Shown here: piece by piece, positions 1-64,000 of the stretch
Layout of the letters: the number at the start of each line of letters is the position of its first letter
Numbering within the stretch: position 1 is the stretch's first letter
Assembly (NCBI GenBank): GCA_947628695.1
Contig: CANRAV010000007.1
Coordinates: forward strand, 19,549-83,548
DNA: 64,000 nucleotides
DNA from: an uncultured Clostridia bacterium
Lineage (GTDB): Bacteria > Bacillota > Clostridia > Oscillospirales > CAG-382
Reading direction: 5' to 3'
Made by a program: the position numbers and the translations under genes
The notes under the pieces: model-generated
Databases searched by the model: none
Seen by the model: the letters and a program-made list of their open reading frames with translations, nothing else
Told to the model about the DNA's origin: nothing

Positions 1-2
1 TG

Positions 3-590
3 GCGAGAGCCAACAACATGCTCAGCGGCTCCGGCCTCGGTGACGATGTCATAACGGCAAACGGCGCCGCCCGCAGGATAGACGGGCTTATAATGATGCC
101 GCTTTCAACGCTCGGCACGGCACTTTCCACCTTTGTAAGCCAAAACCTCGGCGCCGGCCTTATCGACCGCATACGGAAGGCAATCCGCAGCGCGCTGGGC
201 ATAGGCTGCGTCTGGGCGGCTATGGGTGTGTGCGTTATCTACGCCTTCGGCGGTGCGCTTGTACGCCTGATAACCGACACCGACAGTGCCGACACGGTGA
301 AGTACGCCGTCCTGTACATGCGCATAAATGCGCCGTTCCTGTTCATGCTGCTGCTTCTTTTGGTGTTCCGCAGCGTGCTGCAGGGGCTTGGCAAAAAGGC
401 CGTTCCGATGGCAACGGCGGCGGCAGAGCTCGTTTTAAAGTTCTTCGCGGCTTCCGTCCTCGTCCCCGCCTTCGGCTTTGTCGGCATCTGCGTTGCAGAG
501 CCTATAATCTGGACTTTAACCGCAGCAGCTGTTGCAGTGGTTTACATAATTAACATAAAAAAGCTTTCGAAAAACAGTATAAAGGTATAG
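3..590 (+). CDS. MATE family efflux transporter, C-terminal part (5' end outside window)
   Basis: The frame is open from the window edge. The sequence is hydrophobic and multi-TM with MATE-like segments (VSQNLGAG, FRSVLQGLGKK). Confidence 0.7.
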   Translation, partial: ARANNMLSGSGLGDDVITANGAARRIDGLIMMPLSTLGTALSTFVSQNLGAGLIDRIRKAIRSALGIGCVWAAMGVCVIYAFGGALVRLITDTDSADTVKYAVLYMRINAPFLFMLLLLLVFRSVLQGLGKKAVPMATAAAELVLKFFAASVLVPAFGFVGICVAEPIIWTLTAAAVAVVYIINIKKLSKNSIKV

Positions 591-602
591 GAGGAAAAAA
601 GC

Positions 603-2297
603 ATGAAAATTAAGGACATTCCGTACAGGCACGTCGATTTTGACAAGGTCAGCGCCGAGCTTAAGGAGATAATAGCCGGCGTAAAGGGCGCGAAAAGCGC
701 AGACGAGGTTCTTGAATGGCGCAGCAAATACCTTTCCTTGATAAGGGACGTAACCACGCAGAGCGCGCTTTCCTACATACGCTATTCCTGCAACACCGCC
801 GATGAGTTTTACCTTAAGGAAAAGGACTATTACGACGAGATAGAACCGCCGCTTTTAGTGCTGGAAAACGAATACGGCAGTGCGCTTTTGGTATCCCCCT
901 TCAGGGCGGAGCTTGAAAAGCGCTTAAACCCGCTTCTCTTCCGCTATCTGGAGGTAAGGGCAGCCGCCTCCGACCCGAAGATAGTTGACGACATGGTGGA
1001 GGAAAACAAGATAGTTTCGGAATACTCAAAGCTTATGGCGGACATGGAGTTTGAGTTTCGCGGTGAAAAGATGAGCCGTGCCGCGCTTGCGGGCTACTTC
1101 AAAAGCGATGACAGGCAGACGCGTAAGGAAGCCTACGAGGTGATGGGGAACGAGCTCAACCGCCACAAGGAAGCGCTTGACGGTATATTCGACCGGCTTG
1201 TCAAGGTGCGCACCCGCATGGCGCGGAAGCTTGGCTACGAGAACTTCGTGGAGCTTGGCTACAACCGCATGGAGCGCGTAAGCTACGGAAAGAAGGAGGT
1301 CGAGGCCTTCCGCAAGAACGTTAAGGAGTACATCGTCCCCGTCGTAGCAAAGCTGCGCACCGAAAACGCCGCAGAGCTTGGCATAGACCGCTACATGCTT
1401 TACGACGATGGCGTTATAATAAAGGGCGGCGACCCGCGTCCCCTTGGCGGGAAGGCGGAGATCTTCGCCGCTGCAAGGCAGATGTACCACGAAATGGGCA
1501 AGGAAACCGGCGACTTCATCGACCTGATGCTTGAAAACGACGCCTTCGATGTAGACGCGCGCAAAAACAAATGGGGCGGCGGCTACTGCTCTGACCTGCC
1601 GCTTTACAAGCAGCCCTTCATACTCGCCAACTTCAACGGCACCGCGGGCGACGTGGACGTCGTCACGCACGAGGCAGGGCACGCGCTTAACGCCTACCTT
1701 ACGGCGGACAACGCGCATTCTCTTGAGATAGGCTGCGGCGGCATGGAGACGGCGGAGACGCACTCCATGAGCATGGAGTTTTTCGCCTGGAAGTACATAG
1801 ACAAGTTCTTCGGTGAAAACGCCGACAAGTACAGGTACATGCACGGGCTTGACGCGCTTTCCTTCATCCCCTACGGCACTATTGTCGACTACTTCCAGCA
1901 CAAGGTGTACGAAAACCCGGATATGACGCCTGCCGAACGGTGCGAGACCTGGAAGGCGCTTGAGGCGGAGTACCGCCCCTATATCTCCACGGAGGGCATA
2001 CCCTTCCTTGAAGAGGGAAGACGCTGGCAGTACCAGATGCACATTTACGAGTCGCCGTTTTACTACATAGACTACTGCCTTGCGCAGACTGCCGCCTTCG
2101 GGTTCCTGCTTGCCTCCCTTGAGGACTACGACGACGCCTTTGCAAAGTATATAAGGCTTTCAAAACAGGGTGGCGAGCGCGAGTACGAAGCCCTGCTTAC
2201 CGAGGCCGGCATCGCCTCGCCGTTTAAAGACGGTGCCTTGAAGGAGCTTGCGGAGAGGGTGTCTGCCAAGCTTGCCGAGATTAAGGCAAGGATATAG
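603..2297 (+). CDS. M3 family oligoendopeptidase (PepF-like zinc metallopeptidase)
   Basis: 564-aa ORF with an AGGAGG RBS just upstream. It has an HEAGH (HExxH) zinc motif, and its size and sequence are typical of M3B peptidases. Confidence 0.85.
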   Translation: MKIKDIPYRHVDFDKVSAELKEIIAGVKGAKSADEVLEWRSKYLSLIRDVTTQSALSYIRYSCNTADEFYLKEKDYYDEIEPPLLVLENEYGSALLVSPFRAELEKRLNPLLFRYLEVRAAASDPKIVDDMVEENKIVSEYSKLMADMEFEFRGEKMSRAALAGYFKSDDRQTRKEAYEVMGNELNRHKEALDGIFDRLVKVRTRMARKLGYENFVELGYNRMERVSYGKKEVEAFRKNVKEYIVPVVAKLRTENAAELGIDRYMLYDDGVIIKGGDPRPLGGKAEIFAAARQMYHEMGKETGDFIDLMLENDAFDVDARKNKWGGGYCSDLPLYKQPFILANFNGTAGDVDVVTHEAGHALNAYLTADNAHSLEIGCGGMETAETHSMSMEFFAWKYIDKFFGENADKYRYMHGLDALSFIPYGTIVDYFQHKVYENPDMTPAERCETWKALEAEYRPYISTEGIPFLEEGRRWQYQMHIYESPFYYIDYCLAQTAAFGFLLASLEDYDDAFAKYIRLSKQGGEREYEALLTEAGIASPFKDGALKELAERVSAKLAEIKARI

Positions 2298-2317
2298 CCG
2301 GTTTTATTTATTTTTAT

Positions 2318-2349
2318 GGCCGAGCTCACGCTCGGCCTTGTTTTTTTTT
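2318..2349 (+). terminator. Rho-independent terminator after the M3 peptidase gene
   Basis: GGCCGAGC-TCAC-GCTCGGCC hairpin followed by TTGTTTTTTTTT. Confidence 0.85.
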
Positions 2350-2556
2350 ACGGAGGGACTCGGTCCCTCCGTGGCTCTCTAAATAAGGCTTATAGGACAA
2401 CATAGCTTTTTAGAGCCAAAGGGTTGGCACCCTTTGGAATCCCGAGCCGCCAACGCAGGCCGCGCCGCAGAGAGGTTTAGGTTTGTCGCACGTATGGAGC
2501 GTGGGATAAACATAAAAATTGCCGCGCAAGTTCTGCTTGCACGGCGGTTTTTAATA

Positions 2557-2584
2557 TTGACAAAATTCGCTAAAAGCGTATAAT
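2557..2584 (+). promoter_or_regulatory. Sigma-A type promoter for the small toxin mRNA
   Basis: TTGACA (2557-2562), a 16-nt spacer, then TATAAT (2579-2584). Confidence 0.6.
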
Positions 2585-2662
2585 ATTTTCGAAGGGCGTT
2601 ATAGCCATAACGGTAGGCGGTTGGCTCCTCCTTTCTCGCTCTCTAAGCGAGGGGAAGGAGGG

Positions 2663-2767
2663 ATGCCGATGTTTTTTGATTCATTTGAATCGATCTTCGT
2701 GTTTATTAGCACGATATGCGACCTTATACAATTGGTTGTTACGATCGTAAAAATGCGCAAAAAATGA
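2663..2767 (+). CDS. 34-aa hydrophobic peptide, candidate type I toxin (MPMFFDSFESIFVFISTICDLIQLVVTIVKMRKK)
   Basis: - It is not in the ORF track because it is under 60 aa.
- A GGAGG SD lies at 2657-2661, and an upstream CCUCC (2627-2631) can pair with it in a hairpin.
- The peptide has a single TM-like core and a KMRKK tail.
- The 5' end of the mRNA (2591-2628) is complementary to its 3' end (2829-2858).
- A convergent antisense transcription unit overlaps the stop codon and 3' UTR. Confidence 0.55.
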   Translation: MPMFFDSFESIFVFISTICDLIQLVVTIVKMRKK

Positions 2768-2861
2768 CCGCCACTGGTTTCAGGCAGTGACGGTCGCCTG
2801 CTCTTTTGAGTAGGTAAAGTTACCAGATGGAGCCAACCGCTTATCGGCAACGCCCTTCACT
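2759..2861 (-). ncRNA. Candidate ~100-nt antisense antitoxin RNA overlapping the toxin stop codon and 3' UTR
   Basis: A consensus minus-strand promoter lies just upstream. A minus-strand hairpin CCGTCACTG-CCTGAAAC-CAGTGGCGG (2768-2793) is followed by TCATTTTTT. Confidence 0.5.
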
Positions 2862-2867
2862 GTTTGT

Positions 2868-2896
2868 ATTATATACCCGTCCGCGCAATTTGTCAA
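2868..2896 (-). promoter_or_regulatory. Consensus sigma-A promoter on the minus strand (drives the antisense RNA)
   Basis: The minus strand reads TTGACA (2896-2891), a 17-nt spacer, then TATAAT (2873-2868). Confidence 0.65.
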
Positions 2897-3009
2897 GCTT
2901 TTTAACAAAAATTCCCCGCCCAAAAACGCGAGCGAACGGGAATCTACAATAACCGCGGATAATTGAGAAAGCCGCGCTTTCTCAATTATCAACCTATCAG
3001 CCCATTCGG

Positions 3010-3400
3010 AGTCCCCGAAAAATCGTAAGATTTTTTGGGGAAACAAATCGGGGTCCCCGAAAAGCCGTAAGGCTTTTTGGGGAAAAAACATCTTCCCGCC
3101 GGGCCGTGGCCCGTGAACGAAACCCTGCTCTCAAGCAAGGGTGGTGACCTCTCCCGATCTTTGTGCTCCCAACGTCCGCAGCGTGCGGTGACAAAAGCAG
3201 CGCACGCGCGGGAGGTCTGCATTCCCGCACCGGGAATACGGTCTCCGCTTCGTAAATGTGGGTTTTTACACAGGACAACACGCACCAAGCAGGAAAACCT
3301 CAGGTCGGTGAAAAAGGCGCCGAACGCGAAAAAACAAATTTAGAATTCTAAGGAAGTTACCGTCGGCTTACACCTCCGCTAACTACTTATTTAATTAATT
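3010..3400 (+). ncRNA. Candidate structured non-coding RNA of unknown family
   Basis: The stretch is ~390 nt with no convincing ORF. It has many local helices, some needing G-U pairs on the plus strand only (e.g. GGAGGUC ... GGUCUCC enclosing ATTCCCG-CAC-CGGGAAT at about 3210-3250). The boundaries are uncertain. Confidence 0.3.
3013..3082 (+). repeat. Two tandem 28-nt hairpins with GUAA loops and compensatory stem changes
   Basis: The hairpins are CCCCGAAAAATC-GTAA-GATTTTTTGGGG (3013-3040) and CCCCGAAAAGCC-GTAA-GGCTTTTTGGGG (3055-3082). The AT/AT to GC/GC change in the stem is compensated. Both hairpins have a G-U pair only if the plus strand is the RNA strand. Confidence 0.7.
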
Positions 3401-3565
3401 TTTTTCGCTCGTGACGAACAAAAGCCTTGCAGTACTAAGTACAGCCGGCGGCTTTTGTTCGCCCCGTCTGCATCCTTTTTCTCTCGACCTGTCAGCCGGT
3501 GAAAAAGGCGCCGTCTGCTCCTGTTTCACTCAGCCTGTTTATAATATATGCGAAGAAAGCGGCGT

Positions 3566-3922
3566 TTATTCGTCGTCCTCGCTGTCTTCGTCGTCGTCAC
3601 CCTCAAGCTCGTCAAGGTCCAAGTCGCCGAAGACCTCGTCCTCAAAGGCCGCCGCAACGTCCTCGAACTCGTCGTCATCGTCAATGGTGACGTAGACGTT
3701 CTCGCCGTTCTCGTCGCGCTCCTTCTTGAGAATCACATACTCGCACTCGTCGCTGTCGATAGGCATAAAAGCCATGTACTCAAAACCGCCGATCTCCAGC
3801 CTGCCGATGATCTCGAAAGGGCTTTCCTTCCCGTCCTCGTCGATAAGGAAGCAGGTCTCCCCGTCAAGCTCTTCAAAGTTTTCAGCCATATTGTCTGCCA
3901 TTTGAAACCGCACGGCCGGCAA
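3566..3922 (-). CDS. DUF1292-like small acidic protein
   Basis: The core FLIDEDGKE...FEIIGRLEIGGFEYMAFMP...YVILK and the long D/E tail are typical of DUF1292. The start codon is uncertain (TTG at 3922 or ATG at 3901). Confidence 0.7.
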   Translation of the reverse strand: MPAVRFQMADNMAENFEELDGETCFLIDEDGKESPFEIIGRLEIGGFEYMAFMPIDSDECEYVILKKERDENGENVYVTIDDDDEFEDVAAAFEDEVFGDLDLDELEGDDDEDSEDDE

Positions 3923-4136
3923 AGCGTGCCGTGCCCTCCCTTCGTTGGTCTACAAGTCAATTGTAGCAAACAGACGGCGGAATGTCAATAGCTTTTTCTC
4001 CATTTTAATGCGGCAGGAAGCTTCTTTTGTCGCGTAAATCCGACACCTGCGTGCTTTTTGCCAAAAACAAACGTTCGCGTTGCGTTAAAAGCAACAAAAA
4101 AAGGCAAATTTTTTTGTTAAAAATATGCAAAACCCC

Positions 4137-4165
4137 TTGAAAAACTTATGCAAAACGATTATAAT
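4137..4165 (+). promoter_or_regulatory. Sigma-A promoter upstream of the PucR-like regulator
   Basis: TTGAAA (4137-4142), a 17-nt spacer, then TATAAT (4160-4165). Confidence 0.55.
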
Positions 4166-4239
4166 GGTAAAAGTTAAGTTATGTTTAATGTGCAAAATGA
4201 TATGTGCAAATTGAATAGCAATGGATGGATGATTTTTTT

Positions 4240-5328
4240 ATGAAACTTTTTCAAAGCATAATTCACCAAATGAAGGACTCGGTAGACCGCGTTATAGGCG
4301 TAATTGACGACGGCGGTACTATCATCGCGTGCAGCCAGCTTACCAAGATTGGCGAGTCGCACAAGGCCGCGCTGGAGGAGATTGCGTACTCCTTTGACAG
4401 CGTCGTTTACGACGGGTACACCTACAAGCCCATAGGCACCCACTCTCATATAGAGTACATCGCTTTTGCGGAGGGGACGGATAAGGCGGCGTTCAGCACC
4501 GTGTCTCTTGTAGCCATAGCGCTTGCCAACATCAAGACTCTTTATGACGAGAAGTATGACAAGACAAGCTTTATTAAAAAAATCATACAGGACAATATAC
4601 TGCCCGGCGATATCTATATAAAAAGCAAGGAGCTTCGCTTTGACAACGACATAAACCGTGTCGTTTTCCTCGTTCACTTTATCAACAGGGGAGAGGCTGT
4701 TCCCTTCGACATCATACAAAACATGTTTCCCGACAAGAACAAGGACTATGTGCTCAGCGTCGGGGAAAGTGACATTGTCCTTGTGAAGGAGCTTAAGAAC
4801 ACCCCGGCTGCAAGGATAAGTGAGGTGTCGGAGGGCATTGCGAAAAGCATTGTCGACACCGCGCAGACGGAGTTTTTGACAAGTGTTGTAGTTGGCATAG
4901 GCACCGTTGTTTCCAACATAAAGGACCTTGCGCGCTCTTACAAGGACGCGCAGATTGCGATAAGCGTCGGCAGCATTTTCGAGCCGGAGAAGACCACGGT
5001 AAATTACGAAAGCTTAGGCATAGGCAGGCTTATATATCAGCTTCCCGCAACGCTTTGCGAGATGTTCCTGCAGGAGGTGTTCAAGCGCGGCTCGCTTGAG
5101 GCGCTTGACAGGGAGACACTTGTGACCATACAGGCCTTCTTTGACAACAACCTTAACGTTTCCGAGACGTCAAGGAAGCTGTTTGTTCACAGGAACACGC
5201 TTGTTTACAGGCTTGAAAAGATAAAGAAGCTCACCGGGCTTGACCTTAGGGAGTTTGAGCACGCCATAACCTTTAAGGTGGCGCTTATGGTTCAGAAGTA
5301 TGTACAGTCGAGGCCGCAAAGCTATTGA
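4240..5328 (+). CDS. PucR/CdaR family transcriptional regulator
   Basis: The C-terminal HTH (SETSRKLFVHRNTLVYRLEKIKKLTGLDL) is typical of PucR C-terminal domains. I prefer the ATG at 4240 over the ORF-track start at 4225. Confidence 0.75.
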   Translation: MKLFQSIIHQMKDSVDRVIGVIDDGGTIIACSQLTKIGESHKAALEEIAYSFDSVVYDGYTYKPIGTHSHIEYIAFAEGTDKAAFSTVSLVAIALANIKTLYDEKYDKTSFIKKIIQDNILPGDIYIKSKELRFDNDINRVVFLVHFINRGEAVPFDIIQNMFPDKNKDYVLSVGESDIVLVKELKNTPAARISEVSEGIAKSIVDTAQTEFLTSVVVGIGTVVSNIKDLARSYKDAQIAISVGSIFEPEKTTVNYESLGIGRLIYQLPATLCEMFLQEVFKRGSLEALDRETLVTIQAFFDNNLNVSETSRKLFVHRNTLVYRLEKIKKLTGLDLREFEHAITFKVALMVQKYVQSRPQSY

Positions 5329-5356
5329 CGGCACCTCTCGGCGAAGGGAATTGTAA

Positions 5357-6040
5357 ATGATAGAATTTCAGGATGTTTCAATGGTTTATCCCAACGGCAC
5401 CGCTGCCTTGAGCGGGATAAATCTGAAAATAGAGGACGGCGAGTTTGTCTTTATAGTGGGCAAATCCGGCGCCGGCAAGACGACGCTTACAAAGCTGCTT
5501 CTGCGTGAGGAGAAGGTCACCGACGGCAAGCTTCGGGTGGACGATTTCCGTCTGGAGAAGATGCCGAAGAGGAAGATACCGCACCTGCGCCGCACTATGG
5601 GCGTCGTTTTTCAGGATTTCCGGCTTTTTCCGAACAAAACGGTTTACGAGAACGTTGCGTTTGCAATGCGCGTCATAGGGGAGAAGAGCTCTGTTATAAA
5701 GCAGCGCGTGCCGTACTTTTTGAACCTTGTCGAGCTTACCGACAAGGCCGGCAGCTTCCCTACGGAGCTTTCCGGTGGGGAGCAGCAGCGCGTTGCCTTT
5801 GCCCGCGCGATAGCCAACAACCCGAAGATGGTCATCGCGGACGAGCCGACCGGCAACGTAGACCCGGAGATGAGCAGGGACCTTATGGACCTGCTTATAC
5901 GAATAAACAAGCTTGGCAAAACGGTTATAGTGATAACGCACGACCACTATCTTGTGGAGCAGTTCAAAAAGCGCACCGTGACCCTTGACGAGGGGCGCAT
6001 AGTGGGCGACAGGAACGGAGGTGTGGCTGTTGAAGCTTAG
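5357..6040 (+). CDS. ftsE: Cell division ATP-binding protein FtsE
   Basis: It has Walker A GKSGAGKTT, ABC signature LSGGEQQR and Walker B MVIADEP. ftsX follows with an overlap. Confidence 0.9.
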   Translation: MIEFQDVSMVYPNGTAALSGINLKIEDGEFVFIVGKSGAGKTTLTKLLLREEKVTDGKLRVDDFRLEKMPKRKIPHLRRTMGVVFQDFRLFPNKTVYENVAFAMRVIGEKSSVIKQRVPYFLNLVELTDKAGSFPTELSGGEQQRVAFARAIANNPKMVIADEPTGNVDPEMSRDLMDLLIRINKLGKTVIVITHDHYLVEQFKKRTVTLDEGRIVGDRNGGVAVEA

Positions 6041-6944
6041 GAACATACCGCACCTTTTGGGTCAGGGCTTTGTAAGCTTCTGGCGCAACGGCGTTATGAC
6101 AACGGCGGCGATACTTGTGCTTATCTGCTGCATGCTGGTTCTCGGCTCGTTTTACGCCGTTGTAGACAACCTCGGCGCCTTTATAGACAACGAGATAGAC
6201 TCGCTTAAGACCGTAAGCGCCTATGTCGACGCTTCCGCAAGCAGCGAGGACGTGGAGGGCATAGAGGCACAGCTTAAAGCTCTCGCCGCGGAGGAAGGCT
6301 CCAACGTCATAAGCTTCGAGCACGTCACGAAGGACGAGGTGCTTAAGCAGATGATGGAAAGCAGTGACGAGCTGCGCGAGGTGCTTGAAAAGTACACCTC
6401 GGAGAACAACCCCCTACCCGAGACCTTCTATATAAAGTTTGAAAGCTTTGACGGGGTTCAAACGCTCCTTCGCAACTTAGAGGGCATCTTCGGCGCCGGC
6501 AACATAAAAAGCCAGGTTGTCACCTACGAAAGCCTTAAGGATTTGCGGTCTACGGCCGCGATGGTCGGCCTTTGGCTTATGGTGATACTGCTTATAGTGG
6601 CGGTGCTTGTGATAATGAACACGGTGAAGCTTACCGTTTACGCACGCCGCAAGGAGATTGCCATAATGCGCTACATCGGCGCGACAAGTGTCTTCGTCGT
6701 CGCCCCCTTTATCGTGGAGGGCGTCCTTATAGGCCTTGTCGCAACGGTTATATCCTGCGGGCTGCAGTTTTTGCTTTACAACAACGTTATAACCGACCTT
6801 ATAAACGACTATGCGGCGCTTAAGATAAACCTTGTGCCCGCAATGGACTACGTCCCCTTGATACCGCTGGCGTTTCTCGCCATAGGGCTTTTTGCGGGCG
6901 TTGTGGCAAGTGCCATTTCCGTAAAGAAGCATTTGGACGTTTAG
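6030..6944 (+). CDS. ftsX: Cell division permease-like protein FtsX
   Basis: It has the FtsX topology (N-terminal TM, extracellular domain, three C-terminal TMs). It overlaps the ftsE stop. TTG at 6030 sits 9 nt after GGAGG; the ORF track starts at GTG 6021. Confidence 0.85.
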   Translation: MKLRNIPHLLGQGFVSFWRNGVMTTAAILVLICCMLVLGSFYAVVDNLGAFIDNEIDSLKTVSAYVDASASSEDVEGIEAQLKALAAEEGSNVISFEHVTKDEVLKQMMESSDELREVLEKYTSENNPLPETFYIKFESFDGVQTLLRNLEGIFGAGNIKSQVVTYESLKDLRSTAAMVGLWLMVILLIVAVLVIMNTVKLTVYARRKEIAIMRYIGATSVFVVAPFIVEGVLIGLVATVISCGLQFLLYNNVITDLINDYAALKINLVPAMDYVPLIPLAFLAIGLFAGVVASAISVKKHLDV

Positions 6945-6964
6945 GAAGCCTTTGGAGGCATTGT

Positions 6965-8173
6965 ATGTTTAAAAAGCTTGCGCTTTTTGCGCTTTGCGTC
7001 TGCCTGTGTGTGCCGGCCTTCTGCGGGCTGCGGCAAGGCGCCGATATGAACGTTGCGGCAGACACCACCATAAACGAGGACAGGCAGCACCTTGCGGATT
7101 TGCAGAACAGGCTTAACAGCCTTAAAAGCAACCGTGCGGAGCTGGAAAAGCAGAGGGAGGAGGCAAATGCCGCCGCCCAGACCCTGCTGCAGGAAAAAAC
7201 TCAGCTTGAAAAGGAATACACCGTAATATCACAGCAGGTTTCCACAATTTCCGAGATAATAACAAGCTATAATACCATAATAGAAGAGACCGAGAAGGAA
7301 GGGGCCGAGATGGAGAAGACCCTTGACAAGCAGCTTGACGATTTCGGCACCGTGCTTGTGGAGCTGTACAAGAACGGCGACGACAGCAAGCTTGAAATCT
7401 TCCTCCGGTCGGACAGCTACTATGCCTACATCTCCTACGTCGAGTATATGGAGCAGATACTTAAAAGCAGCGACACGATGATAGAGGACATAAAGCAGAC
7501 CATAGAGGGCATAGACAAGCGCAAGCAGGAGCACGAGGACGCCAAGGTCAAGCTTGAGGAAAAGAACGAAGAGCTTGAGGAGGCGAAGAAGGAGCTTGCC
7601 GCCAAGGACAAAGAGCTTGACAAAAAGCTTGGCGAACAGCGCGACAAGATAGAGCTTAGCGAAAAGGAGAGGGAGCAGGCAAAGCAGGACGAGGATCAGG
7701 TGCTTAAGGACATTGCAGAGCTTCAGCAGCAGATAAAGGATAAGCTTGCGGCGACCTACTCCGGCGCGTTCTCCTGGCCGTTTGCTTCCAATGTGGCTTA
7801 CAGCATAACATCCCGCTTCGGCAACAGGACGGACGGTCCCTTTGTCGACTTCGAGCATCACAACGGCATCGACCTTGCCTGCGCAAGGGGCACCGCGATA
7901 CGCGCGGTGGACAGCGGCATTGTCACCTATGCGGGGTACAGGGGCTCGTTCGGCAACGTCGTGTTTGTAGAGCATGACGGCGGCATCACCACCATCTACG
8001 CACACTGTGACAGCGTGCTTGTCACATCCGGCACAAGGGTTATGAAGGATCAGGTAATTGCAAGGGTAGGGGCAACCGGGCAGGCCTCCGGGTATCACCT
8101 GCATTTCGCTGTTCAAAAGGGCGGTGCCTATGTCAATCCGGAGCAGTACCTTCCCTCCTACTATCTGCAGTAA
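6965..8173 (+). CDS. M23 family metallopeptidase with long coiled coil (EnvC-like)
   Basis: It has a signal peptide, a ~230-aa coiled coil and a C-terminal LytM domain (HNGIDLA ... GYHLHFAV). Synteny with ftsEX supports the call. Confidence 0.85.
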   Translation: MFKKLALFALCVCLCVPAFCGLRQGADMNVAADTTINEDRQHLADLQNRLNSLKSNRAELEKQREEANAAAQTLLQEKTQLEKEYTVISQQVSTISEIITSYNTIIEETEKEGAEMEKTLDKQLDDFGTVLVELYKNGDDSKLEIFLRSDSYYAYISYVEYMEQILKSSDTMIEDIKQTIEGIDKRKQEHEDAKVKLEEKNEELEEAKKELAAKDKELDKKLGEQRDKIELSEKEREQAKQDEDQVLKDIAELQQQIKDKLAATYSGAFSWPFASNVAYSITSRFGNRTDGPFVDFEHHNGIDLACARGTAIRAVDSGIVTYAGYRGSFGNVVFVEHDGGITTIYAHCDSVLVTSGTRVMKDQVIARVGATGQASGYHLHFAVQKGGAYVNPEQYLPSYYLQ

Positions 8174-8194
8174 AGACGGCACGGGGTTTTACCG

Positions 8195-9484
8195 ATGGAC
8201 GACAACAACAATATAAACATTGAAGAAACCGAGCAGGGCAGCGAAAAGGAAGAACGCAGCTTCAGGCTTATAAGGCTTAGGAACGCAGTTGCATTTGGCC
8301 TGGTCTGCTGCTTCGCCTTCGGGCTTGTGCTGTTTATTCTGACAAGCGAGGGGTATATCCGCCTCGGGCGTGAGTCTTCCGGTGTCACGGATGCTCCCGC
8401 ATCTGCGGTGGATGAACGCTTTTCGGAGGTGTACGACCTTCTCGAAAAGCAATATGTGGGCGACCTTGACGAAGAAAGCCAGCTTACGGAGGCGCTTAAG
8501 GCCTACGTAAAGGCGCTTGGCGACCCTTATACGGAGTATCTGGAGATGTCCGAAGCGGAGGAGTTCATAGACGGCAGCTACGGGCAGAAGTACGGCATAG
8601 GCGTGCGCGTTTTCGAGTCGACCGATCCCCCCGGTATTTACGTCAAATACGCCTACCCCGGCGCACCTGCCGAAAAGGCGGGGATACTTTCCGGCGACGT
8701 GATAGTTTCCGTTGACGGCGTCTCCGTCACCCACGAAAACTACGAAAAATCCGTCGACGCGGTCGCGGGCGAGGAAGGCACAACGGTAAAGCTTTCCGTA
8801 AAACGCGGGGAAGAGACTAAAGAGTTCTCCGTCGTTCGCGGCAGCTTTAACGCAAGCCCTATAGAATACCGGCTTCTCAACTGCGAGGGCGACATAGCCT
8901 ATCTGCGCATAGACGGCGTTTCAAGCAACTCCTCGGCGGAGTTTAAGGCGGCCCTTGAGGCGCTTAAAGCGCTTGGTGCAAAGGCCTACGTCTTCGACGT
9001 CAGGGACGACGGCGGCGGCTACCTTGACGAGGTTACGTCGATGCTTGACCTGCTTCTTCCTGAGGGGCCGATAGTGCACTACACCCACAAGGGCGAGGAG
9101 GACGAGCGCGTCGTTATGTCGGACGCCGATGTTTTAATTGATGCCCCTATGGCGGTGCTTATCAACAAAAACACGGCCTCTGCGGCAGAGCTTTTTGCGG
9201 CCGCACTCAGGGACTACAAGCTTGCCGTTCTCGTAGGGAAGACTACCTACGGAAAGGGCGTTATCCAAACCCTTTACGAGCTTAAGAACGGCGACGTCCT
9301 TAAAATAACCACCGGCAGATACGACCCGCCCTATGGCGAGAATTACCAGGGCGTCGGCGTAAACCCGGACGTAGAGGTCTCTCTGCCGAGCGGGGAAAGC
9401 TTCTACCTGCTTAAGGAATCGGAGGATACGCAGCTTCAGGCCGCGATAAGCGAGCTGCAAAATAAGCTGCAGGGCAAACAGTAA
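8195..9484 (+). CDS. S41 family C-terminal processing peptidase with PDZ domain
   Basis: It has an N-terminal TM, a PDZ-like segment (GILSGDVIVSVDG) and an S41 core (NKNTASAAELFAAAL ... GKTTYGKG). Confidence 0.85.
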   Translation: MDDNNNINIEETEQGSEKEERSFRLIRLRNAVAFGLVCCFAFGLVLFILTSEGYIRLGRESSGVTDAPASAVDERFSEVYDLLEKQYVGDLDEESQLTEALKAYVKALGDPYTEYLEMSEAEEFIDGSYGQKYGIGVRVFESTDPPGIYVKYAYPGAPAEKAGILSGDVIVSVDGVSVTHENYEKSVDAVAGEEGTTVKLSVKRGEETKEFSVVRGSFNASPIEYRLLNCEGDIAYLRIDGVSSNSSAEFKAALEALKALGAKAYVFDVRDDGGGYLDEVTSMLDLLLPEGPIVHYTHKGEEDERVVMSDADVLIDAPMAVLINKNTASAAELFAAALRDYKLAVLVGKTTYGKGVIQTLYELKNGDVLKITTGRYDPPYGENYQGVGVNPDVEVSLPSGESFYLLKESEDTQLQAAISELQNKLQGKQ

Positions 9485-9519
9485 ACATCTTATTAAAATA
9501 AACAAGAGGTATCTACACT

Positions 9520-9987
9520 ATGGCAAAACAGGTTTTTGTATCCCAGGAAGGCTTTGAAAAGATGCAGGCGGAGTTTGAGTATCTCAAAACCGTCAAACGC
9601 GAAGAGGTTAAGGCTGCCATCAAAAAGGCAAGAGAGTACGGCGACCTTTCCGAGAACAGCGAATACGACGAGGCTAAGAACGAGCAGGTAGAGGTTGAAA
9701 CCCGCATTGCCGAGCTTGAGGAAAGCCTTAAACACGTGGTCATAATAGACGACAAAAACATAAAAACGGACGTTGTCAGCTTCGGCAGCAGGGTAAAGGT
9801 CGCAAGCGGCGACACGGAGACGGAGTACACGATAGTCGGCTCTACCGAAAGCGACCCCTTCACGGGCAAAATATCCGACGAATCCCCCATAGGGAAGGGG
9901 CTTCTTGGCATGCGCCTTGGCGAGGAGAAGGTTATAGAGACCCCTCGCGGCAACGTTACGGTACAGGTTATAGGAATTTCGAGATAA
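9520..9987 (+). CDS. greA: Transcription elongation factor GreA
   Basis: 155 aa with the GreA N-terminal coiled coil (GDLSENSEYDEAK) and C-terminal domain. It lies directly upstream of lysS, as in many Firmicutes. Confidence 0.9.
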   Translation: MAKQVFVSQEGFEKMQAEFEYLKTVKREEVKAAIKKAREYGDLSENSEYDEAKNEQVEVETRIAELEESLKHVVIIDDKNIKTDVVSFGSRVKVASGDTETEYTIVGSTESDPFTGKISDESPIGKGLLGMRLGEEKVIETPRGNVTVQVIGISR

Positions 9988-10003
9988 CAAACAGGAGTAA
10001 TAC

Positions 10004-11500
10004 ATGGATGATATACAGATAAACCGGGACAGCGAAGAGCAGTCCATGAGCGAGCAGATGCTTCTCCGCCGTGAGAAGCTTAAGGCGCTTAAGGAGGCGG
10101 GCAAGGACCCGTACACTATAGTTCGCTACGACCGCACCGCTCTCGCCGCCGATGTAAAGGCGCGCTTTGAAGAGCTTGACGGCAAGGACGTTTCCGTCGC
10201 CGGCAGGATTATGAGCAGGCGCGACATGGGCAAGGCGAACTTCGTCGACCTGCTTGACGGCAGCGGAAGAATACAGCTTTACGTCAAGATAGACGACGTG
10301 GGCGAGGACTGCTTTGCGGAGTTTAAGACCTGGGACATAGGCGACATAATCGGCGTAAAGGGCTTTGTCTTCCGCACCCGCAGGGGCGAGATAAGCATTC
10401 ACGCAAAGGAGCTTTGCCTTCTCACCAAGTCACTGAATCCCCTGCCGGAAAAGTGGCACGGGCTTACCAATACCGACACGCGCTACCGTCAGCGTTACGT
10501 TGACCTTATAGTCAATCCGGACGTGAAGGACACGTTTATAAAGCGCTCTAAGATAATAAGCTCCATACGCCGCTACCTTGACGGGCAGGGCTTTGTGGAG
10601 GTGGAAACGCCCATGCTTGTTTCCAACGCCGGCGGTGCAGCCGCAAGGCCGTTTGAAACGCATTTCAATGCGCTTGGCGTCGACCTTAAGCTGCGCATAT
10701 CGCTGGAGCTTTACCTGAAAAGGCTTATTGTCGGCGGGATAGAGAAGGTGTACGAGATAGGCCGCGTTTTCCGCAACGAGGGGCTTGACACCCGCCACAA
10801 TCCGGAGTTTACGCTTATGGAGCTTTACCAGGCGTACACGGACTATCACGGCATGATGGACCTTACGGAGAACCTCTACCGTCACGTTGCAAACGAGGTT
10901 CTCGGAACCACCGTAATAAGCTACGGCGGGGTGGAAATGGACCTTGGCAAGCCGTTTGAACGCATAACGATGGTTGACGCGGTCAAGAAGTACGCAGGCG
11001 TAGACTTCTCGGAGATAAAGACTTTGGACGAAGCGCGCGCTGCGGCAAAGGAAAAGGGCGTGGAGTTTGAAGAGCGCCATTCAAAGGGCGACATTTTGAA
11101 TCTGTTCTTCGAGGAGTTTGCAGAGCATCACCTCGTGCAGCCTACGTTTGTGACGGATCACCCGGTGGAAATCTCCCCGCTTACCAAGAAGAAGCCCGAC
11201 AACCCCGACTACGTCGAGAGGTTCGAGTTCTTCATGAACGGCTGGGAGATGGCAAACGCGTATTCCGAGCTTAACGACCCCATCGACCAGCGCGAGCGCT
11301 TCGCCGCACAGGAGGAGCAGTTCGCCAAGGGCGACATGGAGGCAAACCACACGGACGAGGACTTCCTCAACGCCCTTGAGATAGGCATGCCCCCTACGGG
11401 CGGCATAGGCTTCGGCATCGACAGAATGTGCATGCTGCTTACCGACTCCTCCGCCATCCGCGACGTCCTGCTGTTCCCGACAATGAAGCCGCTGGACTGA
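10004..11500 (+). CDS. lysS: Lysine--tRNA ligase (class II)
   Basis: 498 aa with an OB anticodon-binding domain and class II motifs ([24 protein letters not shown]). Confidence 0.92.
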
Positions 11501-11615
11501 AAACCCTAGTATTTATGCGGGTTTCAGGCTCTTAAAATCCAAGTTGACAACAAATTGACAACAATTTTTCGTGCTTTTGCGAAGGATTGTGACGCAGTAT
11601 GAATTGTTGTAAGGT

Positions 11616-11716
11616 CGAGACACCGTATAGCGCCTACCAAGTATGAGAACACTTTTTGAAATTTTCAAAGGGTGTTCTCTTTTTTTGCAGGATAATCTTC
11701 TCTGTCATATGTCAAA
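11616..11716. repeat. 101-bp direct repeat, left copy (contains the lysS terminator)
   Basis: It differs from 17328-17428 at 4 of 101 positions by my alignment. It contains GAGAACAC...GTGTTCTC followed by a T-run (11645-11686). Confidence 0.85.
11645..11686 (+). terminator. Rho-independent terminator downstream of lysS
   Basis: GAGAACACTTTTTGAAA/TTTTCAAAGGGTGTTCTC hairpin followed by TTTTTTT. Confidence 0.8.
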
Positions 11717-11767
11717 TCAAATGCACCGGAAAGGAAATTTTATCAAATAAAGACCGAATAAGCGGCA

Positions 11768-11829
11768 CATACTTGTTGACATTTCAACAAGTATGCGCTA
11801 TAATAAACTATCATGTTGAAGCTTCAACA
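11768..11829 (+). promoter_or_regulatory. Consensus promoter overlapped by two palindromic operator-like sites
   Basis: - Promoter: TTGACA (11776-11781), a 17-nt spacer, then TATAAT (11799-11804).
- First palindrome: CATACTTGTTGA-CATT-TCAACAAGTATG (11768-11795), overlapping the -35.
- Second palindrome: TGTTGAAGCTTCAACA (11814-11829), just downstream of the -10. Confidence 0.65.
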
Positions 11830-12010
11830 AGCGAAGTGGAATCGTCGTGGAGAGATGCTTTGAAGCTTTTACCGTTTTTAAAGGAAAGTGGCACGGCGCT
11901 TACAAAAGAGCGGCTCCCTTTCTACCGCCGCTTGACGTTTATATCGGCTGCCCTTGAGGTCATTGACAGCCGATCCACATAAAATAATAACCGATAAAGG
12001 AGAGTTTTAC

Positions 12011-13024
12011 ATGAGATGTGCAATCTACGGCGCCGGTTCGCTTGGTACGGTTCTCGGCGCGTATCTGACAAAGGGCGGTCAGAGCGTAGAATTGATTAAC
12101 CGCAACAAAGCGCATATCGCGGCGCTTCGGGAAAACGGCGCGCATATTGTCGGAACCGTGAATTTTACGGTCCCGGTAACGGCGTTGCTGCCCGAGGAAA
12201 TGAGGGGCGAGTACGATATAATTTTTTTGATGACGAAGCAGCTTCACAACCGCGAAGTCGTGACCTTCTTAAAGCCGATGCTCTCAGGTAACGGTGTGAT
12301 TGTCACGATGCAGAACGGAATTCCCGAGCCGGAGATCGCCGAGATTGTGGGCAAGGAACACACCGTCGGCTGCGTGGTGGAATGGGGAGCAACCCTTTCC
12401 GCACCGGGAGAAAGCACTCTGACAAGCGCTCCGGACAGCCTCTCCTTCCACATGGGAGGTATGGAAGGCGTCCCGGACGAGGCGCTGCGCGCCGTAAAAG
12501 AGATTTTGGAGATCATGTGTCCCGTGCATTATGAAGAAAATCTGATAGGTGCAAGGTGGTCAAAGCTGCTGATAAACGCCACGTTCTCCGGACTCGGTAC
12601 GGTGGTGGGCGGTTTGTTCGGCGACGTCAGCGAAGACAAGGACGCGCGCAAGGTTGCGGTTCGCTGCATGAAGGAATGTATCGACGTGGGACATGCCGCT
12701 GGTGCAGCGTTTACGCCGGTGCAGGGCAAGGACATCACCAAGCTGTTTTACTACAAAAGCGCGCCCAAGAGACTGTTTGCGGAGCTTCTGCTCCCAATTG
12801 CCATGAAAAAGCACCGCGAGATAGAGCCTTCCATGCTGCAGGATCTGCGGCACGGGAAGCCCTGCGAGATCGACGCAATCAACGGCGTTGTGTGCAAGTG
12901 GGGTAAAAAATGCGGCGTGCCGACGCCTATCAATGACCGCATCGTGGAAATTGTCGGCAGGCAGCAAGCGGGAGAAATGCCCCTTGCGAAAGAAAACATC
13001 CGTCTTTTTGACGACTTATTATAA
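12011..13024 (+). CDS. Ketopantoate reductase (PanE/ApbA) family 2-oxoacid reductase
   Basis: It has an N-terminal Rossmann motif IYGAGSLGTVLGAYL and PanE/ApbA-like length. ATG at 12011 is preceded by AAAGGAGAG. Confidence 0.75.
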   Translation: MRCAIYGAGSLGTVLGAYLTKGGQSVELINRNKAHIAALRENGAHIVGTVNFTVPVTALLPEEMRGEYDIIFLMTKQLHNREVVTFLKPMLSGNGVIVTMQNGIPEPEIAEIVGKEHTVGCVVEWGATLSAPGESTLTSAPDSLSFHMGGMEGVPDEALRAVKEILEIMCPVHYEENLIGARWSKLLINATFSGLGTVVGGLFGDVSEDKDARKVAVRCMKECIDVGHAAGAAFTPVQGKDITKLFYYKSAPKRLFAELLLPIAMKKHREIEPSMLQDLRHGKPCEIDAINGVVCKWGKKCGVPTPINDRIVEIVGRQQAGEMPLAKENIRLFDDLL

Positions 13025-13035
13025 GGAGAGGGATT

Positions 13036-15090
13036 ATGGACAAAAAACTGGAACCCTTGTTCACCCCGTGGAAAATCGGCAGCTGCGAGATCAAAAACCG
13101 CATCGTGCTGACCTCTATGGGCGGAACCGACCTGTTCGGCTGGATGGAGAAAAACCATTTTGACAAGGAGGGAGCGAACTTTCTTATGGAGGTCGCCCAA
13201 AACAACGTCGGCCTCGTTTTGCCCGGCTGTCAGCCGATTTATAACCCAATGCTCGGTCAGTGGCTGCATAAAAACAAGAAAATGTACCGTGATTTGGCTG
13301 AATGGATGCCTCGGTTCCACAAAACCGGCGCCAAGCTGTTCGTGCAGCTGACCGCAGGCTTCGGCCGTTCCTTCACCGTCAGCGAGATGATGGAAACGCT
13401 GTATACAAATAAGGTGCTGCGCGTACTCTCCAAGCCCATTATGAACCTGGATAAGATCACCGCTACCGCAAGTCCGTCGCCAAACCGTTGGTCGGACAAG
13501 GTCCCCTCCAGAGAAATGACAAGGGGAGAAATCGAAGAGTTTATCACCGCCTTCGGGAAAAGCGCAAAAATGCTTAAAGACGCCGGAGTGGACGGCGTGG
13601 AGGTTCACGCAGTGCATGAAGGGTATCTCCTCGACCAGTTCACCTTGAAATACGTAAACCACCGCACCGACGAATACGGCGGCAGCCTCGAAAATCGTTA
13701 TCGCTTTGCAGTAGAGATCGTTAAAGAAATCAAAAACACCTGCGGAAAAGATTTCCCCGTTTCACTGCGCTACAGCGTGGTATCCAAAACCAAAGGCTTC
13801 CGTCGGGGTGCGCTGCCCGGTGAAGAGTATACCGAGGTCGGGCGCGATATGGCGGAATCGGAAATCGCCGCGAAATACCTGCAGGACGCCGGATACGATA
13901 TGCTCAACTGCGACAACGGCACATACGACGCCTGGTATTGGGCGCATCCGCCAATCTATATGCCCGAAAACTGCAACCTTGCGGACGTAGAACACATCAA
14001 GCAGTTTGTGGATATCCCCGTTGTCTGCGCTGGTCGACTTGATCCTGCGGTCGCCGCCGAATCCATCGCTGCAGGCAGGCTTGACGGCGCGGGCTTTGCA
14101 CGTCAGTTCCTTGCAGACCGCGCCTGGGTCACCAAGCTAATGGAAGGCCGTCCCGAGGACATTCGCCCCTGCATCCTCTGCCACAACGGCTGCTTTAATA
14201 TGTGCCACTATAAAGGCGTTCCCAACGATCAGGACCTTTTTGACAGTCTCGGGCTCGGCCGCTGCGCCGTCAATGCCGAGACGCTGCAGACCGGCAAGCA
14301 CTACATAAAGAAAACCGCAAAACCCAAAAAGGTCGCCGTCATCGGCGGTGGCATCGGCGGCATGGAGACCGCGCGGGTGTTGAAGCTTCGCGGGCACGAA
14401 CCGGTCATCTATGAAAAGAGCGGCGAGCTGGGAGGTGCCTTTATCGCCGCCGGCGCCGAGTCCTACAAGGGCAAGCTGCGCGACCTTCTCGCCTGGTACC
14501 GCAGGCAGATGGAACAGCTCGGCATAGAGGTGCATCTGAACAATGAAATCCGTGATTTAGGACAATTTGCGGGGCAGGAGATCATTGTTGCCACCGGTGC
14601 AAGTGCGCGCATTCTCAAAAATGTGCCGGGGTATGAAAAAACGGTGGAGGCATGTGACTACCTAGCAGGCACACCGGTTGGGGATACCGTAGCCGTCATC
14701 GGCGGCGGCCTTACAGGATGTGAGATCGCATACGAGCTTGCCCTGCGGGGCAAGAAGCCTGTCATTGTCGAGAAGAAAGACGACCTCATCAGTCAAAAAG
14801 GCGTCTGCCTTGCCAATAGCTCTTATCTGCGCGAATGGTTCGCTCTGCACAAGGTGCCCGTGTATTTGGAGACCACCCTCAAAGAGGTTAAGGACGGATC
14901 CGTCGTCTGCACCGGCAAGGACGGAAAAGACTTTGAAGTTATTTGCGATTCGGTCATAAGCTGCGTGGGATATGTGCCCGCACCGCTTGCGGCAAAGGGT
15001 AAAAAAGTACGCCTGGTAGGCGATTGCAGACAGGTTGGAAACCTGCGCACGGTCATTTGGCGCGCTTATGAAGCGGCAATGGCCATTTAA
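13036..15090 (+). CDS. OYE-like NADH:flavin oxidoreductase fused to an FAD/NAD(P)-binding domain (2-enoate reductase / 2,4-dienoyl-CoA reductase-like)
   Basis: 684 aa with an N-terminal TIM-barrel OYE region, a Cys cluster (CILCHNGCFNMC) and two GxGxxG Rossmann motifs (VIGGGIGG, VIGGGLTG). Confidence 0.8.
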   Translation: MDKKLEPLFTPWKIGSCEIKNRIVLTSMGGTDLFGWMEKNHFDKEGANFLMEVAQNNVGLVLPGCQPIYNPMLGQWLHKNKKMYRDLAEWMPRFHKTGAKLFVQLTAGFGRSFTVSEMMETLYTNKVLRVLSKPIMNLDKITATASPSPNRWSDKVPSREMTRGEIEEFITAFGKSAKMLKDAGVDGVEVHAVHEGYLLDQFTLKYVNHRTDEYGGSLENRYRFAVEIVKEIKNTCGKDFPVSLRYSVVSKTKGFRRGALPGEEYTEVGRDMAESEIAAKYLQDAGYDMLNCDNGTYDAWYWAHPPIYMPENCNLADVEHIKQFVDIPVVCAGRLDPAVAAESIAAGRLDGAGFARQFLADRAWVTKLMEGRPEDIRPCILCHNGCFNMCHYKGVPNDQDLFDSLGLGRCAVNAETLQTGKHYIKKTAKPKKVAVIGGGIGGMETARVLKLRGHEPVIYEKSGELGGAFIAAGAESYKGKLRDLLAWYRRQMEQLGIEVHLNNEIRDLGQFAGQEIIVATGASARILKNVPGYEKTVEACDYLAGTPVGDTVAVIGGGLTGCEIAYELALRGKKPVIVEKKDDLISQKGVCLANSSYLREWFALHKVPVYLETTLKEVKDGSVVCTGKDGKDFEVICDSVISCVGYVPAPLAAKGKKVRLVGDCRQVGNLRTVIWRAYEAAMAI

Positions 15091-15105
15091 CGGGGAGGGA
15101 AAATC

Positions 15106-16380
15106 ATGCAGTTAAACGAAGAATTACAGGCCGTTCTCGACGGCAAAAAGGGCTGCGCCCGGCAAAAGGTGCTTAAAACCATGATGCGCTACGGGGAGCT
15201 GTTCGGTGCGGAAAGTATGGTCCGCGTATCCGGGCAGTATAACCATTTGGTCACTTCCTTCGGGTTGAAGGCTCTCGCGCCGGTATACAACCTGCTGGAT
15301 CAGCTTATTGCGGAAGCGGCCGTCTCCGAGCAAAAGTTTTCGGCCGATCCGCGTCCGCTCGATCCCAATGTTCCAAGCTCCTTCCTGCAAAACATAATCT
15401 TCAATCATTTCATGTATTCCAGGCAGGACGAGTACGAGAAGCAGCTGGAAAAGCTCGGACTCTTAAACAAAGACGCCTTCACCTGTACCTGCTATATGGA
15501 CGAGGTTGGCAACGTGCCCAAACAGGGCGAGATACTCTCCTGGTCGGAATCCTCGGCGGTTGTCTACGCCAATTCCGTTTTGGGCGCACGCTGCAACCGC
15601 AACTCCGGCATTATTGATCTGATGGGTTCGATACTCGGTTATGTGCCTTGTTTCGGCCTGCTCACCGACGAAGGACGAAAGGCGACTTGGATCGTGGAGA
15701 TTCGCACCTCCAAAAAGCCGGAAGCGCAGCTGCTCGGCTCCGCCGTCGGCATGAAGGTTATGGAGGACGTACCCTACATCGTCGGCCTTGATAAGTGGCT
15801 CGGCACACTCGACGAGGATGCAAAAACCTATCTCAAGGATTTCGGCGCCGCCACTGCCTCCAACGGTGCGGTGGGACTGTACCACGTAGAGGGAATCACC
15901 CCCGAAGCCGTCCGTCAGGGCAGGGGACTTCTCACCGAGAACGCCAAAACCTACGTCATCGACGACGCCGAGCTTGAACGCGTTTACAAGAGCTATCCCA
16001 TCATATGGAAAAAGAAGGACGCCACCCCCAAGCTCTGCTTCATGGGCTGCCCTCACATGAGCTTCAACCAGCTTATCACCTGGACAAAGAATGTAGAGCA
16101 GGGGCTGAAGGAAAACGGCAGGAATAAGGTCGTTATCCCCACCGTTTTCACCGCCGCGCCGGACGTTATCAAGCGGTTTGAACAGACCGAATACGCCTCT
16201 CGCCTAAAGGCAGTCGGCGTTGTCCTTTCTTACATCTGTCCGCTTATGTATATGAACAATCCGCTAAGCGAAAAGATACCGGTCATTACCTCCAGCAATA
16301 AGCTGCGTACCTATACCAGCGCCAGATATTATACCGATGACGAAATACTTGCACAAATTACGGGAGGTGCGTTGAAATGA
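15106..16380 (+). CDS. Aconitase X catalytic (large) subunit, DUF521 family
   Basis: A 424-aa DUF521-like sequence. It overlaps the start of a DUF126-like small subunit by 4 nt, the typical two-subunit AcnX arrangement. Confidence 0.7.
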   Translation: MQLNEELQAVLDGKKGCARQKVLKTMMRYGELFGAESMVRVSGQYNHLVTSFGLKALAPVYNLLDQLIAEAAVSEQKFSADPRPLDPNVPSSFLQNIIFNHFMYSRQDEYEKQLEKLGLLNKDAFTCTCYMDEVGNVPKQGEILSWSESSAVVYANSVLGARCNRNSGIIDLMGSILGYVPCFGLLTDEGRKATWIVEIRTSKKPEAQLLGSAVGMKVMEDVPYIVGLDKWLGTLDEDAKTYLKDFGAATASNGAVGLYHVEGITPEAVRQGRGLLTENAKTYVIDDAELERVYKSYPIIWKKKDATPKLCFMGCPHMSFNQLITWTKNVEQGLKENGRNKVVIPTVFTAAPDVIKRFEQTEYASRLKAVGVVLSYICPLMYMNNPLSEKIPVITSSNKLRTYTSARYYTDDEILAQITGGALK

Positions 16381-16820
16381 AAAAATATAAAGGGAGGGTC
16401 GTTGCCCCGGGTACAATAACGGCCGAGGCGTTAGTCAGCCACGGCGGTCTCAATACCCTGGCGTCATTCCAAAAGGCGCTGCAATTCGGCGATAAAAAAG
16501 CCACCTGCGGCGATCAGAACAACCCCGATCTTTACGGCAAACAGATGGCCGGCAAGGCGCTCTGTCTGCCCCGCACCATCGGCTCCACCACAGGCGGTCT
16601 GGTGCTTTACTGCGCCTGCTCCATGCACCGCCAGCCGGCTTGTATGCTGTTTTCCGAGCCTATCGATTCCCTCGCGGCGGCGGGCGCAGTGCTTGCCGAC
16701 GTATGGCTGGAGGATGTCACCATGCCGGTCGTCGACTCTCTCGGCGATGAGTTCCTTTCCTATGTCAAGGACGGTATGAAAATAACCGTCAGGGAAGACG
16801 GAACGGTAGAAGTGGAATAA
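16377..16820 (+). CDS. Aconitase X swivel-domain (small) subunit, DUF126 family
   Basis: 147 aa with the GKALCLPRTIGSTTGGLVLY segment characteristic of DUF126. It is translationally coupled to the large subunit (ATGA overlap). Confidence 0.7.
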   Translation: MKKYKGRVVAPGTITAEALVSHGGLNTLASFQKALQFGDKKATCGDQNNPDLYGKQMAGKALCLPRTIGSTTGGLVLYCACSMHRQPACMLFSEPIDSLAAAGAVLADVWLEDVTMPVVDSLGDEFLSYVKDGMKITVREDGTVEVE

Positions 16821-16888
16821 AGAGCTTCGAAGCTCTCATACCAAGGGAAAACGGTCGGGACAGCAAATTAGCTTCGGTGAGGAGAACC

Positions 16889-17284
16889 ATGTTATTTCAC
16901 ACCTTTGATTCTCACGAAAAAAGAAGAGAATACGGCGGCACCGGGTTTATGGAAATGCAATTCTGCAAGCTGCCTGCCGGGACGAAAATAAAGCGCATTG
17001 TTTCGGCAAACAGAATACAAAATTGGCAGCTTGACTCGTTGTATATTTGCGCCGATGACGTCGATGTTTTTTCGCGGGAATACGGCGGCGTTTTCACCTG
17101 CGGAGCCTATAATGGCTTGAAAAGCGGAGCCGTCGATATATTCGGCATCAATTATTACGCGCCGGAACATGTAGACCCTATTATCGAAAAAATTCGCAAA
17201 GAAAAGCCTGTGGATTACGAGCCGCTGACCCGCTGGTTGAATAAGGCGAAAGAATATAACGGATTTTACATTTTGGGGATTTGA
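16889..17284 (+). CDS. Hypothetical protein
   Basis: ORF with a GAGGAG RBS (16879-16884) and ATG at 16889. No family was recognised. Confidence 0.5.
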   Translation: MLFHTFDSHEKRREYGGTGFMEMQFCKLPAGTKIKRIVSANRIQNWQLDSLYICADDVDVFSREYGGVFTCGAYNGLKSGAVDIFGINYYAPEHVDPIIEKIRKEKPVDYEPLTRWLNKAKEYNGFYILGI

Positions 17285-17327
17285 TAAACTGTACGGCCGG
17301 GACACCGTATAGCGCCTACCAAGTAGC

Positions 17328-17428
17328 CGAGACACCGTATAGCGCCTGTCAAGTATGAGAACACTTTTTGAAATTTTCAAAGAGTGTTCTCTTTTTTTGC
17401 AGGATAATCTTCACTGTCATATGTCAAA
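17328..17428. repeat. 101-bp direct repeat, right copy (plus an extra 27-bp partial copy at 17299-17325)
   Basis: It is near-identical to 11616-11716. The motif GACACCGTATAGCGCCTACCAAGTA occurs three times in the window (11620, 17301, 17331). Confidence 0.85.
17357..17398 (+). terminator. Rho-independent terminator closing the metabolic cassette
   Basis: It is the same hairpin as the left copy (one stem substitution) followed by TTTTTTT. Confidence 0.8.
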
Positions 17429-18034
17429 AACCCCGTTCGATTTTCGGTATGGTACGCAGCCGTTTGGGCAGCAAAAGGGACGGCTGCGCCGGCACGGCAT
17501 TCTTTAAGTGTTTTTTCACAACCTCACTTTAACTATTTTATCGATCAAAACCTCATTTCGTATGGCTCGTATTCATTAAAGCATTTGTTGACCGAATTGC
17601 TTTTTCAATGGATAAAAAACACTTCGCCAACAATCCAATCGCCGATATTTTTCTTTAATCCGTGGTATTGTTTTTGCAGCGGCCGCTGAAAAAACAAATT
17701 TTTTTTGGACAAAAGCGACTTTAAAACTATTAAATAAGCGGATTTTCGCCCTGAACATAATGCCGATCACGGTACAGACGCGAAGAAGCCGGCACTAACT
17801 TGACGCCGATCGGCGCCGGTGACCGGGATGCTGCGTTTGTTCGCAAGGCTGAGGATGCGGCTCTGCGAACGGTGTTTTTTACGCACGGAAACATACAATT
17901 CATGCAAAATGACTTTTCATCAAAGGAAGGCAATGGTAAAATACAGAGTCAATTGGATTTTGTCCGCAGATTGCAGATTGTGTATCCGGCGGGCAAGACC
18001 GAAGAAAGCACTGCAAACAGAAAGGATGATTTTG

Positions 18035-20047
18035 ATGAAACACACGATCAAGGGAACCTGGCGCTCCGTATCGGCGCTGATCCTTTCGGCGGCGATCCTT
18101 CTGCCGACTCTGACTGCCTGCAAGGGCAACGAAAGCGGAACTAACAGCGAGAGCGTTCCGGAGAGCGTGCAGGCGTCCTATGTCACTTGGACCGAGTCCG
18201 GCGAATACACCACCTCTCTGACGGCCAACGGTGTGGATCTCTCCGACGTTACGGCGGCAGACGTGGCCGTCACCGTCCCGGATCCGTCGGGCAATTTATC
18301 CGACGGGCAGGAGGAAAGGCAGTCCTGTCCGGTGAAAAAGGTCGAGAAAAAGGACAATGCGCTGGAGATCACCTTCACCGATGAAAATGCGGCCAAGAAA
18401 ACGGCCACTAACTATACTTTGACGATTGAGAAAAAGGATCTCTTCACGCCGATAATGGTGGACTATCCCGCCCCGTCTGTAACGGTGGAGGGTTCCGGCG
18501 TCCTCCTTAGCGAGGAGAACCCTGCGATCACCCTGACGCTTGGCAGCGGGATCTTTGCCAAAGAGGTGACGGAGGATCAGATCACCCTGGCAGGCTCTTT
18601 CTCCGGCATGGATGTGTCGGAGGTCACCTCGCAGAGCAACCGTCTGACACTGCAGCTAAAAGGCAAAACCGAAATGCCGGAGGGTCAAAATATATACGTG
18701 GACGGCATCGTCATCGTCAGCCCGTCGGCCATGGAAAACGAGCGGGTTGCTGCCTTGGTGCGGGTTCCGATCCAACAGAGCCTTATCACCTTTGACAGCG
18801 CCAAAATGACCGTGAACGGCAGCACTGTCACCGCCCCGCTGACGGTTCTCGGCGAAGCGGATCTTGACAGCATCACCGAGTCGGATCTGACCTTCCTCGA
18901 AGAAGAGGAGGAAGAGCGTCCTGCCATTACGGTGAAGAGTGTGGAGAAGGCAGATGAAACCACCTTGACGGTCACCGTGGATGTGGAGGGCGCGACCGAC
19001 AGGAACTCGGCTGCCAAAGCGCTTGACGGCCGGACAGCGCAGCTGAAGGGCTCCACCTTCCTTGCAAACTTCCATCCGGCAAGCATCTATCCCACCTTTG
19101 ATTACGTAGAGCAAGACGGCGACAATCTGACTCTCCGTCTGCTGATAGACGCACAAAACGGCACCTTTGCCGACGGGCTTTCCGCCGGGCAGGTGCGCTT
19201 TGACGAGGACTTTGCCGACGCAAAGGTCGTATCCCTGGAGAGGGAAAATGACACTTCCGCAGTGCTGACGCTGTCTGTTCCTACCAACGGTCAGACGATG
19301 GAGAAATTCAACTACGGCGGCGCTGTGATTTTGGATCCCGGCGCTATGATCAACCCCTGGGGCGATATGACCGATGAAGCGACGGAATACGCCCGTCAAT
19401 ACTCCGAAGAGAGCTTAGGCAGATTGAGCCTTAAAACGTACGAAGGCATAGCACGCGGCCTTGGCATCACCAACGGCGTGCTCATCGGCGCAACGGCGGC
19501 CTTCGGCATCACCATGTTGGCGCTGGAAATGTCCGGCGCGGTGAAGACCGCCAACATGCAGCTGCGGGATATCAACGAGCAGATCAACAAAAATCTGGAC
19601 GATACCTTTGACATCCTCAAGCAAAACGCCTCTCTCATCGACGACGTCGAGAACATCTTACTGCAAAAGAGCATCAGCGATTTCAATTTGAAGCTGTCCA
19701 TGCTCAACACCTACAGCAAAAAGTTCCAGCATTACCTGAATCCCGGCATGCTTGCGCTGCTGGGCTATGACGGGTTGGAAGCCATCGAGGAGACCGATTC
19801 CATAGAAGCCAAGGTGCAAAAGTTAAAGCACATCAAGGAAGTTATCCAGGCCGTGTTTGAGGCCGAGGACAGCAGGGACGACGACATCGCCCACGCGTTC
19901 CGCGATTTCTTCAACACCTACACCACCATGCGGAACTACTATAACGACGTCTGCGCACTGCTGAAGGCCACAGGCGACACAAACCCCATCAACGCCTACT
20001 CGAAGCTGCTGTCACGTACCACCAACTTCGATCATCCAGACCTTTAA
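18035..20047 (+). CDS. Large lipoprotein of unknown function (possibly the N-terminal part of a frameshifted gene)
   Basis: ATG at 18035 follows AAAGGA. The signal peptide has a lipobox (LPTLTAC). The body has beta-rich repeats, then a TM-like segment and a coiled coil. Confidence 0.6.
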   Translation: MKHTIKGTWRSVSALILSAAILLPTLTACKGNESGTNSESVPESVQASYVTWTESGEYTTSLTANGVDLSDVTAADVAVTVPDPSGNLSDGQEERQSCPVKKVEKKDNALEITFTDENAAKKTATNYTLTIEKKDLFTPIMVDYPAPSVTVEGSGVLLSEENPAITLTLGSGIFAKEVTEDQITLAGSFSGMDVSEVTSQSNRLTLQLKGKTEMPEGQNIYVDGIVIVSPSAMENERVAALVRVPIQQSLITFDSAKMTVNGSTVTAPLTVLGEADLDSITESDLTFLEEEEEERPAITVKSVEKADETTLTVTVDVEGATDRNSAAKALDGRTAQLKGSTFLANFHPASIYPTFDYVEQDGDNLTLRLLIDAQNGTFADGLSAGQVRFDEDFADAKVVSLERENDTSAVLTLSVPTNGQTMEKFNYGGAVILDPGAMINPWGDMTDEATEYARQYSEESLGRLSLKTYEGIARGLGITNGVLIGATAAFGITMLALEMSGAVKTANMQLRDINEQINKNLDDTFDILKQNASLIDDVENILLQKSISDFNLKLSMLNTYSKKFQHYLNPGMLALLGYDGLEAIEETDSIEAKVQKLKHIKEVIQAVFEAEDSRDDDIAHAFRDFFNTYTTMRNYYNDVCALLKATGDTNPINAYSKLLSRTTNFDHPDL

Positions 20048-20084
20048 GGAAACCGAGCAGCGCACAGCCCAGCTTAAAGAAGCG

Positions 20085-21578
20085 GTGCAGGATGAGTACC
20101 ACCGGCTGTGCGGCCTCAAGGGTGCGGCACTCGACACCGTCGTAAACGAGCTGAACATCCGTGTAAGCGATCTGGAGCAGAGCATCAGCCTTTGCAGTCA
20201 ATATTTCAGCGACAGTACCGTCGCCGACCTGGGCGTCGAGATGCCGAAGGAGATCGAACTGAACGGAACGACTACCCAGTTCAGCTATGACTTTTCCGTG
20301 GCGTTGGCCGACGCATGCCGCCATAAAGAAGCCGGTTACGAGAGCTACCAGAAGGACTTCAACAAACTGCAAAAGCAATTTGCCCTTGTGTGCAATCTGC
20401 TGCTGCTGGAAGACGGCGCCGATCCCCTGACTGCGCTTGATCAGGCTTACGCCAATGTCGACAACTTCTCCACCTCGTCTTATATGCTGAAAAAGGCATA
20501 CCGCGCCAATCTGATTAATGTGTTGGACGAAGCACTTGACCTCATGCGCTGGTACGATTTGGCAAGCTACAAATTCAAGCTGGACGAAGACGGCAAGCTG
20601 GTCACCGCGACGGACACAGACGGCGAAACTGTCTACCTTGTAAACCAGTACACCATCGACACCACCCTGGACGACCTGGGTCGGGAGGCGAAGATGCGGC
20701 TGGTAGACGTAGCATATACCTACGATATTATGGGCAATCTCACAAGCATCGATAAGGAATCGGGCGTGGACAACGAAACCCTCATCAAGAATTCCGAGGA
20801 ATACAAAAGGTATTACGACATCTTTAAGGATCTCCAAACGCCCGGTATGGCGGAGAAGATGGCCATGTCCGCCTTGATGCAGAACTACCCGGAGATAGTG
20901 AACCAAAACTTCCACTACAATCTGGTAGAAGTCGATACTTCCAAATATTCCAACAAGATTTTCGCCGAGCAGAATGTTCACTACGAGATCGAAAATATGC
21001 ACGCCAGCGATAAATACTCGTGCAACGTCACGCTCAAATATACCGATCCCAACAGCCATTGGGGCACACGTACCTACTATCCTTTGGTGGCGTATGTGCA
21101 GGATCCGGGCTCCGAGCTGCGGCACATCATCGAGGCGGCAAAGCCGTATTGCTACTCTCTGCACACCACGGTCAGCCTTGTGGACAACTGCTACAGCAAT
21201 GACGACGTCTTCCGTGCCTACACCAATTTCACGGATCTGGAGGTGTCGGAGTTCTTAAACCGCGTGGAGGACAGCGGCCGCACCCTGCTGGAGGAGCTGG
21301 AAAACGCCGGTATCCCCATCAGCGAGGAGTATGCCAACGCCTCGCGGGAGCGCGGAACCGACGGCGGCAAGGTAGACAGCAATAACCTCTACGGTATCGC
21401 TTTAAGCCACAGTACCGTCAAGAAATACGACGCGGCAAAGGTGAGAAACTCCTGGAACACGTACACGGATGTCTACTATTGGGACGCCAAGGACCGGGAG
21501 GATAAGCTGGAAAACGTGTATGTATGGCGCGGCCTTTGCAACGAAGCGAAGAACAAGGTCGCCATATTGATCCCGTAA
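20085..21578 (+). CDS. Hypothetical protein, probably the continuation of the 18035 gene in another frame
   Basis: It has a GTG start with no convincing RBS. Its frame stays open and protein-like upstream of the GTG, into the end of the previous ORF. Confidence 0.5.
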   Translation: MQDEYHRLCGLKGAALDTVVNELNIRVSDLEQSISLCSQYFSDSTVADLGVEMPKEIELNGTTTQFSYDFSVALADACRHKEAGYESYQKDFNKLQKQFALVCNLLLLEDGADPLTALDQAYANVDNFSTSSYMLKKAYRANLINVLDEALDLMRWYDLASYKFKLDEDGKLVTATDTDGETVYLVNQYTIDTTLDDLGREAKMRLVDVAYTYDIMGNLTSIDKESGVDNETLIKNSEEYKRYYDIFKDLQTPGMAEKMAMSALMQNYPEIVNQNFHYNLVEVDTSKYSNKIFAEQNVHYEIENMHASDKYSCNVTLKYTDPNSHWGTRTYYPLVAYVQDPGSELRHIIEAAKPYCYSLHTTVSLVDNCYSNDDVFRAYTNFTDLEVSEFLNRVEDSGRTLLEELENAGIPISEEYANASRERGTDGGKVDSNNLYGIALSHSTVKKYDAAKVRNSWNTYTDVYYWDAKDREDKLENVYVWRGLCNEAKNKVAILIP

Positions 21579-21703
21579 GGAAGCGGCAGCTGACAATTTA
21601 CCGACAGCTGTGTATATAGAAATATGAATCGCAAGTGCTGACAGGAATTGCGGTTTCCGTCAGCACTTCGCTTTGCCCGTACCTACGGAGCCGATGAGGA
21701 GGA

Positions 21704-23682
21704 ATGATTGTGAAGTGCAGAAGCCGAAAAACAAAATTACTGTCTGTCCTGCTGGCCGCGGTGCTGCTTCTTGGCGCCGTGTCCGGCTGCGGCGGCGAGC
21801 CCGTGGACAAAGGCAACGGAAGCCGTACAATGCTTATCTATCTTTGCGGCTCCAATCTTGAGAGCACCTTCGGTGCGGCGACGAAGAACATCGCAGAGAT
21901 GCTCTCCGTCCCGCTGCCCGAAAACGTCAACGTGATGATTGAGACCGGCGGTTCCAAAAAATGGAGGGACTACGGCATCCCCGGCGACAAGCTCTGCCGC
22001 TACGCCGTTCGCGATGGCGGACTGGTGCTGCTGCAGGAGCTGGAGCGCTCCAACATGAGCTTTGAGAGCACCTTTTCCGATTTTCTCGAATACGGCATGG
22101 AGGAGTTCCCCGCAGACAATACCGCTGTAATCCTCTGGGACCACGGAGGCGGCTGCGTCAACGGACTTATCCGCGACGAGAATTATCCCGCCGGTTCCCT
22201 TGGCATCGACGAAATCCGGTCGGCTCTCACCAAAGCGGAGGAGCACCACCCGGATACACATGTGGATCTTTTGGGCATGGACGCCTGCCTGATGGCGAAC
22301 TTTGAGACGGCTTACGCCCTGCGGGACTGCGCCGACTACCTGCTGGCCTCCGAGGAGATTGAGCCAACCGGCGGCTGGGACTATCAGTCGCTGTTCGGCG
22401 CCCTTTCCGAAAACAAAACGGCGGAGGAGCTTGGCAAAGCGACCTGCGACGGCTTTCAGGAGAAATACGCCGATTCCGACAATTACGCAACGCTTTCCCT
22501 CATCGACCTCTCCAAAATCGAAGCGGTAAGCGATGCTTTCGAACACGCGATGGAAACGTTGACGGCGAACAAAGAAGTCACCGCTGCGGAGATACGGCAA
22601 GTCTCCGAAAGCGCCTACTACGCCCGTAGATGCGGCGCAAACTCCGAATACACCGGTTACTCCAACCTCATTGATATGATGGACTTTGCCGCGTATTACG
22701 ACAATTTGACCGATGGCAATGCGCTTACCTCCGCCATCAAGCGCTGCATTACCTACAGCACCGTGAAGGAAAGCGACCCGTTCCACGACGGATTGTCCTT
22801 CTTCTATCCCCTAATTTACGGCGACAGGACCTTCAAAGCGTATTATGACCGGATTTGTCCCGTCCCCGGGTACAAATCCTACCTGAAGCAGGTCTTCGAG
22901 GATATGCCCGACAACACCGTCAAAATCAGTGACGCCTTCATCACCGCCAACGGTGCGCTACAGGTGGATCTGACTGACGGCTCTCTGCCGTATCTCCTGG
23001 ACAAACAATATATGCTTTATGAGATTCTGGAGTATGACGAAACGGAAGAAACCCCAGAGACCGCATCAAGCTCTTCAAGATGTTCGGCACAGATAATGAC
23101 GTGGAAACCTCAAACGAAGGCAGGACGTACCGCAGCAATTTTCGCGGCACGACGCCCACCCTCAACGGCGTGGAGCTGTACTACAATTATGTGGGCAGGG
23201 ACCACGACAACTACCTGTTCGAGACACCGGTCTGTGTCAACGGCACGCCGACCTATCTCCGCTTTTCCTTTGTCTTTGACGAGACGGAGTTCAACAACGG
23301 TCACTATGAGATAATCGGGTACTGGAACGGTATCGATCCGGAGACTGGGATGCCGGACAAAGGCTTCCGTGCTCTCAAGCCCGACGACGACGTGGGGGTT
23401 TATGTCATCGAAGGCAGCCCCGCCGATTACGATGACGTCGACGGCGACGACGAGCCGGAGAAGGTGCCGAAGCGCGAAGACGGCTATCAAATCACCGAAG
23501 AGCCCCTTAAAGGCAAGTATTATCTGTATATGTTCGATTTCACCGACATTTACGGTCGGTCATCCGAAGAGCTTGTCTGCGCCATTTTCCGCATGACAAA
23601 AACGTATGACGAACTGAAAAACAACCCCCTACCCGACGGCGAATTCGCCGCAGAGGTCATCGCGATTTGGAGGGAAAGCTGA
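21704..23682 (+). pseudogene. Clostripain-like (C11 family) cysteine peptidase lipoprotein, apparently frameshifted near 23040-23080
   Basis: - It has a lipobox (AVSGC).
- The His/Cys dyad contexts VILWDHGGG and LLGMDACLMA are present.
- After about aa 445 the first frame becomes R/S/T-rich nonsense.
- Frame +1 (ORF 23080-23682) stays protein-like and is open back to about 23041. Confidence 0.6.
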
Positions 23683-23888
23683 AGCCCCATATTGCTTCAC
23701 GCGCAGGGGCGCGCCTTCCGTAATTACCGCTTCTCCGAATGTGTTCTTTGCAGACCGGCCATCCGGCCGCTTTGCTTTGACACCTTCGGAGTTTTTGTTT
23801 TTCTGTCGGTTTTTCTCGAAATTTATTGCTTTTTACGCGGTTTTATGGTAAAATAAAATGATAAATTCCCCAAACAGGGTGTTGTAAA

Positions 23889-24608
23889 ATGTATGAAATT
23901 GCCATCTGCGACGACGACGCAGTCTTTCTCTCCGACTTTGAGAAACAGCTGAAGCAAGAGCTGGACCGTCGGAGTCTTTCCTACCGGATCACCTGTTTTT
24001 CCTCCGCCGAAGCGCTGCTTAGCGCCATTGACGCCGGAGACAGCTTCAGCCTGCTCTTTTTGGATATTCTGTTCGAGGAGGAAAAGGGGATTCGGCTGGC
24101 AAGAACCCTTCGCGAGCGCTCCAGCCGGGCAGAGGTCGTATTCGTCACCGGCAGTCCGGACTTTGCCGTGGAAAGCTACGACGTTTTCCCGCTGCATTAC
24201 CTGCCCAAGCCCGTAGATGACGAAAAACTAAGCGCTGCCTTGGATCGGTTCCTGGAGCGCCGGGCGCCTCGGTCGATCCTGATCTCCAACCACAGCGGGA
24301 TCATTCGGGTGCTGCTGTCGGAGGTGCTGTACCTGGAAATTTACGGTCACGAGATCATCCTCCACAAGGCGGACGGCACAAAAGAGACCTGCACCGGAAC
24401 CATGAAGGAGATGGAGGAACAGTTCCCCTCCGGGCTTTTTGTGCGGCCACACAGGAGTTATTTGGTCAATATGGACTACATTTCCAAGATCGGCCGCTTC
24501 CAGATCACCCTTTCTTCCGGCGACAAAATCCCCATCAGCCGGAACCTTTATCAGAAAACTCAGCACCTCTTCATTGAGTTCGCCGTGGGGAAAACGGCCG
24601 GCAGGTAA
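23889..24608 (+). CDS. LytTR family response regulator
   Basis: It has a receiver domain (ICDDD ... LFLDI) and a C-terminal LytTR DNA-binding domain (FVRPHRSYLVNMDYI). Confidence 0.85.
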   Translation: MYEIAICDDDAVFLSDFEKQLKQELDRRSLSYRITCFSSAEALLSAIDAGDSFSLLFLDILFEEEKGIRLARTLRERSSRAEVVFVTGSPDFAVESYDVFPLHYLPKPVDDEKLSAALDRFLERRAPRSILISNHSGIIRVLLSEVLYLEIYGHEIILHKADGTKETCTGTMKEMEEQFPSGLFVRPHRSYLVNMDYISKIGRFQITLSSGDKIPISRNLYQKTQHLFIEFAVGKTAGR

Positions 24609-24620
24609 GGGGGCACAGCG

Positions 24621-26318
24621 ATGAAAAAACGGAAGCTTGTAATCTTCGGGGTCATTTTTGCCCTGCTTTGTCTTGCGGTATTTCTCTTTTTCCGCCCCTT
24701 CACCCGGGTGGTCAACACCACGCGGGGCACGGTGACCTTCCGGTCGGCGGAGTTTACCCCCGACCAAGGCAAGCCGGTTTCGGTGAACCCATACAATTCC
24801 GACAACAATCCGGTTCGCACCGACGGCGTTTACACCTTCCACGGCACGGTTTCCGGCTGGGGTACGGCAGACACCCTGCTGCTGAGCCTTGGAAGCTGCG
24901 AGATGACGCTGCAAATCAACGGTAAAGCGGTCTTCTCCGGAGGCGGCGACAGGTCGGATACAGCTGCCGGGATGAGCCAGATCACCGTGCCACTGCCTGC
25001 CGACATAGATTCGGCGGAGCTTACGCTGGAGTGCCGATATTTTGAAGAAGGCGGTGTGTGGGTCTATCCGCCCGTCCTGTCCCTCCAATCCCCGCTGAAC
25101 GCGCAGGCGGACACCATGGGTTACGCCAACATGTACGCCATCCCCGCCGGCGTTTTTGCCCTGACGTTCCTACTCCTGTGCGGGCTGTACCTTTTCAGCT
25201 TTTTGCAGGACAAGGCCGAGCACAGCCTGACGCTGCTCATCGCGGCAGCGGCCATTGAGTTTGTGTTCCATCTCGTAGTCGCCAACGGCTATTTCGCCCT
25301 GCCTGCCGGTCTCAACGACTTTCTGCAGCCGTTCTTGCTGAATTTGCAGCGGTTCCTGGTACCTCTGCTCATCAACGTGTATGTCGTTTGGAATCGGAAA
25401 CGACCCTTCTTCAAATATTTCGGTGTCGTCAATCTGGTGACCGCAGGGGCGCTGCTGGTGGTCTACGTCATCTCCGCCGTTGCCGACCGCTTCCTCTCGA
25501 ACATGGTCGACACTATTTTCCTGAAGTTTTTCCAAACCGGCTCCTACTTTAACGTCATCCTCCACTGGCTCATCTACTATCTGATTTTCACCTGCGCCGT
25601 TGCGTCGCTGGTGTCTATGATCTCTCGGTTCGTGCGTCTCCGGACAAAAGCACAGGCCATGGAGCTCCAAAGCAGCCTGATGCTTAAGCAATACGAGTCG
25701 ATCAACCGCGGAATTCGCGGCACCTACGCCATTCGCCACGAATGGAAGAACAACATCATGGCCATGCGGCTGCTCTGCTCCGGGAAAAAGTACAGAGAGC
25801 TGGAGGAATACCTGCGCAGCCTGAGCGACCGGTCGGAGAAAATGACGCCGCTCTTCTTCTCCAAAAATATCGTCTTCAACGTGCTGCTCCAGAACGCCGC
25901 CGCACGGGCGGAGGAGGCGGGGATCCGCTTCAGTGCCACTGCCAACGTGCCGGAGGAGGTGGGCATCGAGACAGGCGACCTCTGCTCCCTGCTGATGAAT
26001 ATGCTCGATAACGCCATCGAAGCCAGCCTGCGGCTGCCGGAAGCACAGCGATCCGTCACCCTTTCCGCCGGGCTTATCAACAAGGGCTTTTTGACGGTCA
26101 CCTGCGTCAACCGCTGCGACCGCAGCACCGCCATCCGGCCGGATGGAACCATCGATACGGACAAGGAGAATAGGCTGACCCACGGCTTCGGCCTGACGCA
26201 AATGCGCGAGGTGGCCGAGAAATATCACAGCCTGCTTAACATCACCTGCTGTGACGGTGTCTTCACCGTCAGCACGGCTCTGCAGCAGAATAGCGGCATG
26301 AATAGCGATTTGAACTAA
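24621..26318 (+). CDS. Membrane sensor histidine kinase, AgrC/GHKL (HPK10-like) type
   Basis: It has an N-terminal extracytoplasmic domain and about 6 TMs. The kinase motifs are an H-box (IRHEWKNN), an N-box (MNMLDNAIEAS) and a G-box (THGFGLTQM). Confidence 0.8.
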   Translation: MKKRKLVIFGVIFALLCLAVFLFFRPFTRVVNTTRGTVTFRSAEFTPDQGKPVSVNPYNSDNNPVRTDGVYTFHGTVSGWGTADTLLLSLGSCEMTLQINGKAVFSGGGDRSDTAAGMSQITVPLPADIDSAELTLECRYFEEGGVWVYPPVLSLQSPLNAQADTMGYANMYAIPAGVFALTFLLLCGLYLFSFLQDKAEHSLTLLIAAAAIEFVFHLVVANGYFALPAGLNDFLQPFLLNLQRFLVPLLINVYVVWNRKRPFFKYFGVVNLVTAGALLVVYVISAVADRFLSNMVDTIFLKFFQTGSYFNVILHWLIYYLIFTCAVASLVSMISRFVRLRTKAQAMELQSSLMLKQYESINRGIRGTYAIRHEWKNNIMAMRLLCSGKKYRELEEYLRSLSDRSEKMTPLFFSKNIVFNVLLQNAAARAEEAGIRFSATANVPEEVGIETGDLCSLLMNMLDNAIEASLRLPEAQRSVTLSAGLINKGFLTVTCVNRCDRSTAIRPDGTIDTDKENRLTHGFGLTQMREVAEKYHSLLNITCCDGVFTVSTALQQNSGMNSDLN

Positions 26319-26546
26319 TACGGCAAAAGCCGCCGCATACGTATACTACCCGCGGATGGGATGCTTCCCAACCGCGGGTGGATTTATATACTGCGTAAAA
26401 CGGCGCTGAATCGAAAAACCATGGCACAAAAGCGGTTTAAAAGATAGACGGAACAGTTCCCTCCAATTGCGCATCAGTTGAGAAGCTTACGAAATCATTT
26501 TGTGAAAATTAAAAACGGCAATTTTCGGATTCATAGCCCAATAATG

Positions 26547-26575
26547 TTGACTTTTCGCCTTGCATGATGTATAAT
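26547..26575 (+). promoter_or_regulatory. Sigma-A promoter with a ~320-nt leader before the Sel1-repeat gene
   Basis: TTGACT (26547-26552), a 17-nt spacer, then TATAAT (26570-26575). Confidence 0.55.
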
Positions 26576-26896
26576 TTAAAATGGAAGTGTGCAATGATGA
26601 CGATAAAGTGTTCAATGGCACAAATGCAAAAAGCAAATCTGTTACCGCCCGAACAAAGTAAAATGCCCACGGAAAATTATTCAAGTACACCGCTGAACAC
26701 AAGATGATAGTGACAGATGCCTTGTATTACGAATATAGGAATGCAGGCAAAAAGAAGGTTTGAAGAAATATTAACGAGGCTGAACTGCCGGGAACTGTAT
26801 TCCCGACAATGAATCCGCTGGACTGATAGCCGGTATCCATGCAGGCTTGCGGGCTTTGCACAAAAAACAGTACACAGGAAAGGGGATGCGTGCCGT

Positions 26897-27520
26897 ATGG
26901 CGACCACTCTTACGAAGGCAGATATCCTTGCGATTGAACGCGGGGACTGTAATTTCCTGAATAATAAAGGTGCTAAATACTACAATGACGGAAATTACAG
27001 TCATGCCATCGAATATTACCGTTTGGCGGCAGCTATGGGATGCGTTCATTCTATCTCCAATCTGGGATACTGTTATATGTACGCCAGAAGTATCGAAAAA
27101 AACATGTCGCTTGCAATGGCATATTTTACAATTGCCGCAAAGATGAATAACGTTGACGCACAGTATAAGCTTGGAAACATTTATGAAAAAGGTGCGTACG
27201 GTGTAGAAAAGAATGAAGAATTGGCAATCTATTATTATACTTTAGCCATACGTACAATTAACGAATCATATGAAGAGGATCCGGAACGATATCCGAGCTT
27301 GTATTTGTGCGTCGCCCAAGCGCATATGCCCGGAGGCATGATGATAAGCGATTTGAAAACTGCCTATAGATTTTTACAGATTGCCCGTCGTGGGTATGAG
27401 ATCGAAAAGGCGGAAGGGATTCAATATCATATCGAAGCACTTGAAGAGACTCTGCGGCTTTTGGAAGCTCCGTGCTTTGACAGCATCCGGGAAGAAATGG
27501 CTGAGGAAGAGGACGGTTAA
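26897..27520 (+). CDS. Sel1-like repeat (TPR-related) protein
   Basis: It has repeated Sel1 signatures (A..YY..AA..G...S..NLGYCY, AQYKLGNIYEKG). Confidence 0.75.
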   Translation: MATTLTKADILAIERGDCNFLNNKGAKYYNDGNYSHAIEYYRLAAAMGCVHSISNLGYCYMYARSIEKNMSLAMAYFTIAAKMNNVDAQYKLGNIYEKGAYGVEKNEELAIYYYTLAIRTINESYEEDPERYPSLYLCVAQAHMPGGMMISDLKTAYRFLQIARRGYEIEKAEGIQYHIEALEETLRLLEAPCFDSIREEMAEEEDG

Positions 27521-27602
27521 GCCGCAGAAGTTTGCAATTTGTCACATCGGATTCCCGACGGTGAAGCTCTTGGAGTGATGATTTGAAAGGGAGAAGAGGC
27601 TC

Positions 27603-27893
27603 ATGACAAATATTTCACAATTGCAAGTGGTGTTGACCCCTGTATTTCGGGATTATGGGATCTCCCGCGCCGTGCTGTTTGGCTCGGTGGCGAAAAAAAC
27701 GGCGACCGACAAGAGCGATTTGGATTTGCTGGTGACAAGCAATTTGCACGGTCTGCGCTTTGTCGGATTTATGGAGGCCGTTCGCAGAGCAGTACAGATG
27801 CCGGTAGATATTTTGGATGTTTCGCATATTGAACAAGGCTCCAAAATACAGCGGGAAATCGAGAAAACCGGGGTGATTCTTTATGAGAAATGA
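27603..27893 (+). CDS. mntA: MNT-type nucleotidyltransferase antitoxin (MntA-like)
   Basis: It has the LFGSVAKK...DLDLLV minimal nucleotidyltransferase motif. It overlaps the following HEPN gene by 11 nt. Confidence 0.8.
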   Translation: MTNISQLQVVLTPVFRDYGISRAVLFGSVAKKTATDKSDLDLLVTSNLHGLRFVGFMEAVRRAVQMPVDILDVSHIEQGSKIQREIEKTGVILYEK

Positions 27894-28203
27894 GATCATT
27901 ATTGGGAAGATGATCGCCCATTGCGATAAACTGATTCAGTACTGTGACGGCTATTCCTATGGGACATTCTCGAAAGACACAAAATTAGTAGAGGCCTGCG
28001 TATTCAATCTCAGCCAGCTTGGCGAACTTTGTCATGCGATAGATGATGATTTTGCAGCTGCACACCCGGATATTCCTTGGGCGGAAATGTACGGGCTGCG
28101 CAACCGCATAGTACACGACTATGAAGGCGTCAATCTTAAGCTAGTTTGGGAAATCATCAGTGAGGATATTCCGGAACTAAAAAAGCGGCTGCAGAATTTG
28201 TAA
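27883..28203 (+). CDS. hepT: HEPN (DUF86) domain toxin (HepT-like)
   Basis: It has the R-x4-H motif RNRIVHDY near the C-terminus. Size and pairing match HEPN/MNT modules. Confidence 0.8.
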   Translation: MRNEIIIGKMIAHCDKLIQYCDGYSYGTFSKDTKLVEACVFNLSQLGELCHAIDDDFAAAHPDIPWAEMYGLRNRIVHDYEGVNLKLVWEIISEDIPELKKRLQNL

Positions 28204-28343
28204 ATCGTAAGTTTACCGGCGCATCTTGTGTTGCGATCGGATGCTTGCATCAAAAAGTCCAAAGGTGATTTCACCGCGAAAAGCATGATCGCTTGACTAC
28301 TGAAAAGAATTGCCGCTTACCGTTTTATTAAGGGAGATAAAAA

Positions 28344-29099
28344 ATGACCGAGCTTATTAAAGATCATCTTTCTTATACGTTGGAGGGCAATGTTGCTCAT
28401 TTTATTTTGGATGAAGAAAAGCGCCCTTTTTGGTCAAAGGCCTTGAATGCTTATTTGACCGAGAATCATGTCGATCTCCAAATGCGTCAAAGGTATGAAG
28501 AACAGCGCGTCGGAATGACAAAAAACGCAATTCTCAGACGTTTTGTCGATTTTGTCTCTTCTGTACACGGCGTAAAGGTCGATCTTGCCAGCGGGCCGTC
28601 CGGATATTTTGCTCCTTTTCTCGATTCGCTTTCCGAAGAGGACACATTGATTGTGACTGACGCCTGCCCGGCTGTTGTATCTGCGCTTTCTTCGGTTTGC
28701 GACAAAAGCAATTTCTATGTATTTGATGTTGACCTGGATAAAGAACTGCCATTCAAGGATGAATGCCTTGATATTGTGACGGGGAATCTGTTAAATAACG
28801 TGGACAACTACGCTTTGCTTGTGCGCGAGGTGTATCGGTGCTTAAAACACGGAGGAAAATTTGCCTTAATTGAAATGTTCTTTGAACACGGCTGCAAAAC
28901 ATATTCACACCTCAAGGAAGAGGGGCGAATATGGGCATCCTTTGAATCCTTTGCGGAGTACTTAGAAAAGGTCGGTTTCACCTACATCGGCGGCGATGTT
29001 ATCGGTACAAGAAAGGGCAAAATTTCCGAGGGCGATTTGTACCCGCTGGACGAAAACGACCGCTGGAGCAATCGAACGCTGTATTTTCAAAAACCGTAA
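28344..29099 (+). CDS. Class I SAM-dependent methyltransferase
   Basis: It has motif I (VDLASGPSGY), an acidic post-I residue, and a Methyltransf_11-like core. Confidence 0.65.
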   Translation: MTELIKDHLSYTLEGNVAHFILDEEKRPFWSKALNAYLTENHVDLQMRQRYEEQRVGMTKNAILRRFVDFVSSVHGVKVDLASGPSGYFAPFLDSLSEEDTLIVTDACPAVVSALSSVCDKSNFYVFDVDLDKELPFKDECLDIVTGNLLNNVDNYALLVREVYRCLKHGGKFALIEMFFEHGCKTYSHLKEEGRIWASFESFAEYLEKVGFTYIGGDVIGTRKGKISEGDLYPLDENDRWSNRTLYFQKP

Positions 29100-29197
29100 G
29101 ATTTACAGCCGGCACCGGTGAAGGGCAATCCCTTTCGCGGTGCCTGTTTTGCAAAAAAGATAAGCCTTCGGTGAGAAAAAAGAAGAGAATTATTGAT

Positions 29198-30523
29198 ATG
29201 ACAAAATGTATTATCTGCGGAAAAGAAAATTCAAAACTGCTGTGCGAAAATTGCAGGAAAAAGACAGACTTGGAAGAGCTTTTCGGGAAGATGCTTGCGT
29301 ACAAGCCGTTAAGCGGCGAAAACGCAATTTGGGACGAGATCAGCGGGAAGCTTTCAAATCCCCTCCATTTCAAATACCTTATTTTTGCTCTTAGTTCGGA
29401 AATGGAGACGCCGAGGAAGGAATACTGGCGCGTTATCGCGCTTTGCGGATTTTGGCCGAACCTTTACAAAGAATTCCGTCCGTGGTTTCGCAGGGTTTAC
29501 AGCGCCGTTGCAGACATTCCCGGACTGTCGGAGTCGGAAAGAAACCGCCTTCACGGGGTTGCTTTGGGGGCGTATTACATGGACTACGACTACGAAGAAG
29601 CGGAGGAGGTTGCCGCAAAGCTGCGTGCTTCAAGCAAGCTCTCCTGGTACGAATATTATAACCTTGTAAGCTTCTATACCACCACCCGAAGATATGACCT
29701 TGCGGATAAAGTTATAGACGAATGCATCGTCAACTGCGGAGACTACGCATATGCAGTGCAGACAATGAAAGAGCTTTCCGCAAAAAACGCAAAGCAGCGG
29801 GAAAAGTCTCTGACGGGGAAAAAAGAGTACATACCTTGCCCGAGAGAAAACGGGGACGAAGTGCGTGAAAAATACTTCAACTTTTTGGTCTCTATCGGCG
29901 TCTTGGAAACAGCTCCGACGCTTATTAAACACCCAAAAACAGTTATCCCTCGCGGGATGTATCCCGAGCCGACGGAAACAGGGAATGCCGACTTTGACCG
30001 TTTTGTTGCGTTTGACGTCGAAACCACGGGCTTGAGTCCGATAACCGACTCTATTATCGAGATCGGCGCAATTAAGGTCATAGGAAACAGAATCGTAGAA
30101 TCCGAAAAGTTCACCTTTGAAGAGCTTGTTCATCCCTTGGACAACAAGAAGCTTTCAAAAACGATCGAAGACATTACTGGAATTACAAACGAAGAGGTCA
30201 GCGGTGCGAGATGCATCTGGGAGGTTCTTCCGGATTTCATGAATTTTTGCGAGGATTATGTGCTGCTTGGGTTTAACTGCATGGCCTTCGACAGCCGCTT
30301 TATGATACGCGCAGGACGCTACAGCAATATCGTCATCAAAAACAAGTATTTTGACGTCATGCTTTTTGCGGACTTGTTTAAGGAGAGACTTGGAATCTAC
30401 GCAAGGAAGGTTTCTTTGCGAAAGCTTGCCGACAGGCTTGGCGTAACAAATCCCCGTGCGCATAGGGCTTTGGCCGACGCAATAACAACCGCAAAGGTGT
30501 TTTTGAAGCTGAAAGAGCTTTAA
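29198..30523 (+). CDS. Zinc-ribbon / helical-repeat protein with a C-terminal DEDD (DnaQ-like) 3'-5' exonuclease domain
   Basis: It has N-terminal CxxC...CxxC, an Exo I motif (FVAFDVETTGL), and a later HRALADA (Exo III). ATG at 29198 is preferred over GTG at 29171. Confidence 0.75.
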   Translation: MTKCIICGKENSKLLCENCRKKTDLEELFGKMLAYKPLSGENAIWDEISGKLSNPLHFKYLIFALSSEMETPRKEYWRVIALCGFWPNLYKEFRPWFRRVYSAVADIPGLSESERNRLHGVALGAYYMDYDYEEAEEVAAKLRASSKLSWYEYYNLVSFYTTTRRYDLADKVIDECIVNCGDYAYAVQTMKELSAKNAKQREKSLTGKKEYIPCPRENGDEVREKYFNFLVSIGVLETAPTLIKHPKTVIPRGMYPEPTETGNADFDRFVAFDVETTGLSPITDSIIEIGAIKVIGNRIVESEKFTFEELVHPLDNKKLSKTIEDITGITNEEVSGARCIWEVLPDFMNFCEDYVLLGFNCMAFDSRFMIRAGRYSNIVIKNKYFDVMLFADLFKERLGIYARKVSLRKLADRLGVTNPRAHRALADAITTAKVFLKLKEL

Positions 30524-30622
30524 CACCTCTGCTTAAGAATGGCTATATGTCAACAGCTGGGGTCGGGTGTTCTTCACCCGACCCCAACATTTATATTACC
30601 TCTTTAATCTTACATAGTAAAA

Positions 30623-30661
30623 AGCGAATGAAGCCAAACGGTTTCATTCGCTAATTTTTTT
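30623..30661. terminator. Bidirectional Rho-independent terminator
   Basis: AGCGAATGAA-N10-TTCATTCGCT is flanked by an A-run upstream and a T-run downstream, so it terminates on either strand. A second GC-rich hairpin lies at 30559-30585. Confidence 0.75.
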
Positions 30662-30699
30662 GAAAGAACGTGTAAAACGTGGGGCTGACTCTTCCGAAG

Positions 30700-30725
30700 T
30701 TGCGTAGAACATAAACTTCTACGCA
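30700..30725. repeat. Left recombination-site candidate: TTGCGTAGAACATAAACTTCTACGCA
   Basis: It has 9-bp arms (TGCGTAGAA / TTCTACGCA) around a 7-bp asymmetric spacer (CATAAAC). Its exact reverse complement occurs at 32202-32227. Confidence 0.65.
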
Positions 30726-30751
30726 TGACAAATAAAATGCTTTTCTGTTAA

Positions 30752-30780
30752 ATTCTACCACAATTTTTTCATTCCGTCAA
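30752..30780 (-). promoter_or_regulatory. Near-consensus sigma-A promoter on the minus strand inside the invertible segment, firing toward the left site
   Basis: The minus strand reads TTGACG (30780-30775), a 17-nt spacer, then TAGAAT (30757-30752). TGG immediately precedes the -10, giving an extended -10. Confidence 0.6.
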
Positions 30781-30993
30781 TGGGTTCAAGCATAATTTCG
30801 ACAATAATTAAACATTTTTTCACTCTTGGCTCCTTTCGTTGGGAGTTGAAAAAGAGAAAAATGGACTTTTTAGGGGTCTTAAGACGTGGTCAAGCCGATT
30901 CAGATGTTATTCGTTGCTGCATCGCATCCTTGTATTATCATATTAGTGAGGCTTTACAGCCTCAAAATATATGGGTTTAAAGGAGTCTTTATC

Positions 30994-32124
30994 ATGCCGA
31001 AAAGAGGGGCAAACATTCACAAGAGGAAAGATGGGCGTTGGGAAGCCCGATACAAAAAGGGGCGCACGCCGGAAGGAAAACTTATTTACGGTTCCGTGTA
31101 CGGTCATTCATACAAAGAAGCGAAGGAGAAACTGCTGTATGCTTTGTCTCAATATAAAAACGAAAGGTTGACAAAGACACATGAACACACCTTTAAGAAA
31201 ATCCTCCTAATGTGGCTGGAGAACAACCGCATCCGATGCAAGGGATCCACATGCAGCAAGTATCAGTACATGATTGAAAGGCACATTATTCCGCAGCTCG
31301 GCAACGTAAAAATGAGTGCTTTAAACGCAACGACGGTCAACACATTTTTAATAAATAAACTCACTTGCGGCCGGTTGGACAAACGCGGAGGTCTCGCTCC
31401 GTCTTATGTGCGAAGCCTTATGCTGATTATAAACGGTGCAATAAAGTTTGCCGTTTCAGAGGAATTGTGTGCGCCAATGAAAACACAAATATCGAGGCCT
31501 ACAGCGCAAAAACACGAATTGCCTATTCTAAGCCGAGATGCACAGAGAAGGCTGGAGTCCCGGCTGTTTGCCGAGCCGAGCCCGACGGGCATTGGCGTTT
31601 TGCTCTCTCTACATACCGGTATTCGCATTGGGGAAGTTTGCGCACTGACATGGAACGACGTGGATCTCGGCAACCGTATCATTCATATTCGCCATACAAT
31701 TTCTCGAATTAAAAATCCGAATGATTCAGGGACTGAAAAATCAATTTTAATTGTCGATACTCCGAAAACAAAAGCGTCCACCCGTGACATTCCGATTTCA
31801 TCGGCGTTGTATCCTGTTTTGAGTGAGTGGGCATTTAAAATCCCAAATCACTATGTTGTATCCGACAGTACCGAGTTTCTCAGTCCCAGAACCTACGAGT
31901 ACCGTTATCATCGGATACTGCACGAGTGCGGAATTGAATCAATCAATTATCATGCATTACGGCATACCTTTGCTACCCGATGTATTGAGGCCGGCGTGGA
32001 TGTAAAATCGCTTAGCGAGATTCTCGGCCATGCAAATGTGGGAATTACGCTCGGAACTTATGTGCATTCCTCGATGGATCTGAAACGTACACAGCTTGAA
32101 AAGCTGGCGTCTTTTACAGTTTAG
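30994..32124 (+). CDS. Tyrosine-type site-specific recombinase/integrase
   Basis: ATG at 30994 follows AAAGGAG. It has an N-terminal SAM-like domain, and catalytic-domain motifs (LLSLHTGIRIGEVCAL, HALRHTFAT, LGHANVGITLGTY). Confidence 0.88.
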   Translation: MPKRGANIHKRKDGRWEARYKKGRTPEGKLIYGSVYGHSYKEAKEKLLYALSQYKNERLTKTHEHTFKKILLMWLENNRIRCKGSTCSKYQYMIERHIIPQLGNVKMSALNATTVNTFLINKLTCGRLDKRGGLAPSYVRSLMLIINGAIKFAVSEELCAPMKTQISRPTAQKHELPILSRDAQRRLESRLFAEPSPTGIGVLLSLHTGIRIGEVCALTWNDVDLGNRIIHIRHTISRIKNPNDSGTEKSILIVDTPKTKASTRDIPISSALYPVLSEWAFKIPNHYVVSDSTEFLSPRTYEYRYHRILHECGIESINYHALRHTFATRCIEAGVDVKSLSEILGHANVGITLGTYVHSSMDLKRTQLEKLASFTV

Positions 32125-32201
32125 TCCAAAGCTATATAGTGGTCAAATTTGTGGTCGTATAGTCGTGGAGAAATTGTGAAATAAACGTTATTTGCAATTA
32201 T

Positions 32202-32227
32202 TGCGTAGAAGTTTATGTTCTACGCAA
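32202..32227. repeat. Right recombination-site candidate (exact inverted copy of the left site)
   Basis: TGCGTAGAAGTTTATGTTCTACGCAA. The spacer GTTTATG is the reverse complement of CATAAAC, so the two sites are in inverted orientation. Confidence 0.65.
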
Positions 32228-32353
32228 ACAACTGCACCGGGAGCAGGCAATTCTTTGTGTTTCTGCTGCAATGACAGAGGTGCGAGAAGGACGTAGCAAA
32301 TCTACCGGTAATTGATAGATAAACGAAGCAAATAAAGCGGAGGTGGGGTGTAT

Positions 32354-33472
32354 TTGATCGAGTTTAGGCCAAAGCTTAGGGATGGCCGCTTAGTTGTCAG
32401 AGTAAAGCTGTCCCCTTATGATGTGATCAACGGCACCGAGCTTGATATTATCTCCGGCTCTTACATCCGAGGCTTTTTGAAAGCAAGGCAAATCAAACGA
32501 AATGTGATTGAATATACAGGCCCGGTTGGAATTCCATTGGTCAGCCGTATGAAGAAACCCATTTCTCAATATGACTTTTTCTTTATCATGGAGCAGATTG
32601 TTGACGCAGCGCAAAAACTGCAGCGTTCCAACCTTCTTCCCGGGAAAGTGACTTGGGATATTCGCAATGTTTATATCAATGAGGCAACCAAAGAACTGCA
32701 GTTTATATACGTGCCGATTACATCGGCTCAGATAAATTCAAATATCATAGCATTTATAGAGTCTATAGTTTATGCAGCGATTCCGTTGCCGAATCAGAAT
32801 CCGGATTATATTTCACAGTTTTTGTATTTCATTAATTCGCTGCCAAGATTCAATGCGGATGCAATCGAGAAATATATTGCCAAGGTTGATAGAAAAGTTG
32901 TAAACACAATCAAACAGCATGCCTCCGTTTCAAGTGGATTTATGACCGACAAGCCAAAAGATTATTATGCGCATCTTGACGAGAAAAAGGGAGAGGGCAA
33001 TGATAATGAACCGGCGGATTATATTGACGATGATGCACCGACGGATCTTCTTGATGAAGAAAAAACAGGCCTTCTCGACGAAGATGCGCCAACAGGGCAT
33101 CTTGATGAAGGAGAAGAAACAGGATTGCTGAGTGATGAAGAGGGGACAGCTCTTCTTGATGAAAGCGGAACAGATATTCAATACCCCACGCTTTGCCGTG
33201 TTTTAACCGGGGAAACAATTGTTATCAACAAGCCGGTTTTCCGCATTGGAAAAGAACACAGCTATGTTGACTTTTTTGTCAGCAACAATAATGCAGTCAG
33301 CAGAAGCCACGCAGATATCATAACCAGAGGACAGAGATATTTCGTTATTGATCTGAACTCGAAGAACAGAACCTTCATTAACAATCAAGCACTTCCCGTA
33401 CAGCAAGAAGTGGAAATCTTTAACGGAGATCGATTAAAATTGGCGAACGAAGAGTTTGTGTTCAGTATATAG
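32354..33472 (+). CDS. FHA-domain protein with an N-terminal ~200-aa domain, an acidic T-x-L-L repeat linker and a C-terminal FHA
   Basis: The C-terminal FHA is FRIGKE...VSRSHADI...DLNSKNRTFINN. The linker has 5 repeats of the (E/P)TxLLDE type. TTG at 32354 lies 9 nt after GGAGGTG; the ORF track starts at GTG 32348. Confidence 0.8.
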   Translation: MIEFRPKLRDGRLVVRVKLSPYDVINGTELDIISGSYIRGFLKARQIKRNVIEYTGPVGIPLVSRMKKPISQYDFFFIMEQIVDAAQKLQRSNLLPGKVTWDIRNVYINEATKELQFIYVPITSAQINSNIIAFIESIVYAAIPLPNQNPDYISQFLYFINSLPRFNADAIEKYIAKVDRKVVNTIKQHASVSSGFMTDKPKDYYAHLDEKKGEGNDNEPADYIDDDAPTDLLDEEKTGLLDEDAPTGHLDEGEETGLLSDEEGTALLDESGTDIQYPTLCRVLTGETIVINKPVFRIGKEHSYVDFFVSNNNAVSRSHADIITRGQRYFVIDLNSKNRTFINNQALPVQQEVEIFNGDRLKLANEEFVFSI

Positions 33473-33486
33473 AAGGGGACAGTCTT

Positions 33487-34146
33487 ATGAGCAAATTGTG
33501 CCGAAATTGTAATACGGTGTTGGACGACACGGATACATTCTGTTTTCACTGTGGGACGCCTGTGGACACTTCCAATGACGGGGAAACAAGCCTTTTGACA
33601 GATGATAATGAAGAAACGGGGCTCCTAAACAGCACCGATAAAGATACCTCTTTACTTGACGAGGAAACGAGGGAGTTGAACCCCGAGGATATGCCAAGAT
33701 ACACGCCGCAGTATGCTCCTTCGCAGCCGTCATTTGGTCAAAACACGCCTAATTCACCGCAGAGATTGAGCGAGAAGGATTTTTATGAAAAATTCGTCTC
33801 GAAAAAGATAAAAGGGTGGACTACGGCTATCGGCGTGCTTTCGCTTGTTTCAGGCGGAATTAATCTGCCGCTCTTATTTCTCGGCAATTTGCTTTCGATT
33901 ATAGACATTGCTTTTTATGTTTCAATGGGCATTTTGATATTAACAACAAAAAAATGGGGACTGCCGCTTGCGGTCACTATATACAGCGGGGTCTTTTCCG
34001 TTATCACCGTTGCGATCAGCGGTATTCCCAGTGGAATTGCAGTATTGATAGTTGGAATTTTCGCAACAATCTATCTTAAAAAAGCAAACGATGCATACAA
34101 ACTGTATTGCGAATCCGGGGTACTCCCCCAGAAGCCTGTTGAGTGA
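33487..34146 (+). CDS. Zinc-ribbon membrane protein with T-x-L-L repeats
   Basis: It has an N-terminal CRNC...CFHC ribbon, then ETSLL/ETGLL/DTSLL repeats, then 3-4 C-terminal TM helices. Confidence 0.7.
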   Translation: MSKLCRNCNTVLDDTDTFCFHCGTPVDTSNDGETSLLTDDNEETGLLNSTDKDTSLLDEETRELNPEDMPRYTPQYAPSQPSFGQNTPNSPQRLSEKDFYEKFVSKKIKGWTTAIGVLSLVSGGINLPLLFLGNLLSIIDIAFYVSMGILILTTKKWGLPLAVTIYSGVFSVITVAISGIPSGIAVLIVGIFATIYLKKANDAYKLYCESGVLPQKPVE

Positions 34147-34159
34147 GGAGGAGCAAAAG

Positions 34160-34921
34160 ATGCGGTTTTTAGCAACTGCGGACACCGACATCGGGATCAG
34201 TAAAGGCACAAATCAAGACAGCGTTTTAATAAAACATGCCGCATACGATGACGGCGAGACACTAATGGCCATCGTATGCGATGGGATGGGCGGACTCTCT
34301 AAAGGTGAGCTTGCCAGCGCAACCGTAATTCGGGCGTTTTCCAAGTGGTTTGAAGAAGACCTCCCTTATGAGCTCGATGATGTAAACATGGAGGTCATCG
34401 GCGGGAAATGGTCGCTGATGCTGAAGGATCTGAATGCAAAGATTGCTGAATACGGAAAGCAAATAAATGAAAGCTTAGGTACCACATTCTCCGGTATCCT
34501 TTTTGCCGGTGATCAATACGTTATTGTCCATGTAGGGGATTCACGCGTTTATCAAATTGGGTCTTCCATGCGTCAACTCACTACGGATCAAACCTTCATT
34601 GCCAGGGAAATCAGCCGTGGTACTATGACGCTGGAGCAGGCGAAAACAGACAAACGCCGCAATCTCCTTTTGCAATGTGTAGGTGCGTCTGAGGTTGTCA
34701 CTCCGCAGGTGTTGTGCGGAAAGGCGGAAAAAGGCGCATACATGCTCTGCTCGGACGGATTTCGCCATGAAATTAGCGATGAAGAAATGTATGAATCGCT
34801 CAACCCGATAAACTTAATGAACAAACAGGCGATGCATAATAATACGAAATATCTGATCGAGCAGGCAAAGTCGCGTAAAGAAAAGGATAACATCTCCGTT
34901 ATCCTGATCAAAGCGGAGTGA
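34160..34921 (+). CDS. PP2C-family Ser/Thr protein phosphatase
   Basis: It has TDIGISKGTNQDS, the CDGMGG metal-binding motif and a C-terminal DNISVILI. ATG at 34160 follows GAGGAGGAG. Confidence 0.88.
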   Translation: MRFLATADTDIGISKGTNQDSVLIKHAAYDDGETLMAIVCDGMGGLSKGELASATVIRAFSKWFEEDLPYELDDVNMEVIGGKWSLMLKDLNAKIAEYGKQINESLGTTFSGILFAGDQYVIVHVGDSRVYQIGSSMRQLTTDQTFIAREISRGTMTLEQAKTDKRRNLLLQCVGASEVVTPQVLCGKAEKGAYMLCSDGFRHEISDEEMYESLNPINLMNKQAMHNNTKYLIEQAKSRKEKDNISVILIKAE

Positions 34922-34932
34922 GGTAAGACGAC

Positions 34933-36657
34933 ATGACGGAAATCGGCACCGTAATTGACGGCAAGTATGAGATACTGAAAGAAATCGGCCGCGGCGGTAT
35001 GTCTATCGTCTATCTCGCCATGGATAAGCGGCTCAATAAGCAGTGGGCGGTTAAGGAAATACGCAAAAAGGGCAGCGGTAAGAATGACGAAGTTGTTGTC
35101 AACAGCCTGCTTGCGGAAGCCAACTTAATGAAGAGGCTGGATCATCCCGCTTTGCCGAGGATTGTCGATATTATTGATAATGGCGTAACGATCTATGTAG
35201 TCATGGACTACATAGAGGGCGAATCCCTCGATAAGATCCTTAACGAGTACGGTGCGCAGCCTGAAGAAACGGTCATTACTTGGGCAAAGCAGCTTTGTGA
35301 TGCGCTCTCCTATCTGCACTCACAAAAGCCACCGATTATTTATCGCGACATGAAGCCGGCCAACGTCATGCTCAAGCCGGAAGGCAATATTAAAATTATT
35401 GATTTCGGCATTGCACGTGAGTACAAGGAGCAAAACCTTGCCGATACCACGGTGCTTGGTACTAAGGGCTATGCACCTCCGGAACAGTACAGCGGTCAGA
35501 CAGATCCGCGTTCCGACATTTTCGCCCTTGGTATGACGATGCATCATCTGCTTACCGGAATTGATCCGAGGAACGGCGACGCCTACTCATCTGTTCGTCA
35601 GTGGAACCCGGAGCTTTCGGAAGGTATTGAGGCAATCATTGATAAATGCGTTCAGCCGGCGGCAGAAAACCGATACCAAAGCTGCGCAGATCTGCTGTAT
35701 GACCTTGAACATCCCGAATTGATTACCGGAGGGTTCAAGAAAAAGCAGAAAAGAAAACTGGGTGCCTTTATTACCGCAGCGGTTTTGAGCGCCTTGATGT
35801 TAATCTCCGGGCTTGTCTGCCGAGGGCTGGCTGCCATGATTAACACAAATAACTATGAGGCGTATATCGCATCCCAAAACAATATAGAAAACTATAAACT
35901 GGCTATCGAGCTGTATCCGAACGATCCGAGGGCATACGATAGGATTTTGGATACATTTGACAACAGCATCAACACAAGGTCGGATTCCGATGCGGAGAAG
36001 CTGCTTACATCGGAGGAGTTAAAGCAGTTTGAAGCACTTTACGACCCAAGCGATGACGCGAAGTACAGCAGCGATTATCAGGGCTTTTCGGAGCTCAACT
36101 ATCGCATCGGGAAAATGTGCTTTACCTATTACGACAGGACTCTTTCGCAGAACGAAAATTTCAGCGCGAGAATCAATAAGGCGTATATCTATCTGAATCA
36201 AAACCACACCTTTATTCAGAATTCACAGGTGGCGCAGTCATCCGGTAACATGCAGCTTTCCGAGTGCTACTTTCAAATTTGCGACTTCTATAAAAAGTAT
36301 ATCTTCAGCCAAACGGCGGACACGGCCTCTGCAGAGGATTTCGCAAGCTTTTTCGGTTCATTGGATGACTTGCTTGACGGTGTAGAGAGCAATTCATCCG
36401 CTACTGCCTATGATAAGCTGGAGCTGTACAACAACATATTCATGCTTCTGTATGACAGAAGAGCGGATATGGTTTCCGCAGGCGTCAGCCGGGACATTGT
36501 GCTGGAGCTGTTTGACAGGGTCTACAGCAGCGCTGAAGAAATTGATGCCTCCCAGCGGACACTGTGGACTGTCCTTAAGGCTGAAATGCAGGATAATTAC
36601 GCAACCTACAAGGCTGCGATTCAAAGGGCCTATACCAATGCGGAGGGAAGGGGTTAA
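34933..36657 (+). CDS. Hanks-type Ser/Thr protein kinase with one TM and a ~280-aa extracytoplasmic domain
   Basis: The kinase motifs are a G-loop (GRGGMSIVY), a catalytic Lys (WAVKEI), a catalytic loop (YRDMKPANVM), DFG, and GTKGYAPPE. The TM is at about aa 265-290. No PASTA repeats were recognised. Confidence 0.88.
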   Translation: MTEIGTVIDGKYEILKEIGRGGMSIVYLAMDKRLNKQWAVKEIRKKGSGKNDEVVVNSLLAEANLMKRLDHPALPRIVDIIDNGVTIYVVMDYIEGESLDKILNEYGAQPEETVITWAKQLCDALSYLHSQKPPIIYRDMKPANVMLKPEGNIKIIDFGIAREYKEQNLADTTVLGTKGYAPPEQYSGQTDPRSDIFALGMTMHHLLTGIDPRNGDAYSSVRQWNPELSEGIEAIIDKCVQPAAENRYQSCADLLYDLEHPELITGGFKKKQKRKLGAFITAAVLSALMLISGLVCRGLAAMINTNNYEAYIASQNNIENYKLAIELYPNDPRAYDRILDTFDNSINTRSDSDAEKLLTSEELKQFEALYDPSDDAKYSSDYQGFSELNYRIGKMCFTYYDRTLSQNENFSARINKAYIYLNQNHTFIQNSQVAQSSGNMQLSECYFQICDFYKKYIFSQTADTASAEDFASFFGSLDDLLDGVESNSSATAYDKLELYNNIFMLLYDRRADMVSAGVSRDIVLELFDRVYSSAEEIDASQRTLWTVLKAEMQDNYATYKAAIQRAYTNAEGRG

Positions 36658-36659
36658 TC

Positions 36660-37160
36660 ATGGCAGACGTATTATCAATTGTTTCGCTTGTCTCCTTCAT
36701 CATTGCAGGTATCAGCCTTGCCGTTGCAGTGTTCCTCTGGTTTAGCTTTAAAATCCCAACGGTTATCGGAGATCTGACCGGAAAAACAGCCAAAAAATCC
36801 ATTGCAAAGATGCGCAAAAGCAACGAGGCTTCCGGGAACAAATCTTACCGTCCAAGCGCAGCTAATGTGAATCGCGGCAAGATTACGGATTCCATCCCGG
36901 ATTCGGCAAAGCCGAATTCGCAGGCAGCCGCTTCCACTCCTTTTGATAAAGGTCAAACGGGAATCCTCGATGAAAACAAAGCATCCGGGAACTGTGCAGA
37001 GCCTACCGCAGCGCTTGATGACAGCGCAACCGAGCTTCTTTCGGGCAGTGAAGAAACCGAGCTGCTTCCACAGGAAGCGCAGGCAAAGCGCAGGGCTGCA
37101 ATTAAGAAATTGAGAATGCTTGATGAAGTCATTTATATCCACACCGATGAGGTGATTTAG
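36660..37160 (+). CDS. Single-pass membrane protein with a cytoplasmic T-x-[LI]-L repeat tail
   Basis: It has an N-terminal TM (IVSLVSFIIAGISLAVAVFLWF), then QTGIL, PTAAL, ATELL and ETELL motifs. It starts 3 nt after the kinase stop. Confidence 0.65.
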   Translation: MADVLSIVSLVSFIIAGISLAVAVFLWFSFKIPTVIGDLTGKTAKKSIAKMRKSNEASGNKSYRPSAANVNRGKITDSIPDSAKPNSQAAASTPFDKGQTGILDENKASGNCAEPTAALDDSATELLSGSEETELLPQEAQAKRRAAIKKLRMLDEVIYIHTDEVI

Positions 37161-37245
37161 CACAAGTCATTATAAAACAAGCACATTATACTGCAAATTT
37201 TAGTTGTGCAAACGGTGCGGTAGAATATGAAATGAGGAATTCGCA

Positions 37246-37731
37246 ATGGGATATGGAGCGTATTTATCGATAAAACGGCGAAAGAAAATGAAATTTGCCT
37301 TTATTGGCTCGCTCTCTTTGATGTCGCTGTCAATTGCCTTCATGCCGATAGCCAGCGAGTACCGTGGAGACAGCATGCTGCCCACCATACTAACGGGAAC
37401 GGCATTTTGGGTGGGGTTAATAGGTACGGTATTGATTGCGATATGGATCAATCGACGCCGAAAGAAAAGCACGCGTTTCAATGAATTGTATCCAAACGCG
37501 AAACAGCTTGGCGTTGTCCGTTTTTTTCAGAACAAGCCGGCGACGGTTGTGGACATTGCAATGTTTGCGGCTCTTTTGGGTTTGATAATTACCAAATTGA
37601 CTGTAGATCGGATTATCATCCCATTTGTATTTTTAGCTTTATTTGTTTTTCTGTTTGGTATGCACTGTATGCTAAACGGAGTTTGCTATAAATATCTAAA
37701 CTATAGGACAGGGAGAGGTAAAGAATTATGA
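37246..37731 (+). CDS. Small polytopic membrane protein (about 4 TM)
   Basis: A hydrophobic ORF with a GAGGAA RBS. Its stop overlaps the start of the giant gene (ATGA). Confidence 0.6.
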   Translation: MGYGAYLSIKRRKKMKFAFIGSLSLMSLSIAFMPIASEYRGDSMLPTILTGTAFWVGLIGTVLIAIWINRRRKKSTRFNELYPNAKQLGVVRFFQNKPATVVDIAMFAALLGLIITKLTVDRIIIPFVFLALFVFLFGMHCMLNGVCYKYLNYRTGRGKEL

Positions 37732-40700
37732 GACACGGAAAAAACAATGCTTTAAATAGTGCGTTAGCTGTGTTGCTTTCAGTCATGATGGTGGTTGCAA
37801 TGCTGCCGACAGGCGTATTTACTGCCTTGGCAGCAACAGAAAACCATGAGGGTGTTTTCACATTCACTGTGACCGAGAAAGAGGAAGGCAACCCTGTTGT
37901 GGGCGCAGCAGTTCGTTTGTACAACGAAGAAGGCGAGGATTGGACGCAGGAGACGGGCGAAGACGGCGTTGCCGAATTTTCCGAGTTCACGGGCAAGGGA
38001 CTTGCCGGAACCATATCCGGGAATTTCAGTTATGAGGTTACTGCGGACGGATATGAAAAGGCTTCCGGTACCGTTGACGGAAGCGATGACCAATGGATCG
38101 GGAATATTGCCGTTGAACTGAATGCGCTGACTGTCGAGCAGAAGACGGTTACCGTTGTCGTATCCGGCGGAGAAGCAACAGTTGAGCTTGACGGCGAAGA
38201 AACAAATTCGAAGACAGTCAATGTCGGCGACTCTGTTAAAGTGAAGATTACTCCGGAAGCGGGCTCTTATATTAAGAACCTAACGGTAGGGGGAACAGAG
38301 GAAACCGTTGATCACGGCCAGCCGTTTGAAAAAGATATCAATATCGACGAGGATACCGATATCAATGTAACAATCCAAAAGGAATATACCGTTTCAATCG
38401 TCCGGAACGGAGAGGGCACTGTTACCGTCAGCAAGGCCGACGGTTCCACTGTGTCCGATCAGGCAAAAGTTGATGCCGGGGAAGTGCTTACGATCAATGT
38501 AGCGCCAAAAGATGACAGTTATCAAATTGACTCGGTGAAAATCAATTCCGATGAGATGCTGACTGACGACAACAAGACGTCATACAAAGGCACCGTCACG
38601 GTGAATGACGATGTGAAAATTGAGGTTGTCTTTGTTGCGGTGTTCAGCGTCACCGTGACGGTTGACGGCTCCGGGGATGCAAGCGTCATGCTCGACGGGG
38701 AGGTTATCGGTGGAGCCGGTGGATCTGTAACGGTCAAAACGGGAACGAAAATCGATGTGGAAGCGACGCCGCATGAACACTATCGGGTTATTGACGTTAT
38801 CGTTAACGGCGTTCCCAAAGAAGATGTATCCGGGAAAAATGACTCCGACTACAAAATCGAAGGGCTTGAGGTAAATCAGACTTATGAAATTACGGTTACC
38901 TTTGCCCTGAACGTATACACTGTTACGGCTGATGAAGCGAAGAACGGGACTGTAACGGTTGAAGAGCCTGCTCAGGTCGAATGGGGCAAGGATAAAAAGG
39001 TCTATGTATCTCCGGCAGACGGATATACGATCGATAAGATTACCGTTGATTCCGAACCTGTCGAAGCTGTCTCCGGTGATGACGGAGGATTCTATTTTAT
39101 CGTTGCAAACATTCAGTCCGATAAGAATGTAATAGTCACCTTCAAGGAAAAAGCAAAAGCAACGGACGCCGATTTTACAATAGACGAACGTAATATTTTG
39201 CGTTCGGAAGTGGGGGCCGACTCTGCGCTTTATGTCATAAAGCAAGACACCTCCGTTACCTTCTCCACAGATAAGGCGGGAATCAAACTCATTGATGACA
39301 AGGGGCTTGTAATAGGCGGAAGCGAGAACGAAAAGTCTGTCTCTGTTTCCGAAGCGAAAACTATTGATAAAATACAACTGTATTATAAGGCCGATGAAGA
39401 GCTATATGAGGATTGGCATGATGTGCAAACTGTGAAGAAGGAGGTTTTTGTTGACACAGAGGCTCCTACTGTACAGTTTGATGCTGTTAAACCGGATATG
39501 AACGCCAACGGATACCACCATACGGATATTGAGGTAACCGTAAAGGCCACGGATGCTCCGGAGAAAAAATATTCCGGTATTCAAAAGTTAGAATATTTAA
39601 TTAGCGACGACGGCAAGGATGGCTCTTGGAATACACTGTATGAGTATTCCGAGGACAGTGAAATTGAGAATGTCATTACAAGCACAGTCGACATTGATGC
39701 GACGGAGCATAATTCCCGTGATGTAATACTGAAAATCAAGGCGACAGACCTTGCGGGAAATACCAAAGAACTTCAAAAAGAATTCCACATCAACAGCACC
39801 GTTCCTTTAGTTAAGCTTGAACTGGACGGCGTATCGAACGTGAATGCCGAGACCGGATATTTCACCACAGATCGCGTGCTTACCATTACTATTACAGACC
39901 GCGACGATACTTTTGACAGGAACGCCGTTGCAGACGGGCTTAAAATTACCGCAGACGGAAACGCGGTCGAAGTGAAACCCGAGGATATTGATTGGGGCGG
40001 CAATGATCAAGAGCATACCGGGACGTATGTGTTCTCCAAAGACGCTCACTACAAATGGAGCTTTTCCTACACAAATAAAGCAGGTGTGGAAAATAAAGAT
40101 ATTACATGCGCGAATCCCGAAGATGCAAGCTTTTACGATTTTACAATCGACCATGAAGGCCCCCGGGAATTGAGTATTGAATACAGCCCAAGTATCACTG
40201 ATGTTTCGTTCGGTGACCTGAGCTATGGGTTCTACAATTCCGATGTGACAGTAACAATAAAAGCAATCGATAAAACTGCGGGAATTAAAGAGTTTGAATA
40301 CTTTTGCAAGGAACAGGGAAGCGGCGAGACAATTTTTCACAAAACCGTCAATGCCAATGATCCGAATTTCAAGGTAAACGGTGATGAAACAAGCTATACA
40401 TTCACTATTCCTGCTGAATTCCGCGGTTCGGTAAGCTTCTCTGCGACCGATAAGGCAGGGCAGACAAATTCCTATGACGATCCCAAAATCATTGTTGTTG
40501 ATAACGTTGCGCCAAAAGTAACTGTTAGCTATGATAACAATGAAGTCGAAAACGAAAAATACTACAAAGGCAAGAGAACTGCTACAATTGAAATTGATGA
40601 AGCGAATTTCTTCGGCACCGATGAATACGGACAGGCCGATTTCAATGATTTGATTTCAGGCAAGGAGAATACTTACCTTGAAATAACCGACGGCTTCCAT

Positions 40701-43700
40701 ACATATAAGCTGTGCCCGGAATTTAAGGAAACGTCCGACGGGAAGTATGTAGCCACAGTTAGCTTCGACGAAGACGCCGATTACACATTGACCGTCAAGT
40801 ACACGGATAGATCGGGCAATGAAGCGGTTATCGGCGAATATCAGGAGGAATTCACGGTTGATACGACCGCCCCGACTATCGAAGTATCTTTTGATAATAA
40901 CAAAGCAGCAAATGAAAAATATTTTGCTGCGGATCGGAAAGCAACAATTAAGGTAACAGAGCACAATTTTGACCCCGCTGCTTTTACCGCCGGTATCGTG
41001 TGCCCCGACTCTCCGACGACCGATTTTGATGCTTATCTGCAAAATACTTCAAGCTGGCATAGCGACGGCGATGTCTACACGGCGGTAATTACGTTTAAAG
41101 ACGACGGGCACTACACCTTCAATCCTTCCTGCCGCGACAAGGCCGGTAACGATAACACCGCGGTTGATTACGGAGAATCTGTTTCGACTGAGGAGTTTGT
41201 ATTGGATAAGGCTGCCCCGGATCAGGAAAGCCTTAAGATTTCCTATTCCGAATCGGTTTTGGATACCGTTTTGGAGACAATCTCCTTTGGATTCTATAAA
41301 GCCCCGGTAACCGTTACAATCGAAGCAGCGGATCAAACCTCCGGAATTGATTACTTTACTTATACCTATGCAGTAAGCGATGGCGTGAGCGCAAAGAATC
41401 AGGGAAAAGAGAGCGTGGTTATCGCACATTCCGAAATAATTACTTCCGGGAATTCCGCCAGTGCAACCTTCCAAATCCCCGCACAGTTCCGCGGCACTGT
41501 TTCTTTTGCCGCAACCGACATGGCAGGGAACAGCGGAGATAAGGCTGACAGTAAGGTCGTTGTCGTTGACGATATCGCACCCGGCATTACGGTGTCTTTT
41601 GACAACAACGATGTAAGAAACGGGAAATATTACGCCAAGGATAGGACCGCAACAATCACTATCGATGAAGCGAACTTCTTTGGCGATGCCGACAGAGAGT
41701 ACCTTGCAATCTCCGTGACCAAACGGCTTTTGAGCGGCTCGAAGTCGGAGACAACGACAAAGCTGTATCCCGAGTTTACCAAAAAAGGCGATACATACAC
41801 AGCTGAAATCGAGTTTAATGAGAATGCCGAGTATAAGCTTGAAATCGAGTATACAGACCGTTCCGGCAACGTCGGGACCGTTGCAGAGTATCAGAAGGAA
41901 TTCGTTATCAATAAGGAGTCTCCGAAGCTTTCGATCTCCTATGATAACATGTCTGTACAGAACGAAACCTATTACAGGGCGGACCGTGTTGCAACGGTTC
42001 AAATTGTAGAAAGCACATTCCGCGCAAGCGAAGTTGAGTTCACTATTTCCGCGACGGATGTGACGGGCAAGGCTGTCGATTTAAGCAGTAAGGCGTATGA
42101 GACCTATTTGAAGGATCAGAGCAGCTGGACAATGTCCGGGGATAATGTATGGACGGCTCAGATCACGCTGGATATCGAAGGCAGCTACGAGCTGAACCTC
42201 AAATATGAAAACCTCGCCGGAACGCCTCAGGAAAAGGAGGTAACCGATTCCTTCTGCATTGATAAGAGCAAGCCGGACAACCTTAAAATCTCCTACAAGC
42301 CGGATTTTGTCGGCGTACTGTTGGAGACCCTGACCTTCGGGTTCTACAAGGCGCCTGTGGAAGTAACACTTGAGGCCACAGACGGTTATGCCGGGGTGGA
42401 TTACTTTGTGTACTCCTATAAGGTTCAGGAGAACGCAAGCAAAAAGAATGCAGGGAAGACAGCTGTCAAGACGGTTGAAGGTCAGTTGTCCCGCAAAGGC
42501 AGCAAAGCTTCTGTGACATTTGATATTCCGTCGCAGTTCCGTGGATTTGTTTCCTTTGATGTGTTTGATAAATCGGGAAATAAAAACAGCTTAGCCGATG
42601 CAAATGCAGTTGTTGTCGACGATCTCCCGCCTCAAATTACCGTGACATACGACAACAACGATGCGTCCTACGAGAAATATTACAACAAAGACAGGGTCGC
42701 AACTATCACAGCCGAAGAGGCCAACTTCTTCTATGAGGATTTGACGAAGGACAACCTTTTGGTGATTACCGTCGATAAGACTACGGATGCAGGCGTGCAT
42801 ACCGCGGAAAAGGTAATGCCTGCATTTACCAAGAACGGCGATGTGTACACAGGCACCGTCGAGTTTAGGGAGAATGCCGATTACAAATTTACAATTGAAT
42901 ACACCGATCGTTCCGGCAACGCTGCGGTAATCAAGGAATACCAGACCGAATTTACCGTTGATAAAACAGCGCCGACGGTCAAAGTTACCTACGACAACAA
43001 CAGCAGCAAAAACGGCGATCAGTTTAAGGAAGACCGCACGGCAACCATTGTAATTACGGAACACAACTTCAAGCCTTCCGATATTGTCGCAAAAGTAACC
43101 GCTAACGGAACGGAAGTTACGGATTATGCTTCCTATCTGAAAAACGCCGACAGCTGGACGACCGATGGGGATGTCCACACGGCCAAGATTGAGTATACAG
43201 ACGAAGCGCACTATGAATTCAGCATTGGCTATTCCGACATGGCCGGTATAAAAAATGCGCCTGTTGACTATGCCGATTCGGCTGCACCGGAAAAATTCAC
43301 TCTTGACAAGAGCGCTCCGACACAATTGGAAATCACGATCGACGGCAAGTCTGTATTGGAAAGCAAAGGCATCGCGTTTGATACGTTCTACGACAAAGCG
43401 GTGACTGTGAAATTTGCCGCAAACTGTGATATCAGCGGATTGGAGTCCTTGAAGTACCAGAAGGTTCCTTCCGTATCCGAATACGATGTGAACGGTCAGT
43501 GGATTGATTATAACACCGAAACAGGTGTTGTTGTCACACCAAGCGAAAAGTTCATCATCTATTTCAGGGCGGAAGACAGAGCGGGAAACTTCACAATTGT
43601 CAACTCGACCGGTATCGTCGTCGACGATAAGATGCCGGAGGGTACCGGTGAAAAGAATGCGCCTGAGATTGACATTTTCCCGGCTGAACCGAATGCTAAC

Positions 43701-45968
43701 GGCTTCCATAACGGGAATGTTAAGGTGGATTTGCATGTCATCGATCCGAAGTACACCGGGCAGAGCGCAAGCGCAGCAGGGCATTATTCCGGACTTAATG
43801 AAATCACCTACCGTATTTACACGACGGATATGGGCGCGGATGTTCAGGAAACAGGCACTTTGCTTGAGCTTGGAGCTCAAACGAATGGCGCCGTGTTTGA
43901 CGGCGACCGCTTGGTCAGCTCGTGGTCCGGAAGCATTACGATTGACGCGGCTGTGTTTAACAGCAATAACACGATCGTTGAAATTACGGCCACCGACAAC
44001 GCCGGCAATACAAGGGTTACCGCGACCAAGGCCGGAGACATTCAAATCGATGTGACCGCTCCGGAAATCAATGTTAGCTACAACAATAACACAGCCGACA
44101 GCAATTTTTTCTTTAATGAAGACAGAACGGCTACAGTTGTTGTGACGGAGCGCAACTTTGCCCCGGAGGATGTCAAGGTGACAATCACTAACACTGACGG
44201 CGTGATCCCTTCACTGTCCGAGTGGAGGCAAATCTCTGCCGGAACCGGGAACGGAGACGGCACCGCTTGGGAAGCAACCGTCACATACAGCGCAGACGGT
44301 GATTACACGTTTGACATTACCTATACAGACCTCGCCGACAATCTTATGAGCGGGGTAGGCTACGGGGAAAGTGTTGTGCCGACCGAGTTTACGATCGATA
44401 AAACACTGCCGACAATCTCGGTAAGCTACAGCAACAATGATGCGGCGAACGAAAAATACTTCAAAGCACCCCGAACGGCTACGGTTACAATCAACGAACA
44501 TAACTTTGATGTGAACCGCGTGACGTTTACAAGAACAGCAGCTCTGGACGGAGCGGCGATTGATCTGCCAAATGAATCCTGGGAGCATAACGGCGATGTG
44601 CATACGGCAACCATCCCGTACACGGCTGACGGCGATTACACATTTGATGTTACAATGACGGATCTCGCAGGCAACCGGAGCGAGGCTGCAAACTACGGGG
44701 ACTCTGTTGCGGCGAATGACTTTACGGTTGATCAAACCCGTGACAACGGCGGTGCATCCGTTATAGGCGGCGTTGAGGACGGACAAGCTTATTCCGGCAA
44801 TGTGGTTCCGTCGATCAACTTCACGGATGTCAACTACAGCAATTATGAAATTCACCTTTATCGTACCAGAAAAGATCAGATTCATGTCGATGTTACTGAT
44901 GAGAAGAATATTCGCTCCCTGATTACAGAGAGCGAGCAGAACATCAGCGGTGAACTTAATATCTTCGCCAAGAACACAAGTGGAAAATATAGTGTCGAGG
45001 ACGACGGTATCTACACGCTGGAGATCACTGCCTACGATATGGCCGGCAACGAACATCCCGAGACTGTAACCTTCACTGTAAACCGTTTCGGCTCCGTGTA
45101 TGTGTATGACGCCTATCTGATTTCCTTGATTCAGGAAGGCGGCGCTTATGTGCAGGGACTTACCGGTGATCTGATTATTACAGAGTATAACGCCACCAGA
45201 CTTGTCAATGACTCCCTGAACATTGAAATTACGCTTGACGGCCGTCCCATTGAGGCCAAGTATGTCGCTGACCCTGTTCCGAACGCAAATGTCGATGTTG
45301 GGCAAAGCGGATGGTTCCAGTATCAGTATACCGTAAGCAAAGATAACTTCAAAGCCGACGGTATGTACCGCATAACCCTCTCCTCCGAAGATGAGGCAGC
45401 CAATACGCCTGAAAGCAATCCGAACAACTCAACGGACAAAGACGGAAATGCAATAGTCGATACGATGCAGTTCCGCGTTGACAGTACAGCTCCGGAAATA
45501 ACAAGCATCGTCGGTCTGGAGAACAGGATCATCAATGGGCAAAAAGTAGACGTTCGATATTCTGTATATGATGCGATTGGCTTGAAGTCCATCACAGTGT
45601 ATTTGAACGGCAAGGCTCAAGATCCGATTACCGAGTTCGACGATATAAACAACTACTCCGGCACATTTACGGTAAGCGAAAGCTCCGACGCACAAAAGGT
45701 TCGCATACTCGTCGAGGATAAGGCCGGAAACACCATTGACACCGATGATTTCGGCAAGGAAGACGCTGACGGAAACGTTATCGTGCCGATGCCTGCTTAC
45801 TCCTTTAACAGCACCGTAACGGTATCTACGAACTTCTTCGTTCGTTGGTATGCGAATAAGCCTCTGTTCTGGGGTTCAATCGGCGGTACTGTCGGCATGG
45901 CAGCAGTCATTTGGATTCTCATCGTTCTGATTAAAAAGAAAAAGAAGAAGAGCAGTGAGAAAAAATAA
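37728..45968 (+). CDS. Giant (2,746 aa) Ig-like-repeat surface protein with a signal peptide and a C-terminal TM anchor
   Basis: - An N-terminal signal peptide is present.
- Four ~85-aa B-repeat-like units follow.
- At least 10 repeats then carry the signature D(K/T)xAPxhxVxYDNN...KYY...DR(T/V)ATIxIxExNF.
- The C-terminus has a hydrophobic helix and a KKKKKKSSEKK tail, with no LPxTG. Confidence 0.85.
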   Translation: MRHGKNNALNSALAVLLSVMMVVAMLPTGVFTALAATENHEGVFTFTVTEKEEGNPVVGAAVRLYNEEGEDWTQETGEDGVAEFSEFTGKGLAGTISGNFSYEVTADGYEKASGTVDGSDDQWIGNIAVELNALTVEQKTVTVVVSGGEATVELDGEETNSKTVNVGDSVKVKITPEAGSYIKNLTVGGTEETVDHGQPFEKDINIDEDTDINVTIQKEYTVSIVRNGEGTVTVSKADGSTVSDQAKVDAGEVLTINVAPKDDSYQIDSVKINSDEMLTDDNKTSYKGTVTVNDDVKIEVVFVAVFSVTVTVDGSGDASVMLDGEVIGGAGGSVTVKTGTKIDVEATPHEHYRVIDVIVNGVPKEDVSGKNDSDYKIEGLEVNQTYEITVTFALNVYTVTADEAKNGTVTVEEPAQVEWGKDKKVYVSPADGYTIDKITVDSEPVEAVSGDDGGFYFIVANIQSDKNVIVTFKEKAKATDADFTIDERNILRSEVGADSALYVIKQDTSVTFSTDKAGIKLIDDKGLVIGGSENEKSVSVSEAKTIDKIQLYYKADEELYEDWHDVQTVKKEVFVDTEAPTVQFDAVKPDMNANGYHHTDIEVTVKATDAPEKKYSGIQKLEYLISDDGKDGSWNTLYEYSEDSEIENVITSTVDIDATEHNSRDVILKIKATDLAGNTKELQKEFHINSTVPLVKLELDGVSNVNAETGYFTTDRVLTITITDRDDTFDRNAVADGLKITADGNAVEVKPEDIDWGGNDQEHTGTYVFSKDAHYKWSFSYTNKAGVENKDITCANPEDASFYDFTIDHEGPRELSIEYSPSITDVSFGDLSYGFYNSDVTVTIKAIDKTAGIKEFEYFCKEQGSGETIFHKTVNANDPNFKVNGDETSYTFTIPAEFRGSVSFSATDKAGQTNSYDDPKIIVVDNVAPKVTVSYDNNEVENEKYYKGKRTATIEIDEANFFGTDEYGQADFNDLISGKENTYLEITDGFHTYKLCPEFKETSDGKYVATVSFDEDADYTLTVKYTDRSGNEAVIGEYQEEFTVDTTAPTIEVSFDNNKAANEKYFAADRKATIKVTEHNFDPAAFTAGIVCPDSPTTDFDAYLQNTSSWHSDGDVYTAVITFKDDGHYTFNPSCRDKAGNDNTAVDYGESVSTEEFVLDKAAPDQESLKISYSESVLDTVLETISFGFYKAPVTVTIEAADQTSGIDYFTYTYAVSDGVSAKNQGKESVVIAHSEIITSGNSASATFQIPAQFRGTVSFAATDMAGNSGDKADSKVVVVDDIAPGITVSFDNNDVRNGKYYAKDRTATITIDEANFFGDADREYLAISVTKRLLSGSKSETTTKLYPEFTKKGDTYTAEIEFNENAEYKLEIEYTDRSGNVGTVAEYQKEFVINKESPKLSISYDNMSVQNETYYRADRVATVQIVESTFRASEVEFTISATDVTGKAVDLSSKAYETYLKDQSSWTMSGDNVWTAQITLDIEGSYELNLKYENLAGTPQEKEVTDSFCIDKSKPDNLKISYKPDFVGVLLETLTFGFYKAPVEVTLEATDGYAGVDYFVYSYKVQENASKKNAGKTAVKTVEGQLSRKGSKASVTFDIPSQFRGFVSFDVFDKSGNKNSLADANAVVVDDLPPQITVTYDNNDASYEKYYNKDRVATITAEEANFFYEDLTKDNLLVITVDKTTDAGVHTAEKVMPAFTKNGDVYTGTVEFRENADYKFTIEYTDRSGNAAVIKEYQTEFTVDKTAPTVKVTYDNNSSKNGDQFKEDRTATIVITEHNFKPSDIVAKVTANGTEVTDYASYLKNADSWTTDGDVHTAKIEYTDEAHYEFSIGYSDMAGIKNAPVDYADSAAPEKFTLDKSAPTQLEITIDGKSVLESKGIAFDTFYDKAVTVKFAANCDISGLESLKYQKVPSVSEYDVNGQWIDYNTETGVVVTPSEKFIIYFRAEDRAGNFTIVNSTGIVVDDKMPEGTGEKNAPEIDIFPAEPNANGFHNGNVKVDLHVIDPKYTGQSASAAGHYSGLNEITYRIYTTDMGADVQETGTLLELGAQTNGAVFDGDRLVSSWSGSITIDAAVFNSNNTIVEITATDNAGNTRVTATKAGDIQIDVTAPEINVSYNNNTADSNFFFNEDRTATVVVTERNFAPEDVKVTITNTDGVIPSLSEWRQISAGTGNGDGTAWEATVTYSADGDYTFDITYTDLADNLMSGVGYGESVVPTEFTIDKTLPTISVSYSNNDAANEKYFKAPRTATVTINEHNFDVNRVTFTRTAALDGAAIDLPNESWEHNGDVHTATIPYTADGDYTFDVTMTDLAGNRSEAANYGDSVAANDFTVDQTRDNGGASVIGGVEDGQAYSGNVVPSINFTDVNYSNYEIHLYRTRKDQIHVDVTDEKNIRSLITESEQNISGELNIFAKNTSGKYSVEDDGIYTLEITAYDMAGNEHPETVTFTVNRFGSVYVYDAYLISLIQEGGAYVQGLTGDLIITEYNATRLVNDSLNIEITLDGRPIEAKYVADPVPNANVDVGQSGWFQYQYTVSKDNFKADGMYRITLSSEDEAANTPESNPNNSTDKDGNAIVDTMQFRVDSTAPEITSIVGLENRIINGQKVDVRYSVYDAIGLKSITVYLNGKAQDPITEFDDINNYSGTFTVSESSDAQKVRILVEDKAGNTIDTDDFGKEDADGNVIVPMPAYSFNSTVTVSTNFFVRWYANKPLFWGSIGGTVGMAAVIWILIVLIKKKKKKSSEKK

Positions 45969-45990
45969 TATTACATAACTCTTCGGATAT

Positions 45991-46017
45991 TCCCGTGCAG
46001 GCTTGTCCTGCACGGGA
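45991..46017 (+). terminator. Stem-loop after the giant gene (possible attenuator/terminator)
   Basis: TCCCGTGCAGG-CTTGT-CCTGCACGGGA, a perfect 11-bp stem with no T-run. Confidence 0.4.
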
Positions 46018-46112
46018 GCCCGAAAGTCTATTCATCAGAATCCGGATTATGCATTCGTGCTTAGTTCGGCTTGTAATGAATAGCGCCGGCAAATTGATAG
46101 GAAGTGATAAAA

Positions 46113-47024
46113 ATGAACACTTTAATTGAAAAGGAAGTCGTAAGCGAAATGACCTGCGGTTCTAATTTTGCCTATGTGCTGACCGATAACGCTTCCTTCC
46201 TTACGACGGAATACAAGGTCTTACAGAGCAAAACAAGCAATTGCTTTGTGCGCTGTATGAAGATGCTTTATAACGGAAAAATTCAGCTTTATTACCTGAC
46301 GGGAACGTATAAGCCGTTATCTTCTCTATTTTCAACCTTGGATGCGGAAAGGTTTATCACTATTACCGCCAATCTCCTATCTGATATTATCGAGGTAAAG
46401 AGCAACGGGTTTCTGTCCTGCCAAAATATAGATATTTCGTTTGAGCACATTTTCGTTGACCCGGCGACATATAAGGTGAGCCTGATTTATTTGCCGTTGA
46501 GCCGGCACATGTTTGACGATACTGCGTATTTCGATAACGAGCTGCGTACAAGCCTAATTAAGTTGATTTCCGGGCTGAGCAACTTATCCTCGCCTAAAAC
46601 GATCCGGCTATCATCCGATTTGTCAAACGGTGCATTGTCGCTGGAAGATTTGTATAACAGGTTGAAGGGCAACCGTCCTGACCCCCGACTTAATGTCGAA
46701 TCCCGCCCTGCGAGTTCTCCTGCTTCAAATGTTCGGATTGTTTCTCTTAACGCTCCTGCACGTGTGGAGATCAACATCACAAAGGACGAGTTTATACTTG
46801 GGAAAAAGGCCGATAAGGTGGACGGCGTGCTTTCCTTTAATGACAAAATCAGCCGCGTGCATTGCAAAATCAACCGAAACGGCGACCGGTTCACTATAAC
46901 GGATCTACATAGTGCCAACGGAACCTATGTAAATCATGTTCGCCTTCAGCCTGATGTGGCACAGCCCATAAAAAACGGTGATTTAATCCGTTTGGCCAAT
47001 AGTGATTTTCAGATTGTTATGTGA
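46113..47024 (+). CDS. Second FHA-domain protein, a paralogue-like partner of 32354-33472
   Basis: The C-terminal FHA is FILGKK...ISRVHCKI...DLHSANGTYVN. The N-terminal domain shares the pattern NI(D/Y)h...(L/V)x(F/L)IY(L/V)P with the first FHA protein. Confidence 0.8.
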   Translation: MNTLIEKEVVSEMTCGSNFAYVLTDNASFLTTEYKVLQSKTSNCFVRCMKMLYNGKIQLYYLTGTYKPLSSLFSTLDAERFITITANLLSDIIEVKSNGFLSCQNIDISFEHIFVDPATYKVSLIYLPLSRHMFDDTAYFDNELRTSLIKLISGLSNLSSPKTIRLSSDLSNGALSLEDLYNRLKGNRPDPRLNVESRPASSPASNVRIVSLNAPARVEINITKDEFILGKKADKVDGVLSFNDKISRVHCKINRNGDRFTITDLHSANGTYVNHVRLQPDVAQPIKNGDLIRLANSDFQIVM

Positions 47025-47039
47025 TAGGAGGGGCGATAA

Positions 47040-48095
47040 ATGCCAAGGCCAAGGATAATTATAGCAGATACCGATGTCAGCTATATATACCCTCTGCAGC
47101 TTAAATTTGTGGAGGAATTCTTTGAGGAAATTGATCTTGAGCTGATTAGCGAAAAAGAATATTTTAATTTTCTGTTCTCATCGCCTCAAAAAGCAGATGT
47201 GTTAGTAGTATCAGAGGAGTTGTATGATGCGTCGCTGCAGCGACATAATATCGGTAGCGTTTTCTTAATGACAGAGCAGTATGAAGAAGATCGAACCGGT
47301 GATTTGAAAGCAAATCGTATTTTCAAATATACTAGCATCAAAGAAATTTTCAACGAGATTATCGGGAAAAGCGAAGTACTTCAAATTAGGGAAAAAACAA
47401 AAAAAGAATGCCAGATTATCGTAATTGATTCTGCGTGTGGAGGTACCGGCAAGACAACGTTGGCGCTTGGCATAAGTCTTAGTCTTACAAAAAATTATAA
47501 AAGGGTTCTCTATATCAATGCAGGCCGCCTGCAATCATTTCAGAGAGTATTAAACAACCAAACTCCGATAACAGCCGCAAATGTATATTCAAAGTTGGCA
47601 AGTCCGGATGAGAGTATCTATGAAAATATAAAGCACGTTATTCGCAATGAGCATTTTAGTTACCTTCCACCGTTTAAAACAGCAATTATCTCCTTGGGGT
47701 TGCCATACTCGATTTATGGAAAAATTGCTCTATCCGCAAAAAAAGCAAGTGATTACGATTATATTATCGTAGATGTTGACACGTCTTTTGATGACGACAA
47801 AGCAAATTTACTCAGTATCGCGGATAAAGTTATCATAGTGACCAAACAAAATGAGGCCGCGCTATTCGCCACTAATGTCCTCATTTCAAATATTAATGGA
47901 GTAAATAGCGAAAAATACAGTTTTGTTTGCAACGATTTTGATAAGAATAGAGAAAATGCAATCATATCTCCAAATTTGCCGTTGAAATTTTCCGTTAACG
48001 AGTATGTTGAGCACATGGATCATTATGATAGTTTACGGTGCGAAGATTATTCGAAAAACGCCGGAATACAGCGCACAGCGTTTTTGGTAATGTAG
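47040..48095 (+). CDS. TadZ/CpaE-like (MinD/ParA superfamily) P-loop ATPase with an N-terminal receiver-like domain
   Basis: The N-terminus resembles a receiver (IIIADTD...) without an obvious phospho-Asp context. The Walker A is DSACGGTGKTTLAL, a deviant type lacking the signature Lys. The Walker B-like segment is YIIVDVD. Confidence 0.7.
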   Translation: MPRPRIIIADTDVSYIYPLQLKFVEEFFEEIDLELISEKEYFNFLFSSPQKADVLVVSEELYDASLQRHNIGSVFLMTEQYEEDRTGDLKANRIFKYTSIKEIFNEIIGKSEVLQIREKTKKECQIIVIDSACGGTGKTTLALGISLSLTKNYKRVLYINAGRLQSFQRVLNNQTPITAANVYSKLASPDESIYENIKHVIRNEHFSYLPPFKTAIISLGLPYSIYGKIALSAKKASDYDYIIVDVDTSFDDDKANLLSIADKVIIVTKQNEAALFATNVLISNINGVNSEKYSFVCNDFDKNRENAIISPNLPLKFSVNEYVEHMDHYDSLRCEDYSKNAGIQRTAFLVM

Positions 48096-48105
48096 GAGGT
48101 CCGCT

Positions 48106-48360
48106 ATGGCAAAAGAAACGGCAATTGTTATATTTAATATTCTCAAGCGGAATGTTTCTGTGGATTTAGAAATCCCGTTAGATATTACTGCGAATGAGTT
48201 GGTTATCGCACTTAACACTGCATACAGACTGGGCATTGATACAAGTGACATAAAAAACTGCTATCTGAAAGCAGAAAATCCTATTATTTTACTCCGTGGA
48301 AACAAAACCTTGGCTGAGTTCGGGCTGAGAAACGGAAGCAGTATCAATTATACAGAATAG
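48106..48360 (+). CDS. yukD: YukD/EsaB-like ubiquitin-fold T7SS protein
   Basis: 84 aa with the pattern VDLEIPLDITANELVIAL ... LRGNKTLAEFGLRNGSSI, typical of YukD/EsaB. It lies immediately upstream of essC. Confidence 0.75.
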   Translation: MAKETAIVIFNILKRNVSVDLEIPLDITANELVIALNTAYRLGIDTSDIKNCYLKAENPIILLRGNKTLAEFGLRNGSSINYTE

Positions 48361-48370
48361 GAGAATTACC

Positions 48371-51300
48371 ATGGATAGCAGATATAAGATCATAGTTTCC
48401 AGTAATAATATTTATAAAGAAATTGAACTTTCTTCCGATGCTAAGGAAATAAAGCTTGGTACTAGCATGGATTGTGATGTTCGCCTTCGCAAATCTCTGT
48501 TTTTCGATCAAATTGAATTGATATTCTCTAAGTTGGATTCTGGTTGGTCCGTACTATGCTCGGATAACCTCTACCTTACGGTTGGCGATGTTCGGAAATT
48601 AATGACGAAAAATCTTGTCCACGGTGATTCACTGACTGTAAAGTATCAAAACTCTGATAATGAAGTATTCTCCTTTGATTTTTTAATTGACTTTGATAAC
48701 GGCCAAACAAAGTATGAAAGAATTATTGACCTTACTGGGATCAGCTCTTTCACAATTGGTTCTGCGAAAACATCAAATATTGAAATTAGCAGCGCATATG
48801 TTAATGGAGATGATATAGAAATCGCGCGAATAGACACATCTCTGTTGCTGCGCATAAGGCATTCGAACTATGGTGTTTATCATAACGGAAACAAGATTGA
48901 AGGTCAAATTGAGATCAAAAGCGGCGATTTCTTTTCAATTTCCGACTATTTCTTCTACTTCAAGAATGAATTTTTGTGGACTGAAATAAGGGATGATATG
49001 AGCGTCAATTCCCTAAATTATAAGGACATGCCAACGCCTCATGCCTATCCGATGTTTAGCCGTAACACCCGAATAAAAACTGTTGTTAATGATGAAAAAA
49101 TAGAAATTCTTGACCCCCCAGCTAAGCCACAAAAGCCAAAAAACAATATATTTATGAGGCTGCTTCCCTCGTTCGGCATGCTCATCGCGGCCGGAGTTAT
49201 GGCATTCTTTGGCGGCATGATGATCATTATGTCTGCAATTTCAGGCATAATGTCGATCTTTACCGCTATCATGAGCATTAGAGAGAGCAATAAAGACTAC
49301 AAGGAAAGTTCTGCCGAGAGAATCGAAAAATATAACGCATATGTATCGAAAAAAAGAGCAGAAATTCAAGCATATCGTGCACAAGAACACGAAGAGTTAG
49401 ATGAACTCTATATTCCCCAAGATGTGGAAAGAAGCCGTCTTGCAGCATTTTCACCGGATTTGTTTGATCGTTCTCCGGAAGATGAAGACTTTCTTTGCGT
49501 TCGTTTGGGAAGTGGTGATGTTGAGTCTAAAAGAGAAATCTCTTACAAAAAGCAGGAGAAACTCGATGTAGATGATGAATTGCAGCAAATCCCAGAGGAA
49601 ATTTGCAATGAATTCAAAAATGTGCATGGTGCGCCTATTGTGTGTGATTTCAAAGAAATCAGCGCAATGGGTATTGTTGGTGCGACCGGATTTAGATTTG
49701 AATTTCTTAAAAATATTGTCATTGACATTGCTGCAAGACAATTTTTCTCTGATGTAAAAATGGTCCTTGCAGCCAAAACTGAAAACAAAGATCAAATACA
49801 ATGGCTTAGACTTTTGCCTCATGTTTTTAACGATGATATTAAAGTTAGAAACATTGTATGTGACGACGAAAGCAAAAATTTAGTATTTGAGTATCTCTAT
49901 AAAGAGCTGACTATAAGAGAGCAGAACAAGACTTACGATGATAATATCGTCATCTTCTTCTACGATGAGTGTGGATTTAAGAGCCATCCGATTTCAAAGT
50001 TCATAAATAAAGCCAAAGATCTCGGAGTCACATTCGTCTTTTTTGGGGACAGCGCGGCAGACATCCCACAGGGTTGTGGTTATATTGTGTCAGTATCTGA
50101 TAATCAGAATGCGACTTTAATTAATACACAGAACAAAGGGCAATCTTCACCGTTTATCTATCAGACAATAAGCAATGAACAAGCAGAGAATATTGTTAAA
50201 CTCTTGGCACCGGTTTACACCGAAGAAATTTCGCTGGAAGGAACATTAACTAAGAACATTACCCTGTTTGAACTTCTCAATATTATCGCCGTTGATGACA
50301 TCGATCTACAATGCAGGTGGGCAACGTCTCAGGTTACTAAGTCCATGGCTGCACCACTCGGAGTCTCTAAGACAGGCGTGGTTTCATTGGATCTACATGA
50401 CAAGGCCCATGGCCCGCACGGACTTGTCGCGGGTACAACAGGCTCTGGCAAATCTGAGATTCTGCAGACATATATTCTTGCGATGTCGACCCTGTATCAT
50501 CCCTACGAAGTAGCATTTGTAATAATCGACTTTAAAGGCGGCGGAATGGTAAATCAGTTCAAGGAACTCCCGCATCTTCTTGGAGCGATTACCAATATCG
50601 ATGGCAAGGAAATAAGCCGCTCTCTTAAATCTATTAAGGCGGAATTGCAAAAGCGCCAGAGGCTATTTGCGGAAGTCGATGTAAACCATATAGATAAATA
50701 CATAGGCAAATTCAAATCCGGCGAAGCGAAAACCCCGTTGCCTCACTTAATCATTATTGTTGATGAGTTTGCAGAATTAAAGGCAGAGCAACCCGAATTT
50801 ATGAAGGAGCTTATTTCTGCGGCTCGAATTGGCCGTAGCTTGGGCGTTCATCTTATTCTTGCGACGCAGAAACCCTCTGGTCAGGTCAATGAACAGATTT
50901 GGAGCAACTCTCGGTTTAAGCTCTGCCTAAAGGTTCAGAGTCAAGAAGACAGCAATGAAGTAATCAAGTCTCCCCTGGCTGCAGAAATAAAAGAACCTGG
51001 ACGCGCGTATTTGCAGGTGGGCAACAATGAAATCTTCGAGCTATTCCAGTCTGCATATAGCGGAGCATCAGAAAAAGCAGATGATAGCAAAGTAAAAGAG
51101 TTTGCGATATATTCCTTGACGGATTCTGGCAGAAGAGTGCCCGTCTATGTTCAGAAGAAGCAGCAGACCGGCGATGGTAGTTCTACTCAGCTTGATGCGA
51201 TTGTGAGATATATTTCTTCTTACTGTGAGAAAAAACAGATTCAAAAACTTCCTAACATTTGCTTGCCCTCACTTAGCGATCGCATTGCTTTTCCCAATGC

Positions 51301-52882
51301 GGAACAGATAGAACAAACTTCGTTCAATATCATTGCAGAAATTGGTGTATATGATGACCCGGATAATCAGTATCAAGGTCAGTATACTGTCGATCTGACG
51401 AATCAAAATGTTATGATTATCGGTTCGTCTCAGTCCGGAAAAACGAATTTACTTCAAAACATCATCAGAAGTATTTCAACGAAGTACACTCCAAAGGAAG
51501 TCAACATCTACATAATTGACTTTGCATCAATGGTTCTTAAAACATATGAAAAGCTAAATCATGTAGGTGGCGTCGTAACATCCTCCGAGGACGAAAAACT
51601 GAAAAATCTCATAAAGTTACTCAAAACTGAGATTGAAACGAGGAAAGAAAGACTTCTTTCAGTCGGCGTAAGCTCGTTTGCCGCATACAGAGAAGCAGGG
51701 CGGGATGATCTTCCACAAATCGTTATATTAATTGATAACCTAACGGCATTAAAAGAATTGTATTTCCAGGATGATGATGAATTATTGAATTTGTGCCGTG
51801 AGGGATTAAGTGTCGGCATTAGCATAGTTATTGCTAACGCACAAACAGCAGGCATTGGATATAAGTATCTCTCCAATTTTTCATGCAGAATTGCAATGTT
51901 TTGTAACGATTCAGGAGAGTATAGTGCACTGTTTGATCATTGCAGTGAACGAATCGAAGACATCCACGGACGCTGCATTGTCGAAATTGATAAAGTTCAT
52001 TTGGACTGTCAAACGTATCTTGCCTTTGAAGGTGAAAAGGAAATCGATAGAGTCAAGGCGATTAAGGAGTATATAGCTAAAACAAATGCTAAAAACGCGA
52101 AAATGTTCGCTAATATCATTCCTGTTATTCCCGATACACTTACCCTCGATTTTGTGGCAAACACATATACCCCATATATGCAGGCCAAGCATTCAATTGC
52201 TATCGGCTTAGACTATGGTTCTGTAAGCCCGTGCATCCTCGATTTGTCCGCGATTGGCGTACTTGCTATATCCGGAAGAGAAGGCTCCGGGAAAAATAAC
52301 ATTGTTAAATACATCACCTGCCTTTTGGATCAGGTGCATCCGGAAACTTCTGAGGTATATATTGTCGATGGGGTCGGACGCAAGCTCGCGGCTCTTAAAG
52401 GAAAATCAAATGTTGTTTCTTACGATATTCTCCCAGATAAAGGTATTGAGTACATAAAATCTATCGAGCAAAAATTGCAAAGGAGATATTCTGCCCTTGC
52501 AGAAGGCGACGAGAAAATACTTGAAAATTCAAAGCTTATTCTTCTTGTCCTCAATAGTGGAGATGCTGTAGAAGCAATTTCTAATGATCCTGTTGCTCTC
52601 AATGCGTACAAAAACATCACAGGTAAATATAAGAACATGAATGTTTGTATTCTGCTGGGTGGCTTTGAAAATGCGAATATCCCATATTCAGCCCCCGAAA
52701 TCGTCAAAAAAGTGCGTGATTCAAAGCACTTCTTGTTCTTTGATGATCTGTCTAATATGAAGATCATAGATATGCCGCTTTCAGTTATGAGAAACTACAA
52801 GAAGCCAATTGAAATCGGTGACTGCTACTATATTCGTGATAACGAATGCCAGAAGGTAAAGACGCCTTTGTGTGTACTGTAA
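48371..52882 (+). CDS. essC: Type VII secretion FtsK/SpoIIIE-family ATPase EssC
   Basis: 1,503 aa with two N-terminal FHA-like domains and two TM helices (about aa 265-310). It has three P-loop domains (GTTGSGKSE, GSSQSGKTN, GREGSGKNN). Confidence 0.92.
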   Translation: MDSRYKIIVSSNNIYKEIELSSDAKEIKLGTSMDCDVRLRKSLFFDQIELIFSKLDSGWSVLCSDNLYLTVGDVRKLMTKNLVHGDSLTVKYQNSDNEVFSFDFLIDFDNGQTKYERIIDLTGISSFTIGSAKTSNIEISSAYVNGDDIEIARIDTSLLLRIRHSNYGVYHNGNKIEGQIEIKSGDFFSISDYFFYFKNEFLWTEIRDDMSVNSLNYKDMPTPHAYPMFSRNTRIKTVVNDEKIEILDPPAKPQKPKNNIFMRLLPSFGMLIAAGVMAFFGGMMIIMSAISGIMSIFTAIMSIRESNKDYKESSAERIEKYNAYVSKKRAEIQAYRAQEHEELDELYIPQDVERSRLAAFSPDLFDRSPEDEDFLCVRLGSGDVESKREISYKKQEKLDVDDELQQIPEEICNEFKNVHGAPIVCDFKEISAMGIVGATGFRFEFLKNIVIDIAARQFFSDVKMVLAAKTENKDQIQWLRLLPHVFNDDIKVRNIVCDDESKNLVFEYLYKELTIREQNKTYDDNIVIFFYDECGFKSHPISKFINKAKDLGVTFVFFGDSAADIPQGCGYIVSVSDNQNATLINTQNKGQSSPFIYQTISNEQAENIVKLLAPVYTEEISLEGTLTKNITLFELLNIIAVDDIDLQCRWATSQVTKSMAAPLGVSKTGVVSLDLHDKAHGPHGLVAGTTGSGKSEILQTYILAMSTLYHPYEVAFVIIDFKGGGMVNQFKELPHLLGAITNIDGKEISRSLKSIKAELQKRQRLFAEVDVNHIDKYIGKFKSGEAKTPLPHLIIIVDEFAELKAEQPEFMKELISAARIGRSLGVHLILATQKPSGQVNEQIWSNSRFKLCLKVQSQEDSNEVIKSPLAAEIKEPGRAYLQVGNNEIFELFQSAYSGASEKADDSKVKEFAIYSLTDSGRRVPVYVQKKQQTGDGSSTQLDAIVRYISSYCEKKQIQKLPNICLPSLSDRIAFPNAEQIEQTSFNIIAEIGVYDDPDNQYQGQYTVDLTNQNVMIIGSSQSGKTNLLQNIIRSISTKYTPKEVNIYIIDFASMVLKTYEKLNHVGGVVTSSEDEKLKNLIKLLKTEIETRKERLLSVGVSSFAAYREAGRDDLPQIVILIDNLTALKELYFQDDDELLNLCREGLSVGISIVIANAQTAGIGYKYLSNFSCRIAMFCNDSGEYSALFDHCSERIEDIHGRCIVEIDKVHLDCQTYLAFEGEKEIDRVKAIKEYIAKTNAKNAKMFANIIPVIPDTLTLDFVANTYTPYMQAKHSIAIGLDYGSVSPCILDLSAIGVLAISGREGSGKNNIVKYITCLLDQVHPETSEVYIVDGVGRKLAALKGKSNVVSYDILPDKGIEYIKSIEQKLQRRYSALAEGDEKILENSKLILLVLNSGDAVEAISNDPVALNAYKNITGKYKNMNVCILLGGFENANIPYSAPEIVKKVRDSKHFLFFDDLSNMKIIDMPLSVMRNYKKPIEIGDCYYIRDNECQKVKTPLCVL

Positions 52883-52941
52883 TTGTGCTGCCGTCTTATG
52901 GATAAGAGATAATTATCACGCTCTCAAGAGGAGGGATTTGT

Positions 52942-53364
52942 ATGCTAAAAACAGAGATAGAAAGTGAAATTAGCAGGCTGCAAAAACAGCTGCAGGGCTA
53001 TCGTTCAAAAAAGAAAAAGGCTGAAAGTGAACAGCAAGAGATGGACACAGTCATATCCAAAATACGGCAGAAAACCGCGGAAATCGAAGGCGGTTTGCAA
53101 GAGACCCTCAAAACTATTGAAATACGCCTTAGCAAGTTAAACCCTAAAAGCAAGTTCAAAGTCAAATATTTGGAAAAAGTAAAGGGGTTCCTTCAAAACT
53201 CCAGTTCATCTTCTGCGGTGGAGAACACTCGTGAAGCAGAAAGAAAAGCAAAGAAAAAACATCTTGAGTTAGAGGATACAATTTCTGGCTACAACAGCAA
53301 AATCCGCAGTTTGGAACAAGAAATTGAAAAGCTAAATAATCAGCTCAAGCAGCTGGGAGTGTAA
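52942..53364 (+). CDS. ~140-aa coiled-coil protein (YwqH/DUF5082-like LXG accessory protein)
   Basis: It is an all-helical heptad-rich sequence. Its position and size match the first gene of ywqH-ywqI-ywqJ-type LXG operons. Confidence 0.55.
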   Translation: MLKTEIESEISRLQKQLQGYRSKKKKAESEQQEMDTVISKIRQKTAEIEGGLQETLKTIEIRLSKLNPKSKFKVKYLEKVKGFLQNSSSSSAVENTREAERKAKKKHLELEDTISGYNSKIRSLEQEIEKLNNQLKQLGV

Positions 53365-53369
53365 TCGAT

Positions 53370-53663
53370 ATGGCTAGTAAAGAAATTCAAATAACAGAAT
53401 ATGAATTAGAGAATTGTAATGGCAATCTTACAAAGCTCTCCTCCATCTGGACTTTGACTCCACAGGTTTCTTCGTGCATGGTAGCAAAAAGCAAAGGAAA
53501 ATCAGCTGATGGTATAAAAGACAGCCTTGACTTAACAAAACAACTGTCAAAATCCTTACAAGCCCTCTTGGATAATTCTATAAGCTTTTTCGCATCCATG
53601 GGAATTGCTTTTCAAGAATCGGATGAGGCTGCGGCACAACATATTGATACCATAACAAAGTAA
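53370..53663 (+). CDS. Small helical T7SS targeting factor (Lap1 / TIGR04197-like)
   Basis: 97 aa and helical, with a C-terminal FQESD (FxxxD) motif. It lies immediately upstream of the LXG gene. Confidence 0.55.
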   Translation: MASKEIQITEYELENCNGNLTKLSSIWTLTPQVSSCMVAKSKGKSADGIKDSLDLTKQLSKSLQALLDNSISFFASMGIAFQESDEAAAQHIDTITK

Positions 53664-53687
53664 CCAAACTACGGAGGTAAACTAAAA

Positions 53688-55556
53688 TTGTACGGATATA
53701 ATTTGATTGTGGATGATGACGAGTTGAATTTAGCTGGAAAGTGTTTTAAGTCTTTTTCCGACACTTTGGAATCAGTTTTTGATCAGTATAAGCTAATCTT
53801 AGACAATGTCAGTACAAACGCGGTTCCCTACGGCGAGGTTCATGACGCGCTCGTCCTTTATTCTGATTATGTTGTCAAGGTTCAAAAAATATCAGATCAG
53901 ATTGGAGACAAATTTTCTAAACTGATAAGCAATTTTATTTCCGAAATTGAGAATGCAGATGACTACCTATACGACACAGGCATCTCAAACATGACGAGGG
54001 ATTTTTCTGATGATGAGTATGAGCACCTTCGTAGTTGTTTAAAAGACCCATGGTGTTCGCTTACAGATTCCATCGGCGATTGGTTTTATAGCAAAGCAAT
54101 TAAAATCGTTGAATTCTTCAAATGGGATAGCGTTAAAGCGTATTTACAAAGCTGTCATCGTCTTTTACTTGATTATAACGATGAAATTGCTCAGGGTCTG
54201 AAAATTCTCTTTGAGTGTGTATACGCTGTAGACAAAAAGTATGGCACCAGCATCGCAGGTGGAGTCAGTAACGACGATAACTATACAGGCCATTTTGCGT
54301 ATGTTGTACTTACGTTGTGCGATTTGAGAAATATGCTCGACGAAATGACATTCATAATAGATCCCATCAACGGTTCATTTACTGCGAAGGTTATTGAGGC
54401 GCGTTTGGGAAACGCATATAAGGAACTCCTTAAAGATTTTGAGAATGCAATTGCAATCCCAGAAGTTGGATCAAAACCGACAATAGAAGAAATCTCTAAT
54501 TTTGCTTCGCAGCCTTGGGGCAATCTATATTTTAGTAATTTTTTCCAAGCTTCCACTAAGTTTGTTTATGATATGGGTGGGTGGGAAGCCTTTCAGATGA
54601 TCGTTTTCAATATGTTCGATATTTCTAAAACCGTCTTATTCGAAGAAAGTAACTATGAGGACTATTTGGCTAAAAAACAGTTGCTTTCTGTCTTGGAAGA
54701 CATGACGAATGAATACAAGTATTCGGAAAGCGACGAGCAGGAAGCCGTTGACGATTGCAAGACATTTCTTAAATATGTGAAGAAATTTGGAAAGAAAATA
54801 TACAAGTACATGAACGAGCATACGCTTGATAACGGAAAGCTTATTCTTGATGGGAGAACGATTAATGCACGTCAATATAGAGAGTTTCTTGAAAGTTTGG
54901 GTGGTGCTGAAACGATATTGAAGTGCGGTGATGATTCTATTGAGTATATTAGCAGGTTGTTTACTGACTATTCTAAAGGTCTGGAAATACTGGATTCTTT
55001 TGAAAATAACTACACAGGCAATGAAAAAATTTTGAGTAGCGTCAGCAATGTCAGAAGGCTATATAACAAAGAATTTTGTGCCTTGGTTGAAGAAGGCCTA
55101 AAGATAGTTATTGATAATGGATTGGATGTTGCTTTGAAAAAATTGGGCGATGCTGTCCCGGTCATTGGTGTAGTTAATGCAATTGATGAGGGACTTGGGA
55201 CAGTTGGAAAAATAACCGGATTAGGTAGCGATGCAAAAAGTATGATTGATGCGCTTGCATACTTCAATCTTCAAACTTCAAGTGAAACAGCATATAAGAA
55301 TGCTTTGGAGAAGGTTCAAAATGCCGATCCGAGCAGCGAGGGCTATGATGCTTTAGTTGAGGATCTTAATAATTGCTTTGAATTGAATAAAAAGAATACG
55401 ATCGAAATGTTTAAAGCGATGGCAACGGCTTCAAACGGCACGAAAAAAGCGTATTATAAGTATTGCGCAAAGCAGGCCGAAAACCTTACCATGAGAGATA
55501 CCGCTTGTCCAGATATTCTCTCTTATGACGAGTTTGTTGCCTTGGAGACCGCATAA
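53688..55556 (+). CDS. LXG-domain T7SS effector with an uncharacterised helical C-terminal region
   Basis: TTG start lies 9 nt after GGAGGT. The N-terminal helical domain has an L-A-G (LxG) motif at ELNLAGK. It is 622 aa and no known toxin domain was recognised. Confidence 0.65.
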   Translation: MYGYNLIVDDDELNLAGKCFKSFSDTLESVFDQYKLILDNVSTNAVPYGEVHDALVLYSDYVVKVQKISDQIGDKFSKLISNFISEIENADDYLYDTGISNMTRDFSDDEYEHLRSCLKDPWCSLTDSIGDWFYSKAIKIVEFFKWDSVKAYLQSCHRLLLDYNDEIAQGLKILFECVYAVDKKYGTSIAGGVSNDDNYTGHFAYVVLTLCDLRNMLDEMTFIIDPINGSFTAKVIEARLGNAYKELLKDFENAIAIPEVGSKPTIEEISNFASQPWGNLYFSNFFQASTKFVYDMGGWEAFQMIVFNMFDISKTVLFEESNYEDYLAKKQLLSVLEDMTNEYKYSESDEQEAVDDCKTFLKYVKKFGKKIYKYMNEHTLDNGKLILDGRTINARQYREFLESLGGAETILKCGDDSIEYISRLFTDYSKGLEILDSFENNYTGNEKILSSVSNVRRLYNKEFCALVEEGLKIVIDNGLDVALKKLGDAVPVIGVVNAIDEGLGTVGKITGLGSDAKSMIDALAYFNLQTSSETAYKNALEKVQNADPSSEGYDALVEDLNNCFELNKKNTIEMFKAMATASNGTKKAYYKYCAKQAENLTMRDTACPDILSYDEFVALETA

Positions 55557-55602
55557 AATCGAAAAGAAAGGAAACTGAAAATGAATACAATGAGTCCAGT
55601 TC

Positions 55603-56145
55603 TTGTTGCTGTTAAAGGAGCTTGCTGAAACATGTCCAGAGGTATTAGATTACCTGTTTTCAGATTATTCAAAAGGGTTAGAAATCCTTGATAATATCTC
55701 CGAGATATGTGATCGTTCTGGAAGTTCCGAGATAAGTTCAGCAATTGAAAAACTCCGTTTGGATTATAACAATAAATGGAGTGGTCTACTAAGAAAAAAC
55801 GGAGACTTTGGTGCCGATATGATATCTAAGCTGAGCGAGTAAGGCATTAAAGAATGGATCAAAGACAAAATTGGAGATACATCTGTTTTGATGAGCATAC
55901 TGGATATTGCAGGCATGGAAGCAAAGGTTGATGCAAGCCATAAACTTATTGCATTAAGAAAAGTAGCTGATGAACTGCAGGATGCATACGAGGATGTTAT
56001 CGAAAAGATCAGATCAGGCAACTACACAGAGGCAGATATCAACAGTGCAGAAAATCTGTTTAACATGTTGAAGGAGACTACAAAATCTGTGTATAAGACT
56101 TACAGAGATATGTGTGACGATCTCACGAAAAAATTGGATAAATGA
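55603..56145 (+). pseudogene. 5'-truncated orphan copy of the C-terminal part of the LXG effector, with an in-frame TAA at 55840-55842
   Basis: LFSDYSKGLEILDN aligns with LFTDYSKGLEILDS of the full-length gene. ORFs 55603-55842 and 55888-56145 are in the same frame, separated by one TAA. Confidence 0.6.
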
Positions 56146-56244
56146 TCAAATCGAAAACCTTGAGCAAATGACGATGAGAAGTTATAGCCCATATATATGA
56201 GGCTTATCTAGGATATTAAAATAGCAGAACGGAGGGTGATTTAT

Positions 56245-56697
56245 ATGAGCGTCACTTCTTTAGAAAGTCAAGTGCGATCATATGAGCAGAAAATAACTAC
56301 TGCTGAGTCGCAAATAAGAAAATGTGAGAGGAATTATGAGTCGCTACGGACATTCAAGGGTGTAGTCGAACGGTCCCAAGAAGACTTCAGTTCCGTAAAC
56401 AGAAAAAAACAAGGTATTTTGGCGGAGGTTGATGCTGTAAAAAAGGACAGCCTTACAGCACAAAGATATTCCGCAGGCATGAGTAAGGTGCTTAGCGGTA
56501 TCGGCTCCAAAATTGTAGCAATCGCCTATGCAGGATTTCTGTATCTCATCAAAAATAAGTTAAACAGCTATGTGAATGCTGTTTCTTCCTATGAAAATCA
56601 GATAGCGAACTATAACCGAAACATAACTAACCTGAACAAGCAAATTGAAACCGAAAAGGCGGAAGAACTTGCAAAGGCGGAAGGAGGACAAGCATGA
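56245..56697 (+). CDS. Coiled-coil protein, counterpart of 52942-53364 for a second effector module
   Basis: GGAGGG RBS (56231-36) lies 8 nt before ATG 56245. It has helical heptads and a central hydrophobic segment (IVAIAYAGFLYLI). Confidence 0.55.
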   Translation: MSVTSLESQVRSYEQKITTAESQIRKCERNYESLRTFKGVVERSQEDFSSVNRKKQGILAEVDAVKKDSLTAQRYSAGMSKVLSGIGSKIVAIAYAGFLYLIKNKLNSYVNAVSSYENQIANYNRNITNLNKQIETEKAEELAKAEGGQA

Positions 56698-57026
56698 CTA
56701 AAGATATTATTTATAATGAGAATGAGCTGTCAATTGCGGCAAACAGCATCGTTACTTATGCTGACTTCCTTACACGCTGCATAGCCGACTATACTTCTAT
56801 TCTGAAAGATATTCAGGCCAAAGGAATAAAAGACAACATGATTACATCTAAGCTTTCAGAGTTAACATCCTCTTTGGCACCGTATGCAACTGCCATCTAC
56901 GACGATGGAAAAGAAATATCATCTAATGTCAACAAGAGTATTTCGGATGTGGCTACGGCGGATAATTTCCAATTCCCTGGTGATGTTACATCGACAATTG
57001 CTTCTTTGCTCGCCAAATTCTTATAA
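56694..57026 (+). CDS. Stand-alone LXG-like N-terminal domain protein (110 aa)
   Basis: It aligns with the first ~95 aa of the LXG effector (NELSIAA vs DELNLAG; DYTSILKDI vs QYKLILDNV; VATADNFQF vs IENADDYLY). Its ATG overlaps the previous stop. Confidence 0.5.
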   Translation: MTKDIIYNENELSIAANSIVTYADFLTRCIADYTSILKDIQAKGIKDNMITSKLSELTSSLAPYATAIYDDGKEISSNVNKSISDVATADNFQFPGDVTSTIASLLAKFL

Positions 57027-57038
57027 GGAGGGATTGCT

Positions 57039-57323
57039 TTGTCTACTCAAATTACTGTTGATCTAAAAGAACTACAGCTTGCAGAAAGCAGGTTGTCAAC
57101 GCTACAGAAAAGTACAGCGAATAGAAAACTGACAATTAATATATCTCAATCAAGGGGCTCGGTTGCCGACGAACTTCGTAATGCCGCAACTCAATTAAAT
57201 GAAATTGGTGTGCAACTTGCGTTACTTATAAATAAGACAGAAACCGCTGTGAAAAATGCCTGGGTTTCCTTCGAGAATGCGGATAGCGAATTGGCTAAGC
57301 ATTTTGACATTACGGAGGAGTAA
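57039..57323 (+). CDS. Small helical T7SS targeting factor (Lap1 / TIGR04197-like), second copy
   Basis: 94 aa and helical, with a C-terminal FENAD (FxxxD) motif. It is paralogous in layout to 53370-53663. Confidence 0.55.
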   Translation: MSTQITVDLKELQLAESRLSTLQKSTANRKLTINISQSRGSVADELRNAATQLNEIGVQLALLINKTETAVKNAWVSFENADSELAKHFDITEE

Positions 57324-57325
57324 AA

Positions 57326-58123
57326 ATGAAGAAGAATCGTCAAAGGCTACTTTTACTTATTCTTACGATAATCATCACGATAGGAGTGTGTGGATGCGAT
57401 ATGAATAATAACTCTACCGCCAGAAATGAATCCGGAAACAACACAAGCAATGTGTCAGAAAATGTCGAACTAAACAACAGGCAGCTACAAATTCTTGAAG
57501 CCCAGGGATTGCCTCAAAATTTCAGGGAACTTTCGTCTTCTCAAAAGAAAGCAATCGTATCTATTGAGGAATTGTTATCGAGTGCCGAATCGAAATATGG
57601 CATGGATTTTTGTTATGCTGGCTATGTTGAAGCAAGTACCTTGGAATCTGAAAAAGTAATTGCGTACCCTGCTGGCGGAACCGAGTCTACTGACAGTTTT
57701 TTAATTTTAAGATCCTCAGATGGTACCATCACCGATGAATATATGAATGTCGCTTTAAGGGGAGAATATTCTGAACTGATTTTGATGCTTGCAAAAGATG
57801 CTTTATCTTCTGAAAATACAAAAGTCTTTGTAGAGGTTACAAATACAGCATTGACCTCTATTCCAGATGATATTGATCAGCTTGTTGGCAATGTTGAAGG
57901 AACTTCTGTGATCTTTGTTGACGGATCCGACGTTTCAGAAGAGCAGTTTGAATTTTTTGTTTCTTCTATTAAGCAAGCCCTTGAGGAAAAACAACTGTAC
58001 GGCACAGCGCAAATCATTCTTTTGAATGCAGATACCATTAAGTATTTAACTCAATATAATTACACTGATTATCTTGATCCTGAGTGCTATACAGACAGAG
58101 AAAGTATAAGTATAAAGAAATAA
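57326..58123 (+). CDS. Lipoprotein, candidate immunity protein for the adjacent lipase
   Basis: Its signal peptide ends in a lipobox (IGVCGC). It lies immediately upstream of the lipase-like effector. Confidence 0.6.
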   Translation: MKKNRQRLLLLILTIIITIGVCGCDMNNNSTARNESGNNTSNVSENVELNNRQLQILEAQGLPQNFRELSSSQKKAIVSIEELLSSAESKYGMDFCYAGYVEASTLESEKVIAYPAGGTESTDSFLILRSSDGTITDEYMNVALRGEYSELILMLAKDALSSENTKVFVEVTNTALTSIPDDIDQLVGNVEGTSVIFVDGSDVSEEQFEFFVSSIKQALEEKQLYGTAQIILLNADTIKYLTQYNYTDYLDPECYTDRESISIKK

Positions 58124-58150
58124 CATCCATTTAAGAAAGGGGCGAACTGC

Positions 58151-59854
58151 ATGACTTTAACCGATAATGAATTATGTATGATCGAGCAACTATGCTACTT
58201 AAATAAAGATGTGGCCGAGGCCGCAGGAATTAGCGGCTTCACTGGTGTTAAAGCTGAAGCCGGTCATAAGGGTATGTCCATTGCTGAGATATTAGAGCCG
58301 TTTGATGAGAACGCTTTGAACAAACTTGAAGCACTTGGGGATAAAGAATTGGATGGAGCTTGTGCCAGCGGTAAAGAATGGGCAGAGATTATTCGCTATT
58401 TGAAGTCCAGCGAACGAATTAGTAGTCTGGCACTATCCGAGACAATGGTGAATTCAAATGGAACCACACTGGCTCTTTGTTTTACTGAATCGGCAAATTC
58501 AGATAGTGCTATCGTCGCTTTCAAGGGAACGTCAGGCGGTGATGAGTGGATTGATAATGTTGAGGGGTTGAACACCTCTGATACACAATGTCAAAAAGAA
58601 GCTTTAGATTTCATTGAGAGCCTGAGATTCTCAGATATAACAGTAACTGGTCACTCAAAGGGCGGCAACAAGGCTATGTATGTTGCCATAACCTCTGACA
58701 AGGTTACTCGTTGCGTAGCCTATGATGGGTAAGGATTCTCGCAGCAGTTCATCGATAAATACTGGGCGGAAATTCAAGCACGCGGCAATAACATTACAAA
58801 CTACTCCCTCTCTACCGATTATGTGCATGCGCTTATGTTTCCTGTTCCTAATTCAAATCAGGTGTACTGCAAAGGGTATGGCGTAGATAATATCAAACAA
58901 CACCATAGTCCAGATTCCTTTTTTGTAACAGATGAAAACGGAAACTTAATCCTAGACGAGAACGGAAATCCCATTGTGATTTCAATCTCCGAAGATGAGT
59001 CCATTATGATGCTCCACGATTTCACCACCTTTGTTATAAATAATGCAGATGAAAATGACAAGGTAATCATTGTTGACTATGTATCGCAGCTTTTAGCAAT
59101 GGCTTTTGGCGGCGGAGACATGTCAACTGACGAGATGATTGATTTCCTTCTTTCAGATCCGGAAACACTCGCACTAATAGTCGCTTACTTGATTAAATAC
59201 ATGGAGGTTAGTGATCTATCAGCGGAGGATATTGATAAATTACTTAAAACATTAGGCTTGGATTCTTTGGATGAGATGTTTACGGTTAATGTCAAGGGAG
59301 TTGATATTGTCGGTTTATCTTGCCTGCTAGACTATATAAAAAAACAGTTAACAGACAATGATGATGACTGGATCATCGCAAATGTATTGTTACCTCTTCT
59401 GAAAAAATGGAAATTCGATGATCTTGACATTGATATTACTGATTTCTGGAATAAGGTTAATAGCAAAGTTAAGAAAATAAACACCTCTGGAGGAACTTCA
59501 AATGCAAAAGCAAAAACAGGTTCTATTAGAGATTTCTCACTAACTGTTTACAATGCTCTTATGGGTGCAATCAGGAAAATTGAGAATATGTCCTTTTCTT
59601 CGGTATCATCGTGGGCAAGTTATTCATCAGAGGAGTGGTACTCTTCTCTATTTGTGTCAACAGCTATAAAAGGTTTTTCCGCCTATTTTAATAAGTTGAC
59701 TCAGACAAACTCCAAATGTAAGACCAAAATTGAGACGATATTTTCTAATGTATCCCAGGCGGATACAAACGGTGGAAACAGGATAAAGCAGACTACATCT
59801 GCGCTTCAAACGTTAAAGGTAAACTTGAATGATTGTGCCAATGGCATTGGCTAA
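58151..59854 (+). pseudogene. Alpha/beta-hydrolase (DUF2974/Mbeg1-like lipase) effector with a C-terminal helical domain, interrupted by an in-frame TAA at 58730-58732
   Basis: It has a nucleophile-elbow motif (GHSKGGNKA). ORFs 58151-58732 and 58823-59854 share one frame, and the sequence reads YDG-stop-GFSQQF through a single TAA. The C-terminal ~300 aa are helical. Confidence 0.65.
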
Positions 59855-59913
59855 TAACATTGCTCCAATCCGGTATAACCGGACGGAGATATATTTTATG
59901 TGAGGATCTCAAA

Positions 59914-60206
59914 ATGGCAAACTAAATCAAAATCACTCCGGATCGGATGCACGAGAGAGCAAACCAGTATCGCACAGAGTCAGACACTGTTAACGGTGTT
60001 ATCGGTAAAATGTACTCATCGCTTCATCAGCTGAAGGGCAAATGTGAAGTCTTAGCGAGCAAATCCTAAGCGATCTGCTATTAGGAACTGAAATCCGGCT
60101 TCATGAACGCTGAAAAAACGTCTGTAAAATCGCAGCTGCTTTTGACTTTATTGTAAAGAGTGTTAAGGGTACCGATCTCAATATAGTGAACCGGTTCATA
60201 GGTTAA
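59914..60206 (+). pseudogene. Decayed tandem copy of esxA (WXG100)
   Basis: It aligns codon-for-codon with 60266-60559. It carries at least 5 stop codons, one 1-nt deletion, a lost RBS and WEG changed to CE. Confidence 0.8.
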
Positions 60207-60265
60207 TTGAAGTATATATTCGGTTCATCCGATTATATAAAAAATTCGGAAAGGAGGACATATCA

Positions 60266-60559
60266 ATGGCAAATCAGATTAGAATTACCCCGGACCAGAT
60301 GCGTGAGAGAGCAAATCAGTATCGCGCCGAGGCAGACACCGTAAACGGCGTAATCGGCAAGATGGACTCACTGCTTCAGCAACTGCAGGGCGAATGGGAA
60401 GGCTCCGCGAGCGAATCATATGCGGCTCGCTATCAGGAACTGAAGCCCGGATTCATGAAAGCTGAAGAACTAATCCGCGAAATTGCAGCTGCTCTTGACT
60501 CTACTGCGAAGATCGTTGAGGAGACTGATACCGACATCGCCAATCAGTTCAGGGGCTAA
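60266..60559 (+). CDS. esxA: WXG100 family type VII secretion substrate EsxA
   Basis: 97 aa with a strong RBS (AAAGGAGG). It has a W-E-G motif in GEWEGSASESY and the helix-turn-helix layout of ESAT-6-like proteins. Confidence 0.9.
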   Translation: MANQIRITPDQMRERANQYRAEADTVNGVIGKMDSLLQQLQGEWEGSASESYAARYQELKPGFMKAEELIREIAAALDSTAKIVEETDTDIANQFRG

Positions 60560-60844
60560 CAGCTTCTTTGTCTAACGACCCCTTGACAGGAGTTGAGGGG
60601 CCGTTAGTTCAAAGGCAAATGTTTTTACTTGAAAATGAACTGGACTTTTACAAAGGTGATCATATGACAGAGCAATAATTATCGATTTTGCCTACATAGG
60701 TGTGCTGATGGGTGATATAGAAGACCTTAGCAAGTATGTAGAAATGATTTTAATACACAAAGTATATATGCGCGTAAGTTTACCGACAAGCAAGTTATGG
60801 ATGAGATAAGGGTAAAGTAAAACAACAGAAAATGAGTGTGGATT

Positions 60845-62827
60845 ATGAATAGAAGTGATTTGGTGGCGGCATTTCAGGACTCGGTTGCCTTTTCAGAATC
60901 TGATATTTTGAGAGAGAAAACGGCACAGGCGGCTGCATCATCAAAAGTATATTTGGAGGGCTTTCAGGCACACAGCCATCCCGAAGGTCACAAGGCAGCA
61001 ATTACGGTCGAAGAGGACACGACCTTTTCAGCTGCAAGGAGACACTTCTCAGCGGGGCAAACTGCTGTGCTGAATTTTGCGAATCCCGTAACGCCGGGAG
61101 GCGGAGCGCAGAACGGTGCTATGGCTCAGGAAGAATGCCTTTGCCGCAGCAGCAACCTTTATGTTTGCTTGACATCCTCGCCTTTTTTGGACTACTATCA
61201 ATACAACCGCTCGCTGCATAATCACTTTTATTCCGACCGTATTATTTACACCAAAGGGGTTACGGTATTCAAAACCGATGACGAAATCCCGGTACTGCTG
61301 CCTGAACAGGACCGGTTTCAGGTTGATGTAATCACCTGTGCTGCGCCGTATATTGCAGGGGAAAAATATACCAATAAAACTGTGTTGAAATCCATTTTCA
61401 AAAGCAGGATCAAAAACATTTTTGAAGTAGCTGCGGAAAATGGCATTACAACGCTGATTCTCGGCGCGTTCGGGTGCGGTGCTTTTAAAAACCCGCCGGA
61501 GTTGGTCGCTTCCGCTTTTCAAGAAGTGATTGCGGAAAATAAATACGAGAAACAGTTTGATCAAATTGTGTTTGCAATCAAGAAATCGGAAGACAATGCG
61601 AATTACCGTGCATTTTTTAATACATTCTGCATGCTGATAGAGAACTGCCCTTGCTACATTTTGCATGAAATTCCACTGCCAAGCGGTAACAGCATTGCAG
61701 GGACAAGTGTACGTTTCGATTGTGCTCCTATCAACACCGCGTTGGATACTGTGAAAAAATGGGTTGCCGAGGGGATAGGATATCCGGCGGGACAATCTGC
61801 ATCTCATGTGACACCCGATGAGAAAGAAAATTATTTGCGGTACGCCTCGTTCTTAAAATGGCAACTTCAAAATCCGTTTTACAAGAAACAGTTTTCCGTT
61901 CTCGGCGACTCAATAAGCACGCTGGATGGATATAACCCCAAAGGATACAATCTGTTCTATACCGGAGATACCTGCAACAGAACAAAAGTCCGCGATATGC
62001 AGGACACCTGGTGGGGCAAGGTCATCGACTTTTTCGGCGGTGAGCTGCTGGTCAACAACTCATGGTCGGGCAGCCGCGTTACAAAACTGCCGAACCGGGA
62101 TACGCTTTTCCCTTCCGGATGCAGTGATGAACGGACCGGCGGACTTCATATCGGAGGAGTTATGCCGGATGTCATTATCGTTTATCTCGGAACGAACGAC
62201 TGGGCATACGGTGTGAAGGCCGATGATGGCGGTATCCGGCGGGAGTATTATCAAGACGAGAAAACAGGATTGATGTATGAACGCTATCCGTGCGAGGACG
62301 TTTCGATTTTTTCGTTCGCATACGAGCGGATGCTGAATAAAATCAAACAAAACTATCCGAACGCCGAGGTTTTCTGCTGCACGCTGAATGAAACCTATAT
62401 GTCCTCGAATCCGTCATTCTCTTTTCCGCATTCTTATGCAGGGACACATATTGAACGGTTTAATGAGGTGATTCGCAAAAAGGTAGAGTCGGCCGGTTAC
62501 AAGCTGATTGAACTGTACAACAACCACGTTCCATACGATACGGTGGACGGCACTCATCCTACGGCGGCCGGTATGGATACTCTTGCAACGCTTGTGCTGC
62601 GCGGGATGTGCGATAGCGAGGGCGCAACTTTCCTCGACTGCGAGGGAGAACACGAATACACTAGCGATTTTGTGAAAGTCTGCCGCAAATGCGCACTCAA
62701 ACAGGACTGCAGTTTTACTCCGCCTTTAGTTAAAGCTGTTAACAAGCCGTCAATAAAGATTCAAGACGACGCTCAAAATCAACCACCGAAAAAGGGATTC
62801 TTTTCACGCATATTGAAAAAGAAATAA
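60845..62827 (+). CDS. Fusion protein: TIGR02452/PARG-like macrodomain (N) plus SGNH/GDSL hydrolase (C)
   Basis: - The N-terminal part has VLNFANPVTPGGG...AQEECLCRSSNLY...LGAFGCGAFKNPP.
- The C-terminal part has SGNH blocks: VLGDSIS (I), NNSWSGSRV (II), LGTNDW (III) and DGTHPT (V). Confidence 0.75.
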   Translation: MNRSDLVAAFQDSVAFSESDILREKTAQAAASSKVYLEGFQAHSHPEGHKAAITVEEDTTFSAARRHFSAGQTAVLNFANPVTPGGGAQNGAMAQEECLCRSSNLYVCLTSSPFLDYYQYNRSLHNHFYSDRIIYTKGVTVFKTDDEIPVLLPEQDRFQVDVITCAAPYIAGEKYTNKTVLKSIFKSRIKNIFEVAAENGITTLILGAFGCGAFKNPPELVASAFQEVIAENKYEKQFDQIVFAIKKSEDNANYRAFFNTFCMLIENCPCYILHEIPLPSGNSIAGTSVRFDCAPINTALDTVKKWVAEGIGYPAGQSASHVTPDEKENYLRYASFLKWQLQNPFYKKQFSVLGDSISTLDGYNPKGYNLFYTGDTCNRTKVRDMQDTWWGKVIDFFGGELLVNNSWSGSRVTKLPNRDTLFPSGCSDERTGGLHIGGVMPDVIIVYLGTNDWAYGVKADDGGIRREYYQDEKTGLMYERYPCEDVSIFSFAYERMLNKIKQNYPNAEVFCCTLNETYMSSNPSFSFPHSYAGTHIERFNEVIRKKVESAGYKLIELYNNHVPYDTVDGTHPTAAGMDTLATLVLRGMCDSEGATFLDCEGEHEYTSDFVKVCRKCALKQDCSFTPPLVKAVNKPSIKIQDDAQNQPPKKGFFSRILKKK

Positions 62828-63324
62828 AATGGAGATTGAATAGTGACTCACTCCGCTGAGCGGCAGCTTGCGGTGTTTGAACGGTAACAAAAGAGCTCTT
62901 CACACCAACCGAAGACGTTACCGGGCTTTTTAATGCTTCTGCAGTATCTCTGCAGAAGCACATGCGACATGCATTAAACAGAAAAGTGCTTAACACGGTA
63001 AGCGTAAAGCAATGAAGTCTTCGGGCAAAGAATGCCTTTTAAAAAGCTCATAGCAGACGGCAATATGAATTCCCGGCTTAAGACAGAACCCCCGGGGAAG
63101 ATGACATTGACATAGTCGGAGAGCTTATTTTTCTGGCGAGCTTTGTATTCCTCAATTTTTTGTCTGAACCGGAAAAGGCCATTGAGGCGAACAGTTTCCA
63201 CATCGACGCGCCAACAAAGACGGTGCTTGTTAGCTTGAAAAATTTAATGATAAAATATGTGTCAAGCTTGTCTGTCTTAGTTTTGCGCACCGCGGTCTTA
63301 CCAAAGCGGCTGTCAATACAATAA

Positions 63325-63367
63325 GCAAACAGCGCCGGGGGCAGTGATGCTTCCCGGCGCTGTTTGC
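63325..63367 (-). terminator. Stem-loop terminator after the minus-strand gene
   Basis: GCAAACAGCGCCGGG-N13-CCCGGCGCTGTTTGC, a perfect 15-bp stem. Confidence 0.6.
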
Positions 63368-63399
63368 TTCGGCGCTTGAATATGTAATTTTCCCGAGCG

Positions 63400-63996
63400 C
63401 TATTCGGTTTTATAGCCCATTTCGTGCAGTATGCGGAGGGCCTCGTCCTTGTCAATTGCACCTTCCGCAAACGCCTTTTGAATTCCCGGGCCGAATGTGA
63501 TAGTAGGCATACCTGTACTGCTGCTGTGGGCGGCAAGCGCGTTCGGAGTCCAGCCGTGATTGCACCAAAGATGTTGGTTGTTGCACATGTCGTAAATGGC
63601 CTCTATCAGTGTGTTAAGCTGATATTTGCCGGACAGCATCACGCCCATAGCAGTCAAATCTTCAAAAAAGCTGTCTGTCAGGTCGTTTGCTTCGTCATAT
63701 CCGACGCTGTTTTTCCGCTTTATCCCGTCAATCAGATACTGCGCGGCTGTGACGCTTTTCAGCTTCGTCTCTAATTCTTCCGCCTTTTTCGGGTTACCCT
63801 TGTGTCCCTCGACTTCCCCTCGCAGCCATTTCAGCTCATGCTCGTCAAATTCGTCGATATATGAAAACTCCCGCAGATATTTGCCGTTATAAGGGCATTT
63901 GCGTGTCTCGCCGAAAAAGCTTGTATATTCGGGGCACGTGGATTTCAGGTTGTTCAAAAGCTTCAGCAACCTACGTTCTTCATCCGTTTCGGGCAT
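63400..63996 (-). CDS. Hypothetical protein (start may lie beyond the window edge)
   Basis: The 198-aa ORF has protein-like composition. No family was recognised. Confidence 0.5.
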   Translation of the reverse strand: MPETDEERRLLKLLNNLKSTCPEYTSFFGETRKCPYNGKYLREFSYIDEFDEHELKWLRGEVEGHKGNPKKAEELETKLKSVTAAQYLIDGIKRKNSVGYDEANDLTDSFFEDLTAMGVMLSGKYQLNTLIEAIYDMCNNQHLWCNHGWTPNALAAHSSSTGMPTITFGPGIQKAFAEGAIDKDEALRILHEMGYKTE

Positions 63997-64000
63997 GGAG

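Follow-up and report, generated by a model that had tools for sequence, protein, structure and literature searches.

A Putative Invertible Promoter Cassette with Its Own Tyrosine Recombinase beside a T7SS-Like Gene Row in a Clostridia Genome

The window analysed in this work, a 64-kb stretch of DNA from an uncultured Clostridia bacterium, contains a tyrosine recombinase gene that is enclosed by two short inverted repeats. A terminator lies outside the left repeat, and a long row of genes, which starts with an FHA protein and includes an EssC-like ATPase, follows the right one. Between the repeats, the recombinase gene is accompanied by an oppositely directed promoter motif, here named P_out, and by two clusters of short direct repeats (Table 1).

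Table 1. Features of the recombinase segment and of its flanks, with positions as in the window.
Feature	Position	Strand	Remarks
Bidirectional intrinsic terminator outside left site	30623..30652	.	13-bp stem, T-run on both strands
Left core-type site	30700..30725	.	TGCGTAGAA arm, CATAAAC spacer, TTCTACGCA arm; sequence TTGCGTAGAACATAAACTTCTACGCA
P_out, TTGACG-17 nt-TGt-TAGAAT	30752..30780	-	Score 10/12; predicted start near 30745
Candidate arm-type sites upstream of recombinase gene, GGGGTC-N7-GTGGTCAAG	30873..30894	+	TGGTCA direct repeats
Tyrosine recombinase gene, 376 aa, three predicted domains	30994..32124	+	PF00589 + PF14659
Candidate arm-type sites after recombinase stop codon, GTGGTCAAATTTGTGGTCG	32139..32157	+	TGGTCAA-N5/6-TGGTC motif
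Right core-type site	32202..32227	.	Spacer inverted relative to left site
Target operon leader	32228..32347	+	No own promoter detected
FHA/DUF6382 protein, zinc-ribbon membrane protein, PP2C phosphatase, Ser/Thr kinase	32348..36657	+	First target-operon genes; Pfam
Remaining genes of the co-directional row: two small proteins, 2746-aa Ig-repeat protein, second FHA/DUF6382, ParA-like ATPase, EssC-like FtsK/SpoIIIE ATPase (T7SS-like)	36660..52882	+	

The two repeats delimit a segment of 1528 bp (30700-32227), of which 1476 nt separate them, and neither is crossed by coding sequence. A direct reading of the letters showed that in each repeat a 7-nt asymmetric spacer separates two palindromic arms of 9 bp. 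The pattern TGCGTAGAA-N7-TTCTACGCA, with up to three mismatches allowed, occurs at only two places in the window, namely at both core sites, where 0.07 occurrences are expected, and two such matches were found in none of 100 shuffled windows. The preliminary description of this DNA had proposed a perfect 26-bp inverted repeat, 9-bp arms with a 7-bp asymmetric spacer, and an inverted polarity of the two sites. All of this was confirmed: the copies are exact reverse complements (26/26 nt, 100%), both share the same arm and spacer layout, and their spacers are inverted in the window as well as in 18 close relatives examined. Since the spacers are inverted, recombination between the core sites should flip the segment and not excise it.

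The recombinase has roughly 8000 homologues with an E-value of 1e-20 or lower, and repeats of this kind are not confined to the window. A census of the genome collection covered 75 homologous loci with enough flanking sequence, and a repeat pair was called when at least 19 of 22 positions matched. By this measure, the homologous gene is enclosed, at the same positions, by a repeat pair of its own in 54 loci from gut Clostridia, while shuffled controls reached a maximum of 18/22. The cassette family retains the outer arm TTGCGTAGAAC, and the spacer is locus-specific and matches that of the partner copy. When 18 loci were aligned at the conserved motif, the central 5 nt of the spacer varied between loci but were identical between the two copies in 17 of them. 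At one locus (L017), the spacers of the two copies are mismatched. Another (L016) has the operon on the promoter side, yet shows no detectable repeats, so some copies may be degenerate.

The recombinase gene has an intact reading frame, and its product matches PF14659 as well as the phage integrase family PF00589 (E 4.5e-26, Pfam). The residues R211, H320, R323, H346 and Y356 are invariant among 20 homologues, and the window enzyme has the full set of catalytic residues. It had been regarded as the only recombinase gene in the window, which holds among the main ORFs scanned against Pfam: none of the 33 other main ORFs contains a recombinase domain. The predicted structure (mean pLDDT 84) reveals an N-terminal three-strand-plus-helix domain, followed by a SAM-like core-binding domain and the catalytic domain. 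Although Pfam gives no match for residues 1-66, this region is predicted to form strands at residues 8-10, 16-24 and 30-37 and a helix at 40-53. Both by sequence and by fold, the top match is the integrase of Tn1549, which is also the closest solved structure (6EMY/6EMZ; phmmer E 1e-19, Foldseek E 1.5e-14). Furthermore, full-length lambda integrase aligns with the predicted structure over ~370 columns, the N-terminal domain included. A FimB/FimE-type invertase identity was rejected, as the protein scores far below the curated thresholds of the NCBIfam 'tyrosine-type DNA invertase' models (22.8 bits against a cutoff of 221 for NF007370, and 21.4 bits against 222 for NF007371). An identity as a Hin/Gin-type serine invertase was likewise rejected, since the protein matches PF00589 and PF14659 and carries no resolvase domain. 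By its predicted fold, the enzyme thus resembles the three-domain integrases of phage lambda and Tn1549 and differs from invertases of the FimB type.

Candidate arm-type binding sites for the recombinase are present in the cassette itself. The TGGTCA direct repeats are kept in the relatives just 5′ of the ribosome-binding site of the recombinase gene, and TGGTC occurs upstream of the gene on the plus strand at 3.0 per kb, compared with a background of ~0.5 per kb, in a strand-specific manner. No non-coding feature of the cassette is better conserved than the TGGTCAA-N5/6-TGGTC motif after the stop codon (8.7 per kb versus ~0.5 background). The enrichment on the two sides of the gene thus amounts to 6- to 17-fold. 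Because of the predicted fold of the N-terminal domain and the conservation of these repeats, the domain probably binds them as arm-type sites.

An outward promoter within the left end of the segment had been proposed earlier, firing leftward into a bidirectional terminator, and this is borne out at the level of sequence by the motif (10/12, with the TG extension), its orientation and the hairpin. The -10 element is located 26 nt inside the left core site, on the strand opposite the recombinase gene. Position and strand of P_out are kept in 51 homologous cassettes, in which it reaches a mean score of 11.5, compared with 8.6 in shuffles and 7.9 at the opposite cassette end. A score of at least 11 was obtained for 67% of these 51 cassettes versus 1.2% of the shuffles and 0% at the opposite end. 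This conservation suggests that P_out acts as the strong outward promoter of the cassette. The hairpin outside the left site has a T-run on the plus strand, and in minus-strand transcripts it is followed by a U5 run. It is the terminator of the upstream exonuclease gene and, as the cassette now lies, of the predicted P_out transcript too. In L005, the homologous terminator hairpin is found on the other side of the cassette, past the right site.

A strong terminator abuts the inner side of the right site in ~20/50 cassettes, so that P_out alone would leave these cassettes. In the window cassette, no clear terminator was detected between the recombinase gene and the right repeat, and a plus-strand promoter-like site (32113-32140, 10/12), which is absent from the preliminary description, lies inside the cassette and faces that repeat. 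Because of these two features, the 'OFF' state of the window may be leaky. The same site was considered as a second outward promoter of the family and rejected, since it is present in the window and not conserved among relatives.

To the right of the cassette, no plus-strand promoter-like site was found in 32228-32347, in agreement with the earlier claim that the operon has no convincing promoter there, and Rfam gave no known RNA element in 30400-32500. The row of genes that follows includes an EssC-like protein of 1503 aa (48371-52882), which matches PF01580 in two stretches (E 5e-63) and has a further P-loop region, and which represents the EssC-like membrane ATPase expected for type VII secretion in Firmicutes. 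No Pfam match to WXG100 or to EssB/EsaA-type families was found among the main ORFs scanned in the window, and 'T7SS-like' is therefore used here as a label. No convincing plus-strand terminator was detected within 36660..52882, and the row contains gaps of 276 nt (48095-48371) and 324 nt (53364-53688). Phase-variable expression of a whole secretion system had been predicted from this arrangement. The switch architecture behind that prediction is largely supported, while its extension to the whole system, across these gaps, is an extrapolation.

It had also been suggested that related genomes be compared for both orientations, and this comparison was positive. Four independent pairs show an inverted cassette between homologous flanks, and the breakpoints lie within the repeats: the window together with L101 against L005, L017 against L018, L020 against L019, and L020 against L022. 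Compared with L005, which along with L101 is its nearest relative, the window has a collinear cassette (81% identity), whereas the terminator flank and the FHA gene match in reverse. L005 and L101 carry the same neighbour genes on opposite sides, their flanks being reversed at 75-77% identity and the cassette forward. Similarly, the flanks of L017 and L018 are reversed and 95-98% identical, with the cassette forward at 94%, and the junction sequences switch partner inside TTTCGTAGAACATCAAATTCT. L019 and L022 show the same pattern of reversed flanks and forward cassette against L020.

Across the loci, P_out faces the FHA/PP2C/kinase operon in seven cases (L005, L014, L016, L018, L019, L022 and L027) and points away from it in the window, L009, L017, L020, L021, L101 and the L090-L099 group; the promoter-away state comprises the window and five other groups of loci. 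A second lineage, with the 62%-identical homologue P0014, is likewise uniform, as all ten places that carry it are promoter-away. Contigs that break at the repeats were considered as a sign of mixed orientation, prompted by 26 of the 120 best homologues whose longest contig measures 1486-1591 nt, and were found uninformative. The L087 contig (1481 nt) is exactly repeat-bounded, but its repeat of 30 nt is one less than the presumed assembly word of 31 nt, so that an automatic break may have occurred. The same ambiguity applies to L089, and L004, L006 and L024 are not repeat-bounded.

In the window itself, P_out points away from the operon and into the terminator. The same species was looked up among assembled contigs through exact-protein matches to the recombinase, to its 98% variant and to the FHA protein. 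No flipped copy was found: in five samples (ERZ27249519, ERR10663729, ERR10663726, ERR10663727 and SRR29273041), contigs run through both repeats in the orientation of the window, and a strain 98% identical in DNA has this orientation as well. The right junction had no match in JGI metagenome contigs, and a protein-based scan of the JGI metagenome collection returned only relatives at no more than 43% identity. All five samples are promoter-away, and flipping at the window locus and its effect on transcription are therefore inferences, as are promoter activity, arm-site binding and the extent of the transcript.

The features expected of a promoter inverton come together at this locus, namely inverted repeats beyond chance, an internal cognate recombinase, both orientations among homologous cassettes and an outward promoter motif. 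We consider it likely that 30700-32227 forms an invertible promoter cassette, self-contained in that the recombinase is encoded within it. As related gut Clostridia carry this cassette in both orientations, it very probably acts as a flip-flop switch of the secretion-system genes next to it. In the proposed mechanism, the recombinase would bind the 9-bp arms of both core sites and, through its N-terminal domain, would also hold the TGGTCA repeats on either side of its gene, and strand exchange across the identical 7-bp spacers would flip the segment. As both arm clusters lie inside the segment, the recombinase would meet an equivalent substrate in either orientation and should be able to reverse the reaction. 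In the present orientation, P_out would transcribe ~100-120 nt across the left site and into the bidirectional terminator, and the FHA/PP2C/kinase/EssC-like row, which lacks a detectable promoter of its own, would be off or low. After flipping, P_out would be placed ~45 nt inside the right site, and a leader of ~165 nt would connect it to the gene row, which would then be on.

A possible objection is that the family inverts while the window copy is fixed in the promoter-away state, the locus being expressed, if ever, by read-through or from an unrecognised promoter. Such a frozen switch would agree with the single orientation of the five samples and of the 98%-identical strain on contigs spanning the repeats, with the 10/12 promoter-like site and the lack of a terminator behind the recombinase gene, and with the degenerate-looking relatives L017 and L016. 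However, this is unlikely given that the window repeats are perfect including the spacer and that the recombinase is intact; moreover, a consensus assembly reports the majority state, and a minority of flipped cells would thus escape notice. Alternatively, inversion may be real but mainly serve recombinase expression or an antisense or insulating transcript, with the operon next to it only by coincidence. In ~9/50 cassettes, outward-facing gene starts flank both sides, some cassettes have none, and some flanks hold mobile-element-like genes (D5 primase, helicase) and not surface genes, which would suit this explanation. On the other hand, P_out is the best-conserved regulatory signal and is always directed outward over the nearer site, with no gene in between. 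In addition, the FHA-operon loci offer a gene start on exactly one flank, the other being a convergent gene or a terminator, and the operon begins 23-124 nt past the site in the promoter-facing loci. A purpose other than operon control is for these reasons quite improbable.

The recombinase is of the conjugative-transposon or phage integrase type, and the repeats could accordingly be the ends of a small mobile element or leftover attachment sites, with opposite orientations arising from independent insertions. Cassettes adjoin many different genes, and in L090-L099 the cassette abuts conjugation genes; L019 and L020, whose flanks are 92% identical, have cassettes that are only 72% identical. 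Tyrosine-recombinase integration, however, leaves junction sites with the overlap in direct orientation, and this attL/attR arrangement is absent from the window and the 18 close relatives examined. With the spacers inverted in every locus examined, excision is impossible. Furthermore, both flanks are homologous and contiguous up to the repeats in the four inverted pairs, which would demand repeated insertion at the same base in opposite orientations, and neither empty sites nor multiple identical copies were seen. We regard this origin as very improbable. It is hardly credible that the 25-nt palindromes are mere RNA hairpins (terminators or attenuators) or regulator operators and that the differences in orientation are assembly errors, although each copy can fold into a 9-bp stem with a 7-nt loop. 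A T-run follows neither copy on either strand, which speaks against the terminator-only explanation raised in the preliminary description, and the loop is matched between copies while varying between loci, a property that neither a hairpin nor an operator requires. Besides, the assemblies with opposite orientations were made by different assemblers in different projects, and word sizes typical of assembly exceed the length of the repeats.

As an inverton, the cassette can be compared with several known systems. Hin belongs to the serine recombinases and depends on an enhancer and on the Fis protein, whereas the window enzyme is a tyrosine recombinase (PF00589) with arm/7-bp spacer/arm core sites and candidate arm-type sites. 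Nevertheless, the H segment of Salmonella, which underlies flagellar phase variation, shares the architecture of the window segment in containing both its recombinase gene and an outward promoter; in the H segment, this promoter serves a flanking operon in one orientation only. Hin is the classic recombinase encoded inside its own invertible segment (PMC5903667). With the FimB/FimE-fimS and RecV switches, the window cassette shares short inverted repeats as boundaries and a tyrosine recombinase. The fimS and RecV segments measure a few hundred bp, with the recombinase encoded outside and sometimes far off, and FimB/E-type enzymes are not known to have an arm-binding domain. In these switches of E. 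coli (fimS) and Clostridioides difficile (cwpV, flgB), inversion of a promoter or leader by a tyrosine recombinase turns surface structures on or off (PMC5903667).

Short invertons of gut Clostridia with an adjacent tyrosine recombinase (inverton group 139, invertase group 35) were described in the hCom2 study, with repeats of 13-26 nt, a linked tyrosine-type recombinase/integrase and orientation shifts measured in culture; the study reports a median of 3 invertons in a Clostridia-like genome, and its examples are short (PMC11892184). The examples of this group span ~230-260 bp and the recombinase is nearby but outside (PMC11892184). By this published description, the window differs in having the recombinase inside a 1.5-kb segment. 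The integrases of lambda, Tn916 and Tn1549 resemble the window system in the core-site spacer of ~7 bp and in nearby direct repeats as possible arm sites. These enzymes integrate and excise between directly oriented overlaps, and an excisionase sets the direction. In contrast, the window sites are inverted and flank the integrase gene only, the arm clusters stay inside, and the proposed outcome is a reversible flip and not movement. In hsdS shufflons, the recombinase gene is embedded among inverted repeats. Their inversions reshuffle coding sequence and thereby change enzyme specificity, whereas the window cassette would move a promoter. These type I restriction-modification shufflons are phase-variable through a tyrosine recombinase acting on inverted repeats (PMC7672463).

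In 13 other groups of loci, too, the FHA/PP2C/kinase gene set adjoins the cassette, which lies there in one orientation or the other. Elsewhere in the family, the flanking genes include TadZ-like pilus genes, Wzy_C, a sugar transferase, FctA pilin, a dockerin protein and trypsin-FHA proteins, which are typical phase-variable targets. On balance, we lean towards the view that these loci represent a large uncatalogued family of portable, self-sufficient plug-in phase-variation cassettes of 1.4-1.5 kb in gut Clostridia. With similar reserve, each unit would consist of a repurposed conjugative-transposon-type integrase, two core sites, internal arm sites, an outward promoter and often a far-end terminator. 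There is a slight preference, too, for the idea that the family serves as a switch for T7SS-like loci and Tad pili as well as for capsule and adhesin genes. The identities of L019 and L020 given above suggest that the cassette may pass from one genome to another separately from its targets. In the literature searched, we found no description of such a cassette, nor of T7SS control by inversion. We suspect that its size lets the family evade standard inverton scans tuned to short segments.

Phase variation is much less charted in gut Clostridia than in Bacteroides, and the occurrence of a 1.5-kb recombinase-containing cassette at this share of the homologous loci suggests a sizeable, perhaps overlooked, class of switches. 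If the proposal is true, FHA/kinase/phosphatase-gated T7SS-like loci, Tad pili and capsule genes of abundant commensals would be under stochastic on/off control, which would matter for how strains compete, for immune recognition and for the interpretation of gene-presence data from metagenomes. A three-domain integrase of the lambda/Tn1549 type that performs reversible inversion would also offer a natural test of arm sites that are unshuffled by recombination. Cultured carriers of cassettes of this family exist, among them Ruminococcus sp. LCP21S3_E8 (L009, with the FHA operon and promoter-away), Butyricicoccus pullicaecorum DSM 23266 (L076), Flintibacter porci P01025 (L055), Eubacterium sp. 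OM08-24 (L048) and Coprococcus intestinihominis CLA-AA-H190 (L085). Being compact and self-contained, the cassette is a potential genetic toggle for Firmicutes.

A 26-nt inverted repeat without a single mismatch marks the two ends of the cassette, the repeat-bounded segment of the window; 1476 nt lie between its copies. Each copy is a near-palindrome whose polarity is set only by the 7-nt spacer and one flanking base, and the spacers of the two sites lie in opposite orientation, as the preliminary description had claimed. Searching the 64 kb for the arm-N7-arm pattern with at most three mismatches returned two occurrences, both of them the repeat copies (0.07 expected), and none of 100 shuffles gave two matches. 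The recombinase gene is the single real gene between the sites, the remaining ORFs listed there being short overlapping frames. It had been described as the only recombinase gene of the window, and a scan of the other 33 main ORFs indeed revealed no second one, only ordinary chromosomal or secretion-locus genes. The proposed outward minus-strand promoter (P_out) was recovered as a promoter-like site, and it does face leftward into a bidirectional terminator. The predicted fold of its transcript forms the repeat hairpin first and then the 30652–30623 terminator with U5. Also in agreement with the earlier reading, the plus strand of 32228–32347, ahead of the FHA/PP2C/kinase operon, contains no promoter-like site.

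Features of the cassette and its borders (window positions)
Feature	Position	Strand	Description
Bidirectional terminator hairpin	30623–30652		T-run after hairpin on both strands
Left core-type site	30700–30725		TGCGTAGAA-CATAAAC-TTCTACGCA; perfect inverted repeat with right site
Promoter-like site (P_out)	30780..30752	-	TTGACG-17-TAGAAT with TG extension
Tyrosine recombinase gene	30994–32124	+	376 aa; matches PF14659 and PF00589
Second promoter-like site	32113–32140	+	TTTACA-16-TATAGT, 10 of 12
Right core-type site	32202–32227		Spacer inverted relative to left site

A protein search with the recombinase yielded 7975 homologues at E ≤ 1e-20, from which 80 loci were taken from a one-genome-per-species collection, and closer relatives were added from metagenome assemblies. 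The collection loci belong mostly to Oscillospiraceae, Lachnospiraceae, Acutalibacteraceae and Ruminococcus, with 35–55% protein identity. Of the 75 loci whose flanks were long enough, 54 have an inverted repeat of their own around the homologous gene (at least 19 of 22 positions matching; shuffles reached at most 18 of 22). These repeats share their positions across the family, approximately 200–260 nt 5′ of the start codon and 60–90 nt 3′ of the stop. Across the 18 nearest loci amenable to alignment, conservation extends to the outer arm TTGCGTAGAAC and, in part, to the inner arm (G)TTCTAC. The central 5 nt vary between loci, yet are the same in both copies at 17 of these loci. A tyrosine recombinase needs identical overlap regions in its two sites, while a terminator hairpin or an operator does not; the match within a locus combined with the variation between loci fits a recombinase overlap rather than either of these. 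The sites of locus L017 (4793–4822 and 6192–6221) have a one-base mismatch in the central spacer (CATCAAAT vs CATCTAAT), and in its near-identical sister L018 the spacers match and the orientation is opposite; L017 may be locked promoter-away, that is, with P_out pointing away from the operon. Some cassettes carry a third site copy on one side (L050:3313–3340 and 3402–3420; L069:4953–4970 and 5050–5069), which could permit alternative inversions or deletion.

To gauge promoter conservation, the 130 nt next to either end of 51 cassettes were scored for their best outward-reading sigma-70-type match. At the left end, on the strand opposite the recombinase gene, the mean score was 11.5 with 67% of loci scoring at least 11, compared with 7.9 and 0% at the right end and 8.6 and 1.2% for shuffles of the left end. 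In the 34 left-end promoters scoring at least 11, many of them a perfect TTGACA-17-TGnTATAAT, the -10 element ends 19–49 nt from the repeat. Since the promoter-to-repeat interval holds no gene, a P_out-type transcript must cross the site. About 20 of 50 loci have a strong intrinsic terminator directly inward of the right site; the window cassette lacks one. The second promoter-like site of the window, within the 3′ end of the recombinase gene, faces the operon, and its motif is not conserved in relatives; together with the missing right-end terminator, it could make the present orientation leaky.

All loci were set with the recombinase on the plus strand, so that an inversion leaves the cassette collinear and reverses the two flanks in the alignment. 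The comparison of relatives, suggested in the preliminary description as a check, revealed opposite states. Between the window and L005 (86% protein identity), the cassette aligns forward (30701–32227 with 1309–2834, 81%), while the terminator flank (30601–30725 with 2934–2809) and the FHA gene (32381–32961 with 581–1) both align in reverse. L101, with which the window is collinear, differs from L005 in the same way (cassette forward at 69%, both flanks reversed at 75–77%), and these two loci have the same neighbours: DUF3268, sigma-70 and S26 peptidase on one side and TetR, FHA, zinc ribbon and PP2C on the other. L017 and L018 share a forward cassette (4793–6221, 94%) with both flanks reversed at 95–98%, the outer flanks exchanging partners inside TTTCGTAGAACATCAAATTCT. 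Forward cassettes with reversed flanks were also found for L019 vs L020 (72% and 92%) and L022 vs L020 (78% and 80%). Among loci with an adjacent FHA/PP2C/kinase operon, L005, L014, L016, L018, L019, L022 and L027 are promoter-facing, and the window, L009, L017, L020, L021, L101 and the L090–L099 group are promoter-away. The operon starts 23–124 nt past the site in promoter-facing loci with detectable repeats, and the promoter side of promoter-away loci holds a convergent gene or terminator. This is how a two-state switch with a single regulated flank would look.

At L016:4500–6574, where the recombinase gene is 48% identical, the promoter side holds the operon and no inverted repeat is detectable (best match 15/22); this may be a degenerate, fixed copy. 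The cassettes of L019 (4795–6201) and L020 (1729–3142) are 72% identical within 4.7 kb of common flank at 92%, and judging from these alignments the cassette may be exchanged, or may evolve, independently of its target operon.

No flipped orientation was found in the window's own species: all five samples, one of them a strain with 98% DNA identity, are promoter-away on contigs that extend across both repeats. The 62%-identical homologue P0014 is likewise promoter-away in all ten of its places. A consensus assembly reports the majority state, so uniform promoter-away assemblies are not evidence against switching. For 26 of the best 120 among the 7975 homologues, the longest contig is 1486–1591 nt, about cassette size, and L087:1–1481 begins and ends exactly with its own repeat of 30 nt, just under the 31-nt word presumably used in such assemblies. 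These contigs could reflect mixed orientations in the samples or merely a repeat one base below the assembly word. The promoter-inversion reading is supported at the family level, where homologues are inverted, and is probable for the window locus, where we infer flipping from intact parts and homologues. We consider it likely that the window copy inverts and in doing so controls the first genes of the locus or more.

To the right of the cassette, a plus-strand gene row encodes an FHA/DUF6382 protein, a zinc-ribbon membrane protein, a PP2C phosphatase, a Ser/Thr kinase, two small proteins, a 2746-aa Ig-repeat protein, a second FHA/DUF6382 protein, a ParA-like ATPase and also a 1503-aa EssC-like FtsK/SpoIIIE ATPase. 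No convincing plus-strand terminator was found from 32.2 to 64 kb, where gaps of 276 and 324 nt are present. "T7SS-like" is a fair label for this secretion locus, although no WXG100 or EssB-type component was identified in it. The linker of the first FHA protein contains tandem 27-nt (9-residue) acidic repeats of the DDAPTDLLDEE type (32999–33169), and at the far end of the row a 663-aa protein (60836–62827) shows an unusual fusion of microbial poly(ADP-ribose) glycohydrolase-type and GDSL lipase/acylhydrolase domains. On the left, the cassette is flanked by a convergent RNase_T-family exonuclease gene with two terminators. Some 2.5 kb upstream (~27600–28203) is a nucleotidyltransferase/HepT-type toxin-antitoxin pair, as judged from the identical contigs L001–L003, which carry PF01909 and PF01934 genes.

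The recombinase residues R211, H320, R323, H346 and Y356 are invariant. Among solved structures, the integrase of conjugative transposon Tn1549 comes closest to the recombinase (phmmer E 1.3e-19; Foldseek E 1.5e-14), and all curated NCBIfam models, including FimB/E-type invertases, scored far below threshold. The N-terminus has no Pfam match; the predicted structure (mean pLDDT 84) shows a three-strand-plus-helix unit there, and full-length lambda integrase aligns over ~370 columns. The proposed mechanism follows that of lambda integrase: four protomers would occupy both core sites and swap strands over the 7-bp overlap. Strand-specific TGGTCA direct repeats occur in the family just 3′ of the stop codon (enriched 17-fold) and just 5′ of the ribosome-binding site (6-fold); as candidate arm-type sites, they may be bound by the N-terminal domains to help strand exchange. 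Because both clusters lie inside the segment, recombination leaves them unshuffled, and both orientations should thus be equivalent substrates with no need for an excisionase-like factor. Their location directly upstream of the recombinase ribosome-binding site in most relatives suggests, speculatively, autoregulation. In the window orientation, the P_out transcript would end at the 30652–30623 terminator, while in the flipped orientation transcription would start near 32182, with a ~165-nt leader into the FHA gene.

In function the window cassette resembles Hin, which also has recombinase and promoter inside the segment, but it differs by its tyrosine integrase. It is unlike fimS and the C. 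difficile RecV switches in size, recombinase gene position and recombinase type, and it differs from integrated mobile elements in its inverted sites. The short Clostridia invertons reported in the hCom2 study are ~230–260 bp with the recombinase outside (PMC11892184), whereas the window recombinase lies inside. Other members of the family have targets of the kind usually seen in phase variation: TadZ-like pilus genes, Wzy_C, sugar transferase, FctA-type pilin, dockerin protein, transglutaminase-like protein, TetR regulators and trypsin-FHA proteins. In the literature covered, which was incomplete, we found no description of such a cassette or of a T7SS-like locus under inversion control. The cassette is not a new principle; it represents a compact switch family that is widespread in an under-studied group and open to experiment, here attached to a secretion system with no earlier DNA-inversion link in that literature.

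A TetR-family regulator is the first gene past the cassette at L005:638–1216, L101:4733–5311, L025:6262–6885 and L080:912–1577; in the first two it sits as an insertion between cassette and FHA gene, and the window is without it. In the L090–L099 left flanks (e.g. L090:1–4458; 62%-identical recombinase), cassette and operon directly adjoin conjugation genes (MobL relaxase, DUF3991-Toprim, VirD4-like coupling protein and a small HTH_36 protein), and in that lineage an integrative conjugative element may carry the entire locus.

Follow-up and report, generated by a model that had tools for sequence, protein, structure and literature searches.

The window, by which we mean the whole 64,000-nucleotide stretch of DNA that was analysed, contains a long series of genes on the forward strand with the parts of a secretion system (Table 1). 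The earlier note on this DNA had named EssC, YukD, EsxA, two FHA proteins, a zinc-ribbon protein, a PP2C phosphatase, a Hanks kinase, two small membrane proteins, an Ig-repeat protein and a TadZ-like ATPase, and HMM searches show that this list was right. The GC content is about 0.54 over 1-26 kb and drops to 0.38-0.49 within the locus. A description of the gene spacing as very tight holds for most gaps (-4 to 27 nt) but not for all, since there are also gaps of 85, 144, 59, 679 and 411 nt. Promoter and terminator scans of the locus stayed at chance level, and the two long operons of the earlier note are putative.

Table 1. Genes and features of the locus, with positions in the window and the matches on which the assignments are based
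Feature	Position	Strand	Evidence and remarks
Tyrosine recombinase/integrase	30991..32124	+	PF00589 92.1 bits, PF14659; directly upstream of the locus, context and not a secretion part
J1, DUF6382-FHA	32348..33472	+	FHA PF00498 51.9 bits; DUF6382 24.1 bits; likely start codon TTG at 32354
K, TsxK-like	33487..34146	+	N-terminal zinc ribbon PF13240 (Zn_Ribbon_1) 27.4 bits; linker; then ~4 TM segments
F, PP2C/PPM Ser/Thr phosphatase, TsxF-like	34157..34921	+	PF13672 (PP2C_2) 41.6 bits
D, Hanks-type Ser/Thr kinase, TsxD-like	34933..36657	+	PF00069 170.6 bits; one TM segment 278-296; outer domain ~280 aa
H, TsxH-like small protein	36660..37160	+	N-terminal TM anchor at 7-25; disordered cytoplasmic tail
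X, small protein	37246..37731	+	~4 TM segments; no family (Pfam, NCBIfam)
I, 2,746-aa surface protein, TsxI-like	37728..45968	+	Big_3_4, Big_13, Big_3_2, Big_3_3 matches; many Ig-like domains
J2, DUF6382-FHA	46113..47024	+	DUF6382 (residues 1-190) 30.0 bits; short linker; FHA 62.4 bits
V, TsfV-like	47040..48095	+	Atypical receiver-like N-domain and ParA/MinD-type ATPase; AAA_31 47.8 bits
B, YukD/EsaB ubiquitin-like protein	48106..48360	+	PF08817 35.9 bits, cut-off 27
C, EssC ATPase	48371..52882	+	TIGR03928 1151.8 bits, cut-off 778.4; two TM segments; three FtsK_SpoIIIE stretches
Effector cassette 1	52942..55556	+	Two small helical proteins resembling partners (52942-53364, 53370-53663), then a candidate substrate of 622 aa
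Two short ORFs	55603..56145	+	Repeat part of the 622-aa protein, DYSKGLEILD common to both (translations)
Effector cassette 2	56236..59854	+	Three small helical proteins, lipoprotein, 'reverse' lipase
A, EsxA, WXG100 protein	60266..60559	+	PF06013 72.4 bits

The conserved core comprises J2 (a soluble EssB-like pseudokinase joined to an FHA domain), V, B, C and A, and it is of the T7SSf type of Garrett et al. 2024 (PMC11217815). The previous label, 'T7SSb-like', was therefore imprecise, as J-V-B-C fits the T7SSf type. Three P-loops had been claimed for EssC; all three FtsK-type domains are there and two have a canonical Walker A motif (GTTGSGKS at residue 688, GSSQSGKT at 1018), but the third motif is degenerate (GSGKN). 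The two FHA domains claimed for the same protein are not called by Pfam on the EssC of the locus itself, but Pfam calls FHA on close homologues, and the N-terminus of EssC aligns with the FHA region of TsfC. FHA2 is without GR, SxxH and NG in all relatives examined, and judging from these residues the N-terminal FHA-like region appears unable to bind phospho-threonine. The assignment of V as TadZ/CpaE-like is borne out by AAA_31/MinD/ParA matches and by its best solved relative, PDB 3fkq (E 9.6e-11, residues 5-274, both domains covered), which we take to be TadZ of Eubacterium rectale, named in the database as an NtrC-like two-domain protein. Its Walker A region reads S-A-C-G-G-T-G-K-T-T, and residues S131, A132, G134, G135, G137, K138, T139 and T140 are invariant in 20 homologues. 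The distal position of esxA is a property of this locus and not of the family; because esxA directly follows essC in many relatives, the two genes were apparently separated here by insertion of the effector cassettes.

We were not able to find any match to the EssA, EssB/YukC or EsaA/YueB models, either with Pfam among the locus proteins or with NCBIfam among the core proteins that run from J1 to EssC (eleven, giant I excepted); I and the downstream proteins were scanned against Pfam only. At the level of sequence models the earlier statement that these three proteins are not recognisable is thus correct. For EssB it does not extend to structure. Structure prediction had been proposed as a check, and we ran it on J2, for which the AF2 model is of high confidence (pLDDT 93.6 for the whole protein; 95.7 for the N-domain, with pTM 0.90). 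When the DUF6382 model was compared with 350,542 PDB chains by Foldseek, the top matches included the N-domain of T4SS TraF (8cba), YukC/EssB (6z0f, chains A and B), a chain of the T7b core unit (9qks_C) and EssB (4ano). These five outrank ordinary kinases (E 9e-6 to 1.7e-4, TM-scores up to 0.63), and the matches to EssB are modest (rmsd ~6 Å, identity 11-16%). The DUF6382 domain is thus predicted to fold like the EssB/YukC pseudokinase, and because of this fold a soluble protein of similar shape, fused to FHA, may have taken the place of EssB. The modesty of the matches, and the fact that a profile of the domain found no EssB by sequence, count against our reading of the locus.

J1 and J2 had been said to share their N-terminal domain. 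Profile-profile comparison supports homology of the two families (hhalign 96.9%, E 2e-10), but the Pfam threshold for DUF6382 (26.7) is passed by J2 alone. A TM scan found no TM segment in J1. The FHA domain of the J2 family keeps G-[K/R], [S/G]-R-x-H, S-x-N-G-T and N, with the H present in 83/83 sequences. The first pocket residue of J2 is Lys instead of Arg, as in 57% of the family, which we also count against the reading given below.

Fused upstream of the core is an accessory module of the T7SSe/j kind (J1, K, F, D, H and I), together with the 4-TM protein X. From its sequence, D looks like an active kinase, as had been suspected: it carries a G-loop, the WAVK Lys, YRDMKPAN, DFG and a TTVLGT activation loop, and among 24 full-length homologues YRD[ML]KPxN is found in 18 and DFG in 21. 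For its outer domain there was no family and no PDB relative. The phosphatase F scores 159.6 bits against NF033484 (Stp1-like), under the equivalog cut-off of that model, and its DGMGG is kept in 23/23 homologues. H has no family in Pfam or NCBIfam. X sits between H and I in about 21/56 related loci and is absent from the parts given by Garrett et al. 2024 (PMC11217815). The giant protein I has a signal-like N-terminus and, at its C-terminal end, a TM anchor and lysine tail (TM at 13-31 and 2717-2735), and homologues of 1,300-2,985 aa occupy the same position in relatives.

An acidic E-T-x-L-L motif recurs in disordered cytoplasmic parts of H, K and J1, and family-wide. The linker of K has three copies (T34, T44, T54) and the tail of H three T-x-L-L motifs (T100, T124, T133). 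We counted 105 T-x-L-L motifs in homologues of H (13.7±3.7 in shuffles) and 38 in homologues of J1 (6.9±2.6 in shuffles). The ratio of Thr to Ser in the motif is 105:16 and 38:4, respectively, as compared with 469:563 in background proteins, which suggests that the repeated motif is specific for threonine. Analogues of H by position, without detectable sequence similarity, still hold 7 copies. FHA domains are phospho-threonine-specific and select the +3 residue, and the motif is likely to be both a target of the kinase and a docking site for FHA. On the other hand, some kinase-less relatives (L056) still have T-x-L-L repeats in J1, and this we count against our reading; in view of such relatives, the kinase is maybe encoded elsewhere, or the motif has another reader.

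The earlier note had also proposed a survey of gene neighbourhoods. Among 80 V-containing loci from GTDB genomes, J2-V-B-C is present in essentially every one, with J2 adjacent in 76. For the 56 loci with at least 9 kb of upstream sequence, we find the giant protein in 46, the kinase in 42 and at least one of the two in 49. The full order J1-F-D-H-(X)-I-J2-V-B-C occurs in L033, L078, L082 and L086. The joint arrangement of core and module is found repeatedly in Lachnospiraceae, Oscillospiraceae, Acutalibacteraceae and some Clostridium, and related cores exist in some Bacilli; non-canonical T7SS of such kind are common in gut Clostridia. There are also minimal relatives, namely L087, with the exact T7SSf architecture J(2TM)-F-V-C-A, and L088 and L089, in which J-V-B-C-A lies beside housekeeping genes. 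The kinase, phosphatase, FHA, TadZ-like and giant-protein genes do, as claimed, belong with the secretion genes, being found in the same order in dozens of genomes of several families.

We think it rather probable that the locus is a complete non-canonical type VII secretion system in which a T7SSf-type core is joined to a T7SSe/j-type upstream module, with control linked to the kinase. The general idea of a kinase-linked non-canonical T7SS has already been published by Garrett, Higginson and Palmer 2024 (PMC11217815). They define T7SSc-j with exactly these part types (TsxD kinase, TsxF PPM phosphatase, TsxJ DUF6382-FHA, TsxK zinc-ribbon membrane protein, TsxH small membrane protein, TsxI giant Ig-like protein, TsfV TadZ-like ATPase), so that the claim of an undescribed system does not hold. 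New with respect to the literature searched are the T7SSf core and T7SSe/j module together (a combination not given in PMC11217815), the EssB-like fold of DUF6382 and the repeated E-T-x-L-L motif. No experiment on T7SSe, T7SSf or T7SSj was found in that literature, which again counts against our reading.

It is possible, though doubtful, that the locus is simply one named subtype (T7SSf, T7SSe or T7SSj), and that the apparent combination arises from a limited flanking-gene window or from limited RefSeq sampling in PMC11217815. X apart, all part types have named counterparts there, and the authors expressed less confidence in the core sets that they gave for T7SSf-j. With T7SSf, the locus shares the J-V-B-C…A core, a DUF6382-FHA protein, a PPM phosphatase and V, which PMC11217815 gives for T7SSf only. 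EssC best matches TsfC (183 bits, against 103 for TsjC and 92 for TseC, with reference N-terminal halves transcribed from Fig. S2 of PMC11217815), and it is 48% identical to the EssC of L087. However, the identity of its N-terminal half to the TsfC reference is just 24% over 633 aa, TsfJ has two TM helices where J1 and J2 have none, and T7SSf is described without a genetically associated kinase or a giant Ig protein, both of which are present and widely conserved here; D and I are given for d, e and j only. T7SSf was reported from few Clostridium species, whereas the clade studied here occurs widely among Lachnospiraceae, Oscillospiraceae and Acutalibacteraceae of the gut; the names of gut Clostridia that we searched for did not occur in the portions of the Garrett et al. 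supplements available to us. T7SSe and T7SSj (A, B, C, D kinase, F phosphatase, (H), I giant Ig-like, J DUF6382-FHA, K zinc-ribbon; PMC11217815) correspond one-for-one to the module J1-K-F-D-H-I in domain architecture and predicted topology. For neither is a V or a second J given, and the GR/SxxH/NG phospho-threonine motif, which the EssC of the locus lacks, is retained in TseC and TsjC. Furthermore, the T7SSe core includes two WXG100 proteins (one is recognisable here), TseK has one TM helix (K has ~4 TM segments), and T7SSj is without H.

A further explanation, which we regard as very unlikely, is that the kinase/phosphatase/FHA/giant-protein block forms an operon of its own, for envelope signalling or an adhesin, with no functional link to the adjoining secretion genes. 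The two blocks stand 144 nt apart, the minimal relatives work, in principle, without the upstream block, and it is missing within 10 kb upstream in 7/56 loci. In the other 49, however, it has the same place and orientation, across several families and EssC identities of 39-72%; J1 is a paralogue of the core protein J2, and in some loci (e.g. L072, L074, L076/77) the blocks are interleaved.

Canonical T7SSb, as in S. aureus (Ess) and B. subtilis (Yuk), consists of EsxA, EsaA/YueB, EssA/YueC, EsaB/YukD, EssB/YukC and EssC/YukB. Least credible is a T7SSb whose EssA (H or X), EssB (J) and EsaA (I) have diverged past HMM recognition: the locus does share with T7SSb YukD, EsxA, an EssC that passes the Firmicutes equivalog model and has FHA-like domains apparently not reading phospho-threonine, the predicted EssB/YukC-like fold of J1 and J2, and effector cassettes with small helical partners and a 'reverse' lipase, and an EsaA-like role was suggested for TsdI (PMC11217815), but the Pfam models, and the NCBIfam models for the proteins scanned with them, found none of the three proteins, J1 and J2 are without TM segments and an outer domain and contain an FHA domain, which EssB lacks, I is a signal-peptide, Ig-repeat, C-terminally anchored protein and not a polytopic EsaA/YueB, and the apparently active kinase, the phosphatase, the TadZ-like ATPase and the giant Ig protein are additions, the first three without T7SSb counterparts.

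For the combined T7SSf and T7SSe/j system we infer the following mechanism, in which all protein-protein contacts are drawn by analogy. D would sense an envelope cue through its outer domain and phosphorylate threonines of the repeated E-T-x-L-L motifs, which lie in the J1 linker and in the cytoplasmic tails of H and K. Both J1 and J2 would dock onto these sites through their FHA domains, which keep the phospho-threonine pocket, and thereby bring the pseudokinase domains to the membrane. There, the pseudokinases may bind the N-terminal FHA-like domains of EssC, themselves apparently unable to read phospho-threonine, much as the pseudokinase of YukC binds FHA2 of YukB in Bacillus subtilis, with YukD stabilising the contact (PMC12637312). 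Docking would assemble or activate EssC, and F would reverse the switch. V could help to place or assemble the machine, and I could cross the wall and serve as a conduit or to sense contact; for V, X and I any role is guesswork based on position and fold, which we count against our reading.

Phospho-regulation was proposed for these subtypes by Garrett et al. (PMC11217815), who also drew the comparison with T6SS control that had been put forward as new. As in PpkA/PppA/Fha1 of Pseudomonas and TssL-Fha of Agrobacterium, genes for a Hanks kinase of the membrane, for a PP2C phosphatase and for an FHA reader accompany those of a secretion machine, and in Agrobacterium an FHA protein is recruited by a phosphorylated membrane component (cited in PMC11217815). 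The secretion machines themselves are unrelated, which makes the likeness an analogy rather than a homology; moreover, the candidate phospho-sites here are multi-copy repeats on several proteins and FHA is fused to a pseudokinase. The FHA domain of J2 is also close in fold to the GarA/OdhI switches of Actinobacteria (TM-scores normalised to target 0.74-0.89), which have other partners and biology. In GarA, FHA binds phospho-threonine in the same polypeptide. J1 likewise holds candidate phospho-threonines and FHA in one polypeptide, which would permit self-binding, and GarA-like self-inhibition of J1 is a possibility.

The cargo would be EsxA and the two effector cassettes. The proteins of cassette 1 have weak coiled-coil, YwqH-like and DUF5344 matches only, and the 622-aa candidate substrate has no known family; it had been called LXG, but no LXG model matches the protein or its homologues. 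The same trio is present in L027, L044 and L066, and the two short ORFs that follow are probably remnants of a second copy of the 622-aa protein. In cassette 2, the lipoprotein (57326-58123) is a candidate immunity protein. The lipase, with an Mbeg1-like N-domain (28.8 bits) and a helical C-domain, is a pseudogene, which counts against our reading: one in-frame TAA interrupts it after residue 193 (~58730-58732), and tblastn reads through in one frame. Intact homologues of 565-572 aa, in the same five-gene order, are found in L030 and L031.

In the secretion locus, from 32.3 to 60.6 kb, ORF listing and translation gave about 20 genes that all run in the same direction (see table). An earlier note, made from the sequence alone, had named EssC, YukD and EsxA as canonical parts, and all three were confirmed with Pfam and NCBIfam. 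The same is true of the accessory parts that it had placed beside them (two FHA proteins, a zinc-ribbon protein, a PP2C phosphatase, a Hanks kinase, small membrane proteins, an Ig-repeat protein and a TadZ-like ATPase), and the kinase, judged by its catalytic motifs and activation-loop threonines, is apparently active, as had been proposed. Some details required correction: among the three P-loops ascribed to EssC, two are canonical Walker A motifs and one is degenerate, and the gene spacing, described as very tight, is mostly so, with five larger gaps. Promoter and terminator scans of the locus gave counts at chance level, so the idea of two operons is neither favoured nor disfavoured.

Features of the secretion locus and of the region upstream of it (part letters in brackets)
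Feature	Position	Evidence or description
Methyltransferase	within 26000-32124	upstream of locus
Sel1-repeat protein	26897-27520	upstream of locus
HepT-like RNase toxin	27883-28203	upstream of locus
Zinc-ribbon RNase_T exonuclease	29171-30523	upstream of locus
Tyrosine integrase	30991-32124	directly before secretion locus
FHA protein (J1)	32348-33472	PF00498; DUF6382-type N-domain
Zinc-ribbon membrane protein (K)	33487-34146	Zn_Ribbon_1
PP2C phosphatase (F)	34157-34921	PP2C_2, Stp1-like
Hanks kinase (D)	34933-36657	G-loop, Lys, YRD, DFG and activation-loop threonines all intact
Small membrane protein (H)	36660-37160	no family
Small membrane protein (X)	37246-37731	no family
Ig-repeat protein (I)	37728-45968	signal-like N-terminus, C-terminal TM anchor
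FHA protein (J2)	46113-47024	PF00498; DUF6382 N-domain
ParA/MinD-type ATPase (V)	47040-48095	AAA_31; best solved relative 3fkq, E 9.6e-11, both domains
YukD (B)	48106-48360	PF08817, 35.9 bits (cut-off 27)
EssC (C)	48371-52882	TIGR03928, 1151.8 bits (cut-off 778.4); three FtsK_SpoIIIE stretches; two TM segments
Effector cassette 1	52942-55556	two small helical proteins and a 622-aa protein, no known family
Effector cassette 2	56236-59854	three small helical proteins, lipoprotein, 'reverse' Mbeg1-like lipase
EsxA (A), WXG100	60266-60559	PF06013, 72.4 bits

The DUF6382 score of J1 is slightly under the threshold, and the homology of the J1 and J2 N-domains is backed by a profile-profile comparison (96.9%, E = 2e-10). 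EsxA is the single PF06013 match in the whole locus; the scores of the remaining small helical proteins lie far under the threshold. We were not able to find any match to the models of EssA, EssB/YukC or EsaA/YueB, either with Pfam among all proteins of the locus or with NCBIfam among the core proteins except I, so that by HMM the locus lacks the EssA/YueC and EsaA/YueB of the canonical T7SSb. Furthermore, the architecture of I differs from that of EsaA/YueB.

The ATPase V is placed between J2 and B and joins a TadZ-like receiver domain to a ParA/MinD-type ATPase; we take its closest solved relative, 3fkq, to be the TadZ structure of Eubacterium rectale. The Walker A region of V (residues 131-140) reads S-A-C-G-G-T-G-K-T-T, in which S131, A132, G134, G135, G137, K138, T139 and T140 do not vary among 20 homologues. 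ParA/MinD proteins bear a 'signature' lysine (K-G-G-x-x-K-[ST]), which appears to be absent from this region of V, and the ATP-sandwich dimerisation of V may for this reason differ from that of MinD.

The central claim of the earlier note, that wiring by a kinase, a phosphatase and FHA proteins is undescribed for T7SSb, falls, because Garrett, Higginson and Palmer (2024, PMC11217815) already list such parts, propose phospho-regulation and draw the parallel to the T6SS. In their scheme the subtypes T7SSc-j, defined by EssC phylogeny and gene neighbourhoods, contain a membrane Ser/Thr kinase (TsxD), a PPM phosphatase (TsxF), a DUF6382-FHA protein (TsxJ), a zinc-ribbon membrane protein (TsxK) and a small protein that has one TM segment and an unstructured part on the cytoplasmic side (TsxH), while the TadZ-like ATPase (TsfV) is listed for T7SSf only (PMC11217815). 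The likeness to the threonine-phosphorylation pathway of the T6SS (PpkA, PppA, Fha1) is one of functional logic only: the T6SS genes TssA-M are absent from the locus, and the TagH and FHA models match only its FHA domains, far under the cut-off.

Next, we asked where the locus falls among these subtypes. The parts listed for T7SSf are A, B, C, F, J (with two TM helices) and V, with 'no kinase genetically associated'; those for T7SSe are A1, A2, B, C, D, F, H, I, J and K, and those for T7SSj are A, B, C, D, F, I, J and K, and in no listed subtype does V occur together with the kinase or the giant protein (PMC11217815). The window holds A, B, C, D, F, H, I, K, V, X and two J paralogues. It shares with T7SSf the position of V between T7SS genes, and differs from it by the addition of D, H, X, I and K, which are conserved in relatives, and by J proteins without a TM segment, whereas TsfJ has two TM helices besides DUF6382 and FHA; relatives with a TM hairpin in J do exist (e.g. 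protein P0376). On the other hand, the TM kinase D, F, I (signal peptide, Ig-like domains, C-terminal TM), J and K of T7SSe and T7SSj, and H of T7SSe, are matched in the window by domain and topology only. T7SSe has two non-identical core WXG100 proteins, A1 and A2, in contrast to the one PF06013 match here. TsjD carries a C-terminal tetratricopeptide-repeat domain; for D no TPR HMM matched, we found no relative of its outer domain in the PDB, and residues 300-574 gave only chance-level matches (E 0.4-0.9) to designed helical-repeat proteins.

A database search with the 643-aa TsfC fragment gave no match, and the subtype comparison therefore rests on N-terminal halves of the reference TsxC proteins, partial and possibly with transcription errors, which we transcribed from Fig. 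S2 of PMC11217815. Among five such halves TsfC scored highest against the window EssC (183 bits, 24% identity over 633 aa including the FHA region), compared with 104 bits for S. aureus EssC (partial sequence), 103 bits for TsjC and 92 bits for TseC. The FHA domains of TseC and TsjC have the phospho-threonine motif GR...SxxH...NG; in an alignment with them, the window EssC and its relatives read G-S, no SxxH and S-N-Y-G, and FHA2 lacks these residues in all relatives examined, as it does in the EssC of T7SSb. One related locus (L087) has exactly the T7SSf architecture, J(TM hairpin)-F-V-C-A; the EssC encoded there shares 48% identity with the window EssC and is the better match to TsfC of the two (248 bits). 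From these comparisons we conclude that the core is probably of the T7SSf type and the upstream module of the T7SSe/j type.

The kinase/FHA block might still be an unrelated operon that merely abuts the secretion genes in this genome. The neighbourhoods of relatives argue against this, and in favour of the linkage that the earlier note had seen. More than 1,400 EssC relatives were found at E <= 1e-50, abundant in gut metagenomes; the best 120 all share 67% identity or more, and most are metagenomic. In Pseudoflavonifractor capillosus and Clostridium nigeriense the genes run kinase, H, giant protein, J, V, B, C. Carriers that can be cultivated are C. nigeriense Marseille-P2414, P. capillosus, Clostridium folliculivorans D1-1 and Pseudobutyrivibrio sp. 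49. We then scanned one genome per GTDB species with the V alignment, which gave 146 relatives, and kept 80 loci, from Lachnospiraceae, Oscillospiraceae, Acutalibacteraceae, three Clostridium species and a few Bacilli (Rossellomorea, Ornithinibacillus, Niallia). According to the ORF maps J2 adjoins V in 76 of the 80, and B and C come after V wherever the contig extends far enough. Where 9 kb or more of upstream sequence is available (56 loci), a giant upstream protein is encoded in 46, the kinase in 42 and one or both in 49. The seven exceptions are the three Bacilli loci whose upstream flank is complete (L035, L043, L055), without kinase or giant protein within 10 kb upstream; L056 and L066, with no kinase in view, the latter with the T7SSf-like order J-F-J2-V-B-C; and L076 and L077, where the kinase is relocated downstream, between V and B. 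Two further loci (L088, L089) show a minimal J-V-B-C-A adjoining housekeeping genes. The association of the module with the core is conserved and not accidental. The distal position of esxA, correctly noted for this locus, varies: esxA directly follows essC in many relatives, and its place here thus reflects the inserted effector cassettes. In summary, the note was partly right: its account of composition and linkage holds, whereas its claim of novelty was wrong.

The accessory module is evolutionarily plastic. Variant layouts occur in L044, L067 and L081, in L026, L075 and L085, and in L076 and L077; they include two kinase-like proteins, one of 1,385-1,595 aa, replacing the giant Ig protein, and a kinase of ~960 aa followed by a protein of 1,285-1,432 aa too diverged to match I. 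We also saw a second EssC clade, 43-48% identical to the window EssC, in Clostridia and Bacilli (L016 15853-20723, L035 16200-20726 and ~15 other loci). Downstream of its essC lies a conserved block encoding, in this order, a WXG100-like protein, a ~140-aa protein, a ~480-aa membrane protein, a ~195-aa protein with two TM segments, a 441-aa TPR protein with a weak EccA1 N-domain match, another WXG100-like protein and EsxA. That this block hides EssA, EssB or EsaA was ruled out by its content of WXG100-like, TPR and unknown membrane proteins, which may be further parts of the machine unlisted for any subtype.

Although EssB was not recognisable by HMM, the modelled fold of DUF6382 resembles its pseudokinase domain. 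AlphaFold2, given 83 diverse homologues, yielded a confident two-domain model of J2 (pLDDT 93.6). Since FHA matches swamped a Foldseek search with the whole protein, the N-domain was modelled separately (pLDDT 95.7, pTM 0.90) and compared with 350,542 PDB chains. The first-ranked matches were the TraF N-domain of the pIP501 T4SS (8cba, E = 9e-6), B. subtilis YukC/EssB (6z0f chains A and B, E = 5e-5, query-normalised TM-score 0.62-0.63), chain C of the T7b core unit (9qks_C, E = 1.5e-4) and Geobacillus EssB (4ano, E = 1.7e-4); ordinary kinases rank below these entries. The TraF N-domain has itself been published as a structural homologue of EssB/YukC (PMC13037476). HRD and DFG are missing throughout the DUF6382 family of J2, which marks the domain as a pseudokinase. 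A search of PDB sequences with the DUF6382 profile gave chance-level matches only, so the link to EssB is a structural one. For TsfJ, the supplement of Garrett et al. lists only generic 'protein kinase domain' Foldseek matches (PMC11217815). EssB/YukC of the canonical T7SSb consists of a pseudokinase, a TM segment and an outer domain, whereas J lacks the TM segment and has an FHA domain fused instead. In B. subtilis the YukC pseudokinase binds FHA2 of YukB, an arrangement stabilised by YukD (PMC12637312); by analogy, J would bind the N-terminus of EssC.

A further pattern concerns threonines. An acidic motif, [DE]-[EA]-T-x-L-L-x-[DE], is present in four copies in the J1 linker, three in the K linker and three in the H tail, regions predicted to be cytoplasmic and disordered; shuffle tests gave P = 0.00035 (J1), 0.02 (K) and 0.00065 (H). 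There are 105 copies in H homologues against 13.7±3.7 expected and 38 in J1 homologues against 6.9±2.6, with Thr:Ser ratios of 105:16 and 38:4, respectively, compared with 469:563 in background proteins. Proteins analogous to H by position, too diverged for BLAST, still contain seven copies, and the motif is rare in J2-type proteins. FHA domains bind phospho-threonine only and select the +3 residue. In the motif this residue is Leu, and J1 and J2 retain the FHA pocket (H 83/83, S 83/83, N-G-T, Lys or Arg at the first position). The threonines of the repeats are therefore the best candidates for kinase targets and FHA docking sites.

Beyond the 2024 paper, then, we find a widespread and apparently unnamed combination of an f-type core with an e/j-type kinase/Ig module, an EssB-like fold in the model of DUF6382 and the E-T-x-L-L repeats as putative phospho-sites. 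Taken together, these could be read as an unnamed subtype widespread in gut Clostridia, a tentative reading that we hold with more doubt than confidence. EssB would be split into a soluble pseudokinase-FHA adaptor (J) and small membrane 'landing pads' (H and K) with multi-copy E-T-x-L-L phospho-sites, and with such a split the assembly of the EssC channel would be gated, with a sensor kinase and a phosphatase dedicated to this task, and the minimal relatives would be ungated. If so, those relatives, with a TM hairpin of their own in J or without a kinase, would give a natural series for the addition of phospho-control to a secretion machine.

Type VII systems carry toxins between Gram-positive bacteria. 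To our knowledge, mechanistic work has almost all been done on T7SSa and T7SSb; the literature we searched holds no experimental work on T7SSe, T7SSf or T7SSj, and on the T7SS of gut Clostridia nothing beyond Garrett et al. 2024. As the clade is abundant in gut metagenomes and present in Lachnospiraceae, Oscillospiraceae and Acutalibacteraceae, gut commensals may rely on it as a major means of antagonising one another. The phospho-switch is a concrete, testable hypothesis, with a defined kinase, phosphatase, threonines and FHA readers, and the EssB-like fold modelled for DUF6382 would tie these recently defined subtypes to the YukB-YukC-YukD core, whose structure has been solved. That f and e/j modules can co-occur bears on how the c-j scheme is drawn.

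The GC content is ~0.54 before ~26 kb, where the genes are ordinary chromosomal ones; a 742-aa ORF in this part (17819-20047) matches no Pfam family at E <= 1e-5. From ~26 kb on, the GC content is lower (~0.44-0.46 in 26000-32124, 0.38-0.49 in the locus). The GC drop and the gene content of 26000-32124 suggest a genomic island; a tRNA scan found no tRNA gene in the window. In Rossellomorea, Ornithinibacillus and Niallia (L035, L043, L053, L055) we observed a J-V-B-C core whose V is ~60% identical to the Clostridia versions. This high identity, the low GC and the island-type neighbours suggest horizontal spread. A search of plasmids with V gave no match and thus no evidence for plasmid carriage.

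As to the cargo, the 622-aa candidate substrate of cassette 1 and three homologues have no LXG or toxin domain in Pfam, and the 'LXG' label was therefore dropped. The trio of cassette 1 recurs in L027, L044 and L066. Two short ORFs (55603-55842 and 55888-56145) repeat part of the 622-aa protein, with DYSKGLEILD in common, and appear to be what is left of a second effector copy that has degraded, e.g. through recombination between cassettes. The lipase gene of cassette 2 (58151-59854) is broken by one in-frame TAA at ~58730-58732 (...AYDG*GFSQQF...); homologues in L030 and L031 are intact (565-572 aa), and another assembly of this contig (L001) has the same split. Either the gene has recently become a pseudogene or the stop codon is a sequencing error. 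Reverse lipases of this kind are found at T7SSe and T7SSg loci (Garrett et al., PMC11217815). Directly 3' of esxA (60836-62827), a 663-aa protein without a signal peptide fuses a microbial PARG-like part to a GDSL/SGNH hydrolase.

Follow-up and report, generated by a model that had tools for sequence, protein, structure and literature searches.

The gut-Clostridia T7SS locus in the window, that is, in the whole stretch of 64,000 nucleotides analysed here, encodes three proteins that carry arrays of a short threonine motif, T-x-[LIV]-L, in disordered, acidic, cytoplasmic segments, namely the soluble adaptor FHA1, the single-TM protein TM1 and a Zn-ribbon membrane protein that joins them in this lineage. 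Sequence comparison indicates that the arrays are conserved over hundreds of related genomes; they look like the activation loop of the locus kinase itself and are probably the sites that it phosphorylates and sites of docking. We consider it reasonably probable that they are multi-site threonine phospho-acceptor linear motifs ('pseudo-activation-loops') that are read by FHA domains, recruit FHA1 and license the T7SS.

The locus encodes two DUF6382+FHA proteins, a Hanks kinase, a PP2C, YukD, EssC and WXG100, and Pfam confirmed the inventory given in an earlier note on this DNA (one Hanks kinase, one PP2C, two FHA proteins and EssC). All genes, arrays and domains given with coordinates below are on the + strand. 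FHA1 (32348..33472; Pfam FHA E = 1e-13, DUF6382) matches TsxJ of T7SSe/j. The Zn-ribbon membrane protein (33487..34146; Pfam Zn_Ribbon_1), which has only 10 homologues in the database, has its zinc ribbon at the N-terminus and its membrane domain at the C-terminus, with an acidic linker in between. The PP2C (PPM) phosphatase, the presumed eraser (34160..34921; Pfam PP2C_2 E = 2e-10), adjoins the FHA1 orthologue in 78/81 loci; translation likely starts from the ATG at 34160, and the resulting 253 aa agree in length with the gene called on an identical assembly and with the orthologues. The Hanks-type Ser/Thr kinase, the presumed writer (34933..36657; Pfam Pkinase E = 5.5e-50), has one TM helix, a helical C-terminal domain and readable kinase motifs (Gly-rich loop, VAVK Lys, YRD, DFG, APPE). 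TM1 (36660..37160) has no Pfam match and fits the description of TsxK; in the alignment of 58 orthologues, the N-terminal TM helix is followed by a basic juxtamembrane segment that is conserved, a spacer that varies, the array and a conserved C-terminus (L-x-x-L-[DE]-E-V-x-x-I-H-T-D-E-V-I), and the K/R-rich stretch past the TM helix suggests, by the positive-inside rule, that the tail is cytoplasmic. The order FHA1-PP2C-kinase-TM1 is fixed across Clostridia, and a four-TM membrane protein, TM2 (37246..37731), is conserved downstream of TM1. Then come a TsxI-like repetitive surface protein of 2746 aa (37728..45968), with an N-terminal signal-like segment, a C-terminal TM helix, an InlB B-repeat match, faint Big_ matches and orthologues in 35 loci; FHA2 (46104..47024), a DUF6382+FHA paralogue without motif array; a TsfV-like ATPase (47040..48095; Pfam AAA_31, MipZ, CbiA) with TadZ-like receiver and ParA/MinD-type domains; a YukD/EsaB-like ubiquitin-fold protein (48106..48360; Pfam YukD); the EssC (TsxC) ATPase (48371..52882; Pfam FtsK_SpoIIIE) with N-terminal FHA-like domains; and a WXG100 (EsxA-like) protein (60266..60559; Pfam WXG100 E = 3.7e-20). 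A lox-like invertible recombinase cassette lies directly upstream.

Translation of the three ORFs recovered all 12 motifs that the earlier note had listed, with Leu at T+3 in 12/12 and L or I at T+2 in 10/12. The FHA1 array (33035..33163) comprises five [DE]-x-T-x-[LH]-L units at a spacing of 8-9 residues (T232 APTDLLDE, T240 EKTGLLDE, T249 APTGHLDE, T258 EETGLLSD, T267 EGTALLDE), and in the AF2 model the linker is disordered (pLDDT < 50 at residues 194-275) and the domains exceed 90. The array of the Zn-ribbon protein (33583..33678) holds T34 ETSLLTD, T44 ETGLLNS, T54 DTSLLDE and a fourth site missed at first reading, T61 EETREL, and that of TM1 (36954..37073) holds T100 QTGILDE, T116 PTAALDD, T124 ATELLSG and T133 ETELLPQ. 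The DNA range first assigned to the TM1 array was in frame, and those for FHA1 and the Zn-ribbon protein lay 1-2 nt out of frame and are replaced by the in-frame ones given here. Each of the three arrays is far above chance (P ≤ 5e-5), as evaluated by shuffling residues within the linker 200,000 times and counting T-x-[LI]-L: the FHA1 linker has 4 (shuffle mean 0.11; matched in 0/200,000 shuffles), the Zn-ribbon linker 3 (mean 0.12; P = 4.5e-5) and the TM1 linker 3 (mean 0.04; P = 1e-5). Moreover, the arrays are no recent DNA tandem repeat, Tandem Repeats Finder giving one weak 27-nt two-copy match (33002-33054).

The earlier note had proposed to look for motifs that are kept while the surrounding linker drifts, and comparison of orthologues shows this decisively for FHA1 and TM1 and in part for the Zn-ribbon protein, where T34 and T61 are almost invariant and the middle two motifs are lost gradually in some homologues. 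When 81 loci were scanned without bias for 3 or more motifs within 45 aa, 70/81 FHA1 orthologues and 40/58 TM1 orthologues were positive, as were 3/1020 other, neighbouring genes, all three within hydrophobic TM segments; these counts and the following ones are not phylogenetically independent. The same scan found no array in 75 kinase, 77 PP2C or 35 surface-protein genes, nor in any of the 12 FHA2 orthologues, which serve as an internal negative control. Furthermore, at least 2 strict motifs occur in 121/150 FHA1 representatives of 50%-identity clusters, down to ~35% identity, and at 30–40% identity the linkers are wholly different in length and sequence and the arrays are still kept. Divergent relatives of FHA1 have repeats such as EATSLL (six copies), GDTGLLEE (four) and EETGLLDT (four), and the copy number ranges from 2 to 10 in FHA1 orthologues and from 1 to 7 in TM1 orthologues.

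The motif is almost exclusively a threonine motif. At the first residue of x-x-[LIVM]-L, FHA1 linkers have Thr in 153 cases and Ser in none, the Thr:Ser ratio is 179:6 in TM1 tails and 505:16 in the FHA1 cluster representatives, and for x-G-[LIVM][LIVM] there are 200 Thr and 1 Ser. In the logo, D/E occupy positions -4 to -2 (E in 76% of cases at -2), G is found at +1 in 75% and L at +2 in 92%, and position +5 is again E/D. 'GLL' is the dominant core, and the consensus reads [DE][DE]E-x-T-G-L-L-x-[DE]. It agrees with the Hanks-kinase substrate motif of M. tuberculosis, which consists of four acidic residues, T, x, x and a large hydrophobic residue (quoted in PMC6888350). The pattern of the arrays is also present in the activation loop of the window kinase, L-A-D-T-T-V-L-G-T (T172; 35437..35463), which holds the sole T-x-x-L of this 574-aa protein, and D-T-T-V-L is near-invariant among orthologous kinases. 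The exclusivity for Thr, the acidic surroundings combined with large hydrophobic side chains at +2/+3, the identity to the activation loop, the location in disordered cytoplasmic segments and the fixed linkage to the PP2C and kinase genes together suggest that the motifs are kinase substrate sites readable by FHA domains. Thr exclusivity alone is no proof of FHA reading, as a preference of the kinase or a phospho-independent pocket requiring the Thr methyl group would also give it.

The FHA domain of FHA1 (33173..33469) has as putative pThr-binding residues K302, S318, R319, H321, S338 and N340, which were assigned by HMMER alignment to the FHA domains of GarA and DgcB and sit in invariant columns of the orthologue alignment. 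Its best Foldseek matches are FHA-phosphopeptide complexes (DgcB 6hc1, FhaA 3poa and EmbR 2ff4). The expectation that the pThr-binding residues would be conserved in FHA1 and FHA2 thus holds for Ser-Arg, His and Asn but not for the canonical Arg, which is a Lys in the beta3-beta4 loop; K302 of FHA1 aligns with the Arg of GarA, and in FHA2 orthologues Lys and Arg swap at this position (GK/GR). No motif is docked on the FHA domain in the AF2 model, which is unphosphorylated and hence uninformative for phospho-dependent binding. The N-terminal DUF6382 domain of FHA1 is predicted to have an EssB-like pseudokinase fold, since its kinase-like model is matched by YukC/EssB (6z0f, 9qks_C, 4ano) and TraF (8cba) in Foldseek, the similarity to EssB being moderate (TM-score 0.4-0.57). 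In addition, some FHA1 orthologues have a zinc ribbon fused to the C-terminus.

EssC was found to differ from what had been expected. Of the four FHA-type domains counted in the earlier note, those of the two FHA proteins and one of EssC (residues 128-190, 26 bits, with I-G-S replacing G-R) are detectable by Pfam, but the preceding EssC domain has no FHA signature detectable in this way. The FHA-like domains of EssC lack the Arg and His that bind pThr in canonical FHA domains, and probably the Ser as well, so the proposed multivalent recruitment of EssC through pThr is unsupported. By analogy with T7SSb, its partner is more likely the EssB-like pseudokinase domain of FHA1/FHA2.

From these data we infer that the threonines would be phosphorylated and bound by FHA domains, which would bring FHA1 to the membrane and couple it to EssC. 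A signal, presumably extracellular, would lead the Hanks kinase to autophosphorylate its D-T-T-V-L activation loop, and the activated kinase would then phosphorylate the look-alike [DE]-x-T-G-L-L units, whose pThr, each with Leu at +3, could be recognised by the FHA1 FHA domain and perhaps also by the FHA2 one. Because FHA1 would be both reader and carrier of sites, and TM1 and the Zn-ribbon protein would contribute membrane sites only, phosphorylation would draw FHA1 molecules to the membrane and join them there into cross-linked, multivalent assemblies. There the EssB-like pseudokinase domain of FHA1 may engage the phospho-blind FHA-like domains of EssC and license assembly or activity of the T7SS, and PP2C would reset the system. 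The coupling to EssC is the weakest link, the match between DUF6382 and EssB being moderate.

Alternatively, the arrays could be kinase substrates without FHA docking and without any specific reader, acting through a bulk change of charge or conformation of the linker or as a phosphate sink or timer that buffers the kinase. The fit of the motif to the kinase substrate consensus and to the activation loop, the non-canonical Lys at the key Arg position and a copy number varying from 2 to 10, which would suit a graded charge device, are all compatible with this. However, Asp and Glu already make up ~27% of the linker residues, hence extra phosphates would alter the charge little; 54% of all linker threonines have Leu at +3, the position that FHA domains read (PMC4157861); and in every FHA1 orthologue the array is fused to an FHA domain with invariant or almost invariant Ser-Arg, His and Asn, and we therefore regard this explanation as unlikely. 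It is similarly improbable that E-x-T-G-L-L is a phospho-independent hydrophobic docking peptide with a structural Thr, whose partner would be another locus component; candidates are a docking groove of the kinase, the DUF6382 pseudokinase domain, the EssC FHA-like domains and the TadZ-like ATPase. Many phospho-independent short motifs have such an LL pair with acidic flanks, and the EssC FHA domains of T7SSb bind their partners without phosphothreonine (PMC11217815), but the near-absolute preference for Thr over Ser, the identity to the activation-loop segment of presumed autophosphorylation and the strict linkage to the kinase and PP2C genes point to a phospho-acceptor, and the array-less FHA2, which sits with the EssC, YukD and ATPase genes, argues against a motif required for binding EssC or the ATPase. 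That low-complexity acidic sequence and the expansion of repeats produced the motifs as a functionless by-product is hardly credible and is effectively refuted by the conservation data: the linkers are compositionally biased and homogenised repeat units in several lineages imply recent duplication, but the arrays exceed composition-preserving shuffles, are not DNA tandem repeats in the window, keep the T-x-L-L core to ~30% identity despite turnover of unit length, spacer and copy number, and occur independently in the unrelated TM1 family.

The multi-site phospho-acceptor system favoured here would be a variation on known phosphothreonine-FHA signalling in a T7SSe/j-like locus, the likeness being one of the set of components. 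T7SSe/f/j have been proposed to be regulated by a kinase, a phosphatase, FHA domains and threonine phosphorylation (Garrett & Palmer 2024, PMC11217815), thus this general idea is already published; that paper names neither substrate nor motif, and the arrays in TsxJ- and TsxK-like proteins are undescribed there. Common to T7SSe/T7SSj and our locus are WXG100, a YukD-like protein, EssC with N-terminal FHA-like domains, the membrane Ser/Thr kinase (TsxD), the PPM phosphatase (TsxF), the large Ig-like surface protein (TsxI), which has a TM helix at its C-terminus, DUF6382-FHA (TsxJ) and the single-TM protein (TsxK), whose cytoplasmic stretch is unstructured. However, our locus encodes two paralogues of TsxJ, of which one carries arrays and the other none, and also the ATPase resembling TsfV of T7SSf, the Zn-ribbon membrane protein and the four-TM protein; moreover, the pThr-binding residues are reported to be kept in TseC/TsjC and partly in TsfC (PMC11217815), whereas EssC here is without Arg and His.

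Outside these systems, Rv1747/PknF of M. tuberculosis likewise combines FHA and a disordered linker with multiple Thr acceptors in one polypeptide, with the cognate Hanks kinase in the same operon, and once it is phosphorylated, FHA and pThr associate within and between molecules, which leads to clustering and phase separation at the membrane (PMC8339232, PMC3138270). Rv1747 has two main sites (T152, T210) without stereotyped repeat, two FHA domains and a transporter output, whereas here a single motif is repeated 2-10 times, each chain has one FHA domain, additional membrane partners carry sites only, and the locus belongs to a secretion system. The GarA/OdhI switch has an acidic E-T-T-x-V/L-type motif (E-T-T-S-V-F) in the disordered part of an FHA protein; Hanks kinases phosphorylate this motif, the FHA domain of the same protein binds it, and the GarA FHA domain ranks high among the matches of that of FHA1 in both sequence and structure; but GarA uses a single N-terminal site as an intramolecular off-switch for binding metabolic enzymes, in contrast to the arrays, the Lys in place of the canonical Arg and the pseudokinase partner domain here. 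EsrG1 of Schaalia odontolytica (PMC13622651, 2026 preprint) is also Esx/T7SS-linked and is encoded alongside kinases, a phosphatase and a giant surface sensor with Ig repeats; pT152 was detected by phosphoproteomics and a T152A mutant is blind to the signal. Yet it belongs to Actinomycetota, and has a pseudophosphatase instead of a pseudokinase N-domain, one mapped site and a transcriptional output as described. The T6SS threonine phosphorylation pathway (PpkA-PppA-Fha1; TssL-Fha in Agrobacterium) has a Hanks kinase, a PP2C and FHA in a secretion locus, where a membrane component, once phosphorylated, recruits the FHA protein and secretion is switched on (summary in PMC11217815), but it serves an unrelated Gram-negative machine through single phosphosites with no repeated motif. 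Finally, the FHA1 FHA domain finds its best match, in structure as in sequence, in Bdellovibrio DgcB (PDB 6hc1), whose FHA domain binds a phosphorylated tail of the same protein, there a single site with a diguanylate cyclase output.

On the forward strand, Pfam matches and ORF anatomy give the following gene order: a tyrosine recombinase; FHA1 (32348-33472), built of a DUF6382 domain, an acidic linker and an FHA domain; a zinc-ribbon membrane protein (33487-34146), with an acidic linker before its membrane domain; a PP2C phosphatase (34160-34921); a Hanks-type kinase with one TM helix (34933-36657); the single-TM protein TM1 (36660-37160); the four-TM protein TM2 (37246-37731); a 2746-aa Ig-like surface protein with a C-terminal TM helix; FHA2 (46104-47024), a paralogue of FHA1; a TadZ/ParA-like ATPase; YukD; EssC (48371-52882); helical small proteins and a lipase-like protein; and WXG100. 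The one Hanks kinase, one PP2C and two FHA proteins which the earlier note had placed at this locus are all found here. The components of the T7SSe and T7SSj systems are all matched, namely TsxA (WXG100), TsxB (YukD), TsxC (EssC), TsxD (kinase), TsxF (PPM), TsxI (large Ig-like protein with a C-terminal TM helix), TsxJ (DUF6382-FHA) and TsxK (single TM helix and unstructured tail, here TM1), and an ATPase like the T7SSf component TsfV is present in addition (PMC11217815). By its component list the locus would be of the T7SSe/T7SSj type, a label that here spans e, j, f or a hybrid. No TPR was matched by Pfam in the C-terminal domain of the kinase, so that this domain is unusable for choosing T7SSe or T7SSj.

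Translation recovered all 12 motifs previously listed in three of these ORFs, and Leu, said to stand at T+3 in nearly all of them, does so in 12/12. The array of FHA1 (374 aa) consists of APT232DLLDE, EKT240GLLDE, APT249GHLDE, EET258GLLSD and EGT267ALLDE (in frame at 33035-33163), that of the zinc-ribbon protein of ET34SLL, ET44GLL and DT54SLL (33583-33678), and that of TM1 of QT100GIL, PT116AAL, AT124ELL and ET133ELL (36954-37073); the DNA ranges first assigned to the former two arrays were 1-2 nt out of frame. Together with a further site in the zinc-ribbon protein, EET61REL, which had not been listed, this makes five candidate sites in FHA1 and four each in TM1 and the zinc-ribbon protein. 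When residues were shuffled inside each linker 200,000 times, 0.04-0.12 T-x-[LI]-L motifs were expected per linker, against the 3-4 observed (P from <5e-6 to 4.5e-5). In the AF2 model, residues 194-275 of FHA1 are predicted to be disordered between two confident domains. We infer a cytoplasmic location for each of the three arrays, because FHA1 is soluble and, by the positive-inside rule, because a K/R-rich stretch precedes the TM1 tail and the linker of the zinc-ribbon protein comes ahead of its first TM helix.

FHA1 has 1621 homologues at E <= 1e-5, and its family forms 353 clusters (50% identity) at E <= 1e-30. In alignments of 26 and 82 FHA1 sequences, the only linker columns that are kept are the T and L of the repeats. 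The comparison set comprised 80 related loci (31-58% identity) from Lachnospiraceae, Oscillospiraceae, Ruminococcaceae, Clostridium and other genomes, among which the gene order FHA1-PP2C-kinase-TM1-(TM2)-surface protein is fixed. An unbiased scan over all genes of the loci for at least three T-x-[LIVM]-L inside 45 aa was positive for 70 of 81 FHA1 orthologues and 40 of 58 TM1 orthologues, and for 3 of 1020 other genes, each time in hydrophobic TM segments. The same scan detected no array in the genes for FHA2 (0/12), kinase (0/75), PP2C (0/77) and surface protein (0/35). The expectation of the earlier note that the arrays are conserved in orthologues is therefore borne out for FHA1 and TM1, and in part for the zinc-ribbon protein, in whose tiny family (10 proteins) T34 and T61 hardly vary, with the other two motifs degraded in some of the proteins. 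Moreover, a C-terminal zinc ribbon is fused onto some FHA1 orthologues, which links FHA1 and the zinc-ribbon protein. At 30-40% identity, the arrays are the sole feature that FHA1 linkers have in common, as in EATSLL (six copies), DDFGDTGLLEE (four), EETGLLDT-QFPQW (four) and EEGTTLL. At least two strict motifs are present in 121 of 150 cluster representatives and at least three in 100, and the remaining representatives mostly have relaxed forms such as TGLM, TGFL and DTLL.

The copy number in FHA1 ranges from 2 to 10 and the units are often homogenised within one lineage, which suggests repeated duplication with the core under selection. Near-identical long units around the T-G-L-L core occur in the FHA1 linkers of L057, L058, L075 and P0195, for example the four copies of DDFGDTGLLEE, a D-L-P-T-G-L-M unit in seven or more copies and units of about 35 residues in L075; these point to arrays that, in some lineages, are still expanding in tandem and evolving in concert. 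In the window itself, a recent DNA tandem duplication was rejected as the source of the arrays, since Tandem Repeats Finder returned one weak 27-nt, two-copy match. In TM1 orthologues, the TM helix, the basic juxtamembrane block, the arrays and a C-terminal L-x-x-L-E-E-V-x-x-I-H-T-D-E-V-I are kept and the spacer drifts. Outside the arrays, TM1 orthologues have two strongly conserved blocks with threonines, G-D-L-[ST]-G-[RK]-T-A-[RK]-K-S-I ... R-G-K-[LI]-T next to the membrane and I-H-T-[DNE]-E-x-I at the C-terminus, the latter hydrophobic at T+3; they may be extra phosphosites or a docking helix.

The logos, built from 153 motif instances in FHA1 and 179 in TM1, are [DE][DE]-E-[AEP]-T-G-L-L-x-[ED] and [EN]-[EAG]-T-[GET]-[LV]-L-x-[DE], respectively, and successive motifs most often stand 9-10 residues apart in FHA1, against 7-9 or 16 in TM1. 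The first form of the regular expression for the FHA1 linker caught 31/81 orthologues, and a positional definition (77 orthologues) gave the same picture. The acceptor is almost always Thr, with Thr:Ser ratios of 153:0 (FHA1 linkers), 179:6 (TM1 tails) and 505:16 (cluster representatives), and Thr is the first residue of x-G-[LIVM][LIVM] in 200 cases and Ser in one, all of these counts being phylogenetically non-independent; elsewhere in the linkers, the two residues have about the same frequency. The arrays fit the consensus of M. tuberculosis Hanks kinases as quoted from Prisic et al. 2010 (PMC6888350), four acidic residues, T, x, x and a large hydrophobic residue, in their Thr acceptor, acidic positions -4 to -1 and large hydrophobic residue at +3. 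The locus kinase (574 aa) has, on reading its sequence, a complete set of catalytic motifs, and its activation loop, L-A-D-T-T-V-L-G-T, holds the only T-x-x-L of the protein and is near-invariant among orthologous kinases. Loop and arrays have in common an acidic residue, T, x, V/L and L, so that the arrays resemble copies of the autophosphorylation segment of the kinase itself.

As candidate readers, that is, phosphothreonine (pThr)-binding domains, the FHA domains of FHA1 and FHA2 are both recognised by Pfam (E = 1e-13 and 5.5e-17). The FHA1 domain has the FHA beta-sandwich fold, with Foldseek target-normalised TM-scores of 0.8-0.86 against FHA-peptide complexes; the nearest structures are the FHA-phosphopeptide complexes of DgcB (6hc1), FhaA (3poa) and EmbR (2ff4), and GarA. 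The pThr-binding triplet is Arg-Ser-Arg[Lys], in which the first Arg belongs to a G-R dipeptide in the beta3-beta4 loop (PMC4157861). FHA1 has G301-K302 instead of G-R, invariant in 82 homologues, with K302 aligned to the Arg of GarA. FHA2 is G-K too, and G-R is found in two FHA2 orthologues, which indicates that the position stays basic; these statements are based on aligned invariant columns and FHA2 orthologue sequences, a regular-expression count of GK and GR being unreliable beyond the close family. Invariant in FHA1 are also S318, R319 and H321 (Ser-Arg and the His of S-x-x-H in the beta4-beta5 loop) and S338 and N340 (Ser-x-Asn in beta6-beta7), and FHA2 has S-R-V-H and S-A-N in its pocket. 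Hence, of the pThr-binding residues, among which the earlier note had made its proposal depend on Arg, Ser and Asn, Ser-Arg, His and Asn are kept in both proteins, but the canonical Arg is replaced by Lys. Such a pocket may still read pThr. In the AF2 model of unphosphorylated FHA1, no motif is docked on the FHA domain in cis and the linker has pLDDT <50, which, in a model lacking phosphate, carries no weight against binding. The arrays could alternatively be a kinase substrate without any FHA reader, a view compatible with the substituted Arg and with the fit to the kinase consensus, which we consider unlikely beside the invariance of the remaining pocket residues.

The earlier note had also assigned two FHA-type domains to EssC and had it recruited through pThr. 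One FHA-like domain is detectable by Pfam (residues 128-190, 26 bits), and no FHA signature was matched in residues 1-120; when the N-terminal sequence of EssC was searched against the PDB, marginal Ki-67 matches were all that appeared (E ~1). The detectable domain has I-G-S at the G-R position and is devoid of S-x-x-H, and EssC was rejected as a pThr reader on these residues, in contrast to TseC/TsjC, for which conserved pThr-recognition residues are reported (PMC11217815). DUF6382, a Pfam domain of unknown function, forms residues 1-196 of FHA1 (32348-32935) and the N-terminal domain of FHA2 (46104-46700). Its AF2 model (pLDDT 91.5) has a kinase-like fold without catalytic motifs and no Pfam Pkinase match, and Foldseek matched it to TraF (8cba), YukC/EssB (6z0f, 9qks_C, 4ano) and Rv3910 (3otv/3uqc) at E = 4e-5 to 1e-3 with moderate TM-scores of 0.4-0.57. 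TraF is the T4SS homologue of the T7SSb pseudokinase YukC/EssB, and Rv3910 is likewise a pseudokinase. EssB/YukC has a TM helix and an extracellular domain, whereas FHA1 and FHA2 are soluble and have no TM segment. The predicted fold suggests that T7SS variants of this type could use a soluble EssB analogue, and a phospho-recruited adaptor of this kind may stand in place of the membrane EssB.

We propose that the kinase would autophosphorylate and then phosphorylate the look-alike arrays on FHA1, TM1 and the zinc-ribbon protein. The resulting pT-x-L-L would be bound by the FHA domain of FHA1, perhaps also by that of FHA2, whereby the soluble EssB-like adaptor would be tethered and cross-linked at the membrane; its pseudokinase domain would then, like EssB in T7SSb, bind EssC at the FHA-like domains, which would be phospho-blind, and PP2C would reset the system. 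FHA2, which has no array, adjoins the ATPase, YukD and EssC genes; it is a natural control and argues that the arrays belong to the kinase module and not to EssC binding. A phospho-independent docking motif, of which the LL pair and the acidic flanks are reminiscent, is improbable in view of the near-exclusive Thr acceptor and the likeness to the activation loop. That the arrays are a low-complexity by-product is scarcely credible, a compositional artefact being ruled out by the linker shuffles and the scan of 1020 neighbouring genes. A larger version of our proposal is tentative and doubtful: arrays and GK-type FHA domains would make a phospho-switchable multivalent scaffold, with 'pseudo-activation-loop' repeats written by the kinase on the TM1 and zinc-ribbon anchors and on the FHA1 adaptor and read by the FHA domain of the adaptor, in which cooperative clustering or condensation at the membrane would nucleate an EssB-less T7SS, the copy number (2-10) would tune the threshold and the whole module would be under ON/OFF DNA inversion. 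Should this hold, writer, eraser, reader and substrate would be packed into one compact set of genes, with a defined motif for a bacterial Ser/Thr kinase.

Similar logic is known from GarA/OdhI, with its E-T-T-S-V-F motif, from DgcB, and from the PpkA-PppA-Fha pathway of T6SS. In Rv1747/PknF, FHA domains go with a disordered linker that bears several sites, and clustering occurs (PMC8339232); the locus likewise has an FHA domain and a disordered multi-Thr linker in one chain and the kinase in the operon; the Esx-linked EsrG1 has a pseudo-enzyme domain, a linker with pT152 and an FHA domain (PMC13622651). What appears new is a stereotyped, repeated, family-wide motif common to two or three unrelated partners and the kinase activation loop, the Lys-type FHA pocket, the soluble EssB-like adaptor predicted from the models, and concrete candidate substrates for T7SSe/j-type systems. 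Defined substrate motifs of bacterial Hanks kinases are very rare, four phosphoproteomic studies with any motif being counted in a 2019 review (PMC6888350). Phospho-regulation of T7SS variants was proposed by Garrett & Palmer 2024, who named no substrates or motifs, and for the newly described variants that carry genes for a kinase, a phosphatase and FHA proteins no substrate is known (PMC11217815). That paper was the only one found on DUF6382 and the Tsx components, and our search found nothing relevant on the T-x-L-L-type motif. With a sharply defined motif that runs through the family, [DE]-x-T-G-L-L, and with named candidate sites, the FHA2 control and a plausible reader domain, the locus makes the proposed regulation of a widespread secretion system of gut Clostridia directly testable with peptides and point mutants, in which its interest mainly lies.

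Directly upstream of the FHA1 operon, the tyrosine recombinase gene (30886-32124, forward strand) lies between the arms of a perfect 26-nt inverted repeat (30700-30725 and 32202-32227), both of which are lox-like, each a palindrome around an asymmetric spacer, TGCGTAGAA-CATAAAC-TTCTACGCA. A homologous recombinase adjoins the FHA1 orthologue in 34/80 related loci, in either orientation, and equivalent repeats of 22-32 nt, 1.36-1.53 kb apart, are present in all seven loci checked (L001, L003, L015, L024, L044, L064 and L072, at ~8300-9960). The three assemblies with the same locus all have the + orientation. Promoter-like sites near both cassette ends are not above chance, and no paper on invertons with T7SS was found. 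The segment 30700-32227 resembles an invertible cassette that is complete in itself, a phase switch which, at the operon head, could phase-vary the kinase/T7SS module.

The G+C content is ~0.53-0.57 in 1-26000 of the window, drops to 0.46 within 26000-62000 and then to 0.38-0.42 across the T7SS region, which suggests that the T7SS module and effector genes were horizontally acquired. Further upstream lies a nucleotidyltransferase/HepT-like toxin-antitoxin pair (27603-28203; Pfam NTP_transf_2 and HepT-like matches on the identical contig), after which come a methyltransferase (28344-29099) and an exonuclease (29171-30523) that is RNase T/DnaQ-like and Cys-rich in an N-terminal segment. 'Reverse' lipase toxins have been noted at T7SSe loci (PMC11217815). 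Here, an Mbeg1-like/class 3 lipase-like ORF (58151-58732) is followed, after a stop codon, by a 343-aa ORF (58823-59854), and the two together could represent a T7SS lipase effector that was split or frameshifted.
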